Origin: Octopus sinensis
Taxonomy: Eukaryota
Reading direction: 5' to 3'
Length of the DNA: 64,000 nucleotides
Assembly: GCF_006345805.1 (NCBI RefSeq)
Contig: NC_043020.1
Coordinates: forward strand, 10,850,001 to 10,914,000
Below, in pieces: positions 1 through 64,000 of this stretch. Position 1 is the stretch's first letter, and each line of letters opens with the position of its first letter. The notes beneath the pieces are model-generated. The model was not told where the DNA came from. It worked only from the letters and a program-made list of their open reading frames with translations, and did no database searches. A program made the position numbers and the translations under genes.

Positions 1-157
1 ATCAGTGATTCCTAATGTGATCCCTGCGGCCTACCCGTGGTCCGTTGAGAATTTTTAGTGGTCCCCAGAGAATTCGTAACCATTACAAAAATTGAAGCCA
101 TTTCAGATCTACACGATATTGTTCGATAATAAAGACACTGTTAGTTAATAATAATTT

Positions 158-561
158 GGCAATCTTTCGTCTCTAGTAGACCTTTCCGTCGATTTCCGTA
201 AAAAATTTTTTTTTTACATATGGGCTTGCGGGAACTTTTGAAGTAATGAGAGCGAAAGAGACTAAGAGAAAGCGATTGTATGACGAAGGAAGTTCTTTTG
301 AAGTTACCGTGCATGGGAGCATTGATGGACATGTGTGTGTGTGTGTGTGTTTGATGGGGTGTGGCAGACAGTATGTTGTGTAAAGTGAAGTGCTTCTGTT
401 AGTGTGTGTGAAGAGACAGAGTAATGTGTGAAAGAAAGAGATAACTGAAATTTTTTACTCGGTGTATGTGTATATGTATATTACTTCAAAAGTTCCCGCA
501 AGCCCATATGTAAAAAAAAAAAAATTTTGACGATAAGGTCTACTAGAGACGAAAGATCGCC
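158..561. mobile_element. MITE with ~90-bp TIRs starting GGC, 8-bp TSD (Merlin-like, by termini and TSD only)
   Basis: GGCAATCTTTCGTCTCTAGTAGACC...GGTCTACTAGAGACGAAAGATCGCC; TSD AATAATTT at 150-157 and 562-569. Further copies at 37765-38179 (TSD TGTATTTT), in every array unit, and a one-ended copy at ~28280-28630. Confidence 0.8.
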
Positions 562-946
562 AATAATTTATTTGAAGACAGAATAATAATAAGAAAACAA
601 AATTCAATAATTATTCCATAAGAATCAATAATGCTACTCTTATAACGGTATATCCATTTTTCTAGCTGGAATGGGCCATTACAAATCCCAGTGCTCTGTA
701 AGTAAATAAACACGGTGAGATGAGGGGAACTAGAGATGTCACGGAGAGAGAGAGCGGTACAGAGCGACATAGACAGTAACAACAGCATCAGTCGTAATGA
801 CCAAGCGAACACACAGACACATTCGCTATTCGTTCGACCAACACTCTAGTAGTAAGCTAGTATTGTTTCTCGTCGCTAACCGAAGCTGTCAGCTCATTTT
901 ATTTAGCGATGCATTTAGAATATTTGTTAACCTGACTTCAACATGA

Positions 947-1725
947 AAAAGGGGCTAAACACAGAAGGGACAAACAAGGACAGACAGACGAACGGATTAA
1001 GTCGATTATATCGACCTCAGTGTGTAACTGGTACTTATTTAATCGACCCCGAAAGGATGAAAGGCAAAGTCGACCTCGGCGGAATTTGAACTCAGAACGT
1101 AGCGGCAGACAAAATACCTATTTCTTTACTACCCACAAGGGGCTAAACACAGAGGGGACAAACAAGGACTGACAGACGAACGGATTAAGTCGATTATATC
1201 GACCTCAGTGTGTAACTGGTACTTATTTAATCGACCCCGAAAGGATGAAAGGCAAAGTCGACCTCGGCGTAATTTGAACTCAGAACGTAACAGCAGACGA
1301 AATACCATTTTTTCTTTATTACCCACAAGGGGCTAAACACAGAGGGGACAAACAAGGACAGACAAACGGATTAAGTCGATTAATTCGACCTCAGTGCGTG
1401 ACTGGTACTTAATTTATCGACCACGAAAGGATGAAAGGCAAAGTCGACCTCGGCGTAATTTGAACTCAGAACGTAACAGCAGACGAAATACCATTTTTTC
1501 TTTATTACACACAAGGGGCTAAACACAGAGGGGACAAACAAGGACAGACAAACGGATTAAGTCGATTAATTCGACCTCAGTGCGTGACTGGTACTTAATT
1601 TATCGACCCCGAAAGGATGAAAGGCAAAGTCGACCTCGGCGGAATTTGAACTCAGAACATAGCGACAGATGAAGTACCGCTAAGCATTTCGCCTACCGCG
1701 CTAACGTTTCTGCCAGCTCGCCGCC
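947..1725 (-). mobile_element. Head-to-tail multimer (about 4 units) of tRNA-derived SINE family B
   Basis: One head (GGCGGCGAGCTGGCAGAAACGTTAGC) followed by repeated ~185-bp bodies with GAGTTCAAATTCC B-box-like motif. Other copies near 2485-3107, 3465-3898, 6758-6962, 14824-15053, 19630-19955, 54005-54280, 54665-55035. Confidence 0.8.
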
Positions 1726-1986
1726 TTAAAAAAAACGTGAATACAACGATTAAATAAATGAAGTGAAGAACATCTCTGCCCTTTCTATTATTTGTATCCA
1801 AGCTACACAGATCTATCAACATTTCATCCGCTACACACCGTTTCCGAGCCTTTCAGGGCTAAGCATTCTTGGATAGACATACTTATATGTGCCTCGCCTT
1901 TGTTTCCTTGTAACTTTCTGAAAGATCATATATTTTAATGAAATTCCCCCGAGATACATTTTAGACGGTGTAGATTCAAGTGATGT

Positions 1987-2200
1987 GGAGGCGCAATGGC
2001 CCAGTGGTTAGATCGGATGACCGCGGTTTCGATTCCCCGACCGGGCGTTGTGTGTGTTTATTGAGCGAAAACACTTAGAAGCTCCATGAGGCTCCGGCAG
2101 GGGCTGGTGACGACCCCTGTTGTACTCTTTCACCACAACTTTCTCTCTCTCTCTCTTCCTGTTTCTTGAATAACGTTGCGATGGACTGACATCCCGTCCA
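1987..2200 (+). mobile_element. tRNA-derived SINE family C (partial)
   Basis: GGAGGCGCAATGGCCCAGTGGTTAG A-box and GTTTCGATTCCC B-box. Related copies near 7158-7552 (-), 18490-19170, 27955-28105, 59522-59900 (+). Confidence 0.7.
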
Positions 2201-2369
2201 GCTGACTATAGAAGGTAAAGAACAACACCGATGTAACAGGGGTATCAGGTCTGTACGGGGATTATAACAAGACAGTGAGAAATTGTAAAGGAGAGAGTAA
2301 TATGATGAAAGTAATACAAGCAAAACCTGTTACCGTCTTTTCTTAATTTTCCTTTTCTTTCTGCTTTAG

Positions 2370-2412
2370 ATGCATCGGCACCTACCACATGTGAAACCAT
2401 CTCCTGTGAATT
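2370..2412 (+). CDS. TNF-like gene 1, stalk exon (43 nt, phase 0 in / phase 1 out): MHRHLPHVKPSPVN+T
   Basis: Polypyrimidine tract and ctgctttag acceptor before 2370; gtaagt donor at 2413. Joins in frame to the 5791 exon (T+TT=F). Flanking intron sequence resembles that around the equivalent exons of genes 2 and 3. Confidence 0.75.
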
Positions 2413-4109
2413 GTAAGTATATATATATATATATATATATATTGTCACCATTTTACTATCCATGTGTCTATAATACCTATTTATTTACTACCCACAAGGG
2501 GCTAAACACAGAGAGGACAAACAAACGGATTAAGTCGACCCCAGTGCGTAACTGGTACTTATTTAATCGACCCCGAAAGGATGAAAGGCAAAGTTGACCT
2601 CAACGGAATTTGAACTCAGAACGTAGCAGCAGATGAAATACCTATTTCTATTTCTTTATTACCCACAAGGGGCTAAACACAGAGGGGACAAACAAAGACA
2701 GACATAGGTATTAAGTCGATTACATCAACCCCAGTGCGTAACTGGTACTTAATTTATCGACCCCGAATGGATGAAAGGCAAAGTTGACCTCAGTGGAATT
2801 TGAACTCAGAACATAGCAGCAGACGAAATACCGCTAAGCATTTCGCCCGGCATCCTAACGATTCTGCCAGCTCGCCGCCCTATGTGTCTAGCCTTTCATC
2901 CTCTCGGGGACGAAATGCGTAGCCGTATTTCGTCTGCCGTTACGTTCTGAGTTCAAATTCCGCCGAGGTCGACTTTGCCTTTCATCCTTTCGGGGTCAAT
3001 AAATTAAGTACTAGTTGCGCATTGGGGTCGATATAATCAACTTAATCTGTTTGTCTGTCCTTGTTTGTCCCCTCTGTGTTTAGCCCCTTGTGGGTAGTAA
3101 AGAAATATATATCATCTTCAGCTGTAACATATTGTTACATTAATGAAATCACTAAACATGTTTTCTGTAACAGACCTTCCTCAAAGTCCAACCCTTGACC
3201 TCATTGTGGTGGGAAGGTTAAATGAGTGAGTGTCAGAGCTATGCCGTCAGGGACTTTGAGTCCCTGTTAGGGTCACCCAAGGCGGAAAGGTTTGACACCA
3301 GCGGTGCTAGGGCCGCAACCCGGCTAACTGAAGGGCAATGGTGAATTCCTGGCAGCATCTGTTCCGGAATCCAGCAGCTTTCTGATGGTGTTGGACTGCA
3401 TCTGTAGGCATCCTGCAGCAAGAAGGCATAGCACAACAACAACCTGCTAATGGTCTTGTATTTCTTATTTCTTTATTGCCCACAAAGGGCTGAACATAGA
3501 GGGGACAAACAAAGGGATTAAGTCGATTACATCGACCCCAGTGCGTAACTAGTTACTTAATTTATCGACCCCAAAAGGATGAAAGGCAAAGTCGACCTTT
3601 GCGGAATTTGAACTCAATGGCAGACGAAATACTGCTAAGCATTTCGCCCGGCGTGCTAATGTTTCTTAATTCTTTATTGCCCACAAGGGACTAAACATAG
3701 AGGGGACAAACAAGGACAGACAAACTGATTAAGATGATTACATCGACCCCAGTGCATGACTAGTACTTAATTTATCGACCCTGAAAGGATGAAAGGCAAA
3801 GTCGACCTTGGCAGAATTTGAACTCAGAACGTAATGGCAGACGAAATACCGCTAAGCATTTCGTCCGGTGCGCTAATGTTTCTGCCAGCTTGCTGCCTTA
3901 ATAGTCACGTATGGTGGCTTATGAATACAGGCAGCAACTGTTTCTGTGGACTCTGATCATCCCTTGAAATTCCTATGAACTCATCACTGGGACCAGGAAT
4001 GGCTTCAACACACTGCAGTATTGGCCACCGACAGAAAGTAACAGACATACTAAAGAAATAGATGACAAAAATACCCATATCATTAAATATACAAATGAAA
4101 TGTCTACAA

Positions 4110-4574
4110 CTGTGGTTTTCAACCAGGGTTCCGCAAGAAGTTACAAAACTGCTAAAATCGGCAGTAATTTTTAATTCTCCTGTGCAGATATGTGTGCATA
4201 AGACAATTAAATTATTCACAGGGGTTCCTTGAGCTAGTGGAATGTTTCCTTGGGGTTCCGCTCCAGCAAAAAGTTTGAAAAGCACTGACATAGACAAACA
4301 GACACACATTCTTATATCTAAATCAATGCAAAGACATACAGACACACACATTAATACAGTGGTTTTCAACCAGGGTTTCGCAGAACCTTAGGGTTCCGCC
4401 AGTACAGTCCAGGGGTTCCGCAAGAAGTTACAAAACTGCTAAAATCGGCAGTAATTTTTAATTCTCCTGTGCAGATATGTGTGCATAAGACTATTAAATT
4501 ATTGCACAGGGTTCCTCGAACCAGTGGAATGTTTCCTTGGGGTTCCGCTCCAGCAAAAAGGTTGAAAAGCACTG
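4110..4574 (+). mobile_element. Composite hAT MITE (two monomers plus captured spacer)
   Basis: TIRs CAGTGGTTTTCAACC / GGTTGAAAAGCACTG on each monomer; near-TSD gtctacaa / ctctacaa; same composite at 58884-59367. Confidence 0.8.
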
Positions 4575-4766
4575 CTCTACAATAATTAACTGGACCACGG
4601 CTTTAGATGACACTTTGATAGGAGATAACTTCCTGTGTACATTTTGTATTATCAGTCTCAGTAAGGCATTGCTACTCTACAACCGACCATATTAAAGCTC
4701 ATGAAACTATGTGATGGGTGTAATATATAGTCTTAGTTTTTTTCATTGATGGTTAATATTTGTTCA

Positions 4767-5196
4767 GATCTTTTCGGTTTGAACAGCAGTTTTTAACATA
4801 ATTCCTAGGTAACTAAACACTTTTAAACTTCGTATACTGGTAGAATGTGTTTATAAAACATCTTTTTTCTCTTGGCTTTATTGAGAAAATTCTATAGTTT
4901 GTAAGATATCTGTTGTTTTTTTTTCTTCAATTTCTGCAATTTCAACCAATCACTGACGTCTAATGAGGTAAAAAAAAACATTCTGTGCCATATGAATATG
5001 TCCCTCGTTTAAGAAACAGATTGGGTTTATTTACATTTGTGAAGAAAAAAAGATACCCTTCCCCCCGCCCCTAACCCTAACCAACCCTAACCCTAAAACA
5101 GATTGAAATGCAATAGATCGATACTAGGGTCATAATTATGGGTGACAATTTCATATGTCACCGCTAGAAAAAACTGCCGTTCAAACCGAAAAGATC
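4767..5196. mobile_element. MITE with ~28-bp TIRs and internal (CCCTAA)n
   Basis: GATCTTTTCGGTTTGAAC...GTTCAAACCGAAAAGATC; full copy at 62395-62812, end fragment near 16117-16202, relative near 30170-30475. Confidence 0.75.
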
Positions 5197-5339
5197 CACT
5201 TCTCCATGAAGATAATGATGATTGTGTAACAGCTAATATGTTGTATGGCTATATATTAGATGATAATCTGAAGTATTCAATATATGAAATGCATCAGGTA
5301 GTGACATTTTCTTGTCTTAGTAGTCTTCTGTTTGATAGT

Positions 5340-5757
5340 GAACCTGTATTCAAATATATGAACCTGTATTCAAATATATGAACCTGTATTCAAATATATG
5401 AACCTGTATTCAAATATATGAACCTGTATTCAAATATATGAACCTGTGTTCAAATATATGAACCTGTGTTCAAATATATGAACCTGTGTTCAAATATATG
5501 AACCTGTGTTCAAATATATGAACCTGTATTCAAATATATGAACCTGTATTCAAATATATGAACCTGTGTTCAAATATATGAACCTGTGTTCAAATATATG
5601 AACCTGTGTTCAAATATATGAACCTGTGTTCAAATATATGAACCTGTGTTCAAATATATGAACCTGTGTTCAAATATATGAACCTGTATTCAAATATATG
5701 AACCTGTGTTCAAATATATGAACCTGTATTCAAATATATGAACCTGTATTCAAATAC
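5340..5757. repeat. 20-bp minisatellite (GAACCTGT[A/G]TTCAAATATAT), about 21 copies
   Basis: Direct reading of tandem units; two variants differ at one base. Confidence 0.95.
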
Positions 5758-5790
5758 ATCTCTTTTAATCTGTATTTTCCCTCCTTTCAG

Positions 5791-5838
5791 TTCACCATGC
5801 CTTCTTTCACTTGAAAACTGGAGGTTACGAAAAGATGG
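5791..5838 (+). CDS. TNF-like gene 1, 48-nt exon: (F)HHAFFHLKTGGYEKM+G, first strand of the TNF homology domain
   Basis: cctttcag acceptor, gtaagt donor at 5839. Same length, phase (1/1) and near-same peptide as exons at 23327-23374 and 57732-57779. HAFFHL sits where TNF ligands have the AAHL strand. Confidence 0.85.
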
Positions 5839-5919
5839 GTAAGTTAATTTACTCTGTTACTTGTTTCAGTCATTTGACTGTGGCCATGCTGGAGCACCGC
5901 CTTTAAAACAATGTGCTAT

Positions 5920-6027
5920 GCTTACTGCACCTAGGTTTCCCAAGCGGTCACCCATCTAAGTACTGACTAGGCTCGACGTTGCTTAACTTCGGTGATCAGA
6001 CGAGAACTGGTGCTTTCAACGTGATAT
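5920..6027 (-). pseudogene. 5S rRNA retrocopy/pseudogene, about 10 nt short at the 5' end
   Basis: Minus strand reads ATATCACGTTGAAAGCACCAGTTCTCGTCTGATCACCGAAGTTAAGCAACGTCGAGCCTAGTCAGTACTTAGATGGGTGACCGCTTGGGAAACCTAGGTGCAGTAAGC, matching the metazoan 5S pattern (box A GAAGTTAAGCA, box C AGTACTTrGATGGG) with substitutions. Confidence 0.9.
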
Positions 6028-6417
6028 ACTCTTTTACTTGTTTCAGTCATTTGACTGCGGCCATGCTGGAGCACCGCCTTTAGTCGAGCAAATCGACCCC
6101 GGGACTTATTCTTTGTAAGCCCAGTACTTATTCTATCAGTCTCTTTTGCCAAACCACTAAGTGACGGGGACGTAAACACACCAGCATCGGTTGTCAAGCA
6201 ATGCTAGGGTGACAAACACAGACACACACACATACATATATATATATACATATATACGACAGGCTTCTTTCAGTTTCCGTCTACGAAATCCACTCACAAG
6301 GCATTGGTCAGCCCGAGGCTATAGTAGAAGACAGTTGCCCAAGGTGCCACACAGTGGGACTGAACCCGGAACCATGTGGTTGGTTAGCAAGCTACTTACC
6401 ACACAGCCACTCCTGCC
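6028..6417 (-). mobile_element. tRNA-derived SINE family A (probably one of the described octopus OK/OR families; not verified)
   Basis: GGAGTGGCTGTGTGG A-box, GGTTCAGTCCC B-box, internal (TA)n, tail CCAGCATGGCCGCAGTCAAATGACTGAAACAAGTAAAAGAG. Copies near 10553-10935, 11590-12005, 15659-16055, 21825-22255, 22365-22710, 25817-26240, 37262-37625, 56590-56750, 60325-60740 and in the array. Confidence 0.85.
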
Positions 6418-8019
6418 ATAATGGCCGTAATTTATACAGATTCATTGCAGACTTTTTCTCATTATTCGAATTATACTCCTTAAATTACTACAATTACAGT
6501 ATTAATTAAAATACTTTCGTTAAAGACGTGTTAATGACTACTATTATGTACTTGCATTAACTCCAGCTATTACAGAATTTGGGAAAACTATTACACTTGG
6601 GGGAAGTATATCACCATTATAGACTTAAGTGTAATGACAAGCATGAGTTAACTACTATATTGAAAGGTATGGACCAACTATAGTTGTAATCAGAAACGTC
6701 CAATACAACATGTTGAGATATGTGGACCAACTACTACTACTACTACTACTACTACTACCAAGGTGCTAAACACAGAGAGGACAGACAAGGAGATTAAGTC
6801 GATTACATCGACCCCAGTGCGTAACTGGTACTTAATTTATCGACCCCGAAAGGATGAAAGGCAAAGTCGACCTCGGCGGAATTTGAACTCAGAACGTAAT
6901 GGCAGACGAAATACGGCTACGCATTTCGTCCGGCGTGCTAACGTTTCTGCCAGCTCGCCGCCTTATTACTACTACTACTACTACCACCACTATGATAACA
7001 ACTACATATGTCTGATAATACTACAGGTGGGAGGTGTTTACTGCTTGGGTTATGGTTTAACTATTACAGACCAACATCCAAAACATAAATAAAATGCAAA
7101 CGAACAAAATGCCACATCAACAAATGAGAGAAATAAATATATTCAGTATTTTAACATTGATGGATGGAAGCACTCCGTCGGTTACGACGATGAGGGTTCT
7201 GGTTGATCCGAATCAACGGAACAGCCTGCTCGTGAAATTAACGTGTAAGTGGCTGAGCACTCCACAGACACGTGTACCCTTAACGTAGTTCTCGGGGATA
7301 TTCAGCGTGACACAGAGAGTGACAAGGCCGGCCCTTTGAAATACAGGTACAACAGAAACAGGAAGTAAGAGTGAGAGAAAGTTGTGGTGAAAGAGTACAG
7401 CAGGGATCACCACCATCCCCTGCCGGAGCCTCGTGGAGCTTTTTAGGTGTTTTCGCTCAATAAACACTCACAACGCCCGGTCTGGGAATCGAAACCGCGA
7501 TCCTATGACCACGTGTCCGCTGCCCTAACCACTGGGCCATTGCACCTCCACAATGACATTGATAAGATCTCATCAACAAAGGTTAAATAGAGACGATTCT
7601 GTGTAAGAACAGGAATGTCTTTATACTTCATGTAATTGTATTAAGAAGTTTTAAAGATTATGCTGAGCATATCTGAATGATTACTTTTAACTACGTTGTT
7701 AGCTGGGCAATTATATATATCGAAAGAAAGAATATGTCCTTTAACATTCAATAAAATAATATGAAAACAGACATGTATATTAAATAGTTCACAGAAAACA
7801 GAATAGAGACATGTTTTAGTAAAGTGCTGTCTTATTTGACACATATCTTCTCACACAGTGGCCTACCCCAAGGTTGGTATTTCACGCCTTACTACACAAG
7901 ATACTGGGGTGTGGAACTGACGACAGAAGCCAGTCATTTGCTCTGCATTACACTTCATTTGGTTTATATATATAAAATTTAAAAAAAATAAATAAATAAA
8001 AAAAAGCACCAACTGATCA

Positions 8020-8228
8020 TGGCCGATGCCAGACCCCTCTGGCACCTGTGCAGGTGGCACGTAAAAAGCACCCACTACACTCGCGGAGTGGTTGGCGTTA
8101 GGAAGGGCATCCAGCTGTAGAAACACTGCCAGACCAGACTGGAGCCTGGGGCAGCCCCTGGCTCCCCAGACCCCGGTCGAACCGTCCAACCCGTGCTAGC
8201 GCGGAAAATGGACGTTAAACGATGATGA
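8020..8228 (+). mobile_element. 5'-truncated RTE LINE / RTE-tailed SINE 3' end
   Basis: CACCCACTACACTC..GGAGTGGTTGGCGTTAGGAAGGGCATCCAGC...GTTAAACGATGATGA tail shared with the LINE at 30929. Further copies near 8375-8540, 9252-9480, 12175-12415, 16360-16865, 20902-21175, 49605-49700, 50982-51280, 61350-61895. Confidence 0.85.
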
Positions 8229-11200
8229 TATATATATATATATGTATGTATGTATGTATGTGTGTGTGTGTGTGTATGTGTGTGTGTATATGTGTGTGTG
8301 TGTATGTGTGTGTGTATATGTGTGTGTGTGTATATATGTATGTATATATATATATACATATGTATGTATATATATCATCATCATCACTATTTAGCGTCCG
8401 CTTTCCATGCTAGCATGAGTTGGACAGTTCAACTGGGGTCTGTGAAGCCAGAAGGCTGCATCAGGCCCAGTCTGATCTGGCAGTGTTTCTACGGCTGGAT
8501 GCCCTTCCTAACGCCAACCACTCCGTGAGTGTAGTGGGTGCTATATATATACATATGTATGTATATATACATATATATATGTATGTATATAGACATATAT
8601 ATATGTGTATATATATATGTATATATACATATATATGTATATATACATATGTATGTATATATACATATGTATGTATATATACATATATATGTATATATAC
8701 ATATGTATGTATATATACATATGTATGTATATATACATATATATATGTGTACATATATATGTATATATACATATATATGTATATATACATATATATGTAT
8801 ATATACATATATATATGTATATATAAATTACTAGCTCAAGGTGACCCACTCTACACACGGGTGAGGGTGTGGTTGTTACTTTCTCTTGCTTCCTTTCTGT
8901 TTCTTATCAATACATTCTCCTTCTTTGTTTCTCTCTCACTTTCCTACTCTCTTACTCTTCCTTTCTCTCGGACTCTCCATCACTTTCACTTACTCTCTAT
9001 CTTTATCTATCTCTCTCCCATTTATAAAAAAAAACAAAAGATCTTGAGTAAGTGGAGAAAAAATATTTTGAAAGATCAATCATAAATATCAGGCAGTGAC
9101 AATGAAAAGCACACTTGCCTTTTGTATGTGCCACTATTTGAGCAATTAAAAATAGGGAAAAAAGGGATTTCTTTCTTAAATTTAGTACTTATTTTGGGAA
9201 TTTTTCAACAATTGACCATGCAAACGAAAGCTCTAAACATGGGGCTATATCATCATCATCATCATCATCGTTTAACATCAGCTTTCCGCGCTAGCACGGG
9301 TTGGATGGTTCGACCGGGGTCTGGGGAGCCAGGGGCTGCCCAAGGCTCCAGTCTGATCTGGCAGTGTTTCTACAGCTGGATGCCCTTCCTAACGCCAACC
9401 ACTCCGCGAGTGTAGTGGGTGCTTTTTACGTGTCACCTGCACAGGTGCCAGAGGGGTTTGGCATCGGCCACGAACGGTTGGTGAGAGAGAAGAGAGAGTT
9501 CTAGACAAGTAGAACGTAGGATATCACGAGAGGGGTAATACATGGTGAAATAGTGTATTAAAGAGGGGGGTTCGAGGAGTAGACACCCATAATGGTGGTG
9601 GGAGAAGGGACATCCGGTATAGATGGAGCAAAATATAGAGATATCCGGTATTGGTGGTGGGGGTGGGCAAGGGCGGGTGCACCGCGAATGCGCGAAGTTT
9701 GATAGAGGGGAGAGTGAAGACTTGAACGGGCAAATTATCATAGATAATAACCGTAGTAACATGGAGAAAGGGAGAGCGAAGTTTGATAGAGGGGAGAGTG
9801 AAGACTTGAACAGGCAAATTATCGTAGATAATAATCATAGTAACATGGAGAAAGGGAGAAATTATCAGCGCATAAAAATGAAGGATAATTTAGGGCGAAG
9901 AACAGACAAGTGATATGGAGATAGGGAGAAATTATCAGCACATAATAATAAAGGGATATTTAGGGGAGACGGTGGAGAAAGGGGGAAATTATCGGCACAT
10001 AATAATGATGAGAGGAATTAGGGGAGACGATGTCACTGCTTAGCTCACGTAAAGAAACAAGCGTATTAGTATTAGTAAATAGATAATTCATGTTTTTTAG
10101 TGTTAGCTGCGAATGTAGTACGTGCGGTCAAGAAGCAGCTGTAAATTTCTTTCAGAAAAAATGAAAACTGTAAACAATGTAAAGTAAAAGGCAAAAATAC
10201 ATAAAAATGATAAATTTTTTTCAACTTCAAAAATCTTGCCTTAATTTTCAAAATTTCAAACCCATTTTCCATGCTTAAATTACAAATCTACTTCCACTTT
10301 ACCATGTTTACCATGTTGAAAATTTGATTGAAATCAGGCAAAAGGGATCCAATCTAGACCCCCCAAGTGTCCCCAAAAATCAATAAAATCCACATTTTCA
10401 TACCACTGTAGTGCCCCAAAACGTCTCAATTTCTCACCTCAAGTTACCCCCTCCTATAAATTTTAATCCCCTTCCAGTCCCATTTAGACCCCTTTTTACA
10501 TAAAAATCCAATTTGTATTAACGTTCGCCTTCTTCATTTTATAGATTAGCTATAGTGTGGAGTGGCTGTGTGGTAAGTAGCTTGCTAACCAACCACATGG
10601 TTCCGGGTTCAGTCCCACTGCGTGGCATCTTGGGCAAGTGTCTTCTGTTATAGCCCCGGGCCGACCAATGCCTTGTGAGTGGATTTGGTAGACGGAAACT
10701 GAAAGAAGCCCGTCGTATATATGTATATATATATATATATGTATGTGTGTTTGTGTGTCTGTGTTTGTGCCCCTAGCATTGCTTGACAACCGATGCTGGT
10801 GTGTTTATGTCCCCGTCACTTAGCGGTTCGGCAAAAGAGACCGATAGAATAAGTACTGGGCTTACAAAGAATAAGTCCCAGGGTCGATTTGCTCGACTAA
10901 AGGCGGTGCTCCAGCATGGCCACAGTCAAATGACTGAAACAAGTAAAAGAGTAAAGACTATATATAAATTATTAAGGTGGCTAATTGCAATTTTACTACA
11001 AAAAGGTCCAAGTACAATCGTATATATTGATGTCAGGTCTAATATCCAGCTGATGTAGATTTGTGCGAGAAAAATTCATACCACACTGCAATGCATTTTC
11101 TATGAGGGAATAAAGCATTGCTCTATAACTATATACTTTGTTCGTTATAATATGCTCAGTGGTGTGTTACATAATTTTTCTCTTGAGTAGAAACAGCACA

Positions 11201-11389
11201 AGCATGTTGTGACATGTACAGACAGCTGTATACATATATACATACATATATATATATATATATATACATACATATATATATACATATATACATACACATA
11301 TATATATATACATACATATATATATATACATATATACATACATATATATACATATATATATACATATATATACATACATATAATATATA

Positions 11390-11580
11390 TAAAGTTAATC
11401 CAAACAAGAAAACAAAAAGACAACAACGCGAGGATGTGGAACAAATAAAGTATTATTGGATGCTCAGGAAAGAAGGGAAGAAGGAGGGTATGACGTTTCG
11501 AGCGGAGCTCTTCATCGGAAACATAGGAGAAAGAAAGATCCAGAGAAGGGAAGACAGAGGGAAAAAAAAATGCAAGTGGT
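11390..11580 (-). mobile_element. Probable Penelope-like pLTR fragment with minimal hammerhead-like motif
   Basis: Minus strand CCGATGA-A-GAGC-TCC-GCTC-GAAAC-GTC at ~11492-11518; homologous copy at 12416-12660, short fragment near 56520-56590. Confidence 0.55.
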
Positions 11581-12415
11581 CTTCACGAGGTCACTCTTTT
11601 TCTTTTACTCTTTTACTTGTTTCAGTCATTTGACTGCGGCCATGCTGGAGCACCGCCTTTAATCGAGCAACTCGACCCCGGGACTTATTCTTTTGTAAGC
11701 CCAGTACTTATTCTATCGGTCTCTTTTACCGAACCGCTAAGTAACGGGGACATAAACACACCAGCATCGGTTGTCAAGCAATGCTAGGGGACAAACACAG
11801 ACACACAAACACACACACGCATATATATATATACATATATACGACGGGCTTCTTTCAGTTTCCGTCTACCAAATCCACTCACAAGGCTTTGGTCGGCCCG
11901 AGGCTATAGTAGAAGACACTTGCCCAAGGTGCCACACAGTGGGACTGAACCCGGAACCATGTGGTTGGTAGGCAAGCTACTTACCACACAGCCACTCCTG
12001 CGCCTTTGCATTTATTTGTAACTTTGAGCATCTAATCAGGATTGGCTGTTTTAATAAGAAAGTTGACAATAACCTCAGGATATTAGCAAGTGGCAAGAAA
12101 GGCTTCCAAGAATTTTCACGGGGTTCTAATGTTTATTAGCTATAAAAGATTTCTCAGTGTGTATGCAGAAAGTAGACTGGCGTCTGTGTCGGTGACACGT
12201 AAAAGCACCAACCGATTGTGGCCGTTTGCCAGCCTCCGGTGGCATGTAAAAAGCACCCACTACACTCGTGGAGTGGTTGGCGTTAGGAAGAGCATCAAGC
12301 TGTAGGAACACTGCCAGATCAGACTGGAACTTGGTGCAGCCTCCTGGCTTCCCAGACCCCGGTCGAACCGTCCAACCCATGCTAACATGGAAACAGACGT
12401 TAAACGATGATGATC

Positions 12416-12560
12416 TTTCCTTTTCCTATGTTTCTGACGAAGAGCTCCGCTCGAAACTTTAAACCTTCCTTCTTCCCTTCCTTCCTGAGCGTCCAATAAT
12501 TCTATATTTGTTCCACGTCCTCGTGTTGTGTTTTCTCTTTGTGTTTTCATATTTGGATTA

Positions 12561-12604
<44 letters not shown>

Positions 12605-12660
12605 GTCAATCCAAACATGAACAAGCAAGAAAAAGCAACAACGCAAGGCTGTGGAATAAG
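12416..12660 (+). mobile_element. Probable Penelope-like pLTR fragment with minimal hammerhead-like motif
   Basis: GTTT-CTGACGA-A-GAGC-TCC-GCTC-GAAAC-TTT-AAAC at 12430-12464. Confidence 0.55.
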
Positions 12661-12689
12661 TACACACACACACACATACACCTGTGTGT

Positions 12690-13110
12690 ATTTGTTCCCT
12701 AAAGAGTTGACTTGAGCTTCATCCCTACCATACACTATGAGATCATCCATAGATAACAGGTGGTTGATCCTCTGCTGCTTTCCTTTAAGCTCATATCTTG
12801 AAGTTACTTTCCTCAATAGCAACATTAAAGGAATCCTGCATAAAACAAATAGCGAAGAAGACATTGTTTCCTTGAAAGTTCCCTCTCTTGATTCTTAATG
12901 TTCCTAGATCCTGTCTGTTTTATGGGAGTTCTGTCTTCCAATTCTCCATGCCTTTTTTTAAACAATCCTTGACATCCTTTGCAATTCCAAACCTGTTCAA
13001 CCTTTCAATGTTCTTCAAACATAGTATCATATCATAGGCCTTGCAAAAATATGTCCAGACCATTCCTAAACTTGTCCTCTTTTGCTTACTATCTTTCATT
13101 ACCATTTTCC
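12690..13110 (-). mobile_element. Degenerate non-LTR reverse transcriptase fragment (R2/R4/NeSL-like)
   Basis: MVWTYFCKAYDMI resembles the DxxKAYD motif; INHLLSMDDLIVYG resembles HLLFMDDL; frame broken. Confidence 0.65.
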
Positions 13111-14222
13111 TATTTTGTTGGGGAACTTAAGACCAGCTACTCATAGATAAAATGGTGATAATTATAATTATCATGATTATTATTATTGCTATTATTATTA
13201 TTATTGAGTGAGAGCAGTGCATGCCATCAAACTGACACTGGGATACAAATATATGAAGCCTAGTATACCCATCATGACTAACCATCTGATAAAAGTACAC
13301 CAGGCACATGCATCACAACCATATGTGCGTGACATGATGATCTTATATCAAAATAAACAATACATGACCTTGCAGGTGAGGCCCAGTTAGAATTTCCTTC
13401 AGGTTCAGTAGCCCATTGCACTCAAAAGGTCACAGATTAAGGTTTGTTTAAGGATGATAAACAAAATACCCATGTATCCAGAGGTGATTTATTCAAACCC
13501 CAAAGAACTCCTCTCAACACATATCTATGATGCTCTCCCACAAATTCTTCTCATGATCAGAGATGCACATATCATCAGTCACTAAAGGACATGTTCATCT
13601 GGTTAATGGCAAGCAACTGACATGCAAATCTGTGGTATTGAGCAGAATATTTGCTGTAGCCCATCTTTTATACCAAGACTAAACAATGTACACGTTAATA
13701 CTTCCAATCAGTTAATTATCATTAATCAGTTATTATTATTATCATCATCATCACCACCATTATTATTATTATTCTATGTTTGATTTTGCTTTATATTTGT
13801 ACAAGTTGGCTCCAAGTCTCGCCCAGAGACCTCAAGAGACAACAGGTTGGAAGTTTGTGATGTTGTTATGCCTAGTGTGCCATATATTTGGTTTTGTATT
13901 TAGTGTTGTACTAGTGAATGTCTAAAAAAAAAATACGAAAATTATGTTTGTTTTAAAACTTGAGATTACATAGAAAGTATTTTGCGTAGGATATGAGCAG
14001 TTCCCATGAGCACTATCTTTTGAATTTCTGCCATTTTGGGGTTTCCTGGTATCTGAGTTAGGTAGCGATCAGCCCCTTTTGCTATCATTCCCAGGGCACC
14101 TATGACAACAGGTATTGTTTTAGTCTTCAGGTTCCACATTTTGCTGATTTCTATTTCAAGATCTTTATATTTCCTCAGTTTTTGTCTATTTCAAGATCTT
14201 TATATTTGCTCAGTTTTTGTTG

Positions 14223-14257
<35 letters not shown>

Positions 14258-14267
14258 TCTTTTCCAG

Positions 14268-14656
14268 AGAAACCGACTAATCTACAGTGGCTGAATGACA
14301 ACAGCCAGAATGTTGGTGACATTAAACTGGTTGATGGATGTTACTTCCATATACCCCAAGATGGTCTTTACCAAATAAACTTTGCAATCCAGTTGAATAT
14401 TCCGAAAGATACTCCTGCATCAGTTGTAACCTTGATGTTAAAGAGAAAGAATAACGAAAAAGATTATGTGTTCATGAAGAAAAGTTCAAGCTCCTTAACC
14501 ATACCGGAACATGATGTGATTCAGTCGTCATTTAGATACAAACTTAAAGCCGATGAAAAAGTCTTTGTGATGATGAACATGGCAAAATTCATCAGTCGCA
14601 ATAATTTCTCCAGCTATTTGTATATCAGCAGATTAAACATAAACAATCATCACTAA
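14268..14656 (+). CDS. TNF-like gene 1, terminal exon encoding most of the TNF homology domain (EKPTNLQW...GDIKLVDGCYFHIPQDGLYQINFAIQL...SYLYISRLNINNHH*)
   Basis: ttttccag acceptor at 14267, open to TAA at 14656. L-x-W and L-x-D-G...I-P-x-D-G-L-Y motifs are typical of TNF ligands. Two paralogues in the window. Confidence 0.85.
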
Positions 14657-15241
14657 AACGTTAGAGCTGTGCTTCTTCTGTGAACATTTTCATTTGATTT
14701 ATATCAGCTTCCTTGTATTTATCTAGCACAAAATGCAAAACAGATATTGATGTAAACAGCCATGCATACCATTTGTGCACACTAGTCCTCACACACAGAC
14801 AAATACATATTTTTCTATATATATTTCTTTACTACCCACCAGGGGGCTAAACACAGAGAGGACAAACAAGGACAGACAAAGGGATTAAGTCGATTATTTC
14901 GACCCCAGTGCGCAACTGGTACTTAATTTATCGACCCCGAAAGGATGAAAGGCAAAGTCGACCTCGGCGGAATTTGAACTCAGAACGTAACTGCAGACGA
15001 AATACGGCTACGCATTTCGCCCGGCGTGCTAACGTTTCTGCCAGCTCGCCGCCTTAACATTGAATCCTCATTATCATCATCATTGTAAATAATAATTTTA
15101 AAAATGTATATTCCATGTTTGATTATTTCTATTCTTAAAATCTTCTATTCTGTCTTCTAATCTTCCTATTATTATTATTATTATTATTTTTATTTTTTCC
15201 TTTCTTTGTTTTGCATCATTGCTTAAACTTTGGAATTTTTC

Positions 15242-15469
15242 TTTAACCCTTTAGTGTTCAGATTATTCCATCAAACATAATGCCTATTGATTCCCATTGA
15301 TTTGAATTAATCATGCATTATCTCATATCTTCAAGATCTTGATGGTGTAATTACCTAATGTAGAATAACATTGTAGGGTAGGTGTGAGAGCCTGGATCTG
15401 GCCAGTTTGAACATAAAACAGGTAGAATACTTTTGGCCGGATATGGCCGGTTTAAATACTAAAGGGTTA
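15242..15469. mobile_element. piggyBac-like MITE
   Basis: TTAA|CCCTTTAG...CTAAAGGG|TTAA. Relatives near 50884-51408 and 58306-58535; a second family (CCCTTTCGTTAC ends) near 24048-24262 and 53048-53262. Confidence 0.75.
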
Positions 15470-15821
15470 ATGGACCAAGTAATGCACTTAGTAATTCTGA
15501 AAAGAAAGCAACATGGAAGTGCTACATGAAAAGTTATTAAATGTGAAAGTGTATGCGAGAAAGAATCTTCCCAGCTACCCTAGTTGACAGAAGTAATTCA
15601 GGATGTGAAAGCTGGGAAATATCACTGAGATGTTTAAATTTCATGTTGGGGAAGGATATAGGCGCAGGAGTGGCTGTGTGGTAAGTAGCTTGTTTACCAA
15701 CCACATGGTTCCGGGTTCAGTCCCACTGTGTGGCACCTTGGGCAAGTGTCTTCTACTATAGCCTCAGGCTGACCAAAGCCTTGTGAGTGGATTTGGTTGA
15801 CAGAAACTGAAAGAAGCCCGT

Positions 15822-15862
<41 letters not shown>

Positions 15863-17458
15863 TTGTGTGTCTGTGTTTGTCCCCCTAGCATTGCTTGACA
15901 ACTGATGCTGGTGTGTTTATGTCCCCGTCACTTAGCGGTTCAGCAAAAAGAGACCGATAGAATAAGTCCTGGGGTCGAGTTGCTCAATTAAAGGTGGTGC
16001 TCCAGCATGGCTGCAGTTAAACGACTGAAACAAGTAAAAGAGTAAAGAGAGAGAGCTTGGTCATCCAAATAGTTAATCAGGTTGTACAGGAATTTGTCAT
16101 AATTTATGACTGATATTGCAGATCGATACTAGGGTCATAATTATGGGTGACAATTTCATATGTCACTGCTAGAAAAAACTGCCATTCAAACCGAAAAGAT
16201 CCCCAAAATCTTAAACTTTTATCAAGAGTATTACTAAAATCTGTGAAAAATAGAAAAAAACGTGCCATCATTTCAAACAAAGAGTAATGTGTTTAAAAAC
16301 GATGCAACAAAAGGTCTATTTGATATTTCCTGTTGCAAGAGCAATTCCTTTAAACAAATCAAAATCAATTCGATGACTGGCATCCGTGCTAGCGGGGTGC
16401 AAAGAGCACCATCCTAGTGTGATCATTGACAGAGCGACTATTCGAGTATGATCATTACCAGCATCACCTTATTGGCACTTATGCCTGTGCTAGTAGGGTG
16501 CCAAGTGTACCATCCGAGCATGATCGTTGCCAGAGCAGCCAACTGGCTTCTGTACCCGTGGCACATAAAAGGGCACCATTCGAGCATGATCGTTACCAAC
16601 GTTGCTTCACTGGCACCTGTGCCGGTGGCACGTGTAAAAAGATTTGAGCAAGGTCATTGCCAGTACAGCCTGACTGGCCCACATAAAAAGCACCCACTAC
16701 ACTCTCGGAGTGGTTGGCGTTAGGAAGGGCATCCAGCTGTAGAAACTCTGCGAGATCAAGATTGGAGCCTGGTGCAGCCATCTGGTTTGCCAGCCCTCAG
16801 TCAAAATCGTCCAACCCATGCTAGCATGGAAAGCGGGCGTTAAACGATGGTGATGATGATGACTGCAGTTGTAGTAGAGACAAAAATGTACCACAGAGAG
16901 AACAAGATTTTTTACAGGCTCAACAGACAAATTGAAAACTGATCATTGGAGGAATAGATCAAGCAGTATCTAAACTGAACATTCAGAGTTTGATTAGAAA
17001 CAATTGGCCAGATCACAGTTGCCCTTCTACATCAGCAAAGGGTTCTGAATTGTTAATTATTTTTATCACCAAAATGTGTCAAGAATCAAAAAATTGGTTT
17101 ACGTGTAATTTTATTTTAATGTGTATAATCTAGACCTCATGTAACACATATATTCGGTGACCTAGTATTAGAAATAATAAAGAAAACAAAGTGGAAAACT
17201 TTATTTATTTCGCATAATCTTGAATTTTCAAGTGCATTTTGGAGCCTGAAGATATAAATTTTAGGGCTGCAGATTTTAACACTCTTTCACAAAAAGAAAA
17301 TCGATTTGTAACGATGGATGTAAAAAATAAAATGAAGAATGGTAAACATGTTATAAATTGATTTTTTTTCACTCATTATTGAAAATTTCAAGTGGACTGT
17401 GGAGCCTGAGAATGTAAATTTAAGAACTTCAGATTTTAACACAGTTGTTTTTAAAGGA

Positions 17459-18435
17459 TGTAGCAGTCTCTGATATCCTCACTGTTTGAGAGACACAGCA
17501 GGAATGATCTCATTTAAGATTACAGCCATCTTTGGCTGGGTTGTTCCTGTTGTGTCCACTGATCTGATTGGTTGACATGTGGCACGATTTGTCTCTACTT
17601 ATTTCGCGCCACTGTCCAAAGCCAACCAATCACTGCATTTGGTTAAGGTCTCGTGATCCTTTCTCTGTATATAAGGGATTGTTCTCAGTATACTTCGTCT
17701 TTCAACCCCAGACCTTTTGAGGTCTAGTCACTGACCACAGAGCTACTCAACATGTTCCAGTTCCAGTGACAGACGACCAGCCATGCTCCTGCTTCAGCTA
17801 CGACGACGCTAATGTACACCCGCAACAGAATGTCTTCTATCTCCGCCGCCGTCATTACCATCATTGTACCAACTTCAAGTCGTCTCTACCATCGTCCACA
17901 CCAACTTCACAGACCCACGCTGATAGAGTGAATCCCTTCACCAAGTAAAAACATTCCATCTGAATAATTCTATATTAAGAGAACCAGCTCGGCGATTGAG
18001 ACCACAACCGCGGCTCGACGTGATTCGCCCAACCGGTCTCCGCCCGAGACACAACATCTTGTTAGAGAACTCTTGCATATCATGTACCTCATGAACTGTA
18101 ATCCAAATTCCATCATCATCTATATGCTCTGTATTTCTGTGTCACACACATTCACCTTATTTGTATCTGTCACACACACGAACACACCGACACAAATACT
18201 TGTTGCATGCACACATACACAACACTTGCTAGCACTCACAACCCTCTAACCTTAACACCTTGTAAATAAAATCTTATCTTCTCTCAAACAGTGGAACGGC
18301 TTGTCATCATTCATTTATATTCTGTTGGCACTGTATTGTATAAATTGTATTTATGGCTTATCTTATTTCATTAGGGATGCGACCGTGTGACTTATCTATG
18401 TCACCAACTTCCTCACATACGGTCGTATTCCTACA
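17459..18435 (+). mobile_element. Solo LTR (977 bp), probably Gypsy-type
   Basis: TGTAG...CTACA termini; TSD AGGA at 17455-17458 and 18436-18439; CCAAT 17626-17630, TATATAA 17668-17674, AATAAA 18265-18270. Confidence 0.85.
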
Positions 18436-20129
18436 AGGATTTCGCAATAAAAATTATATTCTTGAAAATTTTTTGCTCCACCCTGATGTGCAGCTTAAGT
18501 GTGTGAGAACAAGGTCTTGAAAAGACTCCGCCGGTTACGACGACGAGGGTCCCAGCTGATACGATCAACGGAACAGCTTGCTCATGAAATTAACGTGCAA
18601 ATGGCTGAGCATTCCACAGACACGTGTACCTTTAACGTAGTTCTCGGGGATAATCAGCGTGACACAGAGAGTGACAAGGCTGATCCTTTGAAATACAAGT
18701 ACAACTCATTTTTGCCAGCTGAGTGGACTGGAGCAACGTGAAATAAAGTGTCTTGCTGAAGGACACAAGGCGTCGCCGGGAATCGAACTCACAACCTTAC
18801 AATCATGAGCCGAATGCCCTAACCACTAAGCCACGCGCCCTCACGAGAACAAGGTACACATATGTTGAATGTGTCTCGTGTGGAGGCACATGACCTAGTG
18901 GTTAGAGCAGCGGACTCACGGTCAAAGGATCGAGGGTTCGAATCTTAGACCGGGCGATGTGTGTGTTTATGAGCGAAACACCTAAGCTCCATGCGGCTCC
19001 GGCAGAAGGTAGTGGCGAACTTCTGCTGACTCTTTCGCCTCAACTTTCCTCCTGCATCTTGCGACTCACCTGCAACGGACCAGCGTCCCGTCCAGGTGGG
19101 GAACATATATGCCAAGGAAACCGGGAAACTGGCCCTTATGTGCCAGGCATGGCTCGAGAAGGAACAAACAAACAAACATGTGTTGAATGAAAAACTGGAC
19201 ATAAGAGTGATCAAATTTAGAGTTAAAAACAGCTATTTAATGTTCATGAAGGAAGAATCAAACATACATAGACACAATTTTTAATATACAAAACGTCTTT
19301 TTTTTAAATCTAATAAATTAAAACACAGAATGGTTGGAGTAAATGCACATTAGCATATAAGAATTAAGTTTGGTTATAACAAAATATGAATACAAAATCT
19401 CTATTTATTGTCATTCATTCCGATCATCTTATTACTGCATGAACTTCCTCATTTTTGATGAATTCTTGCGTACAGCTTCTGGGAAATCTCTCATCAGGCT
19501 CCAGCGGTAGTCTGCCATCATGTTTGAGTCCCATCAGCTGTGGTAGTGTTCTTCCTTTACTTTCACATCTTGATGAAAGTGTTCGCCTTGTTCTTTGCTA
19601 ACATCACCCAATTTCTCTGGAAACTCACCCATAGGCACAGCGCCTAACTGGTACTTATTTAATCGACCCCGAAGGGATGAAAGGCAAAGTCAACCTCGGC
19701 AGAATTTGAACTCAGAGCGTAACTATTTCTTTATTACCCACAATGGGCTAAACACAGAGAGGACAAACAAGGACAGACATAGGTATTAAGTCGATTACAT
19801 CGACACCAGTGTGTAATGGGTACTTAATTTATCGACCCCGAAGGGATGAAAGGCAAAGTCGATCTCGGCGGAATTTGAACTCAGAGCGTAACGGCAGACA
19901 AAATACCGCTAGGCATTCCGACCAGTGTGCTAACGATTCTGCCAGCTCGCCGCCGTAATTGTGGAACAATATCATTGTACAATCAAAGCTATGGCTGATG
20001 AGGCCTGAATGTACCTCATGAAGGCAGTCTTCTGGTGCAACATGCCACTCAGGATAGGGCAAACTTAAGAGTCAATCTCACAAAGAGCCATATTCCAGTA
20101 CAAAGTACAAAGTACAAATGGAGACACCC

Positions 20130-20660
20130 AAGTGTGGTTGCCACAGCAGCCAGAGGTGGAAGGAATCATGTCTGTAGAGACTGGAGACAAAGTCTGGGTG
20201 AAGCCCTCTAATACTTGGTGCACAACACAGTGGGAGAAAGAAAGGGTGACTGCAATCAGTACTTGGAATGTTATATCAGTGGATGGAATGCTGCATCACA
20301 TCTTGGTTAGCTCTTCAGAGGACAAAGGGGAGGGAGAAGTGAGGCCCAAAGATCTCAAAGGGAACGTCACCCCAACAAGTGGATGGACAATTTCAAAACA
20401 GAATAGAGGAACGGTGATCTTTAGATCAGGGGTCCATGTGGAGGAAGGAATGTGGGACAAAGGGGAGGGAGAAGTGAGGCCCAAAACCCTGCAAAGATCT
20501 CAAAGGGAACGTCACCCCAACAGGTGGATGGACAATTTCAAAACAGAATAGAGGAACAGTGATCTTTAGATCAGGGGTCCATGTGGAGGAAGGAACGTGG
20601 GGCGACGAAGTCAAGGGGTCGGAAGAGAGGGGAAGTGATATCACTTCGAGAAGCGGGGGT
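20130..20660 (+). mobile_element. Probable Gypsy pol C-terminal fragment with a ~117-bp internal tandem duplication
   Basis: GDKVWVKP...CTTQW...V...NVISVDGM..H resembles the post-integrase region of Gypsy elements (from memory); purine-rich tract follows. Confidence 0.5.
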
Positions 20661-21408
20661 TCAAAATAGGTTCTTTCTTTGCTGGTATGTCATGTACAAC
20701 AGGTATGTTTTGGAAACGACCTTAGGGGAGTAGTTCTCTCTGGTCAAAAGCACTGTTGCCGATTGCATCTGAAGGTAAGAACGACTTCTATTTGTGCCTT
20801 ACAATCACATAACTTTTCACCAAAATTTCATGGGAGTTTATATTTCAAACAGCAGCTCAATGATGAAAAAAGTTTCTTTACAAAATTCTTCATTCATTCA
20901 TTATCATCATCGTTTAACATCCGTTTTCCATGCCAGCATGGGTTGGACGGTTTGACTGAGGACTAGCAAGCCAGAAGGCTGCACCAGGCTCCAATCTGAT
21001 CTGGTAGAGTTTCTACAGCTGGATGCCCTTCCTAATGCCAACCACTCCGAGAGTGTAGTGGATGCTTTTACATGCCACCGGCATGAGGGCCAGTCAGGCA
21101 GTACTGGCAACGGCCACGCTCAAATGGTGTTTTTACATACCACCTGCACAGGAGCCAGTCCAGCTGCACTGGCATCAACTTTAATCAGTCATTAACACTA
21201 AACAATCTCTCACAATCTAAATTCTTTATTTTCAAAATTAAATTAAGCAAAAGCAGAGTTCTTCAAGAGAAATGTGGCAGCATAAGAGTTAAGCAGGCAG
21301 ATAATTAAGTAATTCAAAAGAATCTCTGATTTACAATAAAGATGTTTCGTGGTCAAAGAGAAATTTTTTGGAAAACAGTCTGTGTGAAAGGCACAACCAT
21401 TAACCATT

Positions 21409-21794
21409 TTATTGTGGCTTATCTGGGTGCAAGCTGGTGATAGAACAGCGGCTTGAGTTCTTATCAGAACTGATGTATTTTACCTTGTTCATCCTCAAAT
21501 AGATGTTTTCATAAGCTTTAAGATATTGTGTTGATGCTAACGTTATCCTGGTATGTTTTGATGCAGTTAAGGTACTTAAAGTTTTTTTTATGTATTCGTA
21601 TTGCTTTCCATTCTTTTCCTCCAGTGTCACGAACATATGAAATTCAGTAGTATTTTTTGGAATGTAGATTTGAATTGTACACTGTATAAGGTAAATTCCA
21701 TCTCCAGGTACATAAAAGTAAGTTCTATCAAGCAGTTTGATATCCCCTTTACTCTTGTTCATAACTTTCATCCACTGTAAATTAGTTAGGCTCT
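21409..21794 (-). CDS. TNF-like gene 2, terminal THD exon (ESLTNLQWMKVMNKSKGDIKLLDRTYFYVPGDGIYLIQCTIQI...CSITSLHPDKPQ*)
   Basis: ttttccag acceptor (minus strand) before 21794; intact frame to TAA at 21409; aligns by eye with the 14268 and 55822 exons. Confidence 0.85.
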
Positions 21795-23326
21795 CTGGAA
21801 AACAAAAAAAAAACTGATTGATTTCTTTTACTCTTTACTCTTTCACTTGTTCAGTCATTTGACTGCGGCCATGCTGGAGCACCGCCTTTAGTCAAGCAAA
21901 TCGACCCCGAGACTTATTCTTGTAAGCCCAGTACTTATTTTATCGGTCTCTTTTGCCGAACCCTAAGTGACACGTAACATACCAGCATCGTTGTCAGCAT
22001 GGGACCGTAAACATACCAGCATCGGTTGTCAAGCAATGCTAGGGGGACAAACACAGACACAAAACACATACACACATACATATATACATACATATACGAC
22101 AGGCTTCTTTCAGTTTTCTGTCTACCAAATCACTCACAAGGCATTGGTCGGCCCGGGGCTATAGCAGAAGACACTTGCCCAAGATGCCATGCAGTGGGAC
22201 TGAAACCGGAACCATGTGGTTGGTAGCAAGCTACTTACCACACAGCACTCCTGCACCTTTTATTTGTCATTAGGACAACAAACGAAGAAGACAATAAAAA
22301 AACAGACATAAAGTGTTGGAGTGTACACAGAATGAAATTATGGAAAAGTGGAAACGGTATATATGGTCAGGAGGGCTGTGTGGTAAGTAGCTTGCTCACC
22401 AACCACATGGTTCCGGGTTCAGTCCCACTGCGTGGCATCTTGGGCAAGTGTCTTCAACTATAGCCTCAGGCCGACCAAAGCCTTGTGAGTGGATTTGATA
22501 GACAGAAACTGAAAGAAGCCCGTCATATATATGTATATATATATATATATGTGTGTATGTATATGTGTGTGTATGTTAGTGTGTCTGGTTTGTCCGACCA
22601 ACATCGCTTGACAACCGATGCTGGTGTGTTTATGTCCCTGTAACTTAGCGGTTCGGTAAAAGTGATCGATAGAATAAGTACTAGGCTTACAAAGAATAAG
22701 TCCTGGGGTACATCTGTACCTTGAACCAGTGGCACCCCTTGGTAGCACTCCCAGATCAAGGGCTTTGGAAATTATCCATAGTAGTCTCCAACCAGAAAGT
22801 CCTCAGGAACAGACCAGCCAGTCCATTTTCATCAACACCCAGACACTCCCTGAGAACATCATCCTCTGTATAGGGGTTTCAGATTTTGGCTCAAGCGAGA
22901 CAGTTGATTATATCAACCTCAGTACGCAACTGGTACTTATTTTATTGATCCTGAATGGATGAAAGGCAAAATCAACTTCGGTGGAATTTGAACTCAGAAC
23001 AGAAGGATGGACAAAATGCCACTAAACATTTTGTCCTGCGTGCTAATAATTGTACTAGCATGCCATCTTAAACAATACCTCTTTGCCAGCCTCATCTGGC
23101 ACCTGTGCCGGTGGCACGTAAAAAGCACCCACTACACTCACGGAGTGGTTGGCATTAGGAAGGGCATCCCAAGTACATAATAGTAGCCTTTAGCATATGT
23201 CTATAATGAAAGTATTTTAACACTATAATAGTAAGAATTAGCTTAAATCTGTAATTTCAGTTATTTAATGGGCATAATGCAAATGACGAGAAAAAGTGTG
23301 CAATAAATCTGTATAAATCAGCTTAC

Positions 23327-23374
23327 CTAACTCAGTGTAACCCTCTGTTATCAAGTCAAAGAAGGAATGGTGAA
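23327..23374 (-). CDS. TNF-like gene 2, 48-nt exon: HHSFFDLITEGYTEL+G
   Basis: atctttcag acceptor, gtaagc donor, phase 1/1; G+AG gives the E that starts the terminal exon. Confidence 0.85.
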
Positions 23375-24346
23375 CTGAAAGATAAGAAGAGAGAAAGCAG
23401 ACAGTGAGAAGGATATATTTTAATATAGGTTCAATATCAACAGAAGACTATTCAAAGAAAAGAGTACCTCCTGGTGTATTTCATATATTTAATATTTCAG
23501 ATTATCATCTAATAGCTAACTATACGACAGTTTCATAATCATCATTATCTCTATATAAATCATAAATAAAATTATCTTCATGGAGAACAATTATAACCAT
23601 AAATGAAAGGGAGCCAAGACTATAATAAACGTCTATATATTACACCCATCAATTGTAGTTTCATGAGCTTTAACATGTTCAGTTGTACAGTAGCAATGCC
23701 TTGCTGAGACTGATAGTACAATTCTAGTAACATGTACAGGAGGCTTCATCCATATCAAAGTGTCATCTAAAGCCATGGTCCAGTTAATATTGTAGACATT
23801 TCATTCAAATATTTAATGATGTGAGTATTTTTTCCATTTATTTTTTATGCCTGTAACTTTCAAGTTGAATGAATGTTGCCTTTAAGACTAATATATTAAG
23901 GACATGTTTAACCCATTCGTTACTGTATGCAGGAGTTAACCCAAGTACATAATAGGAGTCACTTAAACAAGTCTATAATGAAAGCTTTTTAATTGATACC
24001 GTAATAGTAAGAATTAGTGTAAATCTGATTGTAGTATTTAACCATTTGTTACTGTATTTATTTTGAGATGCTCTGTGTTTCTTTCAGTTACTTTAAATAT
24101 AACAAAGGATTTAGTAAAATAACTTAGTTATCATTCAGCTAGTGTAGGAACATAATTCTAACTAAGGTTGGTGGAAGATTTTAATTCAGAACTTATGAAA
24201 ACAAGACATTTGTACTGTAGAGCCAGAGGCGGTTTCAGCCGGGTTGGTAACGAAAGGGTTGATGATTTATTAGTGTTACAATATAATTAGTGTCAGATGA
24301 TTTTATAGACATATGGAATGAGAATTATCAGAATATATGTACTTAC

Positions 24347-24495
24347 AGGGGGTGGAGGAGGTGGTGTCGCGCAGGCAGTGGTGTCGCAGGTGGTAGTGTT
24401 GCAGGCAGTGTTGAAGTTATAGCCACAAGCAGTGGTGAAGTCGGTGTTGCCACATAGTGTGGAGGAGGTGGTGGAAGTGAAGGAGGATATTTCCT
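24347..24495 (-). CDS. TNF-like gene 2, expanded Pro/Thr/Ser-rich stalk exon (RKYPPSLPPPPPHYVATPTSPLLVAITSTLPATLPPATPLPA...); 149 nt, out of phase as assembled
   Basis: tttag acceptor and gtaagt donor; intron context resembles exons at 2370 and 60222. Phase 0 in and phase 1 out would need 148 or 151 nt. Confidence 0.7.
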
Positions 24496-25040
24496 CTAAA
24501 GTAAAAAAAAAAATAAAGAGAAAAGATGAGGAAAATTAAGATAAGAGGGTGACTGGTGCTATTTGTATTACTTTCATGGGTGGGTAGAAAGGGCTCCTTA
24601 GCCGTAGTGAAGGCAATCTATCTAGGGAGATAACCTTACAATAAATCACTGGGTCCGTAGCTTTAGAAATACTGGGTTGACGTCCAGCGGGAACAGCTTT
24701 GTTTCATGGAGGAGGAAAGATCTTCTTTAGTACTTGGGTTGTACAATGCTTTCCAATGTGTATAGTAGTGGCGCGCACACACATTTAGCCATTGAAAGAC
24801 TATGAAAGTCTCGACCACGGTCGAACAATGATGATGATGATGATTACTTTCATCATATTACTGTCTTTTTTAAGGTTTGTCATTGTCCGGTTACAACCCT
24901 GATACACTTGTTATACTCTAGTACTCTTGTCTTATGCTTATGCACTCTTCTTACACATATAGTGTGTTTGTCTCTTGTTACATTTTATCTCTGTCATGTT
25001 ACTGTGTGCTACACACACACACACACACACAATAAATATA

Positions 25041-25660
25041 TACTTTATAATTAGGGTTCAACAAGATTGCTTTTCACATACCGAAGTTTAGAAATAGCAG
25101 CCAAAAACCTTAGCTATTTCTTCTACTTTAAAAAGGGACTCCAAGAAAAACCAAAATACTTGAAGTATATTTAAAAACATAGAGAATCCACTTGTATGGA
25201 TTCTATGCACTAGAAAGAACAGCTAAGTCTATAACCACAAAAAATTGAAGTATTTTGGTTTTTCTGGGAGTCCCTTTTTAAAGTAGAAAAATAGCTAAGG
25301 TTTTTGGCTGCTATTTTCTAAACTTCGGTATGTGGTAAAGCAAATCTTTGCTGAACCCTAATTATAAAGTATTACTTAAGTTTACCGTGAAATGGTCCTT
25401 TTCATGTCGAATTCTACATGGTGAAATTATTGATTACTAGTTAATTAATTAATTTACCTTTGTTATATTATTATATATAATATATATATTATATATATAT
25501 ATAAGAAACCAATTGGTCCAGGAAACTAGATGGCAAATCTTTTCATTTCCAAATTTATTACTGTCGAATTTTATACCAATTTTTTGTGGTTATATAACTT
25601 AGCTGTCCTTTCTAGCGCGTAGAATCCATATAAGTGGATTCTCTATGTGTTTAAATATAC
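25041..25660. mobile_element. Asymmetric inverted-repeat element (family shared with 29912-30725 and 38989-41368)
   Basis: ~140-bp inverted arms (CATACCGAAG..TTAGAAATAGCAGCC / GGCTGCTATTTTCTAAACTTCGGTATG) with a 3' extension beyond the right arm. Confidence 0.6.
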
Positions 25661-26624
25661 ACTATATCATATGACTAATATATAGTCTTTTTGACTAAAA
25701 TTTTTTTACGCGTTAGACCACTGGAAATATAAATTTTGATTGAATGTTTTTAATTTTAATTAAATTCCTTCAAATGACTGAAACAAGTAAAAGAGTAAAA
25801 GAGAGAGTGTAATATATAGGCGCAGGAGTGGCTGTGTGGTAAGTAGCTTGCAAACCAACCACATGGTTCTGGGTTCAGTCCCACTGCGTGGCATCTTGGG
25901 CAAGTGTCTTCTGCTATAGCCCCGGCCGACCATGCCTTGTGAGTGGATTTGGTAGACGGAAACTGAAGAAGACCCCGTCGTTATATATGTATATATATAT
26001 ATGTATGTGTGTGTGTTTGTGTGTCTGTGTTTGTCCCCCTAGCATTGCTTGACAACCGATGCTGGGTTGTGTTTACCGTCCCAGTCACTTAGCGGTTCGG
26101 CAAAAGAGAACGATAGCATAGAATAGTACTGGGCTTACACAAAAATAAGTCCCGGGGTCGATTTGCTCGACTAAAAAAAAGGCGGTGCTCCAGCATGGCC
26201 GCAGTCAAATGACTGAAACAAGTAAAAGAGTAAGAGAGAGAGTGTGTAATATGTGTAAAACAACTTGCTCTAAACGAATATGACGAAAAGAAATGCGCTC
26301 TCGCCTTTTTATGACCGGGTTAAACACTTTAGTTTAACCCATCCATGAGTTCCTACATCATCAAACCATAAAATGTGTAAAGGAGAAAAAAAAAAATATG
26401 GAAAAACATCAATACATGAGAGAGTGACAATAATATGAGGAAGATGGTCCCTGGGATGTGCTTTTACAATTCTTTCTCTTTTTTTTACCAAAAAGGCTTG
26501 GTACTACTTAAGAAGAGTGGACCCCCAACAAGTCTGTGAATTAGCAGACCGCAGCACTAATCAGTAGACAGACGCAGACACAACGCGCGGTTCAGTGGTT
26601 CATTCAGTCCGGGTTTTTTTATTA

Positions 26625-26938
26625 GATAGATATATAAGACAGGGAGACAGACAGATATATATATGATAGACAGATAGATATATATGATAGACAGATAGAT
26701 ATATAAGATAGACAGATAGATATATAAGATAGACAGATAGAATATATAAGATAGACAGATAGATATATAAGATAGACAGATCGATATATAAGATAGACAG
26801 ACAGATAGATAGATATAAGATATATAAGATAGATAGATAGATATATAAGATATATAAGATAGATAGATATATAAGATATAAGATAGATAGATATATAAGA
26901 TAGATATATAGATAGATAGATATATAAGATAGATATAT

Positions 26939-26980
<42 letters not shown>
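26625..26980. repeat. (GATA)n / GATATATAA compound microsatellite between diverged inverted arms
   Basis: Direct reading; flanks 26490-26545 and 27055-27125 are inverted relatives. Confidence 0.8.
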
Positions 26981-26981
<1 letters not shown>

Positions 26982-27584
26982 AAAAATTCCCCCTCCCCGA
27001 TTTTACAGATTTATACACGTGGAAGGTTCCATTTTTTTTCCTTTAGGGCGGGTGCCACAGACTTGCGCGTGTGCGTCCGTCCGTCGACTGACTAGCGCGA
27101 GTCCACTCGTCTTAAGTAGTACTAAAGGTTCTTTCCCCATGGTTAAATGCGTTGTGCCAAAAAAATTGGCCAAAATCGGTCCGGGAATGGTGGTGAGGAG
27201 GTTGAGGTAGGTGAAAAGAAAAATCATAAATTTGGGAAATTTTTTTCATAAAGAAAAAAAAGTAAATCTATAGTTCCCACCAGACATGATTTCGGTACTA
27301 CATAATTTTTTCCCCCGCGTTTTCTAGGGGTGCAATTGTTTTAGTTGACTTCATAAGCTGTGGGAATGCAATTTTCCGTAGAAACACGAGAGAAAAGAGA
27401 ATAAGTAGAATATAAATACTAGGTTTACAAAGAGTAAGTCCGGGGTAGATTTGCTCGACAAAAGGCGGGTCAAATGACTGAAACACGTATAAAAGAGTAA
27501 AAGAGAATAAGTACTAGGCTTACAAAGAATAAGTCCTGGGGTCGATTTGCTCGATAAAGGCGGTGCTCCAGCATGGCCGCAGTC

Positions 27585-27595
27585 GGAAATTCCCC
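27585..27595 (-). promoter_or_regulatory. Candidate NF-kB site in intron 1 of gene 2
   Basis: Minus strand GGGGAATTTCC fits the kB consensus; motif match only. Confidence 0.3.
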
Positions 27596-28946
27596 TTTCC
27601 GACCCAGTCTCCTGCATTTTTTAATCTTTTTTTTGCAATCGTCTTGACTTCATATGTATAGGAAATGCATTTTTTTGTGTGGAAAACGGAGGGGTAGGGC
27701 GGAACGTAGGGCAGTCCTGTATATCTTTCGTCACCGGATTTGTGCTGGAATCGATCCTTACTGGCAATCTGGGATGGGTTGTATTATATAATTTTTACTG
27801 CCTCAATAATAATAAAAAATTGTCTTTTGCAGCAGTTTTTTTTTTTCTCCAGTAGAGATAAATAAATACCGGTCAGATAAAAATACAATTTTTTAAAATA
27901 AAATGTCGTATGTGTTCCAGTTCCCCAGCTGGACGGAACGTCAGTCCATCGCAGCGTTACTCATTTTTGCCAGCTGAGTGGACTGGAGCCACGTGGAATG
28001 ATGTGTTTTGCCCAAGACACAACGCATCGCCCGGTCCAGGAATCGAAACCACAATCTTACGATCATGATGCTGACACCCTAACCACTAAGTCACGCGCCT
28101 CCACGGTCGGTGCAGATAGTTTGAACGAAAAGCCGGCCTTTTCGCTCATTCTTTTAATCTCGCCAAAACGTTCAATGTTTTGTGCGTGTGTGCATATGTG
28201 GTGTCAACAAAATTTCTTTGTGATTTTATTATTGAATGTTGGGCGATCTTTCGTTTGTAGTAGCACGATTGCCTAATATACATACATATACACATACACC
28301 GAGTAAAAAATTTCAGTTATCTCTTTCTTTCACACATTACTCTGTCTCTTCACACACCTAACAGAAGCACTTCACTTACACAACATACTGTCGCTCCCAC
28401 ACCCCATCAAACACACACACCACACATGTACATCAATGCTTCCCATGCACGGTAACTTCAAAAGAACTTCCCTCGTCATACAATCACTTTCTCTTAGTCT
28501 CTTTCGCTCCATTACTTCAAAAGTTCCCGCAAGCCCATATGTAAAAAAAAAAAATTTTACGGAAATCGACGGAAAGGTCTACTAGAGACGAAAGATCGCC
28601 AAGATGGCCTACTAGAGACGAAAGATCGCCAAGATCAGGAAAGAATACTTTCCCATAGCTTACGAGGTCAACTAAAAAAAAAAAAAATTATTTAGTACCG
28701 AACTTGAGTCTGGTGTGGTACTATAAATTTACCGAAAGATGTACCCACTACCCTATTCCTTCCATCATTTATAAAAATAGAATGGAAAAAAACCCATGGC
28801 AACTAATGCGAGAGTCTTCATGCAACACGACGACGATGTCGCTGCTGATGTTTTTAAGTGTGGGATAGTAAAAAGAAATTGGACAAATTTAAACGTACGA
28901 AAACTATTCAAAAGCCTGCTGAAAGTAAATAAAGTTCGAGTTTTAC

Positions 28947-29284
28947 CTGGGTCAGCTTAATACTAACAACAACAACCGTTACAACAAGTATGATGATACA
29001 GAAAAAGGATCCGTATTGATAATACTTTGTTTCGACAATTTTCTGACATCTAGATTTTTCCTTATCGACCTGCTGGCCTAGTGGGTCATCCGTCGATTTA
29101 TTGTCATTGGTGTTGTTCGGACTTTCGACAAGGGCTTGTTGCTCATCCGTCGATTTATTGTCATTGGTGTTGTTCGGACTTTCGACAAGGGCTTGTTGTT
29201 CATCCTTCCTTTGATCAGCTTCTTCAGGGTTTTCAGGAGGATTTTCATCTGGGTTAGGAGAATTCCTGTTTCAGCAGGAGGCAT
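28947..29284 (-). CDS. TNF-like gene 2, first coding exon: acidic/Asn/Pro-rich cytoplasmic tail plus type II transmembrane helix (MPPAE[N]RNSPNPDENPP...KYYQYGSFFCIIILVVTVVVVSIKLTQ); needs +1 nt near 29270
   Basis: ATG at 29284. The frame carrying the hydrophobic run FFCIIILVVTVVVVSI ends at a phase-0 donor CAG|gtaaaa at 28947, matching the phase-0 start of the stalk exon. ATG to donor is 338 nt, one short of 339. This frame is absent from the ORF track. Confidence 0.75.
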
Positions 29285-29833
29285 TTTTGAAAGTTTCCGC
29301 ACACTAGAAAGGAGAAACACGATGTGAACAGCAGCGATTAAACTACTGTGAATGAATGGATTCTTTTCGTTAAAGAATATAGTCACGCCACGGCTTGACG
29401 TTTCTCTTAACTCCTCCCCTTAACACACCCACGTTCTCTTCCGTTTCTCTCACTCTCTCCTGCCTTTCTCCTCACCTTCCTGTCTTTCTCTTTCTCTTGT
29501 TCGTTATCTCGTTTTCTTCTCTCTCTCTCCTCTCCCTCCTACCTCTCTCTCTCTCTCCTCCGTCCCTCCTCTCTCACTTCCTCCTTCCTCCCTCTCTCAC
29601 TTCCTCCTCCCTCCCTCTCTCCAATTTAGGCGGTTTAACTATTTGCTTTGACAACATAGTTATACGCGCACATATTTTTAGTGTTTTATATTAGTCTAGT
29701 GCAGTGGGTCCCAACCTTTTCACTAAAAAGGACCCCTTATATTTAAATGAGGTTTTTCCACGGACCCCTTCAATATGTTTGTCCTTATGTGTGTGTGAAG
29801 AAGAACGTGTAATATGTATGTATTATATATATA

Positions 29834-29877
<44 letters not shown>

Positions 29878-29911
29878 TAAATGGACACAGGCGATCGTTG
29901 TAGTAATATAA

Positions 29912-30725
29912 ATAATTATACCAATAAGGGTTTTGCAACAAGTTGCTCGACCACATACAGAAAATTTTTAGAAATAGCAGCCAAAGGACTACTATTTCCT
30001 TTTTCTACAAAAATATGTCTCCACAGACAACAATATTTGTAATTCACGTATGGCAAAAAAAAAAAAGATTTATTTATCGGAATATTATGTCGATAAAGGA
30101 AATTAATCTTATGATTCTAATCCAGAAACGTACCTCCATAATTAACCGAAGACTGTTTGATTTCATTATTTTCCTTTTGAACGGCACATGTTAACACAAT
30201 TTCTAGTTAACTAAACGCTTTAAAACTTCGTATACTGGTAGAATGTGTCAAAATAAAACATTTTTTTCTCTTGGCTTTCTTGATAAAATTGTAATTGGTT
30301 TGTTTAACGTAGTATACTTTTTCGATTTGTAACCAATAAATCGCCTCTAATTAAGCTAAATCATTTGCAGCGTTTAAACTGAGACAACATCCTCTCACTA
30401 ACCCTAACCCTAAATTTTTTTTTTTTTTAACTAGAAATTGTGTTGACATGTGCCGTTCAAAAGGAAAAGATCCTTTTTTCTTCTTTTTTTGCCATATGTG
30501 AGTTACAAATATTGTTGTCCGTGAAGACATATTTTTGTAGAAAAAGGAAATAGTAGTCCTCTGGCTGCTATTTCTAAAATTTTCGGTATGTGGTCAAGCA
30601 ACTTGTTGCAAAGACCCTTATTGTTATAATTATATAAACTTTTACCGAATATGGCCCTTTTCCATACCGAAATACTACTAGGTGAAATTTGTTGATTTTA
30701 TTAAATGAATTATCTTTCACCCTAT
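29912..30725. mobile_element. Asymmetric inverted-repeat element with a nested CCCTAA-containing MITE-like core
   Basis: Arms CAATAAGGGTTTTGCAACAAGTTG / CAACTTGTTGCAAAGACCCTTATTG; inner TTTGAACGGCACATG / CATGTGCCGTTCAAA. Confidence 0.6.
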
Positions 30726-30754
30726 ATCTGTAATGATTATATATAGTATATATA

Positions 30755-30827
<73 letters not shown>

Positions 30828-30877
30828 CATATATATAATATATACATATACATATATAATATACATATATATATATA

Positions 30878-30918
<41 letters not shown>

Positions 30919-30928
30919 TACATATATA

Positions 30929-33900
30929 TCATCATCATCATCATCATCATCATCGTTTAGCGTCCGTTTTCCATGCTAGCATGGTTGGACGGTTCTACTG
31001 GGGTCTGTGAAGCCAGAAGGCTTCATCAGGCCCAGTCAAATCTGGCAGTGTTTCTACGGCTGGATGCCCTTCCTAACGCCAACCACTCCGTGAGTGTAGT
31101 GGGTGCTTTTTACGTGCCACCCGCACTGGTGCCAGACAGAGCTGGCAAACGGCCACGAACGGATGGTGCTTTTTATGTGCCACCGGCACGAGGGCCAGGC
31201 GAGGCTGGCAACGGACACGAAACGGGGCGGTGCTGGCAACGGTCGCGAAACGGAAAGTTCTCTTACATGCCACCGGCACTGGTAACACATCTGCAATTTC
31301 CATTGATCGATTTCCATTGATCGATTTCGATTCTGATCCTCACTTGCCTCAACGGGTCTTCACAAGCAGAGTTTCGACATGCCACCGGCACTGGTAGCAC
31401 ATCCGCAATTTCCATTGATCGATTTCGATTCTGATCCTCACTTGCCTCAACACGTCTTCACAAGTAGAGTTTTGTGTCCCAAGAAGGGAAGGTATGCATA
31501 CGTAGGCTGGCTCCATCCCATGTAGAAGGCCACGGGTTATGGACTCACTTGTCCTGCCGGGTCTTCTCGCGCACAGCACACTTCCAGAGGTCTCGGTCTC
31601 TAGTCATTTCCTCAGTGAGACCTAAAGTTCGAAGGTCGTGCTTCACCACCTCGTCCCAGGTTTTTCCTGGGTCTGCCTCTTCCACAGGTTCCCTCAACCG
31701 CTAGGGTGTGGCACTTTTTCACACAACTATCTTCATCCATTCTCGCCACATGACCATACCAGCGCAAACGTCTCTCTTGCACACCACAACTGATGCTTCT
31801 TAGGTCCAGCTTTTCTCTCAAGGTACTTACACTCTGCCGAGTGTGAGTACCGGCATTACACATCCATCGGAGCATACTGGCTTCATTTCTAGCGAGCTTA
31901 CGCATATCCTCAGCAGTCACGGCCCATGTTTCACTGCCATGTAGCATGGCTGTTCGTACACACGCATCATACAGTCTGCCTTTCACTCTGTGCGAGAGGC
32001 CTTTTGTCACCAGCAGAGGTAAGAGCTCTCTGAACTTTGCCCAAGCTATTCTTACTCTAGCAGTTACACTTTCAGCACACCCGCCCCCGCTGCTGACTTG
32101 GTCACCTAGGTAACGGAAACTATCAACTATTTCTAGTTTTTCTCCCTGGAAAGTGACGGAAGTTGGTCTCAGAGCATTTTCAGTGTTTATTGTTCCTGAG
32201 CATCTGCCACATACAAAAACCATCTTCCTAGTTAGCCTTCCTTGACATTGCTGCATCTCTTATGTGTCCATAGCTTACACTTGGTGCATCTTATAGAGTT
32301 TCTACCTACACCTTTTCTACAGATCGAGCAGGGCCATCTACCTGAAGGTGTTTGTGATTTGTCTACCTTCCTACTGATTACGACTTTGGTTTTAGCTAGA
32401 TTGACTCTGAGGCCCTTCGATTCTAATCCTTGTTTCCACACCTGAAACTTCTCCTCCAGTTCTGATAGCGACTCAGCAATTAGAGCAAGGTCATCAGCAT
32501 AGAGGAGCTCCCAAGGGCATCCTGTCTTGAATTCCTCCGTTATTGCCTGGAGGACTATGATAAATAGGAGGGGGCTGAGTACTGAGCCTTGGTGGACTCC
32601 TACCTCTACCCGGAATTCTTCACTGTACTCATTTCCAACCCTCACCCTACTAGCGGCGTCCCTATACATGGCCCGCACAGCTCTCACTAACCATTCATCT
32701 ATCCCTAGTTTCCTCATTGCCCACCAGATAAGGGATCGGGGGACCCTGTCGAAGGCTTTCTCCATGTCAACAAAAGCCAGGTACAGGGGCTTATCTTTGG
32801 CTAGGTATTTCTCCTGCAGCTGCCTTACCAGGAATATAGCATCAGTAGTACTTTTCCCTGGCACAAACCCAAACTGCATCTCATCTAAACTAACTCTCTC
32901 TCTAATTAGTTGGGCTATGACCCTCTCCGTAACCTTCATCACCTGGTCCAACAGCTTGATACCTCTGTAGTTATTTGTATCTAGGGCATCACCTTTACCT
33001 TTGTAGCAGTTGACTATTATACTGCTACACCAGTCATTGGGTATGACCCCTTTGTGTATCACCTGATTAACTATACGGGTGACTAGGCTATAGCCGACAC
33101 TACCAGACATTTTGAGCATCTCTGCAGTGATTCCTGATGGGCCTGGGGCTTTCCCTGTCTTCATGCTTCTAATTGCCTTAGCTACCACGGAACTATCAAC
33201 TCGGATAGCTGGTCCCTCTGTTGGGTCAACATTCGGCAGACTCTCTTTATCCCAAGTGGCATCTCCAAACCTCTCTCTTTGCATCCTCATTTAGCGCAAG
33301 TGAACCATCTTCCATGCGAACACACTTCTCTCCTACCACATCACGATTCTCTCTCACACACTGTCTTGCAACACGAAACACCTCCAGTCTTTGGTCCTCA
33401 CGGCGCAGAACATTGGCAAATTTTTTCTTGTCTGCTTCCCCTCTGGCTAAATAAACCTGTCTCCTAGCTTCTCTTTTGGCAGTCTGATACAATCCCCTGC
33501 TACCCCCATTTTTCCAGACCTTCCAAGCCTGTCTCTTTTCTCTAATAGCCCTGTCTACAATATTGTTCCACCACCACGTTATTCTAGGTCGAGAGGGGAC
33601 TTTGCACCAGCCACAGATCTGGTCAGTGGCTCTCAGCAGGTTGTCCCTTAGAAACGTCCAGCTGTCTTCTACCCCCTGTGATGCTCTATCCCCTTCTACT
33701 TCGTCAGAGGCTTCAAGTAATATGTCCCTAAATCTCTGTCCATTTGCAGGATCTTTAAGCTTCCAGATCCTTCTTCTCCATATTTGTCGTCTTCTGGTTG
33801 TCCTCCTAGTCCTGATCCTAAAGTCACTAACTACCAGTCTATGTTGTGGGGTACATTCTTCACCTTGGGAAGGTTTTGGCATTTATAAGCAGCCATCTCT

Positions 33901-34900
33901 CCTTTGCCTTGTAAGGATGTAGTCAATTTGGCTGGTATGTTGGCCCGATTGGTAAGTGACTAGGTGGCTGGTAGGTTTCCTGAAGTTAGTGTTGCAAATC
34001 ATAAGATTATTTGCATCGCAGAACTCCAGCAGCCTGGTTCCCTCCTCGTTGCGGGAGCCATAGCCATAGCCTCCATGTACGCCCCCAGCATGTCGTCCAA
34101 CGTGACCATTGAAGTCACCAGCCACAAAGATAAGGTCTCTGTCGTTCGTCAACGAGGTAGTCTGCAGTAGAGTGTCATAGAATCGGTCTTTCTGTCCATC
34201 GGGTAGCCCCGACTGAGGAGCATAGGCTGATATAATGGTTGCTAAACTATGATGAAGCACTAATCTAATCTTAAGTATTCTGTCACATTACTCTGATACC
34301 TCAATTACTTTATCTACCCATTTCTCAGCGATAAGTATACCACGCCACCAACCCCGTCAGTTCCCTGCCCAGAAAATCTTGTACCTGCGTTCCTTGCCTG
34401 TGAGGAACCTAGCTGATCCTCCTCTCCACCTTATTTCTTGCATGCAACATATATCCACACATCTCCGTTCAAGCATCTCAACTATCTCACCAGACCTACC
34501 TTTCAGAGTGCCAACGTTGAGGGTGCCAACCCTGAGGGTGTGGGAGGCATGGACTCTAGAGACCCTGGGACGGTGGACAGTAGCTTCGTGTACCTGAAAA
34601 GAAAGCTCGCATTTGGCAGAATTCATGTGCAAGAAATGAAGTAGTAGTAAAGTAGCCTTCAGTACAACCTGCATAACGCTAGCCTTTCATATTTTGCACT
34701 GTATGAACATTACCTTACATAGGTCGAGACTAGGGGTAGGGAGGGGTAGGGATGGTGAGAGCATTTGCAGTCTTCATGGGAAGCAACCCCGGAATGGCAG
34801 AGAATAGGAACTTCCGGCATGCGTGTTGGGGGTGGTAGGGCGGGTGCACCGTAGCTGAGTAAAGAGGTTCTGTTAATCGTATGAGCTAGCAAATGGGTTT
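30929..34900 (-). mobile_element. Near full-length RTE-clade LINE (AP endonuclease + reverse transcriptase + Cys-rich module), broken into five ORF pieces; 5' UTR may extend to ~35390
   Basis: APE motifs GTLNVGTL, QEIRW, SAYAPQ, GDFNGHVG, IDYIL. RT motifs KAPGPSGI, NYRGIKLL, QFGF, FVDMEKAFD, HQGSVLSP, LLYADD. RTE 3' tail ending in (GAT)n at 30929. Confidence 0.95.
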
Positions 34901-35391
34901 GTATGAATCGGGAGACAACACTAAACGAAAAATTGAAAAATCAGAGTAGCTATGAACCTGTAGACAAGTCTAAACGAAAAAAAAATGTTTGAGCTAGACA
35001 GGGTAATGAGGGAATACTGAAAGAATGAGGGACAATACAATGAGATGGAAATTGAAGAATAGAGAAAGAATAAGAATAAGTGCAAGAAAGAAGGTAGGCG
35101 TAGCGAGGTTGGACGATTCACTTAACTTTTAGCCATTCATGATCTGTGCGTATTCTTTAGATATTTTGAAGCGAGTGGGTTGTTAACGATAAATGCGATC
35201 GCTCTTTTATTATGGCGATGATGGTTTTGGGAAGGGGGGGGGCATAGAGAACCATGGCGATGATGGTTATGGGAAGGGGGGACATAGAGAGAGAGAGATA
35301 GGGTTAGTTAGAGAGAGGTCAAGGGACACGTGACAATAAGCGGTGTGAGGGAATTTGACTGGGGACGGCATTGTCGATAAATAAACATTAG

Positions 35392-35678
35392 ATAAATATA
35401 TATATATATATACACATATATATATATATATACACATATATATATTACACATATATATATACACATATATATATACACAATATATATATATACACATATA
35501 TATACACATATACCTATATATACACATATATATACACATATACATATATATACACATATATATACACATATATATATATACACACATATATATACACATA
35601 TATATATATACACATATATATATATATACACATATATATATATAACACATATATATATATATACACATATATATACAC

Positions 35679-35709
<31 letters not shown>

Positions 35710-36347
35710 CACATATATATATATACACATATATATATATATACACATATATATATATATACACATATATATATATACACATATATATATATATACACAT
35801 ATATATATATATACACATATATATATATACGCATATATATACACATATATATACATACATATATATATACATACATATATATATACATACATATATATAT
35901 ACAAACATATATATATACACATATATATATACACATATATATATACACATATATATATACACATATATATATATACACATATATATATACATATATATAT
36001 ATACACATATAATATATACACTATATATATATATATACACATATATATATATATATACACATATATATATTATACACATATATATATATATACACATATA
36101 TATATATATACAATATATATATATATACACATATAATATACACACATATATATATACACATATATATATATACACATATATATATTACATATATATATAC
36201 ATATATATATATATACACATATATAATATACATACATATATATATACATATATATACATATACATATATATATAATACATATACATATATATACATATAC
36301 ATATATATACATATACATATATATACATATACATATATATATAATAC

Positions 36348-36414
<67 letters not shown>

Positions 36415-36417
36415 CAT

Positions 36418-36451
<34 letters not shown>

Positions 36452-37262
36452 ATATACATATACATATATATATATACACATATATATATATACAATATAT
36501 ATATATACATATATATATATATACATATATATATATACATATAATATATCATACATATATATAATACATATATATACATACATATATATATACATACATA
36601 TATATATACATACATATATATATACATACATATATATATACATACATATATATATACATACATATATATATACATACATATATATATATACATATATATA
36701 TACATATATATATACATATATATATATATACATATATATATATACATATATATACATATATATATATACATATATATATATACATATATATATATATACA
36801 TATATATATATACATATATATATATACATATATATATATACATATATATTATATACATATATATATATACTATATATACATATATATATATACATATATA
36901 TACATATATATATATATACATATATATATATACATATATATAGATATACATATATACATATATATACATATATATTATATATATATACATATATATATAC
37001 ACATATATATATCAATATACATATATTATATACATATATATATATATATACTATATATACATATACATATATATACATATCATATATATACATATACATA
37101 TATATACATATACATATATATACATATACATATATATACATATACATATATATACATATATAATACATATATATATATATATATATACATATATATACAT
37201 ATATATATATTATATATATATACATATATATACATATATATACATATATATATATATATATA
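35392..37262. repeat. ~1.9-kb (TA)n/(TATACA)n compound microsatellite
   Basis: Direct reading. Similar tracts near 8225-8830, 11228-11390, 30725-30930, 49700-50465, 55905-56345, 63265-63600; (ATT/ATC)n at 55035-55250. Confidence 0.95.
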
Positions 37263-37263
37263 G

Positions 37264-38766
37264 AGGAGTGGCTGTGTGGTAAGTAGCTTGCTAACCAACC
37301 ACACGGTTGCGGGTTCAGTCCCACTGCGTGGCATCTTGGGCAAGTGTCTTCTGCTATAGCCCGGGCGACCAATGCCTTGTGAGCGGATTTGGTAGACGGA
37401 AACTGAAAGAAGCCTGTCGTATATATGTATATATATGTATATGTGTGTTTGCGTGTCTGTGTTTGTGTCCCCCTAGCATTGCTTGACAACCGATGCTGGT
37501 GTGTTTTGTGTACCCGTCACTTAGCGGTTCGGCAATAAGAGACCGATAGAATAAGTACTAAAAGGTGGTGCTCCAGCATGGCCGCAGTCAAATGACTGAA
37601 ACAAGTAAAATAGTAAAAGAGAGAGAATATAATATAAATTGGACATGGGCAATCGTTGTATTCTTTCTTGTTTTGAGGTTCACACCCAAACGGCTGGGTG
37701 GATTCGCGTGAAAATGGCACACTTATGCAAACGGGTGCATACATCGGAATGGGGTTTGTATTTTGGCAATCTTTCGTCTCTAGTAGACCTTTCCGTCGAT
37801 TTCCTTAAAAAAATTTTTTTTTCACATATGGGCTTGCGGGAACTTTTGAAGTAATGAGAGCGAAAGAGACTAAGAGAAAGCGATTGTATGACGAGGGAAG
37901 TTCTTTTGAAGTTACCGTGCATGGGAGCATTGATGTACATGTGTGTGTGGTTTGATGGGGTGTGGGAGACAGACAGTATGTTGTGTAAGTGAAGTGCTTC
38001 TGTTAGTGTGTGTGAAGAGACAGAGTAATGTGTGAAAGAAAGAGATAACTGAAATTTTTTACTCGGTGTATGTGTATATGTATGTATATCACTTCAAAAG
38101 TTCCCGCAAGCCCATATGTAAAAAAAAAAAATTTTTTACGGAAATCGACGGAAAGGTCTAGTAGAGACGAAAGATCGCCTGTATTTTTTTCCTAGTCCCA
38201 CCCCCGATATTTACCTAGAAAATTGATTAAAACTTTTTCTATTGGAATTCCCCCGTTTGTTCTGCCATTAAAACAACCAGTTGCTCACAAAAGCCGGCAT
38301 ATACCATTTCGCTAGAAACAAGGGAGTGCAGGATGACAGTCAGCCACAACTTCCACTATGCTGTCTCTTTCTTTCACCTCTCGCACGCACCCACAAACAC
38401 ACACACACACATCCATTTCATATATCTTCTTCCAATTTCTGCTCTCTGCAAATAAAATTTTGGGATTAATGTATAATTTCTTTCTATGTTCATAATTAAA
38501 TCACTGTTTTTAATGATTAGACAGAGGTCCAATAGAATAGCTCTCAGAAACAGACTACATACAAATTCGTTCTTCACAACTCCTGAAGCTGTTTTTTCTG
38601 GCAAGGGGGCAGGGAGTCCGGAAATTTTCATACGGCTGGAGGCTCCAATCGATACAGGGGACCCGAAATTATGAAGTTGAGAAAAGGTGGTATAGATTAT
38701 GCCTAACCGAAAACGATCACAGCGACATCATCCAAAAAGGCCGGGTGAAACAGGGTTTTGCTGTTA

Positions 38767-38813
<47 letters not shown>

Positions 38814-41800
38814 AGTGACTGTGTGGTAAGTAGCTTGCTTACCAACCACATGGTTCCGGGTTCAGTCCCACTGCGTGGCACCTTGGGCAAGTGTCTTCTA
38901 CTATAGCCTCAGGCCGACCAAAGCCTTGTGAGTGGATTTGGTAGATGAAAACTGAAAAAAGCCCGTTGTATATATGTATATATATATACTAAGCAATAAG
39001 GGTTTAGCAACGAGTTGCCTTACCACATACCGAATTTAGAAATAGCAGTCAAAGGGTTATAGCTATTTCTTCTACTAAAAGGGAGATCTCAGTAAAAACA
39101 GCATTTGGAAGGCACAAACAGGTAAGAGAGAATGAATTGACTGCAATCTATCATACATTTTTTTAGTTATCCACGGACGTACGTTTCGAAATCAGTTTTA
39201 AGGAAAGCATACGAATTAAATATTAAATATTAAATAATAAATAATTCTATCTTACCGAAACTTCTTTTCTCTTCAGCGTAGAATACTATAATCATAAATG
39301 ATTATATATATTTCATTCTCTCTTACCTGTTGTGCCTTCCAAATGCTGTTTTTACTGAGATCTCCCTTTTAGTAGAAGAAATAGCTATAACCCTTTGACT
39401 GCTATTTCTAAATTCGGTATGTGGTAAGGCAACTCGTTGCTAAACCCTTATTGCTTAGTATTACTTAAATTTTCCTCGAATGAGGCTTTTACATGCCGAA
39501 GACTACTTGGTGTAATTGATAATTTTTTCCAAATTAATTAATTTCACCCTTCATTATTACGGATAACCATATTTTATCTCAGTAGATGACCACAGCATCT
39601 TGTTTTGGCTACACGCGGGTGGGAAGGGGCTGTTGACACAATCGTTTCATTCACAAATTGAATTCGGTGATACCAGTTGCGGGTTCTAGCTCGCTCTGAT
39701 ACTGAGTGGAGTTGGTGCCTTCTGGTATCTCAAAATTCAATATATAATCATTTATGATTATAGTATTCTACGCTGAAGAGAAAAGAAAGTTTCGGTAAGA
39801 TAGAATTATTTATTATTTAATATTTAATATTTAATTCGTATGCTTTACTTAAAACTTGATTTCGAAACGTACGTCCGTGGATAACTAAAAAAATGTATGA
39901 TAGATTGCAGTCAATTCATTCTCTCTTACCTGTTTGTGCCTTCCAAATGCTGTTTTTACTGAGATCTCCCTTTTTAGTAGAAGAAATAGCTATAACCCTT
40001 TGACTGCTATTTCTAAATTCGGTATGTGGTAAGGCAACTCGTTGCTAAACCCTTATTGCTTAGTATTACTTAAATTTTCCTCGAATGAGGCTTTTACATG
40101 CCGAAGACTACTTGGTGTAATTGATAATTTTTCCAAATTAATTAATTTCACCCTTCATTATTACGGATAACCATATTTTATCTCAGTAGATGACCACAGC
40201 ATCTTGTTTTGGCTACACGCGGGTGGGAAGGGGCTGTTGACACAATCGTTTCATTCACAAATTGAATTCGGTGATACCAGTTGCGGGTTCTAGCTCGCTC
40301 TGATACTGAGTGGAGTTGGTGCCTTCTGGTATCTCAAAATTCAATATATAATCATTTATGATTATAGTATTCTACGCTGAAGAGAAAAGAAGTTTCGGTA
40401 AGATAGAATTATTTATTATTTAATATTTAATATTTAATTCGTATGCTTTACTTAAAACTTGATTTCGAAACGTACGTCCGTGGATAACTAAAAAATGTAT
40501 GATAGATTGCAGTCAATTCATTCTCTCTTACCTGTTTGTGCCTTCCAAATGCTGTTTTTACTGAGATCTCCCTTTTTAGTAGAAGAAATAGCTATAACCC
40601 TTTGACTGCTATTTCTAAATTCGGTATGTGGTAAGGCAACTCGTTGCTAAACCCTTATTGCTTAGTATTACTTAAATTTTCCTCGAATGAGGCTTTTACA
40701 TGCCGAAGACTACTTGGTGTAATTGATAATTTTTCCAAATTAATTAATTTCACCCTTCATTATTACGGATAACCATATTTTATCTCAGTAGATGACCACA
40801 GCATCTTGTTTTGGCTACACGCGGGTGGGAAGGGGCTGTTGACACAATCGTTTCATTCACAAATTGAATTCGGTGATACCAGTTGCGGGTTCTAGCTCGC
40901 TCTGATACTGAGTGGAGTTGGTGCCTTCTGGTATCTCAAAATTCAATATATAATCATTTATGATTATAGTATTCTACGCTGAAGAGAAAAGAAGTTTCGG
41001 TAAGATAGAATTATTTATTATTTAATATTTAATATTTAATTCGTATGCTTTCCTTAAAACTTGATTTCGAAACGTACGTCCGTGGATAACTAAAAAAATG
41101 TATGATAGATTGCAGTCAATTCATTCTCTCTTACCTGTTTGTGCCTTCCAAATGCTGTTTTTACTGAGATCTCCCTTTTTAGTAGAAGAAATAGCTATAA
41201 CCCTTTGACTGCTATTTCTAAATTCGGTATGTGGTAAGGCAACTCGTTGCTAAACCCTTATTGCTTAGTATTACTTAAATTTTCCTCGAATGAGGCTTTT
41301 ACATGCCGAAGACTACTTGGTGTAATTGATAATTTTTCCAAATTAATTAATTTCACCCTTCATTATTATGTATATATATGTATATGTTTGTGTGTCTGTG
41401 TTTGTTCTCCCAAAATCGCTTGACAACCGGTGCTGGTGTGTTTACGTCCCCGTCACTTAGCGGTTCGGCAATAAGAGACCGATAGAATAAGTACTAAAAG
41501 GTGGTGCTCCAGCATGGCCGCAGTCAAATGACTGAAACAAGTAAAATAGTAAAAGAGAGAGAATATAATATAAATTGGACATGGGCAATCGTTGTATTCT
41601 TTCTTGTTTTGAGGTTCACACCCAAACGGCTGGGTGGATTCGCGTGAAAAATGGCACACTTATGCAAACGGGTGCATACATCGGAATGGGGTTTGTATTT
41701 TGGCAATCTTTCGTCTCTAGTAGACCTTTCCGTCGATTTCCTTAACAAAATTTTTTTTTTACATATGGGCTTGCGGGAACTTTTGAAGTAATGAGAGCGA

Positions 41801-42705
41801 AAGAGACTAAGAGAAAGCGATTGTATGACGAGGGAAGTTCTTTTAAAGTTACCGTGCATGGGAGCATTGATGTACATGTGTGTGTGTGTTTGATGGGGTG
41901 TGGGAGACAGACAGTATGTTGTGTAAGTGAAGTGCTTCTGTTAGTGTGTGTGAAGAGACAGAGTAATGTGTGAAAGAAAGAGATAACTGAAATTTTTTAC
42001 TCGGTGTATGTGTATATGTATGTATATCACTTCAAAAGTTCCCGCAAGCCCATATGTAAAAAAAAAAAAATTTTTTACGGAAATCGACGGAAAGGTCTAG
42101 TAGAGACGAAAGATCGCCTGTATTTTTTTCCTAGTCCCACCCCCGATATTTACCTAGAAAATTGATTAAAACTTTTCTATTGGAATTCCCCGTTTGTTCT
42201 GCCATTAAAACAACCAGTTGCTCACAAAAGCCGGCATATACCATTTCGCTAGAAACAAGGGGAGTGCAGGATGACAGTCAGCCACAACTTCCACTATGCT
42301 GTCTCTCTTCTTTCACCTCTCGCACGCACCCACAAACACACACACACACATCCATTTCATATATCTTCTTCCAATTTCTGCTCTCTGCAAATAAAATTTT
42401 GGGATTAATGTATAATTTCTTTCTATGTTCATAATTAAATCACTGTTTTTAATGATTAGACAGAGGTCCAATAGAATAGCTCTCAGAAACAGACTACATA
42501 CAAATTCGTTCTTCACAACTCCTGAAGCTGTTTTTTCTGGCAAGGGGGCAGGGAGTCCGGAAATTTTCATACGGCTGGAGGCTCCAATCGATACAGGGGA
42601 CCCGAAATTATGAAGTTGAGAAAAGGTGGTATAGATTATGCCTAATCAAAAACGATCACAGCGACATCATCCAAAAAGGCCGGGTGAAACAGGGTTTTGC
42701 TGTTA

Positions 42706-42744
<39 letters not shown>

Positions 42745-44240
42745 AGTGACTGTGTGGTAAGTAGCTTGCTTACCAACCACATGGTTCCGGGTTCAGTCCC
42801 ACTGCGTGGCACCTTGGGCAAGTGTCTTCTACTATAGCCTCAGGCCGACCAAAGCCTTGTGAGTGGATTTGGTAGATGAAAACTGAAAAAAGCCCGTTGT
42901 ATATATGTATATATATATATGTATATGTTTGTGTGTCTGTGTTTGTCCTCCCAAAATCGCTTGACAACCGGTGCTGGTGTGTTTACGTCCCCGTCACTTA
43001 GCGGTTCGGCAATAAGAGACCGATAGAATAAGTACTAAAAGGTGGTGCTCCAGCATGGCCGCAGTCAAATGACTGAAACAAGTAAAAGAGTAAAAGAGAG
43101 AGAATATAATATAAATTGGACATGGGCAATCGTTGTATTCTTTCTTGTTTTGAGGTTCACACCCAAACGGCTGGGTGGATTCGCGTGAAAAAATGGCACA
43201 CTTATGCAAACGGGTGCATACATCGGAATGGGGTTTGTATTTTGGCAATCTTTCGTCTCTAGTAGACCTTTCCGTCGATTTCCTAAAAAATTTTTTTTTT
43301 CACATATGGGCTTGCGGGAACTTTTGAAGTAATGAGAGCGAAAGAGACTAAGAGAAAGCGATTGTATGACGAGGGAAGTTCTTTTGAAGTTACCGTGCAT
43401 GGGAGCATTGATGTACATGTGTGTGTGTGTTTGATGGGGTGTGGGAGACAGACAGTATGTTGTGTAAGTGAAGTGCTTCTGTTAGTGTGTGTGAAGAGAC
43501 AGAGTAATGTGTGAAAGAAAGAGATAACTGAAATTTTTTACTCGGTGTATGTGTATATGTATGTATATCACTTCAAAAGTTCCCGCAAGCCCATATGTAA
43601 AAAAAAAAAATTTTTTACGGAAATCGACGGAAAGGTCTAGTAGAGACGAAAGATCGCCTGTATTTTTTTCCTAGTCCCACCCCCGATATTTACCTAGAAA
43701 ATTGATTAAAACTTTTTCTATTGGAATTCCCCCGTTTGTTCTGCCATTAAAACAACCAGTTGCTCACAAAAGCCGGCATATACCATTTCGCTAGAAACAA
43801 GGGGAGTGCAGGATGACAGTCAGCCACAACTTCCACTATGCTGTCTCTCTTCTTTCACCTCTCGCACGCACCCACAAACACACACACACACATCCATTTC
43901 ATATATCTTCTTCCAATTTCTGCTCTCTGCAAATAAAATTTTGGGATTAATGTATAATTTCTTTCTATGTTCATAATTAAATCACTGTTTTTAATGATAA
44001 GACAGAGGTCCAATAGAATAGCTCTCAGAAACATACAAATTCGTTCTTCACAACTCCTGAAGCTGTTTTTTCTGGCAAGGGGGCAGGGAGTCCGGAAATT
44101 TTCATACGGCTGGAGGCTCCAATCGATACAGGGGACCCGAAATTATGAAGTTGAGAAAAGGTGGTATAGATTATGCCTAATCGAAAACGATCACAGCGAC
44201 ATCATCCAAAAAGGCCGGGTGAAACAGGGTTTTGCTGTTA

Positions 44241-44279
<39 letters not shown>

Positions 44280-45782
44280 AGTGACTGTGTGGTAAGTAGC
44301 TTGCTTACCAACCACATGGTTCCGGGTTCAGTCCCACTGCGTGGCACCTTGGGCAAGTGTCTTCTACTATAGCCTCAGGCCGACCAAAGCCTTGTGAGTG
44401 GATTTGGTAGATGAAAACTGAAACAAGCCCGTTGTATATATGTATATATATATATGTATATGTTTGTGTGTCTGTGTTTGTCCTCCCAAAATCGCTTGAC
44501 AACCGGTGCTGGTGTGTTTACGTCCCCGTCACTTAGCGGTTCGGCAATAAGAGACCGATAGAATAAGTACTAAAAGGTGGTGCTCCAGCATGGCCGCAGT
44601 CAAATGACTGAAACAAGTAAAAGAGTAAAAGAGAGAGAATATAATATAAATTGGACATGGGCAATCGTTGTATTCTTTCTTGTTTTGAGGTTCACACCCA
44701 AACGGCTGGGTGGATTCGCGTGAAAAATGGCACACTTATGCAAACGGGTGCATACATCGGAATGGGGTTTGTATTTTGGCAATCTTTCGTCTCTAGTAGA
44801 CCTTTCCGTCGATTTCCTAAAAAATTTTTTTTTTCACATATGGGCTTGCGGGAACTTTTGAAGTAATGAGAGCGAAAGAGACTAAGAGAAAGCGATTGTA
44901 TGACGAGGGAAGTTCTTTTGAAGTTACCGTGCATGGGAGCATTGATGTACATGTGTGTGTGTGTTTGATGGGGTGTGGGAGACAGACAGTATGTTGTGTA
45001 AGTGAAGTGCTTCTGTTAGTGTGTGTGAAGAGACAGAGTAATGTGTGAAAGAAAGAGATAACTGAAATTTTTTACTCGGTGTATGTGTATATGTATGTAT
45101 ATCACTTCAAAAGTTCCCGCAAGCCCATATGTAAAAAAAAAAAAATTTTTTACGGAAATCGACGGAAAGGTCTAGTAGAGACGAAAGATCGCCTGTATTT
45201 TTTTCCTAGTCCCACCCCCGATATTTACCTAGAAAATTGATTAAAACTTTTTCTATTGGAATTCCCCCGTTTGTTCTGCCATTAAAACAACCAGTTGCTC
45301 ACAAAAGCCGGCATATACCATTTCGCTAGAAACAAGGGGAGTGCAGGATGACAGTCAGCCACAACTTCCACTATGCTGTCTCTCTTCTTTCACCTCTCGC
45401 ACGCACCCACAAACACACACACACACATCCATTTCATATATCTTCTTCCAATTTCTGCTCTCTGCAAATAAAATTTTGGGATTAATGTATAATTTCTTTC
45501 TATGTTCATAATTAAATCACTGTTTTTAATGATTAGACAGAGGTCCAATAGAATAGCTCTCAGAAACAGACTACATACAAATTCGTTCTTCACAACTCCT
45601 GAAGCTGTTTTTTCTGGCAAGGGGGCAGGGAGTCCGGAAATTTTCATACGGCTGGAGGCTCCAATCGATACAGGGGACCCGAAATTATGAAGTTGAGAAA
45701 AGGTGGTATAGATTATGCCTAATCGAAAACGATCACAGCGACATCATCCAAAAAGGCCGGGTGAAACAGGGTTTTGCTGTTA

Positions 45783-45818
<36 letters not shown>

Positions 45819-47320
45819 GAGTGACTGTGTGGTAAGTAGCTTGCTACCAACCACATGGTTCCGGGTTCAGTCCCACTGCGTGGCACCTTGGGCAAGTGTC
45901 TTCTACTATAGCCTCAGGCCGACCAAAGCCTTGTGAGTGGATTTGGTAGATGAAAACTGAAAAAAGCCCGTTGTATATATGTATATATATATATGTATAT
46001 GTTTGTGTGTCTGTGTTTGTCCTCCCAAAATCGCTTGACAACCGGTGCTGGTGTGTTTACGTCCCCGTCACTTAGCGGTTCGGCAATAAGAGACCGATAG
46101 AATAAGTACTAAAAGGTGGTGCTCCAGCATGGCCGCAGTCAAATGACTGAAACAAGTAAAAGAGTAAAAGAGAGAGAATATAATATAAATTGGACATGGG
46201 CAATCGTTGTATTCTTTCTTGTTTTGAGGTTCACACCCAAACGGCTGGGTGGATTCGCGTGAAAAATGGCACACTTATGCAAACGGGTGCATACATCGGA
46301 ATGGGGTTTGTATTTTGGCAATCTTTCGTCTCTAGTAGACCTTTCCGTCGATTTCCTAAAAATTTTTTTTTTCACATATGGGCTTGCGGGAACTTTTGAA
46401 GTAATGAGAGCGAAAGAGACTAAGAGAAAGCGATTGTATGACGAGGGAAGTTCTTTTGAAGTTACCGTGCATGGGAGCATTGATGTACATGTGTGTGTGT
46501 GTTTGATGGGGTGTGGGAGACAGACAGTATGTTGTGTAAGTGAAGTGCTTCTGTTAGTGTGTGTGAAGAGACAGAGTAATGTGTGAAAGAAAGAGATAAC
46601 TGAAATTTTTTACTCGGTGTATGTGTATATGTATGTATATCACTTCAAAAGTTCCCGCAAGCCCATATGTAAAAAAAAAAAAATTTTTTACGGAAATCGA
46701 CGGAAAGGTCTAGTAGAGACGAAAGATCGCCTGTATTTTTTTCCTAGTCCCACCCCCGATATTTACCTAGAAAATTGATTAAAACTTTTTCTATTGGAAT
46801 TCCCCCGTTTGTTCTGCCATTAAAACAACCAGTTGCTCACAAAAGCCGGCATATACCATTTCGCTAGAAACAAGGGGAGTGCAGGATGACAGTCAGCCAC
46901 AACTTCCACTATGCTGTCTCTCTTCTTTCACCTCTCGCACGCACCCACAAACACACACACACACATCCATTTCATATATCTTCTTCCAATTTCTGCTCTC
47001 TGCAAATAAAATTTTGGGATTAATGTATAATTTCTTTCTATGTTCATAATTAAATCACTGTTTTTAATGATTAGACAGAGGTCCAATAGAATAGCTCTCA
47101 GAAACAGACTACATACAAATTCGTTCTTCACAACTCCTGAAGCTGTTTTTTCTGGCAAGGGGGCAGGGAGTCCGGAAATTTTCATACGGCTGGAGGCTCC
47201 AATCGATACAGGGGACCCGAAATTATGAAGTTGAGAAAAGGTGGTATAGATTATGCCTAACCGAAAACGATCACAGCGACATCATCCAAAAAGGCCGGGT
47301 GAAACAGGGTTTTGCTGTTA

Positions 47321-47361
<41 letters not shown>

Positions 47362-48864
47362 AGTGACTGTGTGGTAAGTAGCTTGCTTACCAACCACATG
47401 GTTCCGGGTTCAGTCCCACTGCGTGGCACCTTGGGCAAGTGTCTTCTACTATAGCCTCAGGCCGACCAAAGCCTTGTGAGTGGATTTGGTAGATGAAAAC
47501 TGAAAAAAGCCCGTTGTATATATGTATATATATATATGTATATGTTTGTGTGTCTGTGTTTGTCCTCCCAAAATCGCTTGACAACCGGTGCTGGTGTGTT
47601 TACGTCCCCGTCACTTAGCGGTTCGGCAATAAGAGACCGATAGAATAAGTACTAAAAGGTGGTGCTCCAGCATGGCCGCAGTCAAATGACTGAAACAAGT
47701 AAAAGAGTAAAAGAGAGAGAATATAATATAAATTGGACATGGGCAATCGTTGTATTCTTTCTTGTTTTGAGGTTCACACCCAAACGGCTGGGTGGATTCG
47801 CGTGAAAAATGACACACTTATGCAAACGGGTGCATACATCGGAATGGGGTTTGTATTTTGGCAATCTTTCGTCTCTAGTAGACCTTTCCGTCGATTTCCT
47901 TAAAAAATTTTTTTTTTCACATATGGGCTTGCGGGAACTTTTGAAGTAATGAGAGCGAAAGAGACTAAGAGAAAGCGATTGTATGACGAGGGAAGTTCTT
48001 TTGAAGTTACCGTGCATGGGAGCATTGATGTACATGTGTGTGTGTGTTTGATGGGGTGTGGGAGACAGACAGTATGTTGTGTAAGTGAAGTGCTTCTGTT
48101 AGTGTGTGTGAAGAGACAGAGTAATGTGTGAAAGAAAGAGATAACTGAAATTTTTTACTCGGTGTATGTGTATATGTATGTATATCACTTCAAAAGTTCC
48201 CGCAAGCCCATATGTAAAAAAAAAAAAATTTTTACGGAAATCGACGGAAAGGTCTAGTAGAGACGAAAGATCGCCTGTATTTTTTTCCTAGTCCCACCCC
48301 CGATATTTACCTAGAAAATTGATTAAAACTTTTTCTATTGGAATTCCCCCGTTTGTTCTGCCATTAAAACAACCAGTTGCTCACAAAAGCCGGCATATAC
48401 CATTTCGCTAGAAACAAGGGGAGTGCAGGATGACAGTCAGCCACAACTTCCACTATGCTGTCTCTCTTCTTTCACCTCTCGCACGCACCCACAAACACAC
48501 ACACACACATCCATTTCATATATCTTCTTCCAATTTCTGCTCTCTGCAAATAAAATTTTGGGATTAATGTATAATTTCTTTCTATGTTCATAATTAAATC
48601 ACTGTTTTTAATGATTAGACAGAGGTCCAATAGAATAGCTCTCAGAAACAGACTACATACAAATTCGTTCTTCACAACTCCTGAAGCTGTTTTTTCTGGC
48701 AAGGGGGCAGGGAGTCCGGAAATTTTCATACGGCTGGAGGCTCCAATCGATACAGGGGACCCGAAATTATGAAGTTGAGAAAAGGTGGTATAGATTATGC
48801 CTAACCGAAAACGATCACAGCGACATCATCCAAAAAGGCCGGGTGAAACAGGGTTTTGCTGTTA

Positions 48865-48900
<36 letters not shown>

Positions 48901-49292
48901 GAGTGACTGTGTGGTAAGTAGCTTGCTTACCAACCACATGGTTCCGGGTTCAGTCCCACTGCGTGGCACCTTGGGCAAGTGTCTTCTACTATAGCCTCAG
49001 GCCGACCAAAGCCTTGTGAGTGGATTTGGTAGATGAAAACTGAAAAAAGCCCGTTGTATATATGTATATATATATATGTATATGTTTGTGTGTCTGTGTT
49101 TGTCCTCCCAAAATCGCTTGACAACCGGTGCTGGTGTGTTTACGTCCCCGTCACTTAGCGGTTCGGCAAAAGAGACCGATACAATAAGTACTAGGCTTAC
49201 AAAGAATAAGTCCTGGGGTCGATTTGCTCGACTAAAAAGGTGGTGCTCCAGCATGGCCACAGTCAAATGACTGAAACAAGTAAAAGAGTAAG
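37264..49292 (+). repeat. Tandem array of six ~1.54-kb units (SINE A + unique DNA + Merlin-like MITE), closed by a seventh SINE
   Basis: SINE heads at about 37264, 38812, 42743, 44278, 45818, 47360, 48900; periods 1535-1548 bp, except unit 2 which carries a 2.4-kb insertion. Confidence 0.95.
38989..41368. mobile_element. 2.4-kb insertion: 5' inverted partial copy followed by ~3.4 head-to-tail copies of a ~603-bp unit
   Basis: CATTCTCTCTTACC recurs at 39314, 39917, 40519, 41122; 38989-39310 is the reverse complement of part of the unit; inserted in the (TA)n of one SINE. Confidence 0.85.
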
Positions 49293-49408
49293 AGTATATA
49301 TATGTATGTATCTCTATCTATCTATATAAAGCGCTAACAATGTAAATGAGATGTAAATAAATAAATATATATATAATCATCCAACATCTGACTACTTTAT
49401 TACTCTAG

Positions 49409-49444
<36 letters not shown>

Positions 49445-49721
49445 ATGCATAGTATACACATCACACATTTGATGCATCAAATTCAATAAGGCAAATCATT
49501 AATTCATTTAGATTTGTCTGTATTTCAAAATTTCATAATAAAATAATAGTAGAATAATAAAAATTTTTTTAAATAAATACACATTATCTGTGTGTGTGTG
49601 TGTGTGTCATCATCATCGTTTAACGTCCACTTTCCATGCTGGCATGGGTTGGATGGTTTGACTGCAGACTGGCGAGCCAGATGGCTGCACCAGGCTCATA
49701 CATATATATACGTTTATGTGC

Positions 49722-49756
<35 letters not shown>

Positions 49757-49773
49757 CATATACATTTATGGAT

Positions 49774-49812
<39 letters not shown>

Positions 49813-49949
49813 TACATACATACATACATATACATTTATGGATGTTTATATATATATATATATAGATACATACATACATACATATACATTTATGGATGTT
49901 TATATATATATATATAGATACATACATACATACATATACATTTATGGAT

Positions 49950-50000
<51 letters not shown>

Positions 50001-50031
50001 TACATACATACATACATATACATTTATGGAT

Positions 50032-50076
<45 letters not shown>

Positions 50077-50107
50077 TACATACATACATACATATACATT
50101 TATGGAT

Positions 50108-50164
<57 letters not shown>

Positions 50165-50398
50165 CATACATATATATACATTTATGCATGTTTATATATA
50201 TATATATATATACATACATACATACATATATATACATTTATGGATGTTTATATATATATATACATGCATACATATATATACATACATACATATATATACA
50301 TTTATGGATGTTTATATATATATATATACATACATACATACATATATATACATTTATGGATGTTTATATATATATATATATATATATAGATACATACA

Positions 50399-50433
<35 letters not shown>

Positions 50434-50677
50434 TTATGGATGTTATATATATATATATATATATTTACATGCAACATGGAATACTTATTTATATATACAT
50501 TGCATGGTACAGTTATAGAAACTCACAAAAGAGACTCCAAGTTTCTGCATCAACGATATTATGATTGTGGCATTTCCTCAGGTATAAGAAACTTGAAGAC
50601 AAAAAAAAAAAAACCACCACTGCTAGTAGGAAAGATCCCCATTATACGTTCATTATTAAGGTTATATATAAAAACCT

Positions 50678-50869
50678 TCCTTGCACATGTATTTCTTAGA
50701 AGCTGTGTGAACGATCCTTTATTCTTTTATATATTTATTTCTCTTTTCTTAGTATTAAGGTTTTTATATTTTTTAAAATATAAAAACCTTAATACTAAGA
50801 AAAGAGAAATAAATATATAAAAAAATAAAGGATAGTTCACACAGCTTCTAAGAAATACATGTGCAAGGA
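50678..50869. repeat. 192-bp near-perfect palindrome
   Basis: TCCTTGCACATGTATTTCTTAGAAGCTGTGTGAAC...GTTCACACAGCTTCTAAGAAATACATGTGCAAGGA with ~2-nt loop and a few mismatches. Confidence 0.9.
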
Positions 50870-51741
50870 TTGGATATTGGGATTAACCCTTTAGCATTCA
50901 AACCGGTCATATCCGGCCAAAATATTTAACCTGTTTTATATTAAAACTGACCAGATCTCGCCTCTCACCTCAGCCCTACCATCATCATCATCATCATCAT
51001 CATTTAACATCCATTCTCCATGCTAGCATGGGTTGGACGGTTCGACCGGGGATCTGGAAAGCCAGAAGGCTGCACCAGGCTCCGGTCTTATTTGGCAATG
51101 TTTCTACAGCTGGATGCCCTTCCTAACGCCAACCACTCCGTGAGTGTAGTGGGTGCTTTTTACATGCCACCTGCACTGGTGCCAGGCGAGGCTGGCATCG
51201 GCCACGGTCAGATTGGTGCATTTTATGTGCCACCTGCACGGAAGCCAGTCGAGTGCAGGTGGCACGTAAAATGCACCATGTCATTCTAAAACTGAAAAAT
51301 CACATCTCTGTAATCTCTAAACTACAAGATAATGCAGAATTAATTCAAACCATTTTAAATAAACAAACATCACATTTGATAGAATAATCTGAACACTAAA
51401 GGGTTAAAACTGTAAAAAAAAAATCCTTGGTACCCCCAAAATAAATAAGTTTTTAAATACAAACCTTTTTGAGAATTTTAATATAAAAATTTACTTTAAG
51501 AATTAAAAAGCACACGTGAATAATATACTCTAGATTACTTGTGACCGGTTGAGTAACCGGGAAAGTCTGAGTTATTCAGAACCTTTCTTCTCCTCCCAGA
51601 AATCTTTATTGAATACTGTATACTCACTGTATACATTAATTTGTCGTGTGTCTGAATAAAACCTTGAACATGAAGATACTCGCACTGAACGAGCGTTGTC
51701 ATTATTTACTGCACAGTGGTATTTCATGGTAATTGGATTAA

Positions 51742-52802
51742 CCCTTTCGTTACTGTATTTATTTTAAGATGCTCTGTGTTTCTTTCAATTACTTTAAATA
51801 TAACAAAGAATTTAGTACAGTAACTTAGTTATCATTCAGTTAGTGTTAGGAACATAAATTGGGACTAAGGTTTGGTGGAAGATTTTAATTCATAACTTTT
51901 GAAAACAAGACATCTGTACTTAGAGCCAGAGCCGGTTTCAGCCAGGTTGGTAACGAAAGGATTAAATATAACAAAGAATTTAGTACAATAACTTAGTAAT
52001 CATTCAGTTAGTGTTAGGAACATAAATTGGGACTAAGGTTTGGTGGAAGATTTTAATTCATAACTTTTGAAAACAAGACATCTGTACTTAGAGCCAGGGC
52101 CGGTTTCAGCCAGGTTGGTAACGAAAGGATTAAATATAACAAAGAATTTAGTACAGTAACTTAGTTATCATTCAGTTAGTGTTAGGAACATAAATTGGGA
52201 CTAAGGTTTGGTGGAAGATTTTAATTCATAACTTTTGAAAACAAGACATCTGTACTTAGAGCCAGAGCCGGTTTCAGCCAGGTTGGTAACGAAAGGATTA
52301 AATATAACAAAGAATTTAGTACAATAACTTAGTAATCATTCAGTTAGTGTTAGGAACATAAATTGGGACTAAGGTTTGGTGGAAGATTTTAATTCATAAC
52401 TTTTGAAAACAAGACATCTGTACTTAGAGCCAGGGCCGGTTTCAGCCAGGTTGGTAACGAAAGGATTAAATATAACAAAGAATTTAGTACAATAACTTAG
52501 TTATCATTCAGTTAGTGTTAGGAACATAAATTGGGACTAAGGTTTGGTGGAAGATTTTAATTCATAACTTTTGAAAACAAGACATCTGTACTTAGAGCCA
52601 GGGCCGGTTTCAGCCAGGTTGGTAACGAAAGGATTAAATATAACAAAGAATTTAGTACAATAACTTAGTTATCATTCAGTTAGTGTTAGGAACATAAATT
52701 GGGACTAAGGTTTGGTGGAAGATTTTAGTTCAAAACTTATGAAAACAAGACATTTGTACTACAGAGCCAGAGCTGGTTTCAGCTGGATTGGTAACGAAAG
52801 GG
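51742..52802 (+). repeat. piggyBac-like MITE whose internal 168-bp segment is amplified six times
   Basis: TTAA|CCCTTTCGTTAC start; units at about 51793, 51961, 52129, 52297, 52465, 52633; ends GTAACGAAAGGG; monomer at 53048-53262. Confidence 0.9.
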
Positions 52803-55439
52803 ATGATGAAGTTTCTTTTACTGAATTCTTCATTATTTTAAAAATTAATAGAAATACAGGCATTTCAACAAAATGGTTAATAATGACAAAATTACTTAAC
52901 TAAAATTCTTCTATACTGTTAGAATTAACTGAAACAAAAGTAGGGCATTTCAACTAAAATATGGTAAGAAATGGGTCAAGGGTCAAATTGGTCTAAATTA
53001 AAACCTTCCAATCAAATTTCATGTTAATTTATGTCCCAGACACTAGCTTAACCCTTTCGTTACTGTATTTATTTTGAGATGCTCTGTATTTCTTTCAATT
53101 ATTTTAAATATAACAAAGAATTTAGTGAAATAACTTAGTTATCATTAAGCTAATGTTAGGAATGTAAATTGTGACTAAGATTTTAATTCAAAACTTATGA
53201 AAACAAGATATTTGTACTCAGAGACAGAACCGGTTTCAGCCGGGTTGGTAATGAAAGGGTTAATGATTCAGTCCAATTATTAAAGTGTTGATATTTTTAT
53301 TCGTGATCTCCCACACTAAACTTCATATAAAATGGCCTTCAATTTATAGGGTCCATTTAGTGAGCACAGATCTCTGTTTCTGCAGAATTGCTGTTTTCTC
53401 TAGGTGATGCAATTATATTTTAAAAAATTAGGGGTTGAATTAAAACATGCCTATTAACAAGTTTCCTGTCCACTCTTCCAGTTTCTTGTCACAAATATCC
53501 CTTCCCTGTTTCTTGATGGCATTTGCCAATTTTAACTATTTCTTTTTAGAAATGAAATGGAAAAGAAAAGTTGTACTAGATGTATCTGTTTATGAGGCTG
53601 AAGTAAGGAAACGACCATTCTCACCAATGCTGCTAAGTAACATAACAAAACTCACAACCACAATTCAAAACAATAAATTACTAAATAACTAAAAAATTTG
53701 AGAAGCATTTCGCCATTATAGGTATTTATACTTAGGTGAAATTAAGAAATCAACTCGTAAATAAACGAAACCCTCAACTCTATCACTGTACAGACACACA
53801 TACAGTTGCATATCTATGTATGTATAATCAAACCAAATTTTCATCATTTTGAGCCACTCACCCAATAAGTATTGCTGCCAAATTTGGTGAAAATCAGTTC
53901 GGCCATTTCCCAGTAATTTTGCAAACACACAGACAATCAAACACGGGTAATTACAATACTCTGCCTTTGCTTATGCACGCAAGGTAATAATGATAATAAT
54001 AATTTTTTCTTTACTACCCACAAGGGGCTAACCATAGAGGAGACAAACAAGGACAGACAAAGGGATTAAGTCAATTATCGACCCCAGTGCGAAACTGGTA
54101 CTTTATTTATCGACCCCAAAAGGATGAAAGGCAAAGTCGACCTCGGTAGAATTTGAACTCAGAACATAGCTGCAGACGAAATACCTATTTCTTTACTACC
54201 CACAAGGGGCTAAACATAGAGGGGACAAACAAGGACAGACAAAGGGATTAAGTCGATTACATCGACCCCAGTGCGAGACTGTTTTCTCTCAAGAGCTTCT
54301 CTTTTATCATAAAATATCTTGTGAATAAGAGATTCTTTGGAATTCTTAATTTCTGTTATCAGTTTTAATCATTGCTCTGTCTGTTATGTTGAAGCACTTT
54401 TTCTGGGGAGCTTCAGTTGATTATATTGAACTCTTTGCACTTTGCTACTTTTCGAGCTGTTCTTATCAGGTATAAAAACATAGACAGCGTTGATACAAAA
54501 GGGAGATTACTCATTTGGATATGAACAGTGCAGACTATTTCTGCATGAATACACCACTCCTTACACACATAAAAATATTTCTGCATAACATACCAATCAT
54601 CATCATCATCATATTTTTTAATAAACAACTCCATGTTTGGTGACATCCCGTTTTTACTCTACTCTGTAGCTGGCAGAAACGTTAGCACACCGGGCAAAAT
54701 GCTTAGCGGTATTTCGTCTTTGTTACGTTCTGAGTTCAAATTCTACCGAGGTCGACTTTGCCTTTCATCCTTTCGGGATTAAATAAGTACCAGTTACACA
54801 CTGAGGTCGATATAATCGACTTAATTCGTCTGTCTGTCCTTGTTTGTCCCTTCTGTGTTTAGCCCCTTGTGGGTAGTAAAGAAATAGGTATTTTGTCTGC
54901 CGCTATGTTCTGAGTTCAAATTCCGCCGAGGTCGACTTTGTCTTTCATCCTTTCGGAGTCGATTAAATAAGTACCAGTTACACACTGTCCTTCTTTGTCT
55001 CCTCTATGTTTAGCCCCTTGTGGGTAGTAAAGAAAAAATTATTATTATCATAATTATTCTTATTATTATTATCATTATTATTATTCTTATTATTATTATC
55101 ATTATTATTATTCTTATTATTATCATTATTATTCTTATTATTATTATCATTATTATTATTCTTATTATTATCATTATTATTCTTATTATTATTATCATTA
55201 TTATTATTCTTATTATTATCATTATTATTCTTATTATTATTATCATTATTACCTTGCATGCATAAGCAAAGGCAGAGTATTGTAATGACTTGTCTTTGAT
55301 TGTCTGTGTGTTTGCAAAATTACTGGAAAATGGCTGAACTGATTTTCACCAAATTTGGCAGCAATATTCATTGGGTGAGTGGCTCAAAATGATGAAAATT
55401 TGGTTTGATTATTTTCAAACATACATAAATGCATACAAT

Positions 55440-55822
55440 TTAACGATGATGATTTATGTGTAAACTGGTGATAGACAAATAACTTGTACTGTTGCTGATA
55501 AACTTTGCCATGTTCATCTTCAAAACAATTGTATCATTTGCTTTGAATTGGTAAGTAAACGATGATTGCATTACGACATGTTCTGGTGTATTTTTTAAGG
55601 CATTTGAACTTTTTTTTATAGATTTATATTTTGGTCCATTCATTCTTTGAAAGATCAAGGATACAGTTACTGAAGGAGTATCTTCCGGAATGTACAATTG
55701 CACGGCACAGCCTATTTGGTAAATCCCATCTTGTGGCACATATATGCAGGTTTCATTAACCAAATGAAAGTTGCCGACATCCTGGCTCTCATCTTTGAGC
55801 CAATGTAAATCAGTGACACCCT
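55440..55822 (-). CDS. TNF-like gene 3, terminal THD exon (EGVTDLHWLKDESQDVGNFHLVNETCIYVPQDGIYQIGCAVQL...SYLSITSLHINHHR*)
   Basis: ctttttcag acceptor before 55822; open to stop at 55440; about half of residues identical to gene 1 by hand alignment. Confidence 0.85.
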
Positions 55823-56914
55823 CTGAAAAAGAAGGAATAATATTACTATAAATAATAATAGTGGAAGGATTTCCAACATAGATTCAGAAGAAATTGCAAA
55901 ACCACTGTATGTATGTATGTGTGTGTGTATGTATGTATGTATGTATGTGTGTGTGTTTGTGTATATGTATGTATGTGTGCATATATGTATGTACGTATGT
56001 ATGTATGTATGCATGTATGTATGCATGTATGTATGCATGTGTGTATGCATGTGTGTATGTATGTATGTATGCATGTATGTATGTGTATGCATGTGTGTAT
56101 GTGTGCATACATGTATTTATGTAAGTATGTATGCATGTATGTATGTATGTATGCATACATGTATGCATATATGTATGTATGTATGCATGTATGTATGCAT
56201 GTATGTATGCATGTGTGTATGTATGTATGTATGTATGTATGTATGCATGTATGTATGCATGTATGTATGTATGTGTGTATGTAGGTATGTATGTGTGCAT
56301 ACATGTATGTATGTATGTGTGCATACATGTATGTATGTATGTATGTTTGCCAGAGTAAGCACATAAATGTGAAACAAAGTGGGAAAAACAGTACTCGATT
56401 ACCAGAGGTAGAGTAATATGCTTTATTGATGAAGCTGTCCAACAAACAGGTATGTGAAACTCTGAGTAACAGTTTCTGCATGGGGCAAAGCATCACTGGT
56501 ATTTATTTCCCCTTAGTACTGTAGGAGAAGGAAAGATCCAGAGAAGGGAAGACAGAGGAAAAAAAAATCGCCAACGGTACACACGAGGTCATATATAAAT
56601 ATACATATATATACATATACACGACGGTCTTCTTTTAGTTTCCTTCTACCAAATCCACTCAAGGCTTTGGTCGGCCGAGGCTATAGTAGAAGACACTTGC
56701 CCAAGGTGCCACGCAGTGGGACTGAACCCAGAACTATGTGGTTGATAAGCCTCTTGTACTAGTATACAAACTTCATCATTATCTAAATTGTAACATTCTT
56801 TCTAAATTTTATGAATTTTCTAAACAATAGCTTAAAAATGAACAAAACCTTTTAATAAATTTTTCGTTTTTAAAAAATTAATTGGAAAAAAGATTATTTC
56901 AAAAGAAATAAGAT

Positions 56915-57680
56915 ACAGAAAGGTTAAGTAATATCCTCCCAAAGAACCTGAGAGACCTGCATGGGGTGGATGCAGATGTCTTTAAAATAAAACTGGATCT
57001 CTTCCTGTCAGGGGTCCCAGATGAACCAACTTCTCGGCAGGAGGTGCAGATGAGGGCAGCTGCATCAAACTCTCTCATGCACCAAATGGCAATTGCGAAA
57101 AAGCATTCGTGAAGTAAAATCATGTAGCAACACCAAATGGTGGTGCCCCAGCATGGCCACAGCTCATGAGCTGAAAGGTTAAGTAATATCCTCCCGAAGA
57201 ACCTGAGAGACCTGCATGGGGTGGATGCAGATGTCTTTAAAATAAAACTGGATCTCTTCCTGTCAGGTGTCCCAGATGAACCAACTTCACGGCAGGAGGT
57301 GCAGATGAGGGCAGCTGCATCGAACTCTCTCATGCACCAAATGGCAATTGCTAAAAAGCATTCGTGAAGTAAAATCATGTAGCAACACCAAATGGCGGTG
57401 TGCCCCAGCATGGCCACAGCTCGTGAGCTGAAACTAGATAAAATAAAATAGAAATAAAATAAATTTCATCGAAACACAATTCCGTGGGCTTTCTCAGCAA
57501 AATAAAGTTACAAAAACTTTCGTGTTCCAGGGGATCAAGTTTTTGCAAAAAGAGCCTTATCTTCCTTTCACTAGAAAGCATTCGTGAAGTAAAATCATGT
57601 AGCAACACCAAATGGCGGTGCCCCAGCATGGCCACAGCTCATGAGCTGAAACTAGATAAAATAAATAAAATAAAATAAAA
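56915..57680 (+). mobile_element. LINE 3' end (CR1/L2-like), tandemly duplicated, with (TAAAA)n tails
   Basis: Plus frame gives KIKLDLFLSGVPDEPTSRQEVQMRAAASNSL; two ~240-bp copies; tail CCCCAGCATGGCCACAGCTCATGAGCTGAAACTAGA(TAAAA)n; tail fragment also near 60810-60850. Confidence 0.65.
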
Positions 57681-57731
57681 AATACAAATTATAAGAAATA
57701 GTGTGCAATAACTCTGTATAAATGAACTTAC

Positions 57732-57779
57732 CCATCTCGGTGTAACCCTCTGTTTTCAGGTGGAAGAAGGCATGGTGAG
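57732..57779 (-). CDS. TNF-like gene 3, 48-nt exon: (S)HHAFFHLKTEGYTEM+G
   Basis: atctttcag acceptor, gtaagt donor, phase 1/1, paralogous to 5791-5838. Confidence 0.85.
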
Positions 57780-57920
57780 CTGAAAGATAAGAAGAGAGAA
57801 AACAGATGGTGAAAAAGATATATTTTAATACAGGTTCAATATCAAACAGAAGACTGTTCAGAGAAAAGGGCACTTTCTGATGTATTTCACAAATTTAATA
57901 TTCCAGATTATTATCTAATA

Positions 57921-58227
57921 CTAGCAGTATCGCCTGGCGTTGCTCAGGTTTGTAAGAGAAATAACTATATAAGCATTTTTAGAGAGTTACTTCCCTTATA
58001 TAACCCGAGCAAAAATCATAAAAAATGTGGAAAAATGATGGTAAATTTTTTTTTAAATCGTAGACTCATCGTAGACATGCACTAATACCCAGAAGGGCTC
58101 GATATGAATGACGACTATAAGATACCCACTTTTGGTTAAACTGCACCGCAAAATGTGGGAGTAGTTAGGAATCTAAATCGGAGGAGACAGAGTCTCACAC
58201 ACACAACTTCAATTTTATATGTAAAGA
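57921..58227 (-). mobile_element. Non-autonomous Helitron (307 bp)
   Basis: Minus strand A|TCTTTACATATAAAA...GC-rich hairpin...CTAG|T, no TSD; absent from the alignable gene 2 intron position near 23510. Confidence 0.8.
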
Positions 58228-58793
58228 TATAACTATACAGTATATTAACTGTTTCACAATCATCATTAACCATAATGAAAAATGATCTACATGGAGAACA
58301 AGTATTAAACCCTTTAGCATTCAAACCGGCCGTATCCGGCCAAAATATCCTCCCTTGTTTTATGTTCAAATTGGCTAGATCTGGCTTCTCACACCAGCCT
58401 GACTATATAATTCTAAAAATGAATAGTTACTTCATCAAAACCTCAAAGCTACAAGATAAATGCTGGATTAATTTAAAACAATGCAAATAAATAAGCATTA
58501 CTTTTGGCAGAATACCGTGAATACTAAAGGGTTAACCATTAACGAAAAGAGAGCCAAGACTATATAAGCATCCTTATATTACACCCATCGCACAGTAGTT
58601 TCATGAGCTTTAACATGGTCAGTTGTACAGTAGTAATGCCTTGCTAGGACTGATAATACAATTCTAGTAAACGTGTGGTCCAGTTAATTATTGTGGATAT
58701 TCCTTTCATGTATTTAATGATGTGGGTATTTTTACCATTTATTTCTGTAGTATGTCTGATATTTTTCAAGTTGCCTATTTTAAGACTGTAATG

Positions 58794-59482
58794 CAATGGT
58801 TCCCAAACTTTTTAGAGTCGCGAACCACTATTTATCACACCAGTTTATGACGACCCACTTAACTCTACTGAGTATCTCGATAGCAGTGCTTTTCAACCTT
58901 TTTTGCTGGAGCGGAACCCCAAGGAAGCATTCCACTGGCTCGAGGAACCCCTGAGCAATAATTTAATAGTCTTCTGCACACATATCTGCACAGGAGAATT
59001 AAAAATTACTGCCGATTTTAGCAGTTTTGTAACTTCTTGTGGAACCCCTGGACTATGCTGGCGGAACCCTAAGGTTCTGCGGAACCCTGGTTGAAAACCA
59101 CTGTATTAATGTGTGTGTCTGTATGTCTTTGCATTGATTTAGATATAACGGTGCTTTTCAACTTTTTTGCTGGAGCGGAACCCCAAGGAAGCATTCCACT
59201 GGCTCGAGGAACCCCTGAGCAATAATTTAATAGTCTTATGCACACATATCTGCACAGGAGAATTAAAAATTACTGCCGATTTTAGCAGTTTTGTAACTTC
59301 TTGCGGAACCCCTGGACTGTACTGGCGGAACCCTAACGTTCCGCGGAACCCTGGTTGAAAACCACTGCTCTATAGACAGCAGTTAATCAAAGCTAATGCG
59401 TAATTTTATAACTTTTTGCGACCCACTAAGATTCTGTTCGCGACCCGTCTGTGGGTTGCGAGTCATAGTTTGGGAACCACTG
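58794..59482. mobile_element. hAT MITE with the composite hAT element (58884-59367) nested inside
   Basis: Outer CAATGGTTCCCAAAC...GTTTGGGAACCACTG with TSD CTGTAATG (58786-58793, 59483-59490); inner near-TSD ctcgatag / ctctatag. Confidence 0.85.
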
Positions 59483-60191
59483 CTGTAATGTATTGAGGAC
59501 ATGTTTAGTGATTTCATTACTAGGTGCAATGGCCCAGTGGGTAGGGCAGCGGACTCGTGGTCATAGGATCGCGGTTTCGATTCCCAGACCGGGCGTTGTG
59601 AGTGTTTATTGAGCGAAAACACCTAAAGCTCCATGAGGCTCCGGCAGGGGATGGTGGTGATCCCTGCTGTACTCTTTCACTACAACTTTCTCTCACTCTT
59701 ACTTCCTGTTTCTGTTGTACCTGTATTTCAAAGAGCCGGCCTTGTCACTCTCTGTGTCACGCTGAATATCCCCGAGAACTACGTTAAGGGTACACGTGTC
59801 TGTGGAGTGCTCAGCCACTTACACGTTAATTTCACGAGCAGGCTGTTCCGTTGATTCAGATCAACCGGAACCCTCGTCGTCATAACCGACGGAGTGCTTC
59901 CACATAAAGTCAAAACGTATTAAAAAATAGAGGTATTTATATATTTTAGCTTATAAGTATAATTTAAACTCTTTTACTTGTTTCAGTCATTTGACTGTGG
60001 CCATGCTCAAGCATCGCTTTTAGTCAAGCAAATCGACCCCGGGACTTTCCGTTGATTCGGATCAACCGGAACCCTCGTCGTCGTAACCGACGGAGTGCTT
60101 CCATCCAGTGATTTCATTAATGTTACAATATATTACAGAGTCAAGATAATTTTATTGAGACATGGAAGGTGGAACGGTGGAAGTAACTTAC

Positions 60192-60222
60192 ATCGTGGAG
60201 GTGGCTGTTGCTTATTGTCCTT
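60192..60222 (-). CDS. TNF-like gene 3, short stalk exon (31 nt): KDNKQQPPPR+T
   Basis: ctgttttag acceptor, gtaagt donor, phase 0/1, joins in frame to the 57779 exon; flanks resemble those of 2370 and 24495 exons. Confidence 0.7.
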
Positions 60223-60536
60223 CTAAAACAGAAAGAAAAGAAGGTGAGAAAAGGAAAATTAACACAACATGGTGACTGATGCTTTTTACCTTCATCATAT
60301 TATTGTCACCTTTATATGTATGTATACTCTTTTACTCTTTTACTTGTCTCAGTCATTTGACTGCGGCCATGCTGGAGCACCGCCTATTAGTCGAGCAAAT
60401 CGACCATAGGACTTATTCTTTGTAAGCCCAGTACTTATTCTATCGGTCTCTTTTGCAGAACCGCTAAGTGACAGGGACGTAAACACACCAGCATCGGTTG
60501 TCAAGCAATGCTAGGGGGACAAACACAGACATACAA

Positions 60537-60569
<33 letters not shown>

Positions 60570-60758
60570 CATATATACGACAGGCTTCTTTCAGTTTCCG
60601 TCTACCAAATCCACTCACAAGGGATTGGTCGGCCCGGGGCTATAGCAGAAGACACTTTCCCAAGATGCCACGCAGTGGGACTGAACCCGGAACTATGTCG
60701 TTGGTTAGCAAGCTACTTACCACACAGCCACTCCTGCGCCTATGTATGTATATATGTA

Positions 60759-60791
<33 letters not shown>

Positions 60792-62394
60792 AACAACACC
60801 AAACAGCAGTGCCCCAGCATGGCCACAGCTCGTGAGCTGAAACTAGATATAAAAAAATATTTATATGTATATACATTATTTATATTTGATGGATATTTGT
60901 CCTCATCTTGTTAACAACGTTTCTGCTGATATACCCTCCAGCCTTCATTAGGTATATAAGACAAAAATTTTGAATCAGGGTTCTCATTCCTAAGATATAT
61001 TTTAGATATTATTATTATTATTCTGGCCACTGCCTGGAATCAAACTCGGAATCTTAACCACTACGCCATATGCCTGAAGGTATATGGCATGGTGGTTATG
61101 TCCGTCAAATGTAAATAATGTACATAATTTCTCATCTCTTATATATAGAACTGTAATTAGTGACCGAGACCTTTGGAAATATGCCATGCGGGAGAAGACC
61201 CGGCAAGCCAAATGAAACCATAATCTCATGGCCTATGCCAGGGACATAACCAGCCCACTTATGCGAAACCTTTTCCTTCTTTGACTCTAAAACTCTGCTT
61301 GCGAAGACCTGTTGAGGCAAGTGAAATCAAATCAATGAAATCAATTCAATCAAAGGCAAAATCAATTCGATGACTGATGTCCGTGCTAGCGGGGTGCAAA
61401 GAGCACCATATGAACGTGATTATTGACAGAGTGGCTAACCGGCTTCCGTGCCAGTGGCACTCAAAGGACACCATTCGAGCGTGATCGTTACCAGCGTCGC
61501 CTTACTGGCACTTGTGCCCGTGCTAGTAGGGTGCCAAGAGCACCATCCGAGCGTGATCATCGCCAGAGCAGCCAACTGGCTTCCATGCCAGTGGCACATA
61601 AAAGAGCACCATTCGAGCGTGATCGTTACCAAAGTCGCCTTACTGGCACCTGTGCTTGTGGCATGTGTAAAAGGATTCGAGCGAGGTCCTTGCCAGTACC
61701 ACCTGACTGGCACGTAAAAAGCACCCACTACACTCTCGGAGTGGTTGGCGTTAGGAAGGGCATCCAGCTGTAGAAACTCTGCCAGATCAAGATTGAAGCC
61801 TGGTGCAGCCATCTGGTTCGTCAGCCCTCAGTCAAAATTGTCCAACCCATGCTAGCTTGGAAAGTGGACGTTAAACGATGATGATGATGATAATGATATA
61901 CATACATATATATACATACATACACACACACATATATATATATACATATATACACACACATATATATATATATTCATGTGTGTATATATATATATATATA
62001 CATACACACACACACACATATATATAGAGAGAGAGGGAGAGGGAGAGAGACAGACAGACAAACAGAGAGACAGACAGAGAGAAAGACAGAGAGAGAGAGA
62101 GAAAAAGAGAGAGAGACAGAGAGAGAGATGTGTAACGGAGCTAATTGAATAGTAGACAATATGATAATTTAGCAGTGGTTACGATAATTAGTTGTTGTTA
62201 TTTTGGTTGCATACTTTAGGATGTGAATGTATAAAGTTTTAAGGAAATATTTATTTACGTTACGTTACAGTACCTTGCCTGGACGGGCAGGTTAATAATA
62301 AATCCAAAAGCATGCGATGGATAGATGCTGTAGAATATTTGTATTTAGGTTCTCTTCCTTGTTAGTAGTAATTGCTGAGACAGATAGAATGTTG

Positions 62395-62812
62395 GGATCT
62401 TTTCGGTTTGAACGGCAGATTTTAAAAATAATTTCCACGTAACTAAACACTTTTAAACTTCGTATACTGGTAGAATGTGTTTATAAAACATCTTTTTCTC
62501 TTGGCTTTATTGAGAAAATTCTATGGTTTGTAAGATATTTGTTGTTTTTTTCTTCAATTTCTGCAATTTCAACCAATCAATGACGTCTATTGTGTTAAAA
62601 AGCATTCTGTGCCGTATGAATGTGTCCCTCGTTTAAGAAACAGATTGGGTTCATTTACATTTCTGAAGAAAAACAGATACCTTTCCCCCTTCCCCCCACC
62701 CCTAACCCTAAAACAGATTGAAATGCAATAGATCGATTCTAGGGTCATAATTATGGGTGACCATTTCATATGACACCGATAGAAAAAACTGCCGTTCAAA
62801 CCGAAAAGTTCC
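62395..62812. mobile_element. Merlin-like MITE with internal CCCTAA repeats
   Basis: GG...CC ends and TSD GAATGTTG at 62387-62394 and 62813-62820. Confidence 0.8.
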
Positions 62813-63481
62813 GAATGTTGTTGTAAGAGACAGAATTAGAGCTAGAGAAAATTGTTAGGGGTTGTCTCACCGTTGTAGCTGGTCAGCCAGACTACGTTCT
62901 CCCTGAGTTGTCACCGAGTGGTAATTAACTTGGCCGAGTTGTCACCCGGCTGGTGACTAACTGAATTTTGCTTGGGGGTGTACTTGCTTATATAAAGATC
63001 CAGAAGGATAGATATATCGTTGAGAACACTAGATTTAGTTGGTGGTCTTGTTATCTCTCTTCTGTTTTTTGGTGAAGTAGAAGAGGTTAGAAGGGTCAAG
63101 TGGTGAAGATATTGTTTTCGTCGGCCTAGCTAAAGTCATCTGGAAAATGTAATAACTGCTGTCAGAGAACAACCATAGTTCCATCGTGGGAAAAGTTCTG
63201 TAGAGTGTCGATTTAAATTTGGCTATGGTGGATCGAACACACTTCATGCAAGATTCGCTACATATGTATACATATATATACAGATGTATGTATGTATGTA
63301 ATATATTATATATAATATATATATATTATATATATATGAGAGAGAGAGAGAGAGAAGAGAGATGTATCATATATACAAATATATGTATGTATGTATATAT
63401 ATATATATATATATTATATATATGAGAGAGAGAGAGAGAGACGTATACATATATATCCAGATATATGTATGTATGTATATT

Positions 63482-63533
<52 letters not shown>

Positions 63534-63565
63534 CGTATACATATATATATCCAGATATATGTATG

Positions 63566-63601
<36 letters not shown>

Positions 63602-64000
63602 TAGTGTAAAGACAAACAAAAGAAAGTGGCAGTCAACGCATTAGTTGGAAGGAAAGACAGAGGGAGACAGACATAAAAGTAGACAGTTTTATGGAAAAAC
63701 GTGTGAGCAAAAAAAAATAATGCAATCTGCAGATAAAAGAAATTAATGAATATGGCGGAAACATGGTTTCTTGACTTTTTGTGTCTTATACAAATAAAAA
63801 GGAAAAAGATTTACTGAAGGGTAAAAGTGTAACAAAAAAATTATTATTAAAGAAAACGAAACATGGAAAACAGCGGAAAACAGGTTTTAAATTATTATTT
63901 TAGCGGTGATGCAAAGAACGATGGTGAGAGAGGATCACAAGATGCTTGAAAACTATGAAATGATTTTTCTTTATGAAAAGTTCCCCTCTACTCTTCATTT

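Follow-up and report, generated by a model that had tools for sequence, protein, structure and literature searches.

A cephalopod-restricted cluster of divergent TNF ligand-like genes in Octopus sinensis with the four-exon plan of vertebrate TNF

Cephalopod immunity is, to our knowledge, poorly described at the cytokine level. A 64,000-nt stretch of the Octopus sinensis genome (NC_043020.1, positions 10,850,001 to 10,914,000; referred to here as the window) contains three neighbouring TNF-like paralogues, designated genes A, B, and C, and raises the question of what such divergent sequences encode and where they came from. A sequence-only reading of the window had proposed a locally duplicated, lineage-specific subfamily of TNF ligands, with gene A inverted relative to the other two; indeed, A lies on the plus strand, and B and C lie on the minus strand. 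The homology, fold, topology, exon plan, and tandem duplication of the cluster are demonstrated here. We put the probability at roughly 85% that A, B, and C are members of an octopod-expanded, cephalopod-restricted, and very divergent branch of the TNF ligand superfamily that has the four-exon plan of vertebrate TNF.

The junctions listed in the earlier reading all combine a pyrimidine-rich AG acceptor with a GTAAG donor and read in frame, and the fixed 48-nt exon is present in each gene. The first exons of A and C, sought beyond the window, were found on either side of it, and the exon said to encode the cytoplasmic tail and helix of gene B exists as well. The coding exons are as follows (positions are those of the window unless stated otherwise).

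Gene A exon 1, C24:10845120-10845335, outside the window and 7.0 kb upstream of exon 2: start MPPKQ..., basic patch, transmembrane helix
Gene A exon 2, 2370..2412, plus strand: 43 nt, stalk MHRHLPHVKPSPVN; phase 0 in, phase 1 out
Gene A exon 3, 5791..5838, plus strand: 48 nt, (F)HHAFFHLKTGGYEKM; first beta-strand with the AHL-type motif
Gene A exon 4, 14268..14656, plus strand: 129 codons and stop; bulk of the TNF homology domain
Gene B exon 1, 28947..29284, minus strand: 338 nt; start MPPA..., acidic/Asn-rich tail, transmembrane helix FFCIIILVVTVVVVSIKLT, CAG|GTAAAA donor
Gene B exon 2, 24347..24495, minus strand: 149 nt, Pro/Thr-rich stalk RKYPPSLPPPPPHYVATPTSPLL...
Gene B exon 3, 23327..23374, minus strand: 48 nt, HHSFFDLITEGYTEL
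Gene B exon 4, 21409..21794, minus strand: 127 codons and stop; TNF homology domain
Gene C exon 1, window-equivalent 64350..64130, outside the window, minus strand: MTKPITDAEQ..., transmembrane helix YGIIILAIIAVVVVIICLT
Gene C exon 2, 60192..60222, minus strand: 31 nt, KDNKQQPPPR
Gene C exon 3, 57732..57779, minus strand: 48 nt, (S)HHAFFHLKTEGYTEM
Gene C exon 4, 55440..55822, minus strand: 126 codons and stop; TNF homology domain

Exon 2 of gene A, flanked by an AG acceptor and a GTAAGT donor, was also recovered by tblastn with the O. bimaculoides orthologue P0001, and its intron flanks are homologous to those of C exon 2. Roughly 90% of the TNF domain is encoded by the last exon, which in all three genes is a plain ORF (141-196 codons); the description of the cluster as mostly hidden from the ORF track was therefore overstated. 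Pairwise protein identity among these last exons is 39-55%. Against O. bimaculoides, exon 4 of A is 82% identical to P0001, that of B is 71.5% identical to P0010, and that of C is 92% identical to the corresponding portion of P0002. Protein-identical copies of C exon 4 are present on the unplaced scaffolds C11389 and C12200.

Four lines of evidence support the assignment of A, B, and C to the TNF ligands: the fold, the profile matches at the level of the family, the type II topology, and the gene structure. An AlphaFold2 model of the spliced gene A domain (mean pLDDT 83.6, pTM 0.78) contains ten strands, with the residues of exon 3 forming strand E2-7. In a Foldseek search with this model, the best 50 PDB matches were all TNFSF ligands, RANKL, CD40L, and TL1A included. 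The model matches TNF-alpha with TM scores of 0.75-0.84 and an rmsd of 2.4-3.0 A over about 141-152 columns, and structural alignments with vertebrate TNF have 13-19% identity. A model of the O. bimaculoides orthologue gave the same fold picture at lower confidence. When the family profile was compared with the PDB, only TNFSF ligands were returned, the best being the zebrafish structure 7dov (4e-5), followed by GITRL and TRAIL. Entry 7dov is named lymphotoxin-alpha and titled TNF-alpha.

C1q-domain proteins, which are hugely expanded in molluscs, share the same jelly-roll fold class and form trimers, and gene A has a weak Pfam C1q match (E 0.0091, 16.6 bits) beside its TNF match. A C1q identity for the three genes is nonetheless very improbable. 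Pfam TNF matches 12 of the 15 family members (best E 2.8e-7) and Pfam C1q only one, although A, B, and C taken singly (18.4, 14.2, and 12.9 bits) all fall below the TNF gathering cut-off of 23. No C1q chain occurs among the best 50 fold matches of either the gene A model or that of the O. bimaculoides orthologue. Moreover, C1q proteins possess a signal peptide and, in most cases, a collagen stalk; the cluster proteins have a signal-anchor and no Gly-X-Y stalk, and their exon plan is that of mouse TNF.

The type II topology of the TNF ligands is predicted from the first exons, each of which encodes a single hydrophobic 19-mer (Kyte-Doolittle mean 2.8-3.1). In gene A, the predicted helix follows the basic stretch KPRWRRK; in the P0001 model, a helix spans residues 35-63. 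This topology and the 10-strand jelly-roll are shared with vertebrate TNF-alpha and lymphotoxin-alpha (TNFSF2/1), as are the AHL-type first strand (strand A) and the L-x-W and P-x-x-G-x-Y motifs, whose L, W, G, and Y residues do not vary among 13-20 paralogues. The substituted motifs quoted by the sequence-only reading (QINFAIQL, LIQCTIQI, and QIGCAVQL; YLYISRL, RCSITSL, and YLSITSL) are all in the translations. Where vertebrate TNF has Y-x-Q-V, the octopus cluster has F/C-A-I/V-Q-L, and of the C-terminal Y-F-G-I-I-A-L it retains only Y-L-S-I-T-S-L; F-G is replaced in A, B, and C, and the last strand keeps the hydrophobic pattern only. The octopus domain is also shorter, with short loops. A canonical TRAIL/RANKL-like ligand encoded in the same genome (C3:14667068-14667451) shares the superfamily fold and likewise has most of its domain in a last exon that forms one ORF. 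Unlike the cluster genes, which reach 13-18 bits, it scores 89 bits with Pfam TNF, has an E-value of 8e-19 to TRAIL, and keeps both G-V-Y-F-I-Y-S-Q-V and Y-F-G-L-F-K-I, which the cluster genes lack. The cluster profile has weak similarity to this ligand (hhalign 74%, E 2.8e-5).

The exon plan offers a simple, checkable argument about ancestry. The coding exons of gene A measure 216/43/48/392 nt, which by arithmetic gives intron phases of 0/1/1. Those of mouse TNF measure 186/55/48/419 nt (PMC2212449, Fig. 1 legend), and phases computed from these lengths are likewise 0/1/1; both genes have four coding exons and a 48-nt third exon. Because the plan is common to octopus A and mouse TNF, it is ancestral and not lineage-specific, and the likeness in lengths and phases argues that the divergent octopus genes share an ancestral gene with vertebrate TNF. 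The introns differ, being kilobases long in octopus and a few hundred bases in vertebrate TNF. The earlier label of a lineage-specific group therefore fails for the exon plan but stands for the subfamily, which by HMMER is found only in cephalopods: a search of 1.84 billion representatives retrieved 22 relatives, and all of the named ones are cephalopod proteins. At E<=1e-3, no bivalve, gastropod, or insect protein matched the cluster profile in HMMER. Drosophila Eiger and the mollusc TNFSF expansions count among the nearest known comparators.

Local duplication proved to be more extensive than the earlier reading supposed: between 10.38 and 11.02 Mb, the scaffold that carries the trio has at least 11 copies of the last exon, in an array of 630 kb. 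Further copies are present on C30 and on unplaced scaffolds. In O. sinensis, at least 13 of the loci are distinct, and among the youngest duplicates of the array, dN/dS exceeds 1. Mammalian TNF, LTA, and LTB form a tandem cluster, and the octopus arrangement is likewise tandem. Lineage-specific tandem expansion is a feature shared with the TNFSF genes of other molluscs (oyster, scallop); according to a preprint, bivalves have 23-27 TNFSF genes and O. vulgaris has 8, with six of these grouped in a single clade. Expression within the family is supported by a 1,277-nt transcript-like contig that contains a whole, intronless family member of 225 aa; its similarity to exon 4 of the 11.012-Mb paralogue starts at the predicted exon 3/4 junction. 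Sequence constraint is supported by the dN/dS of exon 4, which is 0.31 for A versus C, with a family median of 0.49.

As for whether such genes were already annotated, they are known in kind: relatives are catalogued, and A, B, and C are added members. Orthologues and paralogues are in RefSeq as 'uncharacterized protein LOC...' models, and several relatives are named in UniProt 'TNF family profile domain-containing protein' or 'TNF family profile/THD domain', the orthologues via the PROSITE profile; one orthologue has a precomputed PF00229 match. In one O. bimaculoides RefSeq model, the orthologues of C and B are fused. Protein models of A and C are apparently absent from both O. sinensis and O. 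vulgaris.

The window abounds in microsatellites and SINE-like copies and also has a LINE and a 1.5-kb tandem array. Such repeats give rise to numerous long but spurious ORFs, and a chance or repeat-derived origin of the similarities was considered for this repeat-rich genome. It is refuted, and its likelihood is negligible: paralogue matches have E-values of 1e-19 to 1e-81, orthologues are conserved across three other cephalopod genera, the junctions use canonical splice sites, and confidence in the fold model is high.

A weightier alternative is that the trio is a decaying remnant, with B and C, and perhaps the entire local group, reduced to pseudogenes that yield no protein in O. sinensis. 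The claim of three in-frame paralogues is borne out only by exons 2-4 in A and C and by exons 3-4 in B; it fails for B exons 1-2 and C exon 1. Gene B has two independent frame breaks. Its exon 1 was compared with P0026, the orthologue in O. vulgaris, as protein and, in its 3' part, also as DNA. In the assembly, the conserved start codon (ATG, MPPA...) and the transmembrane ORF are in frames that differ by one, and the exon contains a 57-nt in-frame tandem duplication without counterpart in O. vulgaris. Exon 2 measures 149 nt against 142 nt in O. vulgaris; it contains two extra 2-nt stretches, so that no single frame runs from exon 1 to exon 3. A 101-nt stretch spanning exon 3 (23300-23400) differs from O. 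vulgaris by 9 substitutions and a 441-nt query over exon 4 (21380-21820) by 5, and all 5 coding differences in exon 4 change the amino acid. The dN/dS of B against its paralogues is 0.54-1.16. As assembled, exon 1 of gene C has a phase-2 end that does not fit exon 2. Furthermore, a collection of 5.8 billion proteins yielded models for four neighbouring paralogues but no O. sinensis model for any of A, B, and C.

Set against this, the last exons of all three genes are open, and gene A, the sole intact gene of the trio as assembled, splices to 231 aa without a stop. Its exon 4 region is 100% identical to O. vulgaris over 441 nt. The break in C amounts to a length difference of one A-run, and a second copy of the locus on C11389 has the in-frame length. 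Over 305 nt, only 2 substitutions separate the C11389 and C24 copies, as against 9 gap positions that fall into 8 separate indels, seven of which are 1 nt long; such a combination of many short indels with few substitutions is a signature of long-read consensus error. The B orthologues of both O. vulgaris and O. bimaculoides are intact. On balance, we consider decay of the group doubtful. The frame-breaking short indels in B and C represent either consensus errors in the assembly or recent decay in O. sinensis, and they mark spots where assembly or annotation needs checking.

In the four-exon plan of the three genes, the cytoplasmic tail and single signal-anchor helix come from exon 1, a stalk that is short or Pro/Thr-rich from exon 2, the first strand from the 48-nt exon 3, and the remainder of the 10-strand jelly-roll from exon 4. 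The products are predicted to be type II membrane proteins that trimerize via the jelly-roll domain. The changed core motifs could alter subunit assembly or pairing, for example through mixed trimers among paralogues. Signaling would be directed to cells bearing cysteine-rich TNF-receptor-like proteins; TNFR_c6 domains above the cut-off occur at three loci at least (C3:102.05 Mb, C7:1.46 Mb, and C7:50.0 Mb), which are candidate receptors. By analogy with other mollusc TNFs, the role is probably in innate immunity or cell death. More tentatively, the locus may be part of a large, fast-evolving octopod tandem array that took its exon plan from the bilaterian ancestor and became, independently in cephalopods, the equivalent of the vertebrate TNF/lymphotoxin cluster. 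The genes of the array are concrete candidate ligands for the small number of TNFR-like receptors in the genome.

Genes A, B and C, the three TNF-ligand-like paralogues in the window, belong to a family that shares homology, fold, topology and exon plan with TNF ligands and has been multiplied by tandem duplication. Each gene follows a four-exon plan in which the last exon encodes most of the domain.

Exons of genes A, B and C, with the basis of each placement (window positions unless Octopus sinensis contig C24 is named)
C24:10845120-10845335 (+), gene A exon 1, 7.0 kb upstream and outside the window; MPPKQ..., basic stretch and transmembrane helix
2370..2412 (+), gene A exon 2, short; splice sites and frame
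5791..5838 (+), gene A exon 3, 48 nt; splice sites and frame
14268..14656 (+), gene A exon 4 (last); open frame
29284..28947 (-), gene B exon 1, inside the window; match to the O. bimaculoides orthologue
24495..24347 (-), gene B exon 2; conserved intron flanks
23374..23327 (-), gene B exon 3, 48 nt; splice sites and frame
21794..21409 (-), gene B exon 4 (last); open frame
130-350 bp past the window end (-), gene C exon 1, outside the window
60222..60192 (-), gene C exon 2, short; splice sites and frame
57779..57732 (-), gene C exon 3, 48 nt; splice sites and frame
55822..55440 (-), gene C exon 4 (last); open frame

All junctions named in the sequence-only reading carry a pyrimidine tract, an AG acceptor and a GTAAG donor and splice in frame, and the motifs it quoted are found in the translations of the three genes. 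Extension of the window located the first exons of A and C beyond its ends. The donor of gene A exon 1 is CAG/GTAATA (phase 0), and splicing of exons 1-4 yields a 231-aa protein without interruption. The O. vulgaris annotation places a 297-residue product, longer than that modelled for O. sinensis, at the strand and position expected for the gene A orthologue (25537-28528 of L024, a locus excerpt of OX597837.1 cut at its end). Because the ATG of gene B exon 1 is out of frame, a search for ORFs that start at ATG and contain a hydrophobic window missed this exon; it was recovered by comparison with the gene B orthologue of O. bimaculoides. For gene B exon 2, a regular expression describing a short exon that runs from phase 0 to phase 1 gave no match, and this exon was placed by homology of its intron flanks. 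The first exons of B and C were not recovered by tblastn with the first-exon peptides of gene A or its O. bimaculoides orthologue, because their tails evolve too fast. At the family level, run SRR16213285 yields a 1,277-nt contig with a whole, intronless 225-aa member, whose similarity to exon 4 of the paralogue at 11.012 Mb begins at the predicted exon 3/4 boundary; this sequence match supports the splice plan.

Pairwise identity among the three domains is 39-55%, and genome-wide paralogue matches have E values of 1e-19 to 1e-81; chance open reading frames are therefore ruled out. Searched singly, A, B and C gave results against Pfam and the PDB that were suggestive at most: Pfam TNF matches were weak (E 0.002-0.11, under the curated cut-off), and gene A alone showed an additional weak match to C1q. 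A 13-sequence family profile matched only TNF ligands in the PDB, led by zebrafish 7dov (named lymphotoxin-alpha; 4e-5) and followed by GITRL and TRAIL. An AlphaFold2 model of the spliced gene A domain, built on a 20-sequence alignment, has ten strands (mean pLDDT 83.6, pTM 0.78), and its best 50 PDB fold matches are TNF-superfamily ligands throughout, including RANKL, CD40L and TL1A; the model of the O. bimaculoides orthologue, of lower confidence, returned the same list. A C1q-domain identity was rejected on these fold matches and on Pfam comparison across the family, in which 12 of the 15 members hit TNF (best E 2.8e-7) and one hits C1q. The TNF-ligand reading is supported by the family profile, by Pfam at family level and by superposition of the gene A model on TNF-alpha (TM 0.75-0.84, rmsd 2.4-3.0 A).

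The Y-x-Q-V and F-G motifs of classical ligands are replaced in the cluster genes, although the pattern of the last strand is kept (Y-L-S-I-T-S-L versus Y-F-G-I-I-A-L). The replaced motifs sit in core and interface strands, and we expect the predicted assembly still to be retained. Each first exon encodes one strongly hydrophobic helix; in gene A a basic patch precedes it, as expected for a putative type II signal-anchor. By composition, the roughly 47-residue Pro/Thr-rich stalk of gene B resembles a glycosylated spacer.

The exon plan provides a further comparison. The coding exons of gene A measure 216, 43, 48 and 392 nt, giving phases 0, 1, 1; those of mouse TNF, as listed in the Figure 1 legend of PMC2212449, measure 186, 55, 48 and 419 bp, which by arithmetic give the same phases. 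Exon 3 encodes the AH-type first strand in octopus gene A and presumably also in mouse TNF. The fixed 48-nt exon noted earlier is indeed present in A, B and C; since, by the lengths in that legend, mouse TNF shares it, it is not an octopus invention. Within the compass of these lengths and phases, the match argues independently for a common origin with vertebrate TNF.

Gene A is intact, but B and C cannot be translated end to end as assembled. In gene B, the conserved ATG lies one frame off from the remainder of exon 1 (break near 29,257), exon 2 measures 149 nt versus 142 nt in O. vulgaris and contains two extra 2-nt stretches (break site 24,347-24,400), and no single frame joins exon 1 to exon 3. 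Exon 1 also contains a 57-nt in-frame tandem duplication in the cytoplasmic tail (29060-29195, minus strand; EQQALVESPNNTNDNKSTD twice), and the O. vulgaris orthologue has a single copy. The length of a single A-run puts the end of gene C exon 1 (near window-equivalent 64,133) in phase 2 rather than phase 0. Intact gene B orthologues exist in O. vulgaris (CAI9740212, 285 aa) and O. bimaculoides (LOC106872472), and the gene C orthologue forms the N-terminal half of O. bimaculoides XP_052832125.

Whether these breaks are genuine lesions or assembly errors can be weighed for gene C against the unplaced scaffold C11389, a second copy of the locus in which the A-run has the in-frame length. Over 305 nt, C11389 and C24 differ by only 2 substitutions and by 9 gap positions in 8 separate indels, seven of which are 1 nt long; this indel-rich, substitution-poor pattern points to consensus errors in the O. 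sinensis assembly, so that the gene C frame break may not be biological. Gene B bears more lesions than C and differs from O. vulgaris by 9 substitutions in a 101-nt stretch over its exon 3; of the two, B is the stronger candidate for a pseudogene. Two unplaced scaffolds, C11389 and C12200, hold gene C copies (compared with 55440-64350) whose last exons encode an identical protein sequence; over exon 1, C11389 departs from C24 mainly by single-base indels. Both scaffolds resemble uncollapsed haplotigs with a poorer consensus. The 315-aa O. bimaculoides RefSeq model XP_052832125.1 (LOC106872472) fuses the gene C orthologue (exons 1-3 plus ~51 residues from the start of exon 4) to that of gene B (exons 2-4), and older isoforms (234-235 aa) contain the gene B part only. 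Either the adjacent paralogues are transcribed together, by read-through or as a chimera, or the fusion is a prediction artefact.

The window is AT-rich, with abundant microsatellites and dispersed repeats; ARAGORN found no tRNA-like heads on the latter.

Repeats in the window
5339-5756, minisatellite in gene A intron 2, 20.9 copies of the 20-nt unit TGAACCTGTGTTCAAATATA, 98% matches; stops 35 nt upstream of the 48-nt exon
31612-34686 (-), degraded non-LTR retrotransposon between gene B exon 1 and the tandem array, consecutive ORFs split over several frames; PF14529 endonuclease-reverse transcriptase (E 6e-9), PF00078 reverse transcriptase (E 1e-32)
37227-49193, tandem array flanked by genes B and C; unit ~1,540 bp, about 6-7 copies, identity 96-99.5%, with a ~2.4 kb interruption at 38988-41364

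The array, invisible to Tandem Repeats Finder (period limit 500), was detected by blastn with one unit. Each unit contains a dispersed ~300-400-bp repeat also present at at least 8 other window sites. The orthologous O. vulgaris region has retrotransposon copies in both orientations.

A search of the genome (2.72 Gb, 13,516 contigs) upheld local duplication, although a cluster of three understated its extent: the trio belongs to a larger array on C24.

Last-exon copies on C24 (Mb)
10.381, 10.400, 10.423, 10.450, 10.864 (A), 10.871 (B)
10.905 (C), 10.961, 10.964, 10.976, 11.012

Further copies lie on contig C30 and several unplaced scaffolds; two are gene C duplicates, and one has several stops. 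In the tree, gene A is joined by LOC106872473 of O. bimaculoides, and gene B by LOC106872472 of that species and by the O. vulgaris gene. The majority of the remaining copies pair with their own O. bimaculoides partner, so most duplications are older than the species split; the copies at 10.961 and 10.964 Mb and on scaffolds C6118 and C6339 form a young group. For exon 4, dN/dS is 0.31 for A versus C and 0.54-0.61 for pairs with B, with a family median of 0.49; values above 1 within the young group rest on just one or two synonymous changes. Among 1.84 billion representative proteins, a profile search retrieved 22 relatives at E<=1e-3, and the named ones are all cephalopod (Octopus, Argonauta, Acanthosepion), in keeping with the proposed lineage-specific subfamily. 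The Acanthosepion (cuttlefish) protein and three contigs form a clade sister to the octopod sequences. Unlike the cluster genes, an unlinked canonical TRAIL/RANKL-like ligand on contig C3 (14667068-14667451, plus strand) keeps the classical motifs; its exon scores 89 bits against Pfam TNF, matches TRAIL and RANKL best in the PDB and is weakly similar to the cluster profile.

Orthologue and paralogue gene models are already in RefSeq as 'uncharacterized protein', and several relatives are labelled 'TNF family profile domain-containing protein' in UniProt; genes A and C are apparently without protein models. A preprint (10.1101/2024.07.27.603686) reports 8 TNFSF homologues in O. vulgaris, six of them in one well-supported clade; its supplement gives counts without accession numbers by which its octopus genes could be matched to the cluster. 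The Nautilus genome and O. vulgaris haemocyte transcriptome papers contained nothing specific on octopus TNF ligands. New here are the extent and arrangement of the O. sinensis array, the agreement of its exon plan with that of mouse TNF, the condition of genes A, B and C in the O. sinensis assembly and the apparent absence of protein models for A and C; the results are useful to annotators and of moderate interest to invertebrate immunologists.

By analogy with established TNF ligands, the products would be membrane-anchored and trimeric, with the jelly-roll outside the cell, and would signal through TNFR-like receptors either while membrane-bound or once shed. TNFR-type cysteine-rich domains occur at at least 3 loci in the O. 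sinensis genome, among them C3:102.05 Mb, C7:1.46 Mb and C7:50.0 Mb, and candidate receptors are therefore available.
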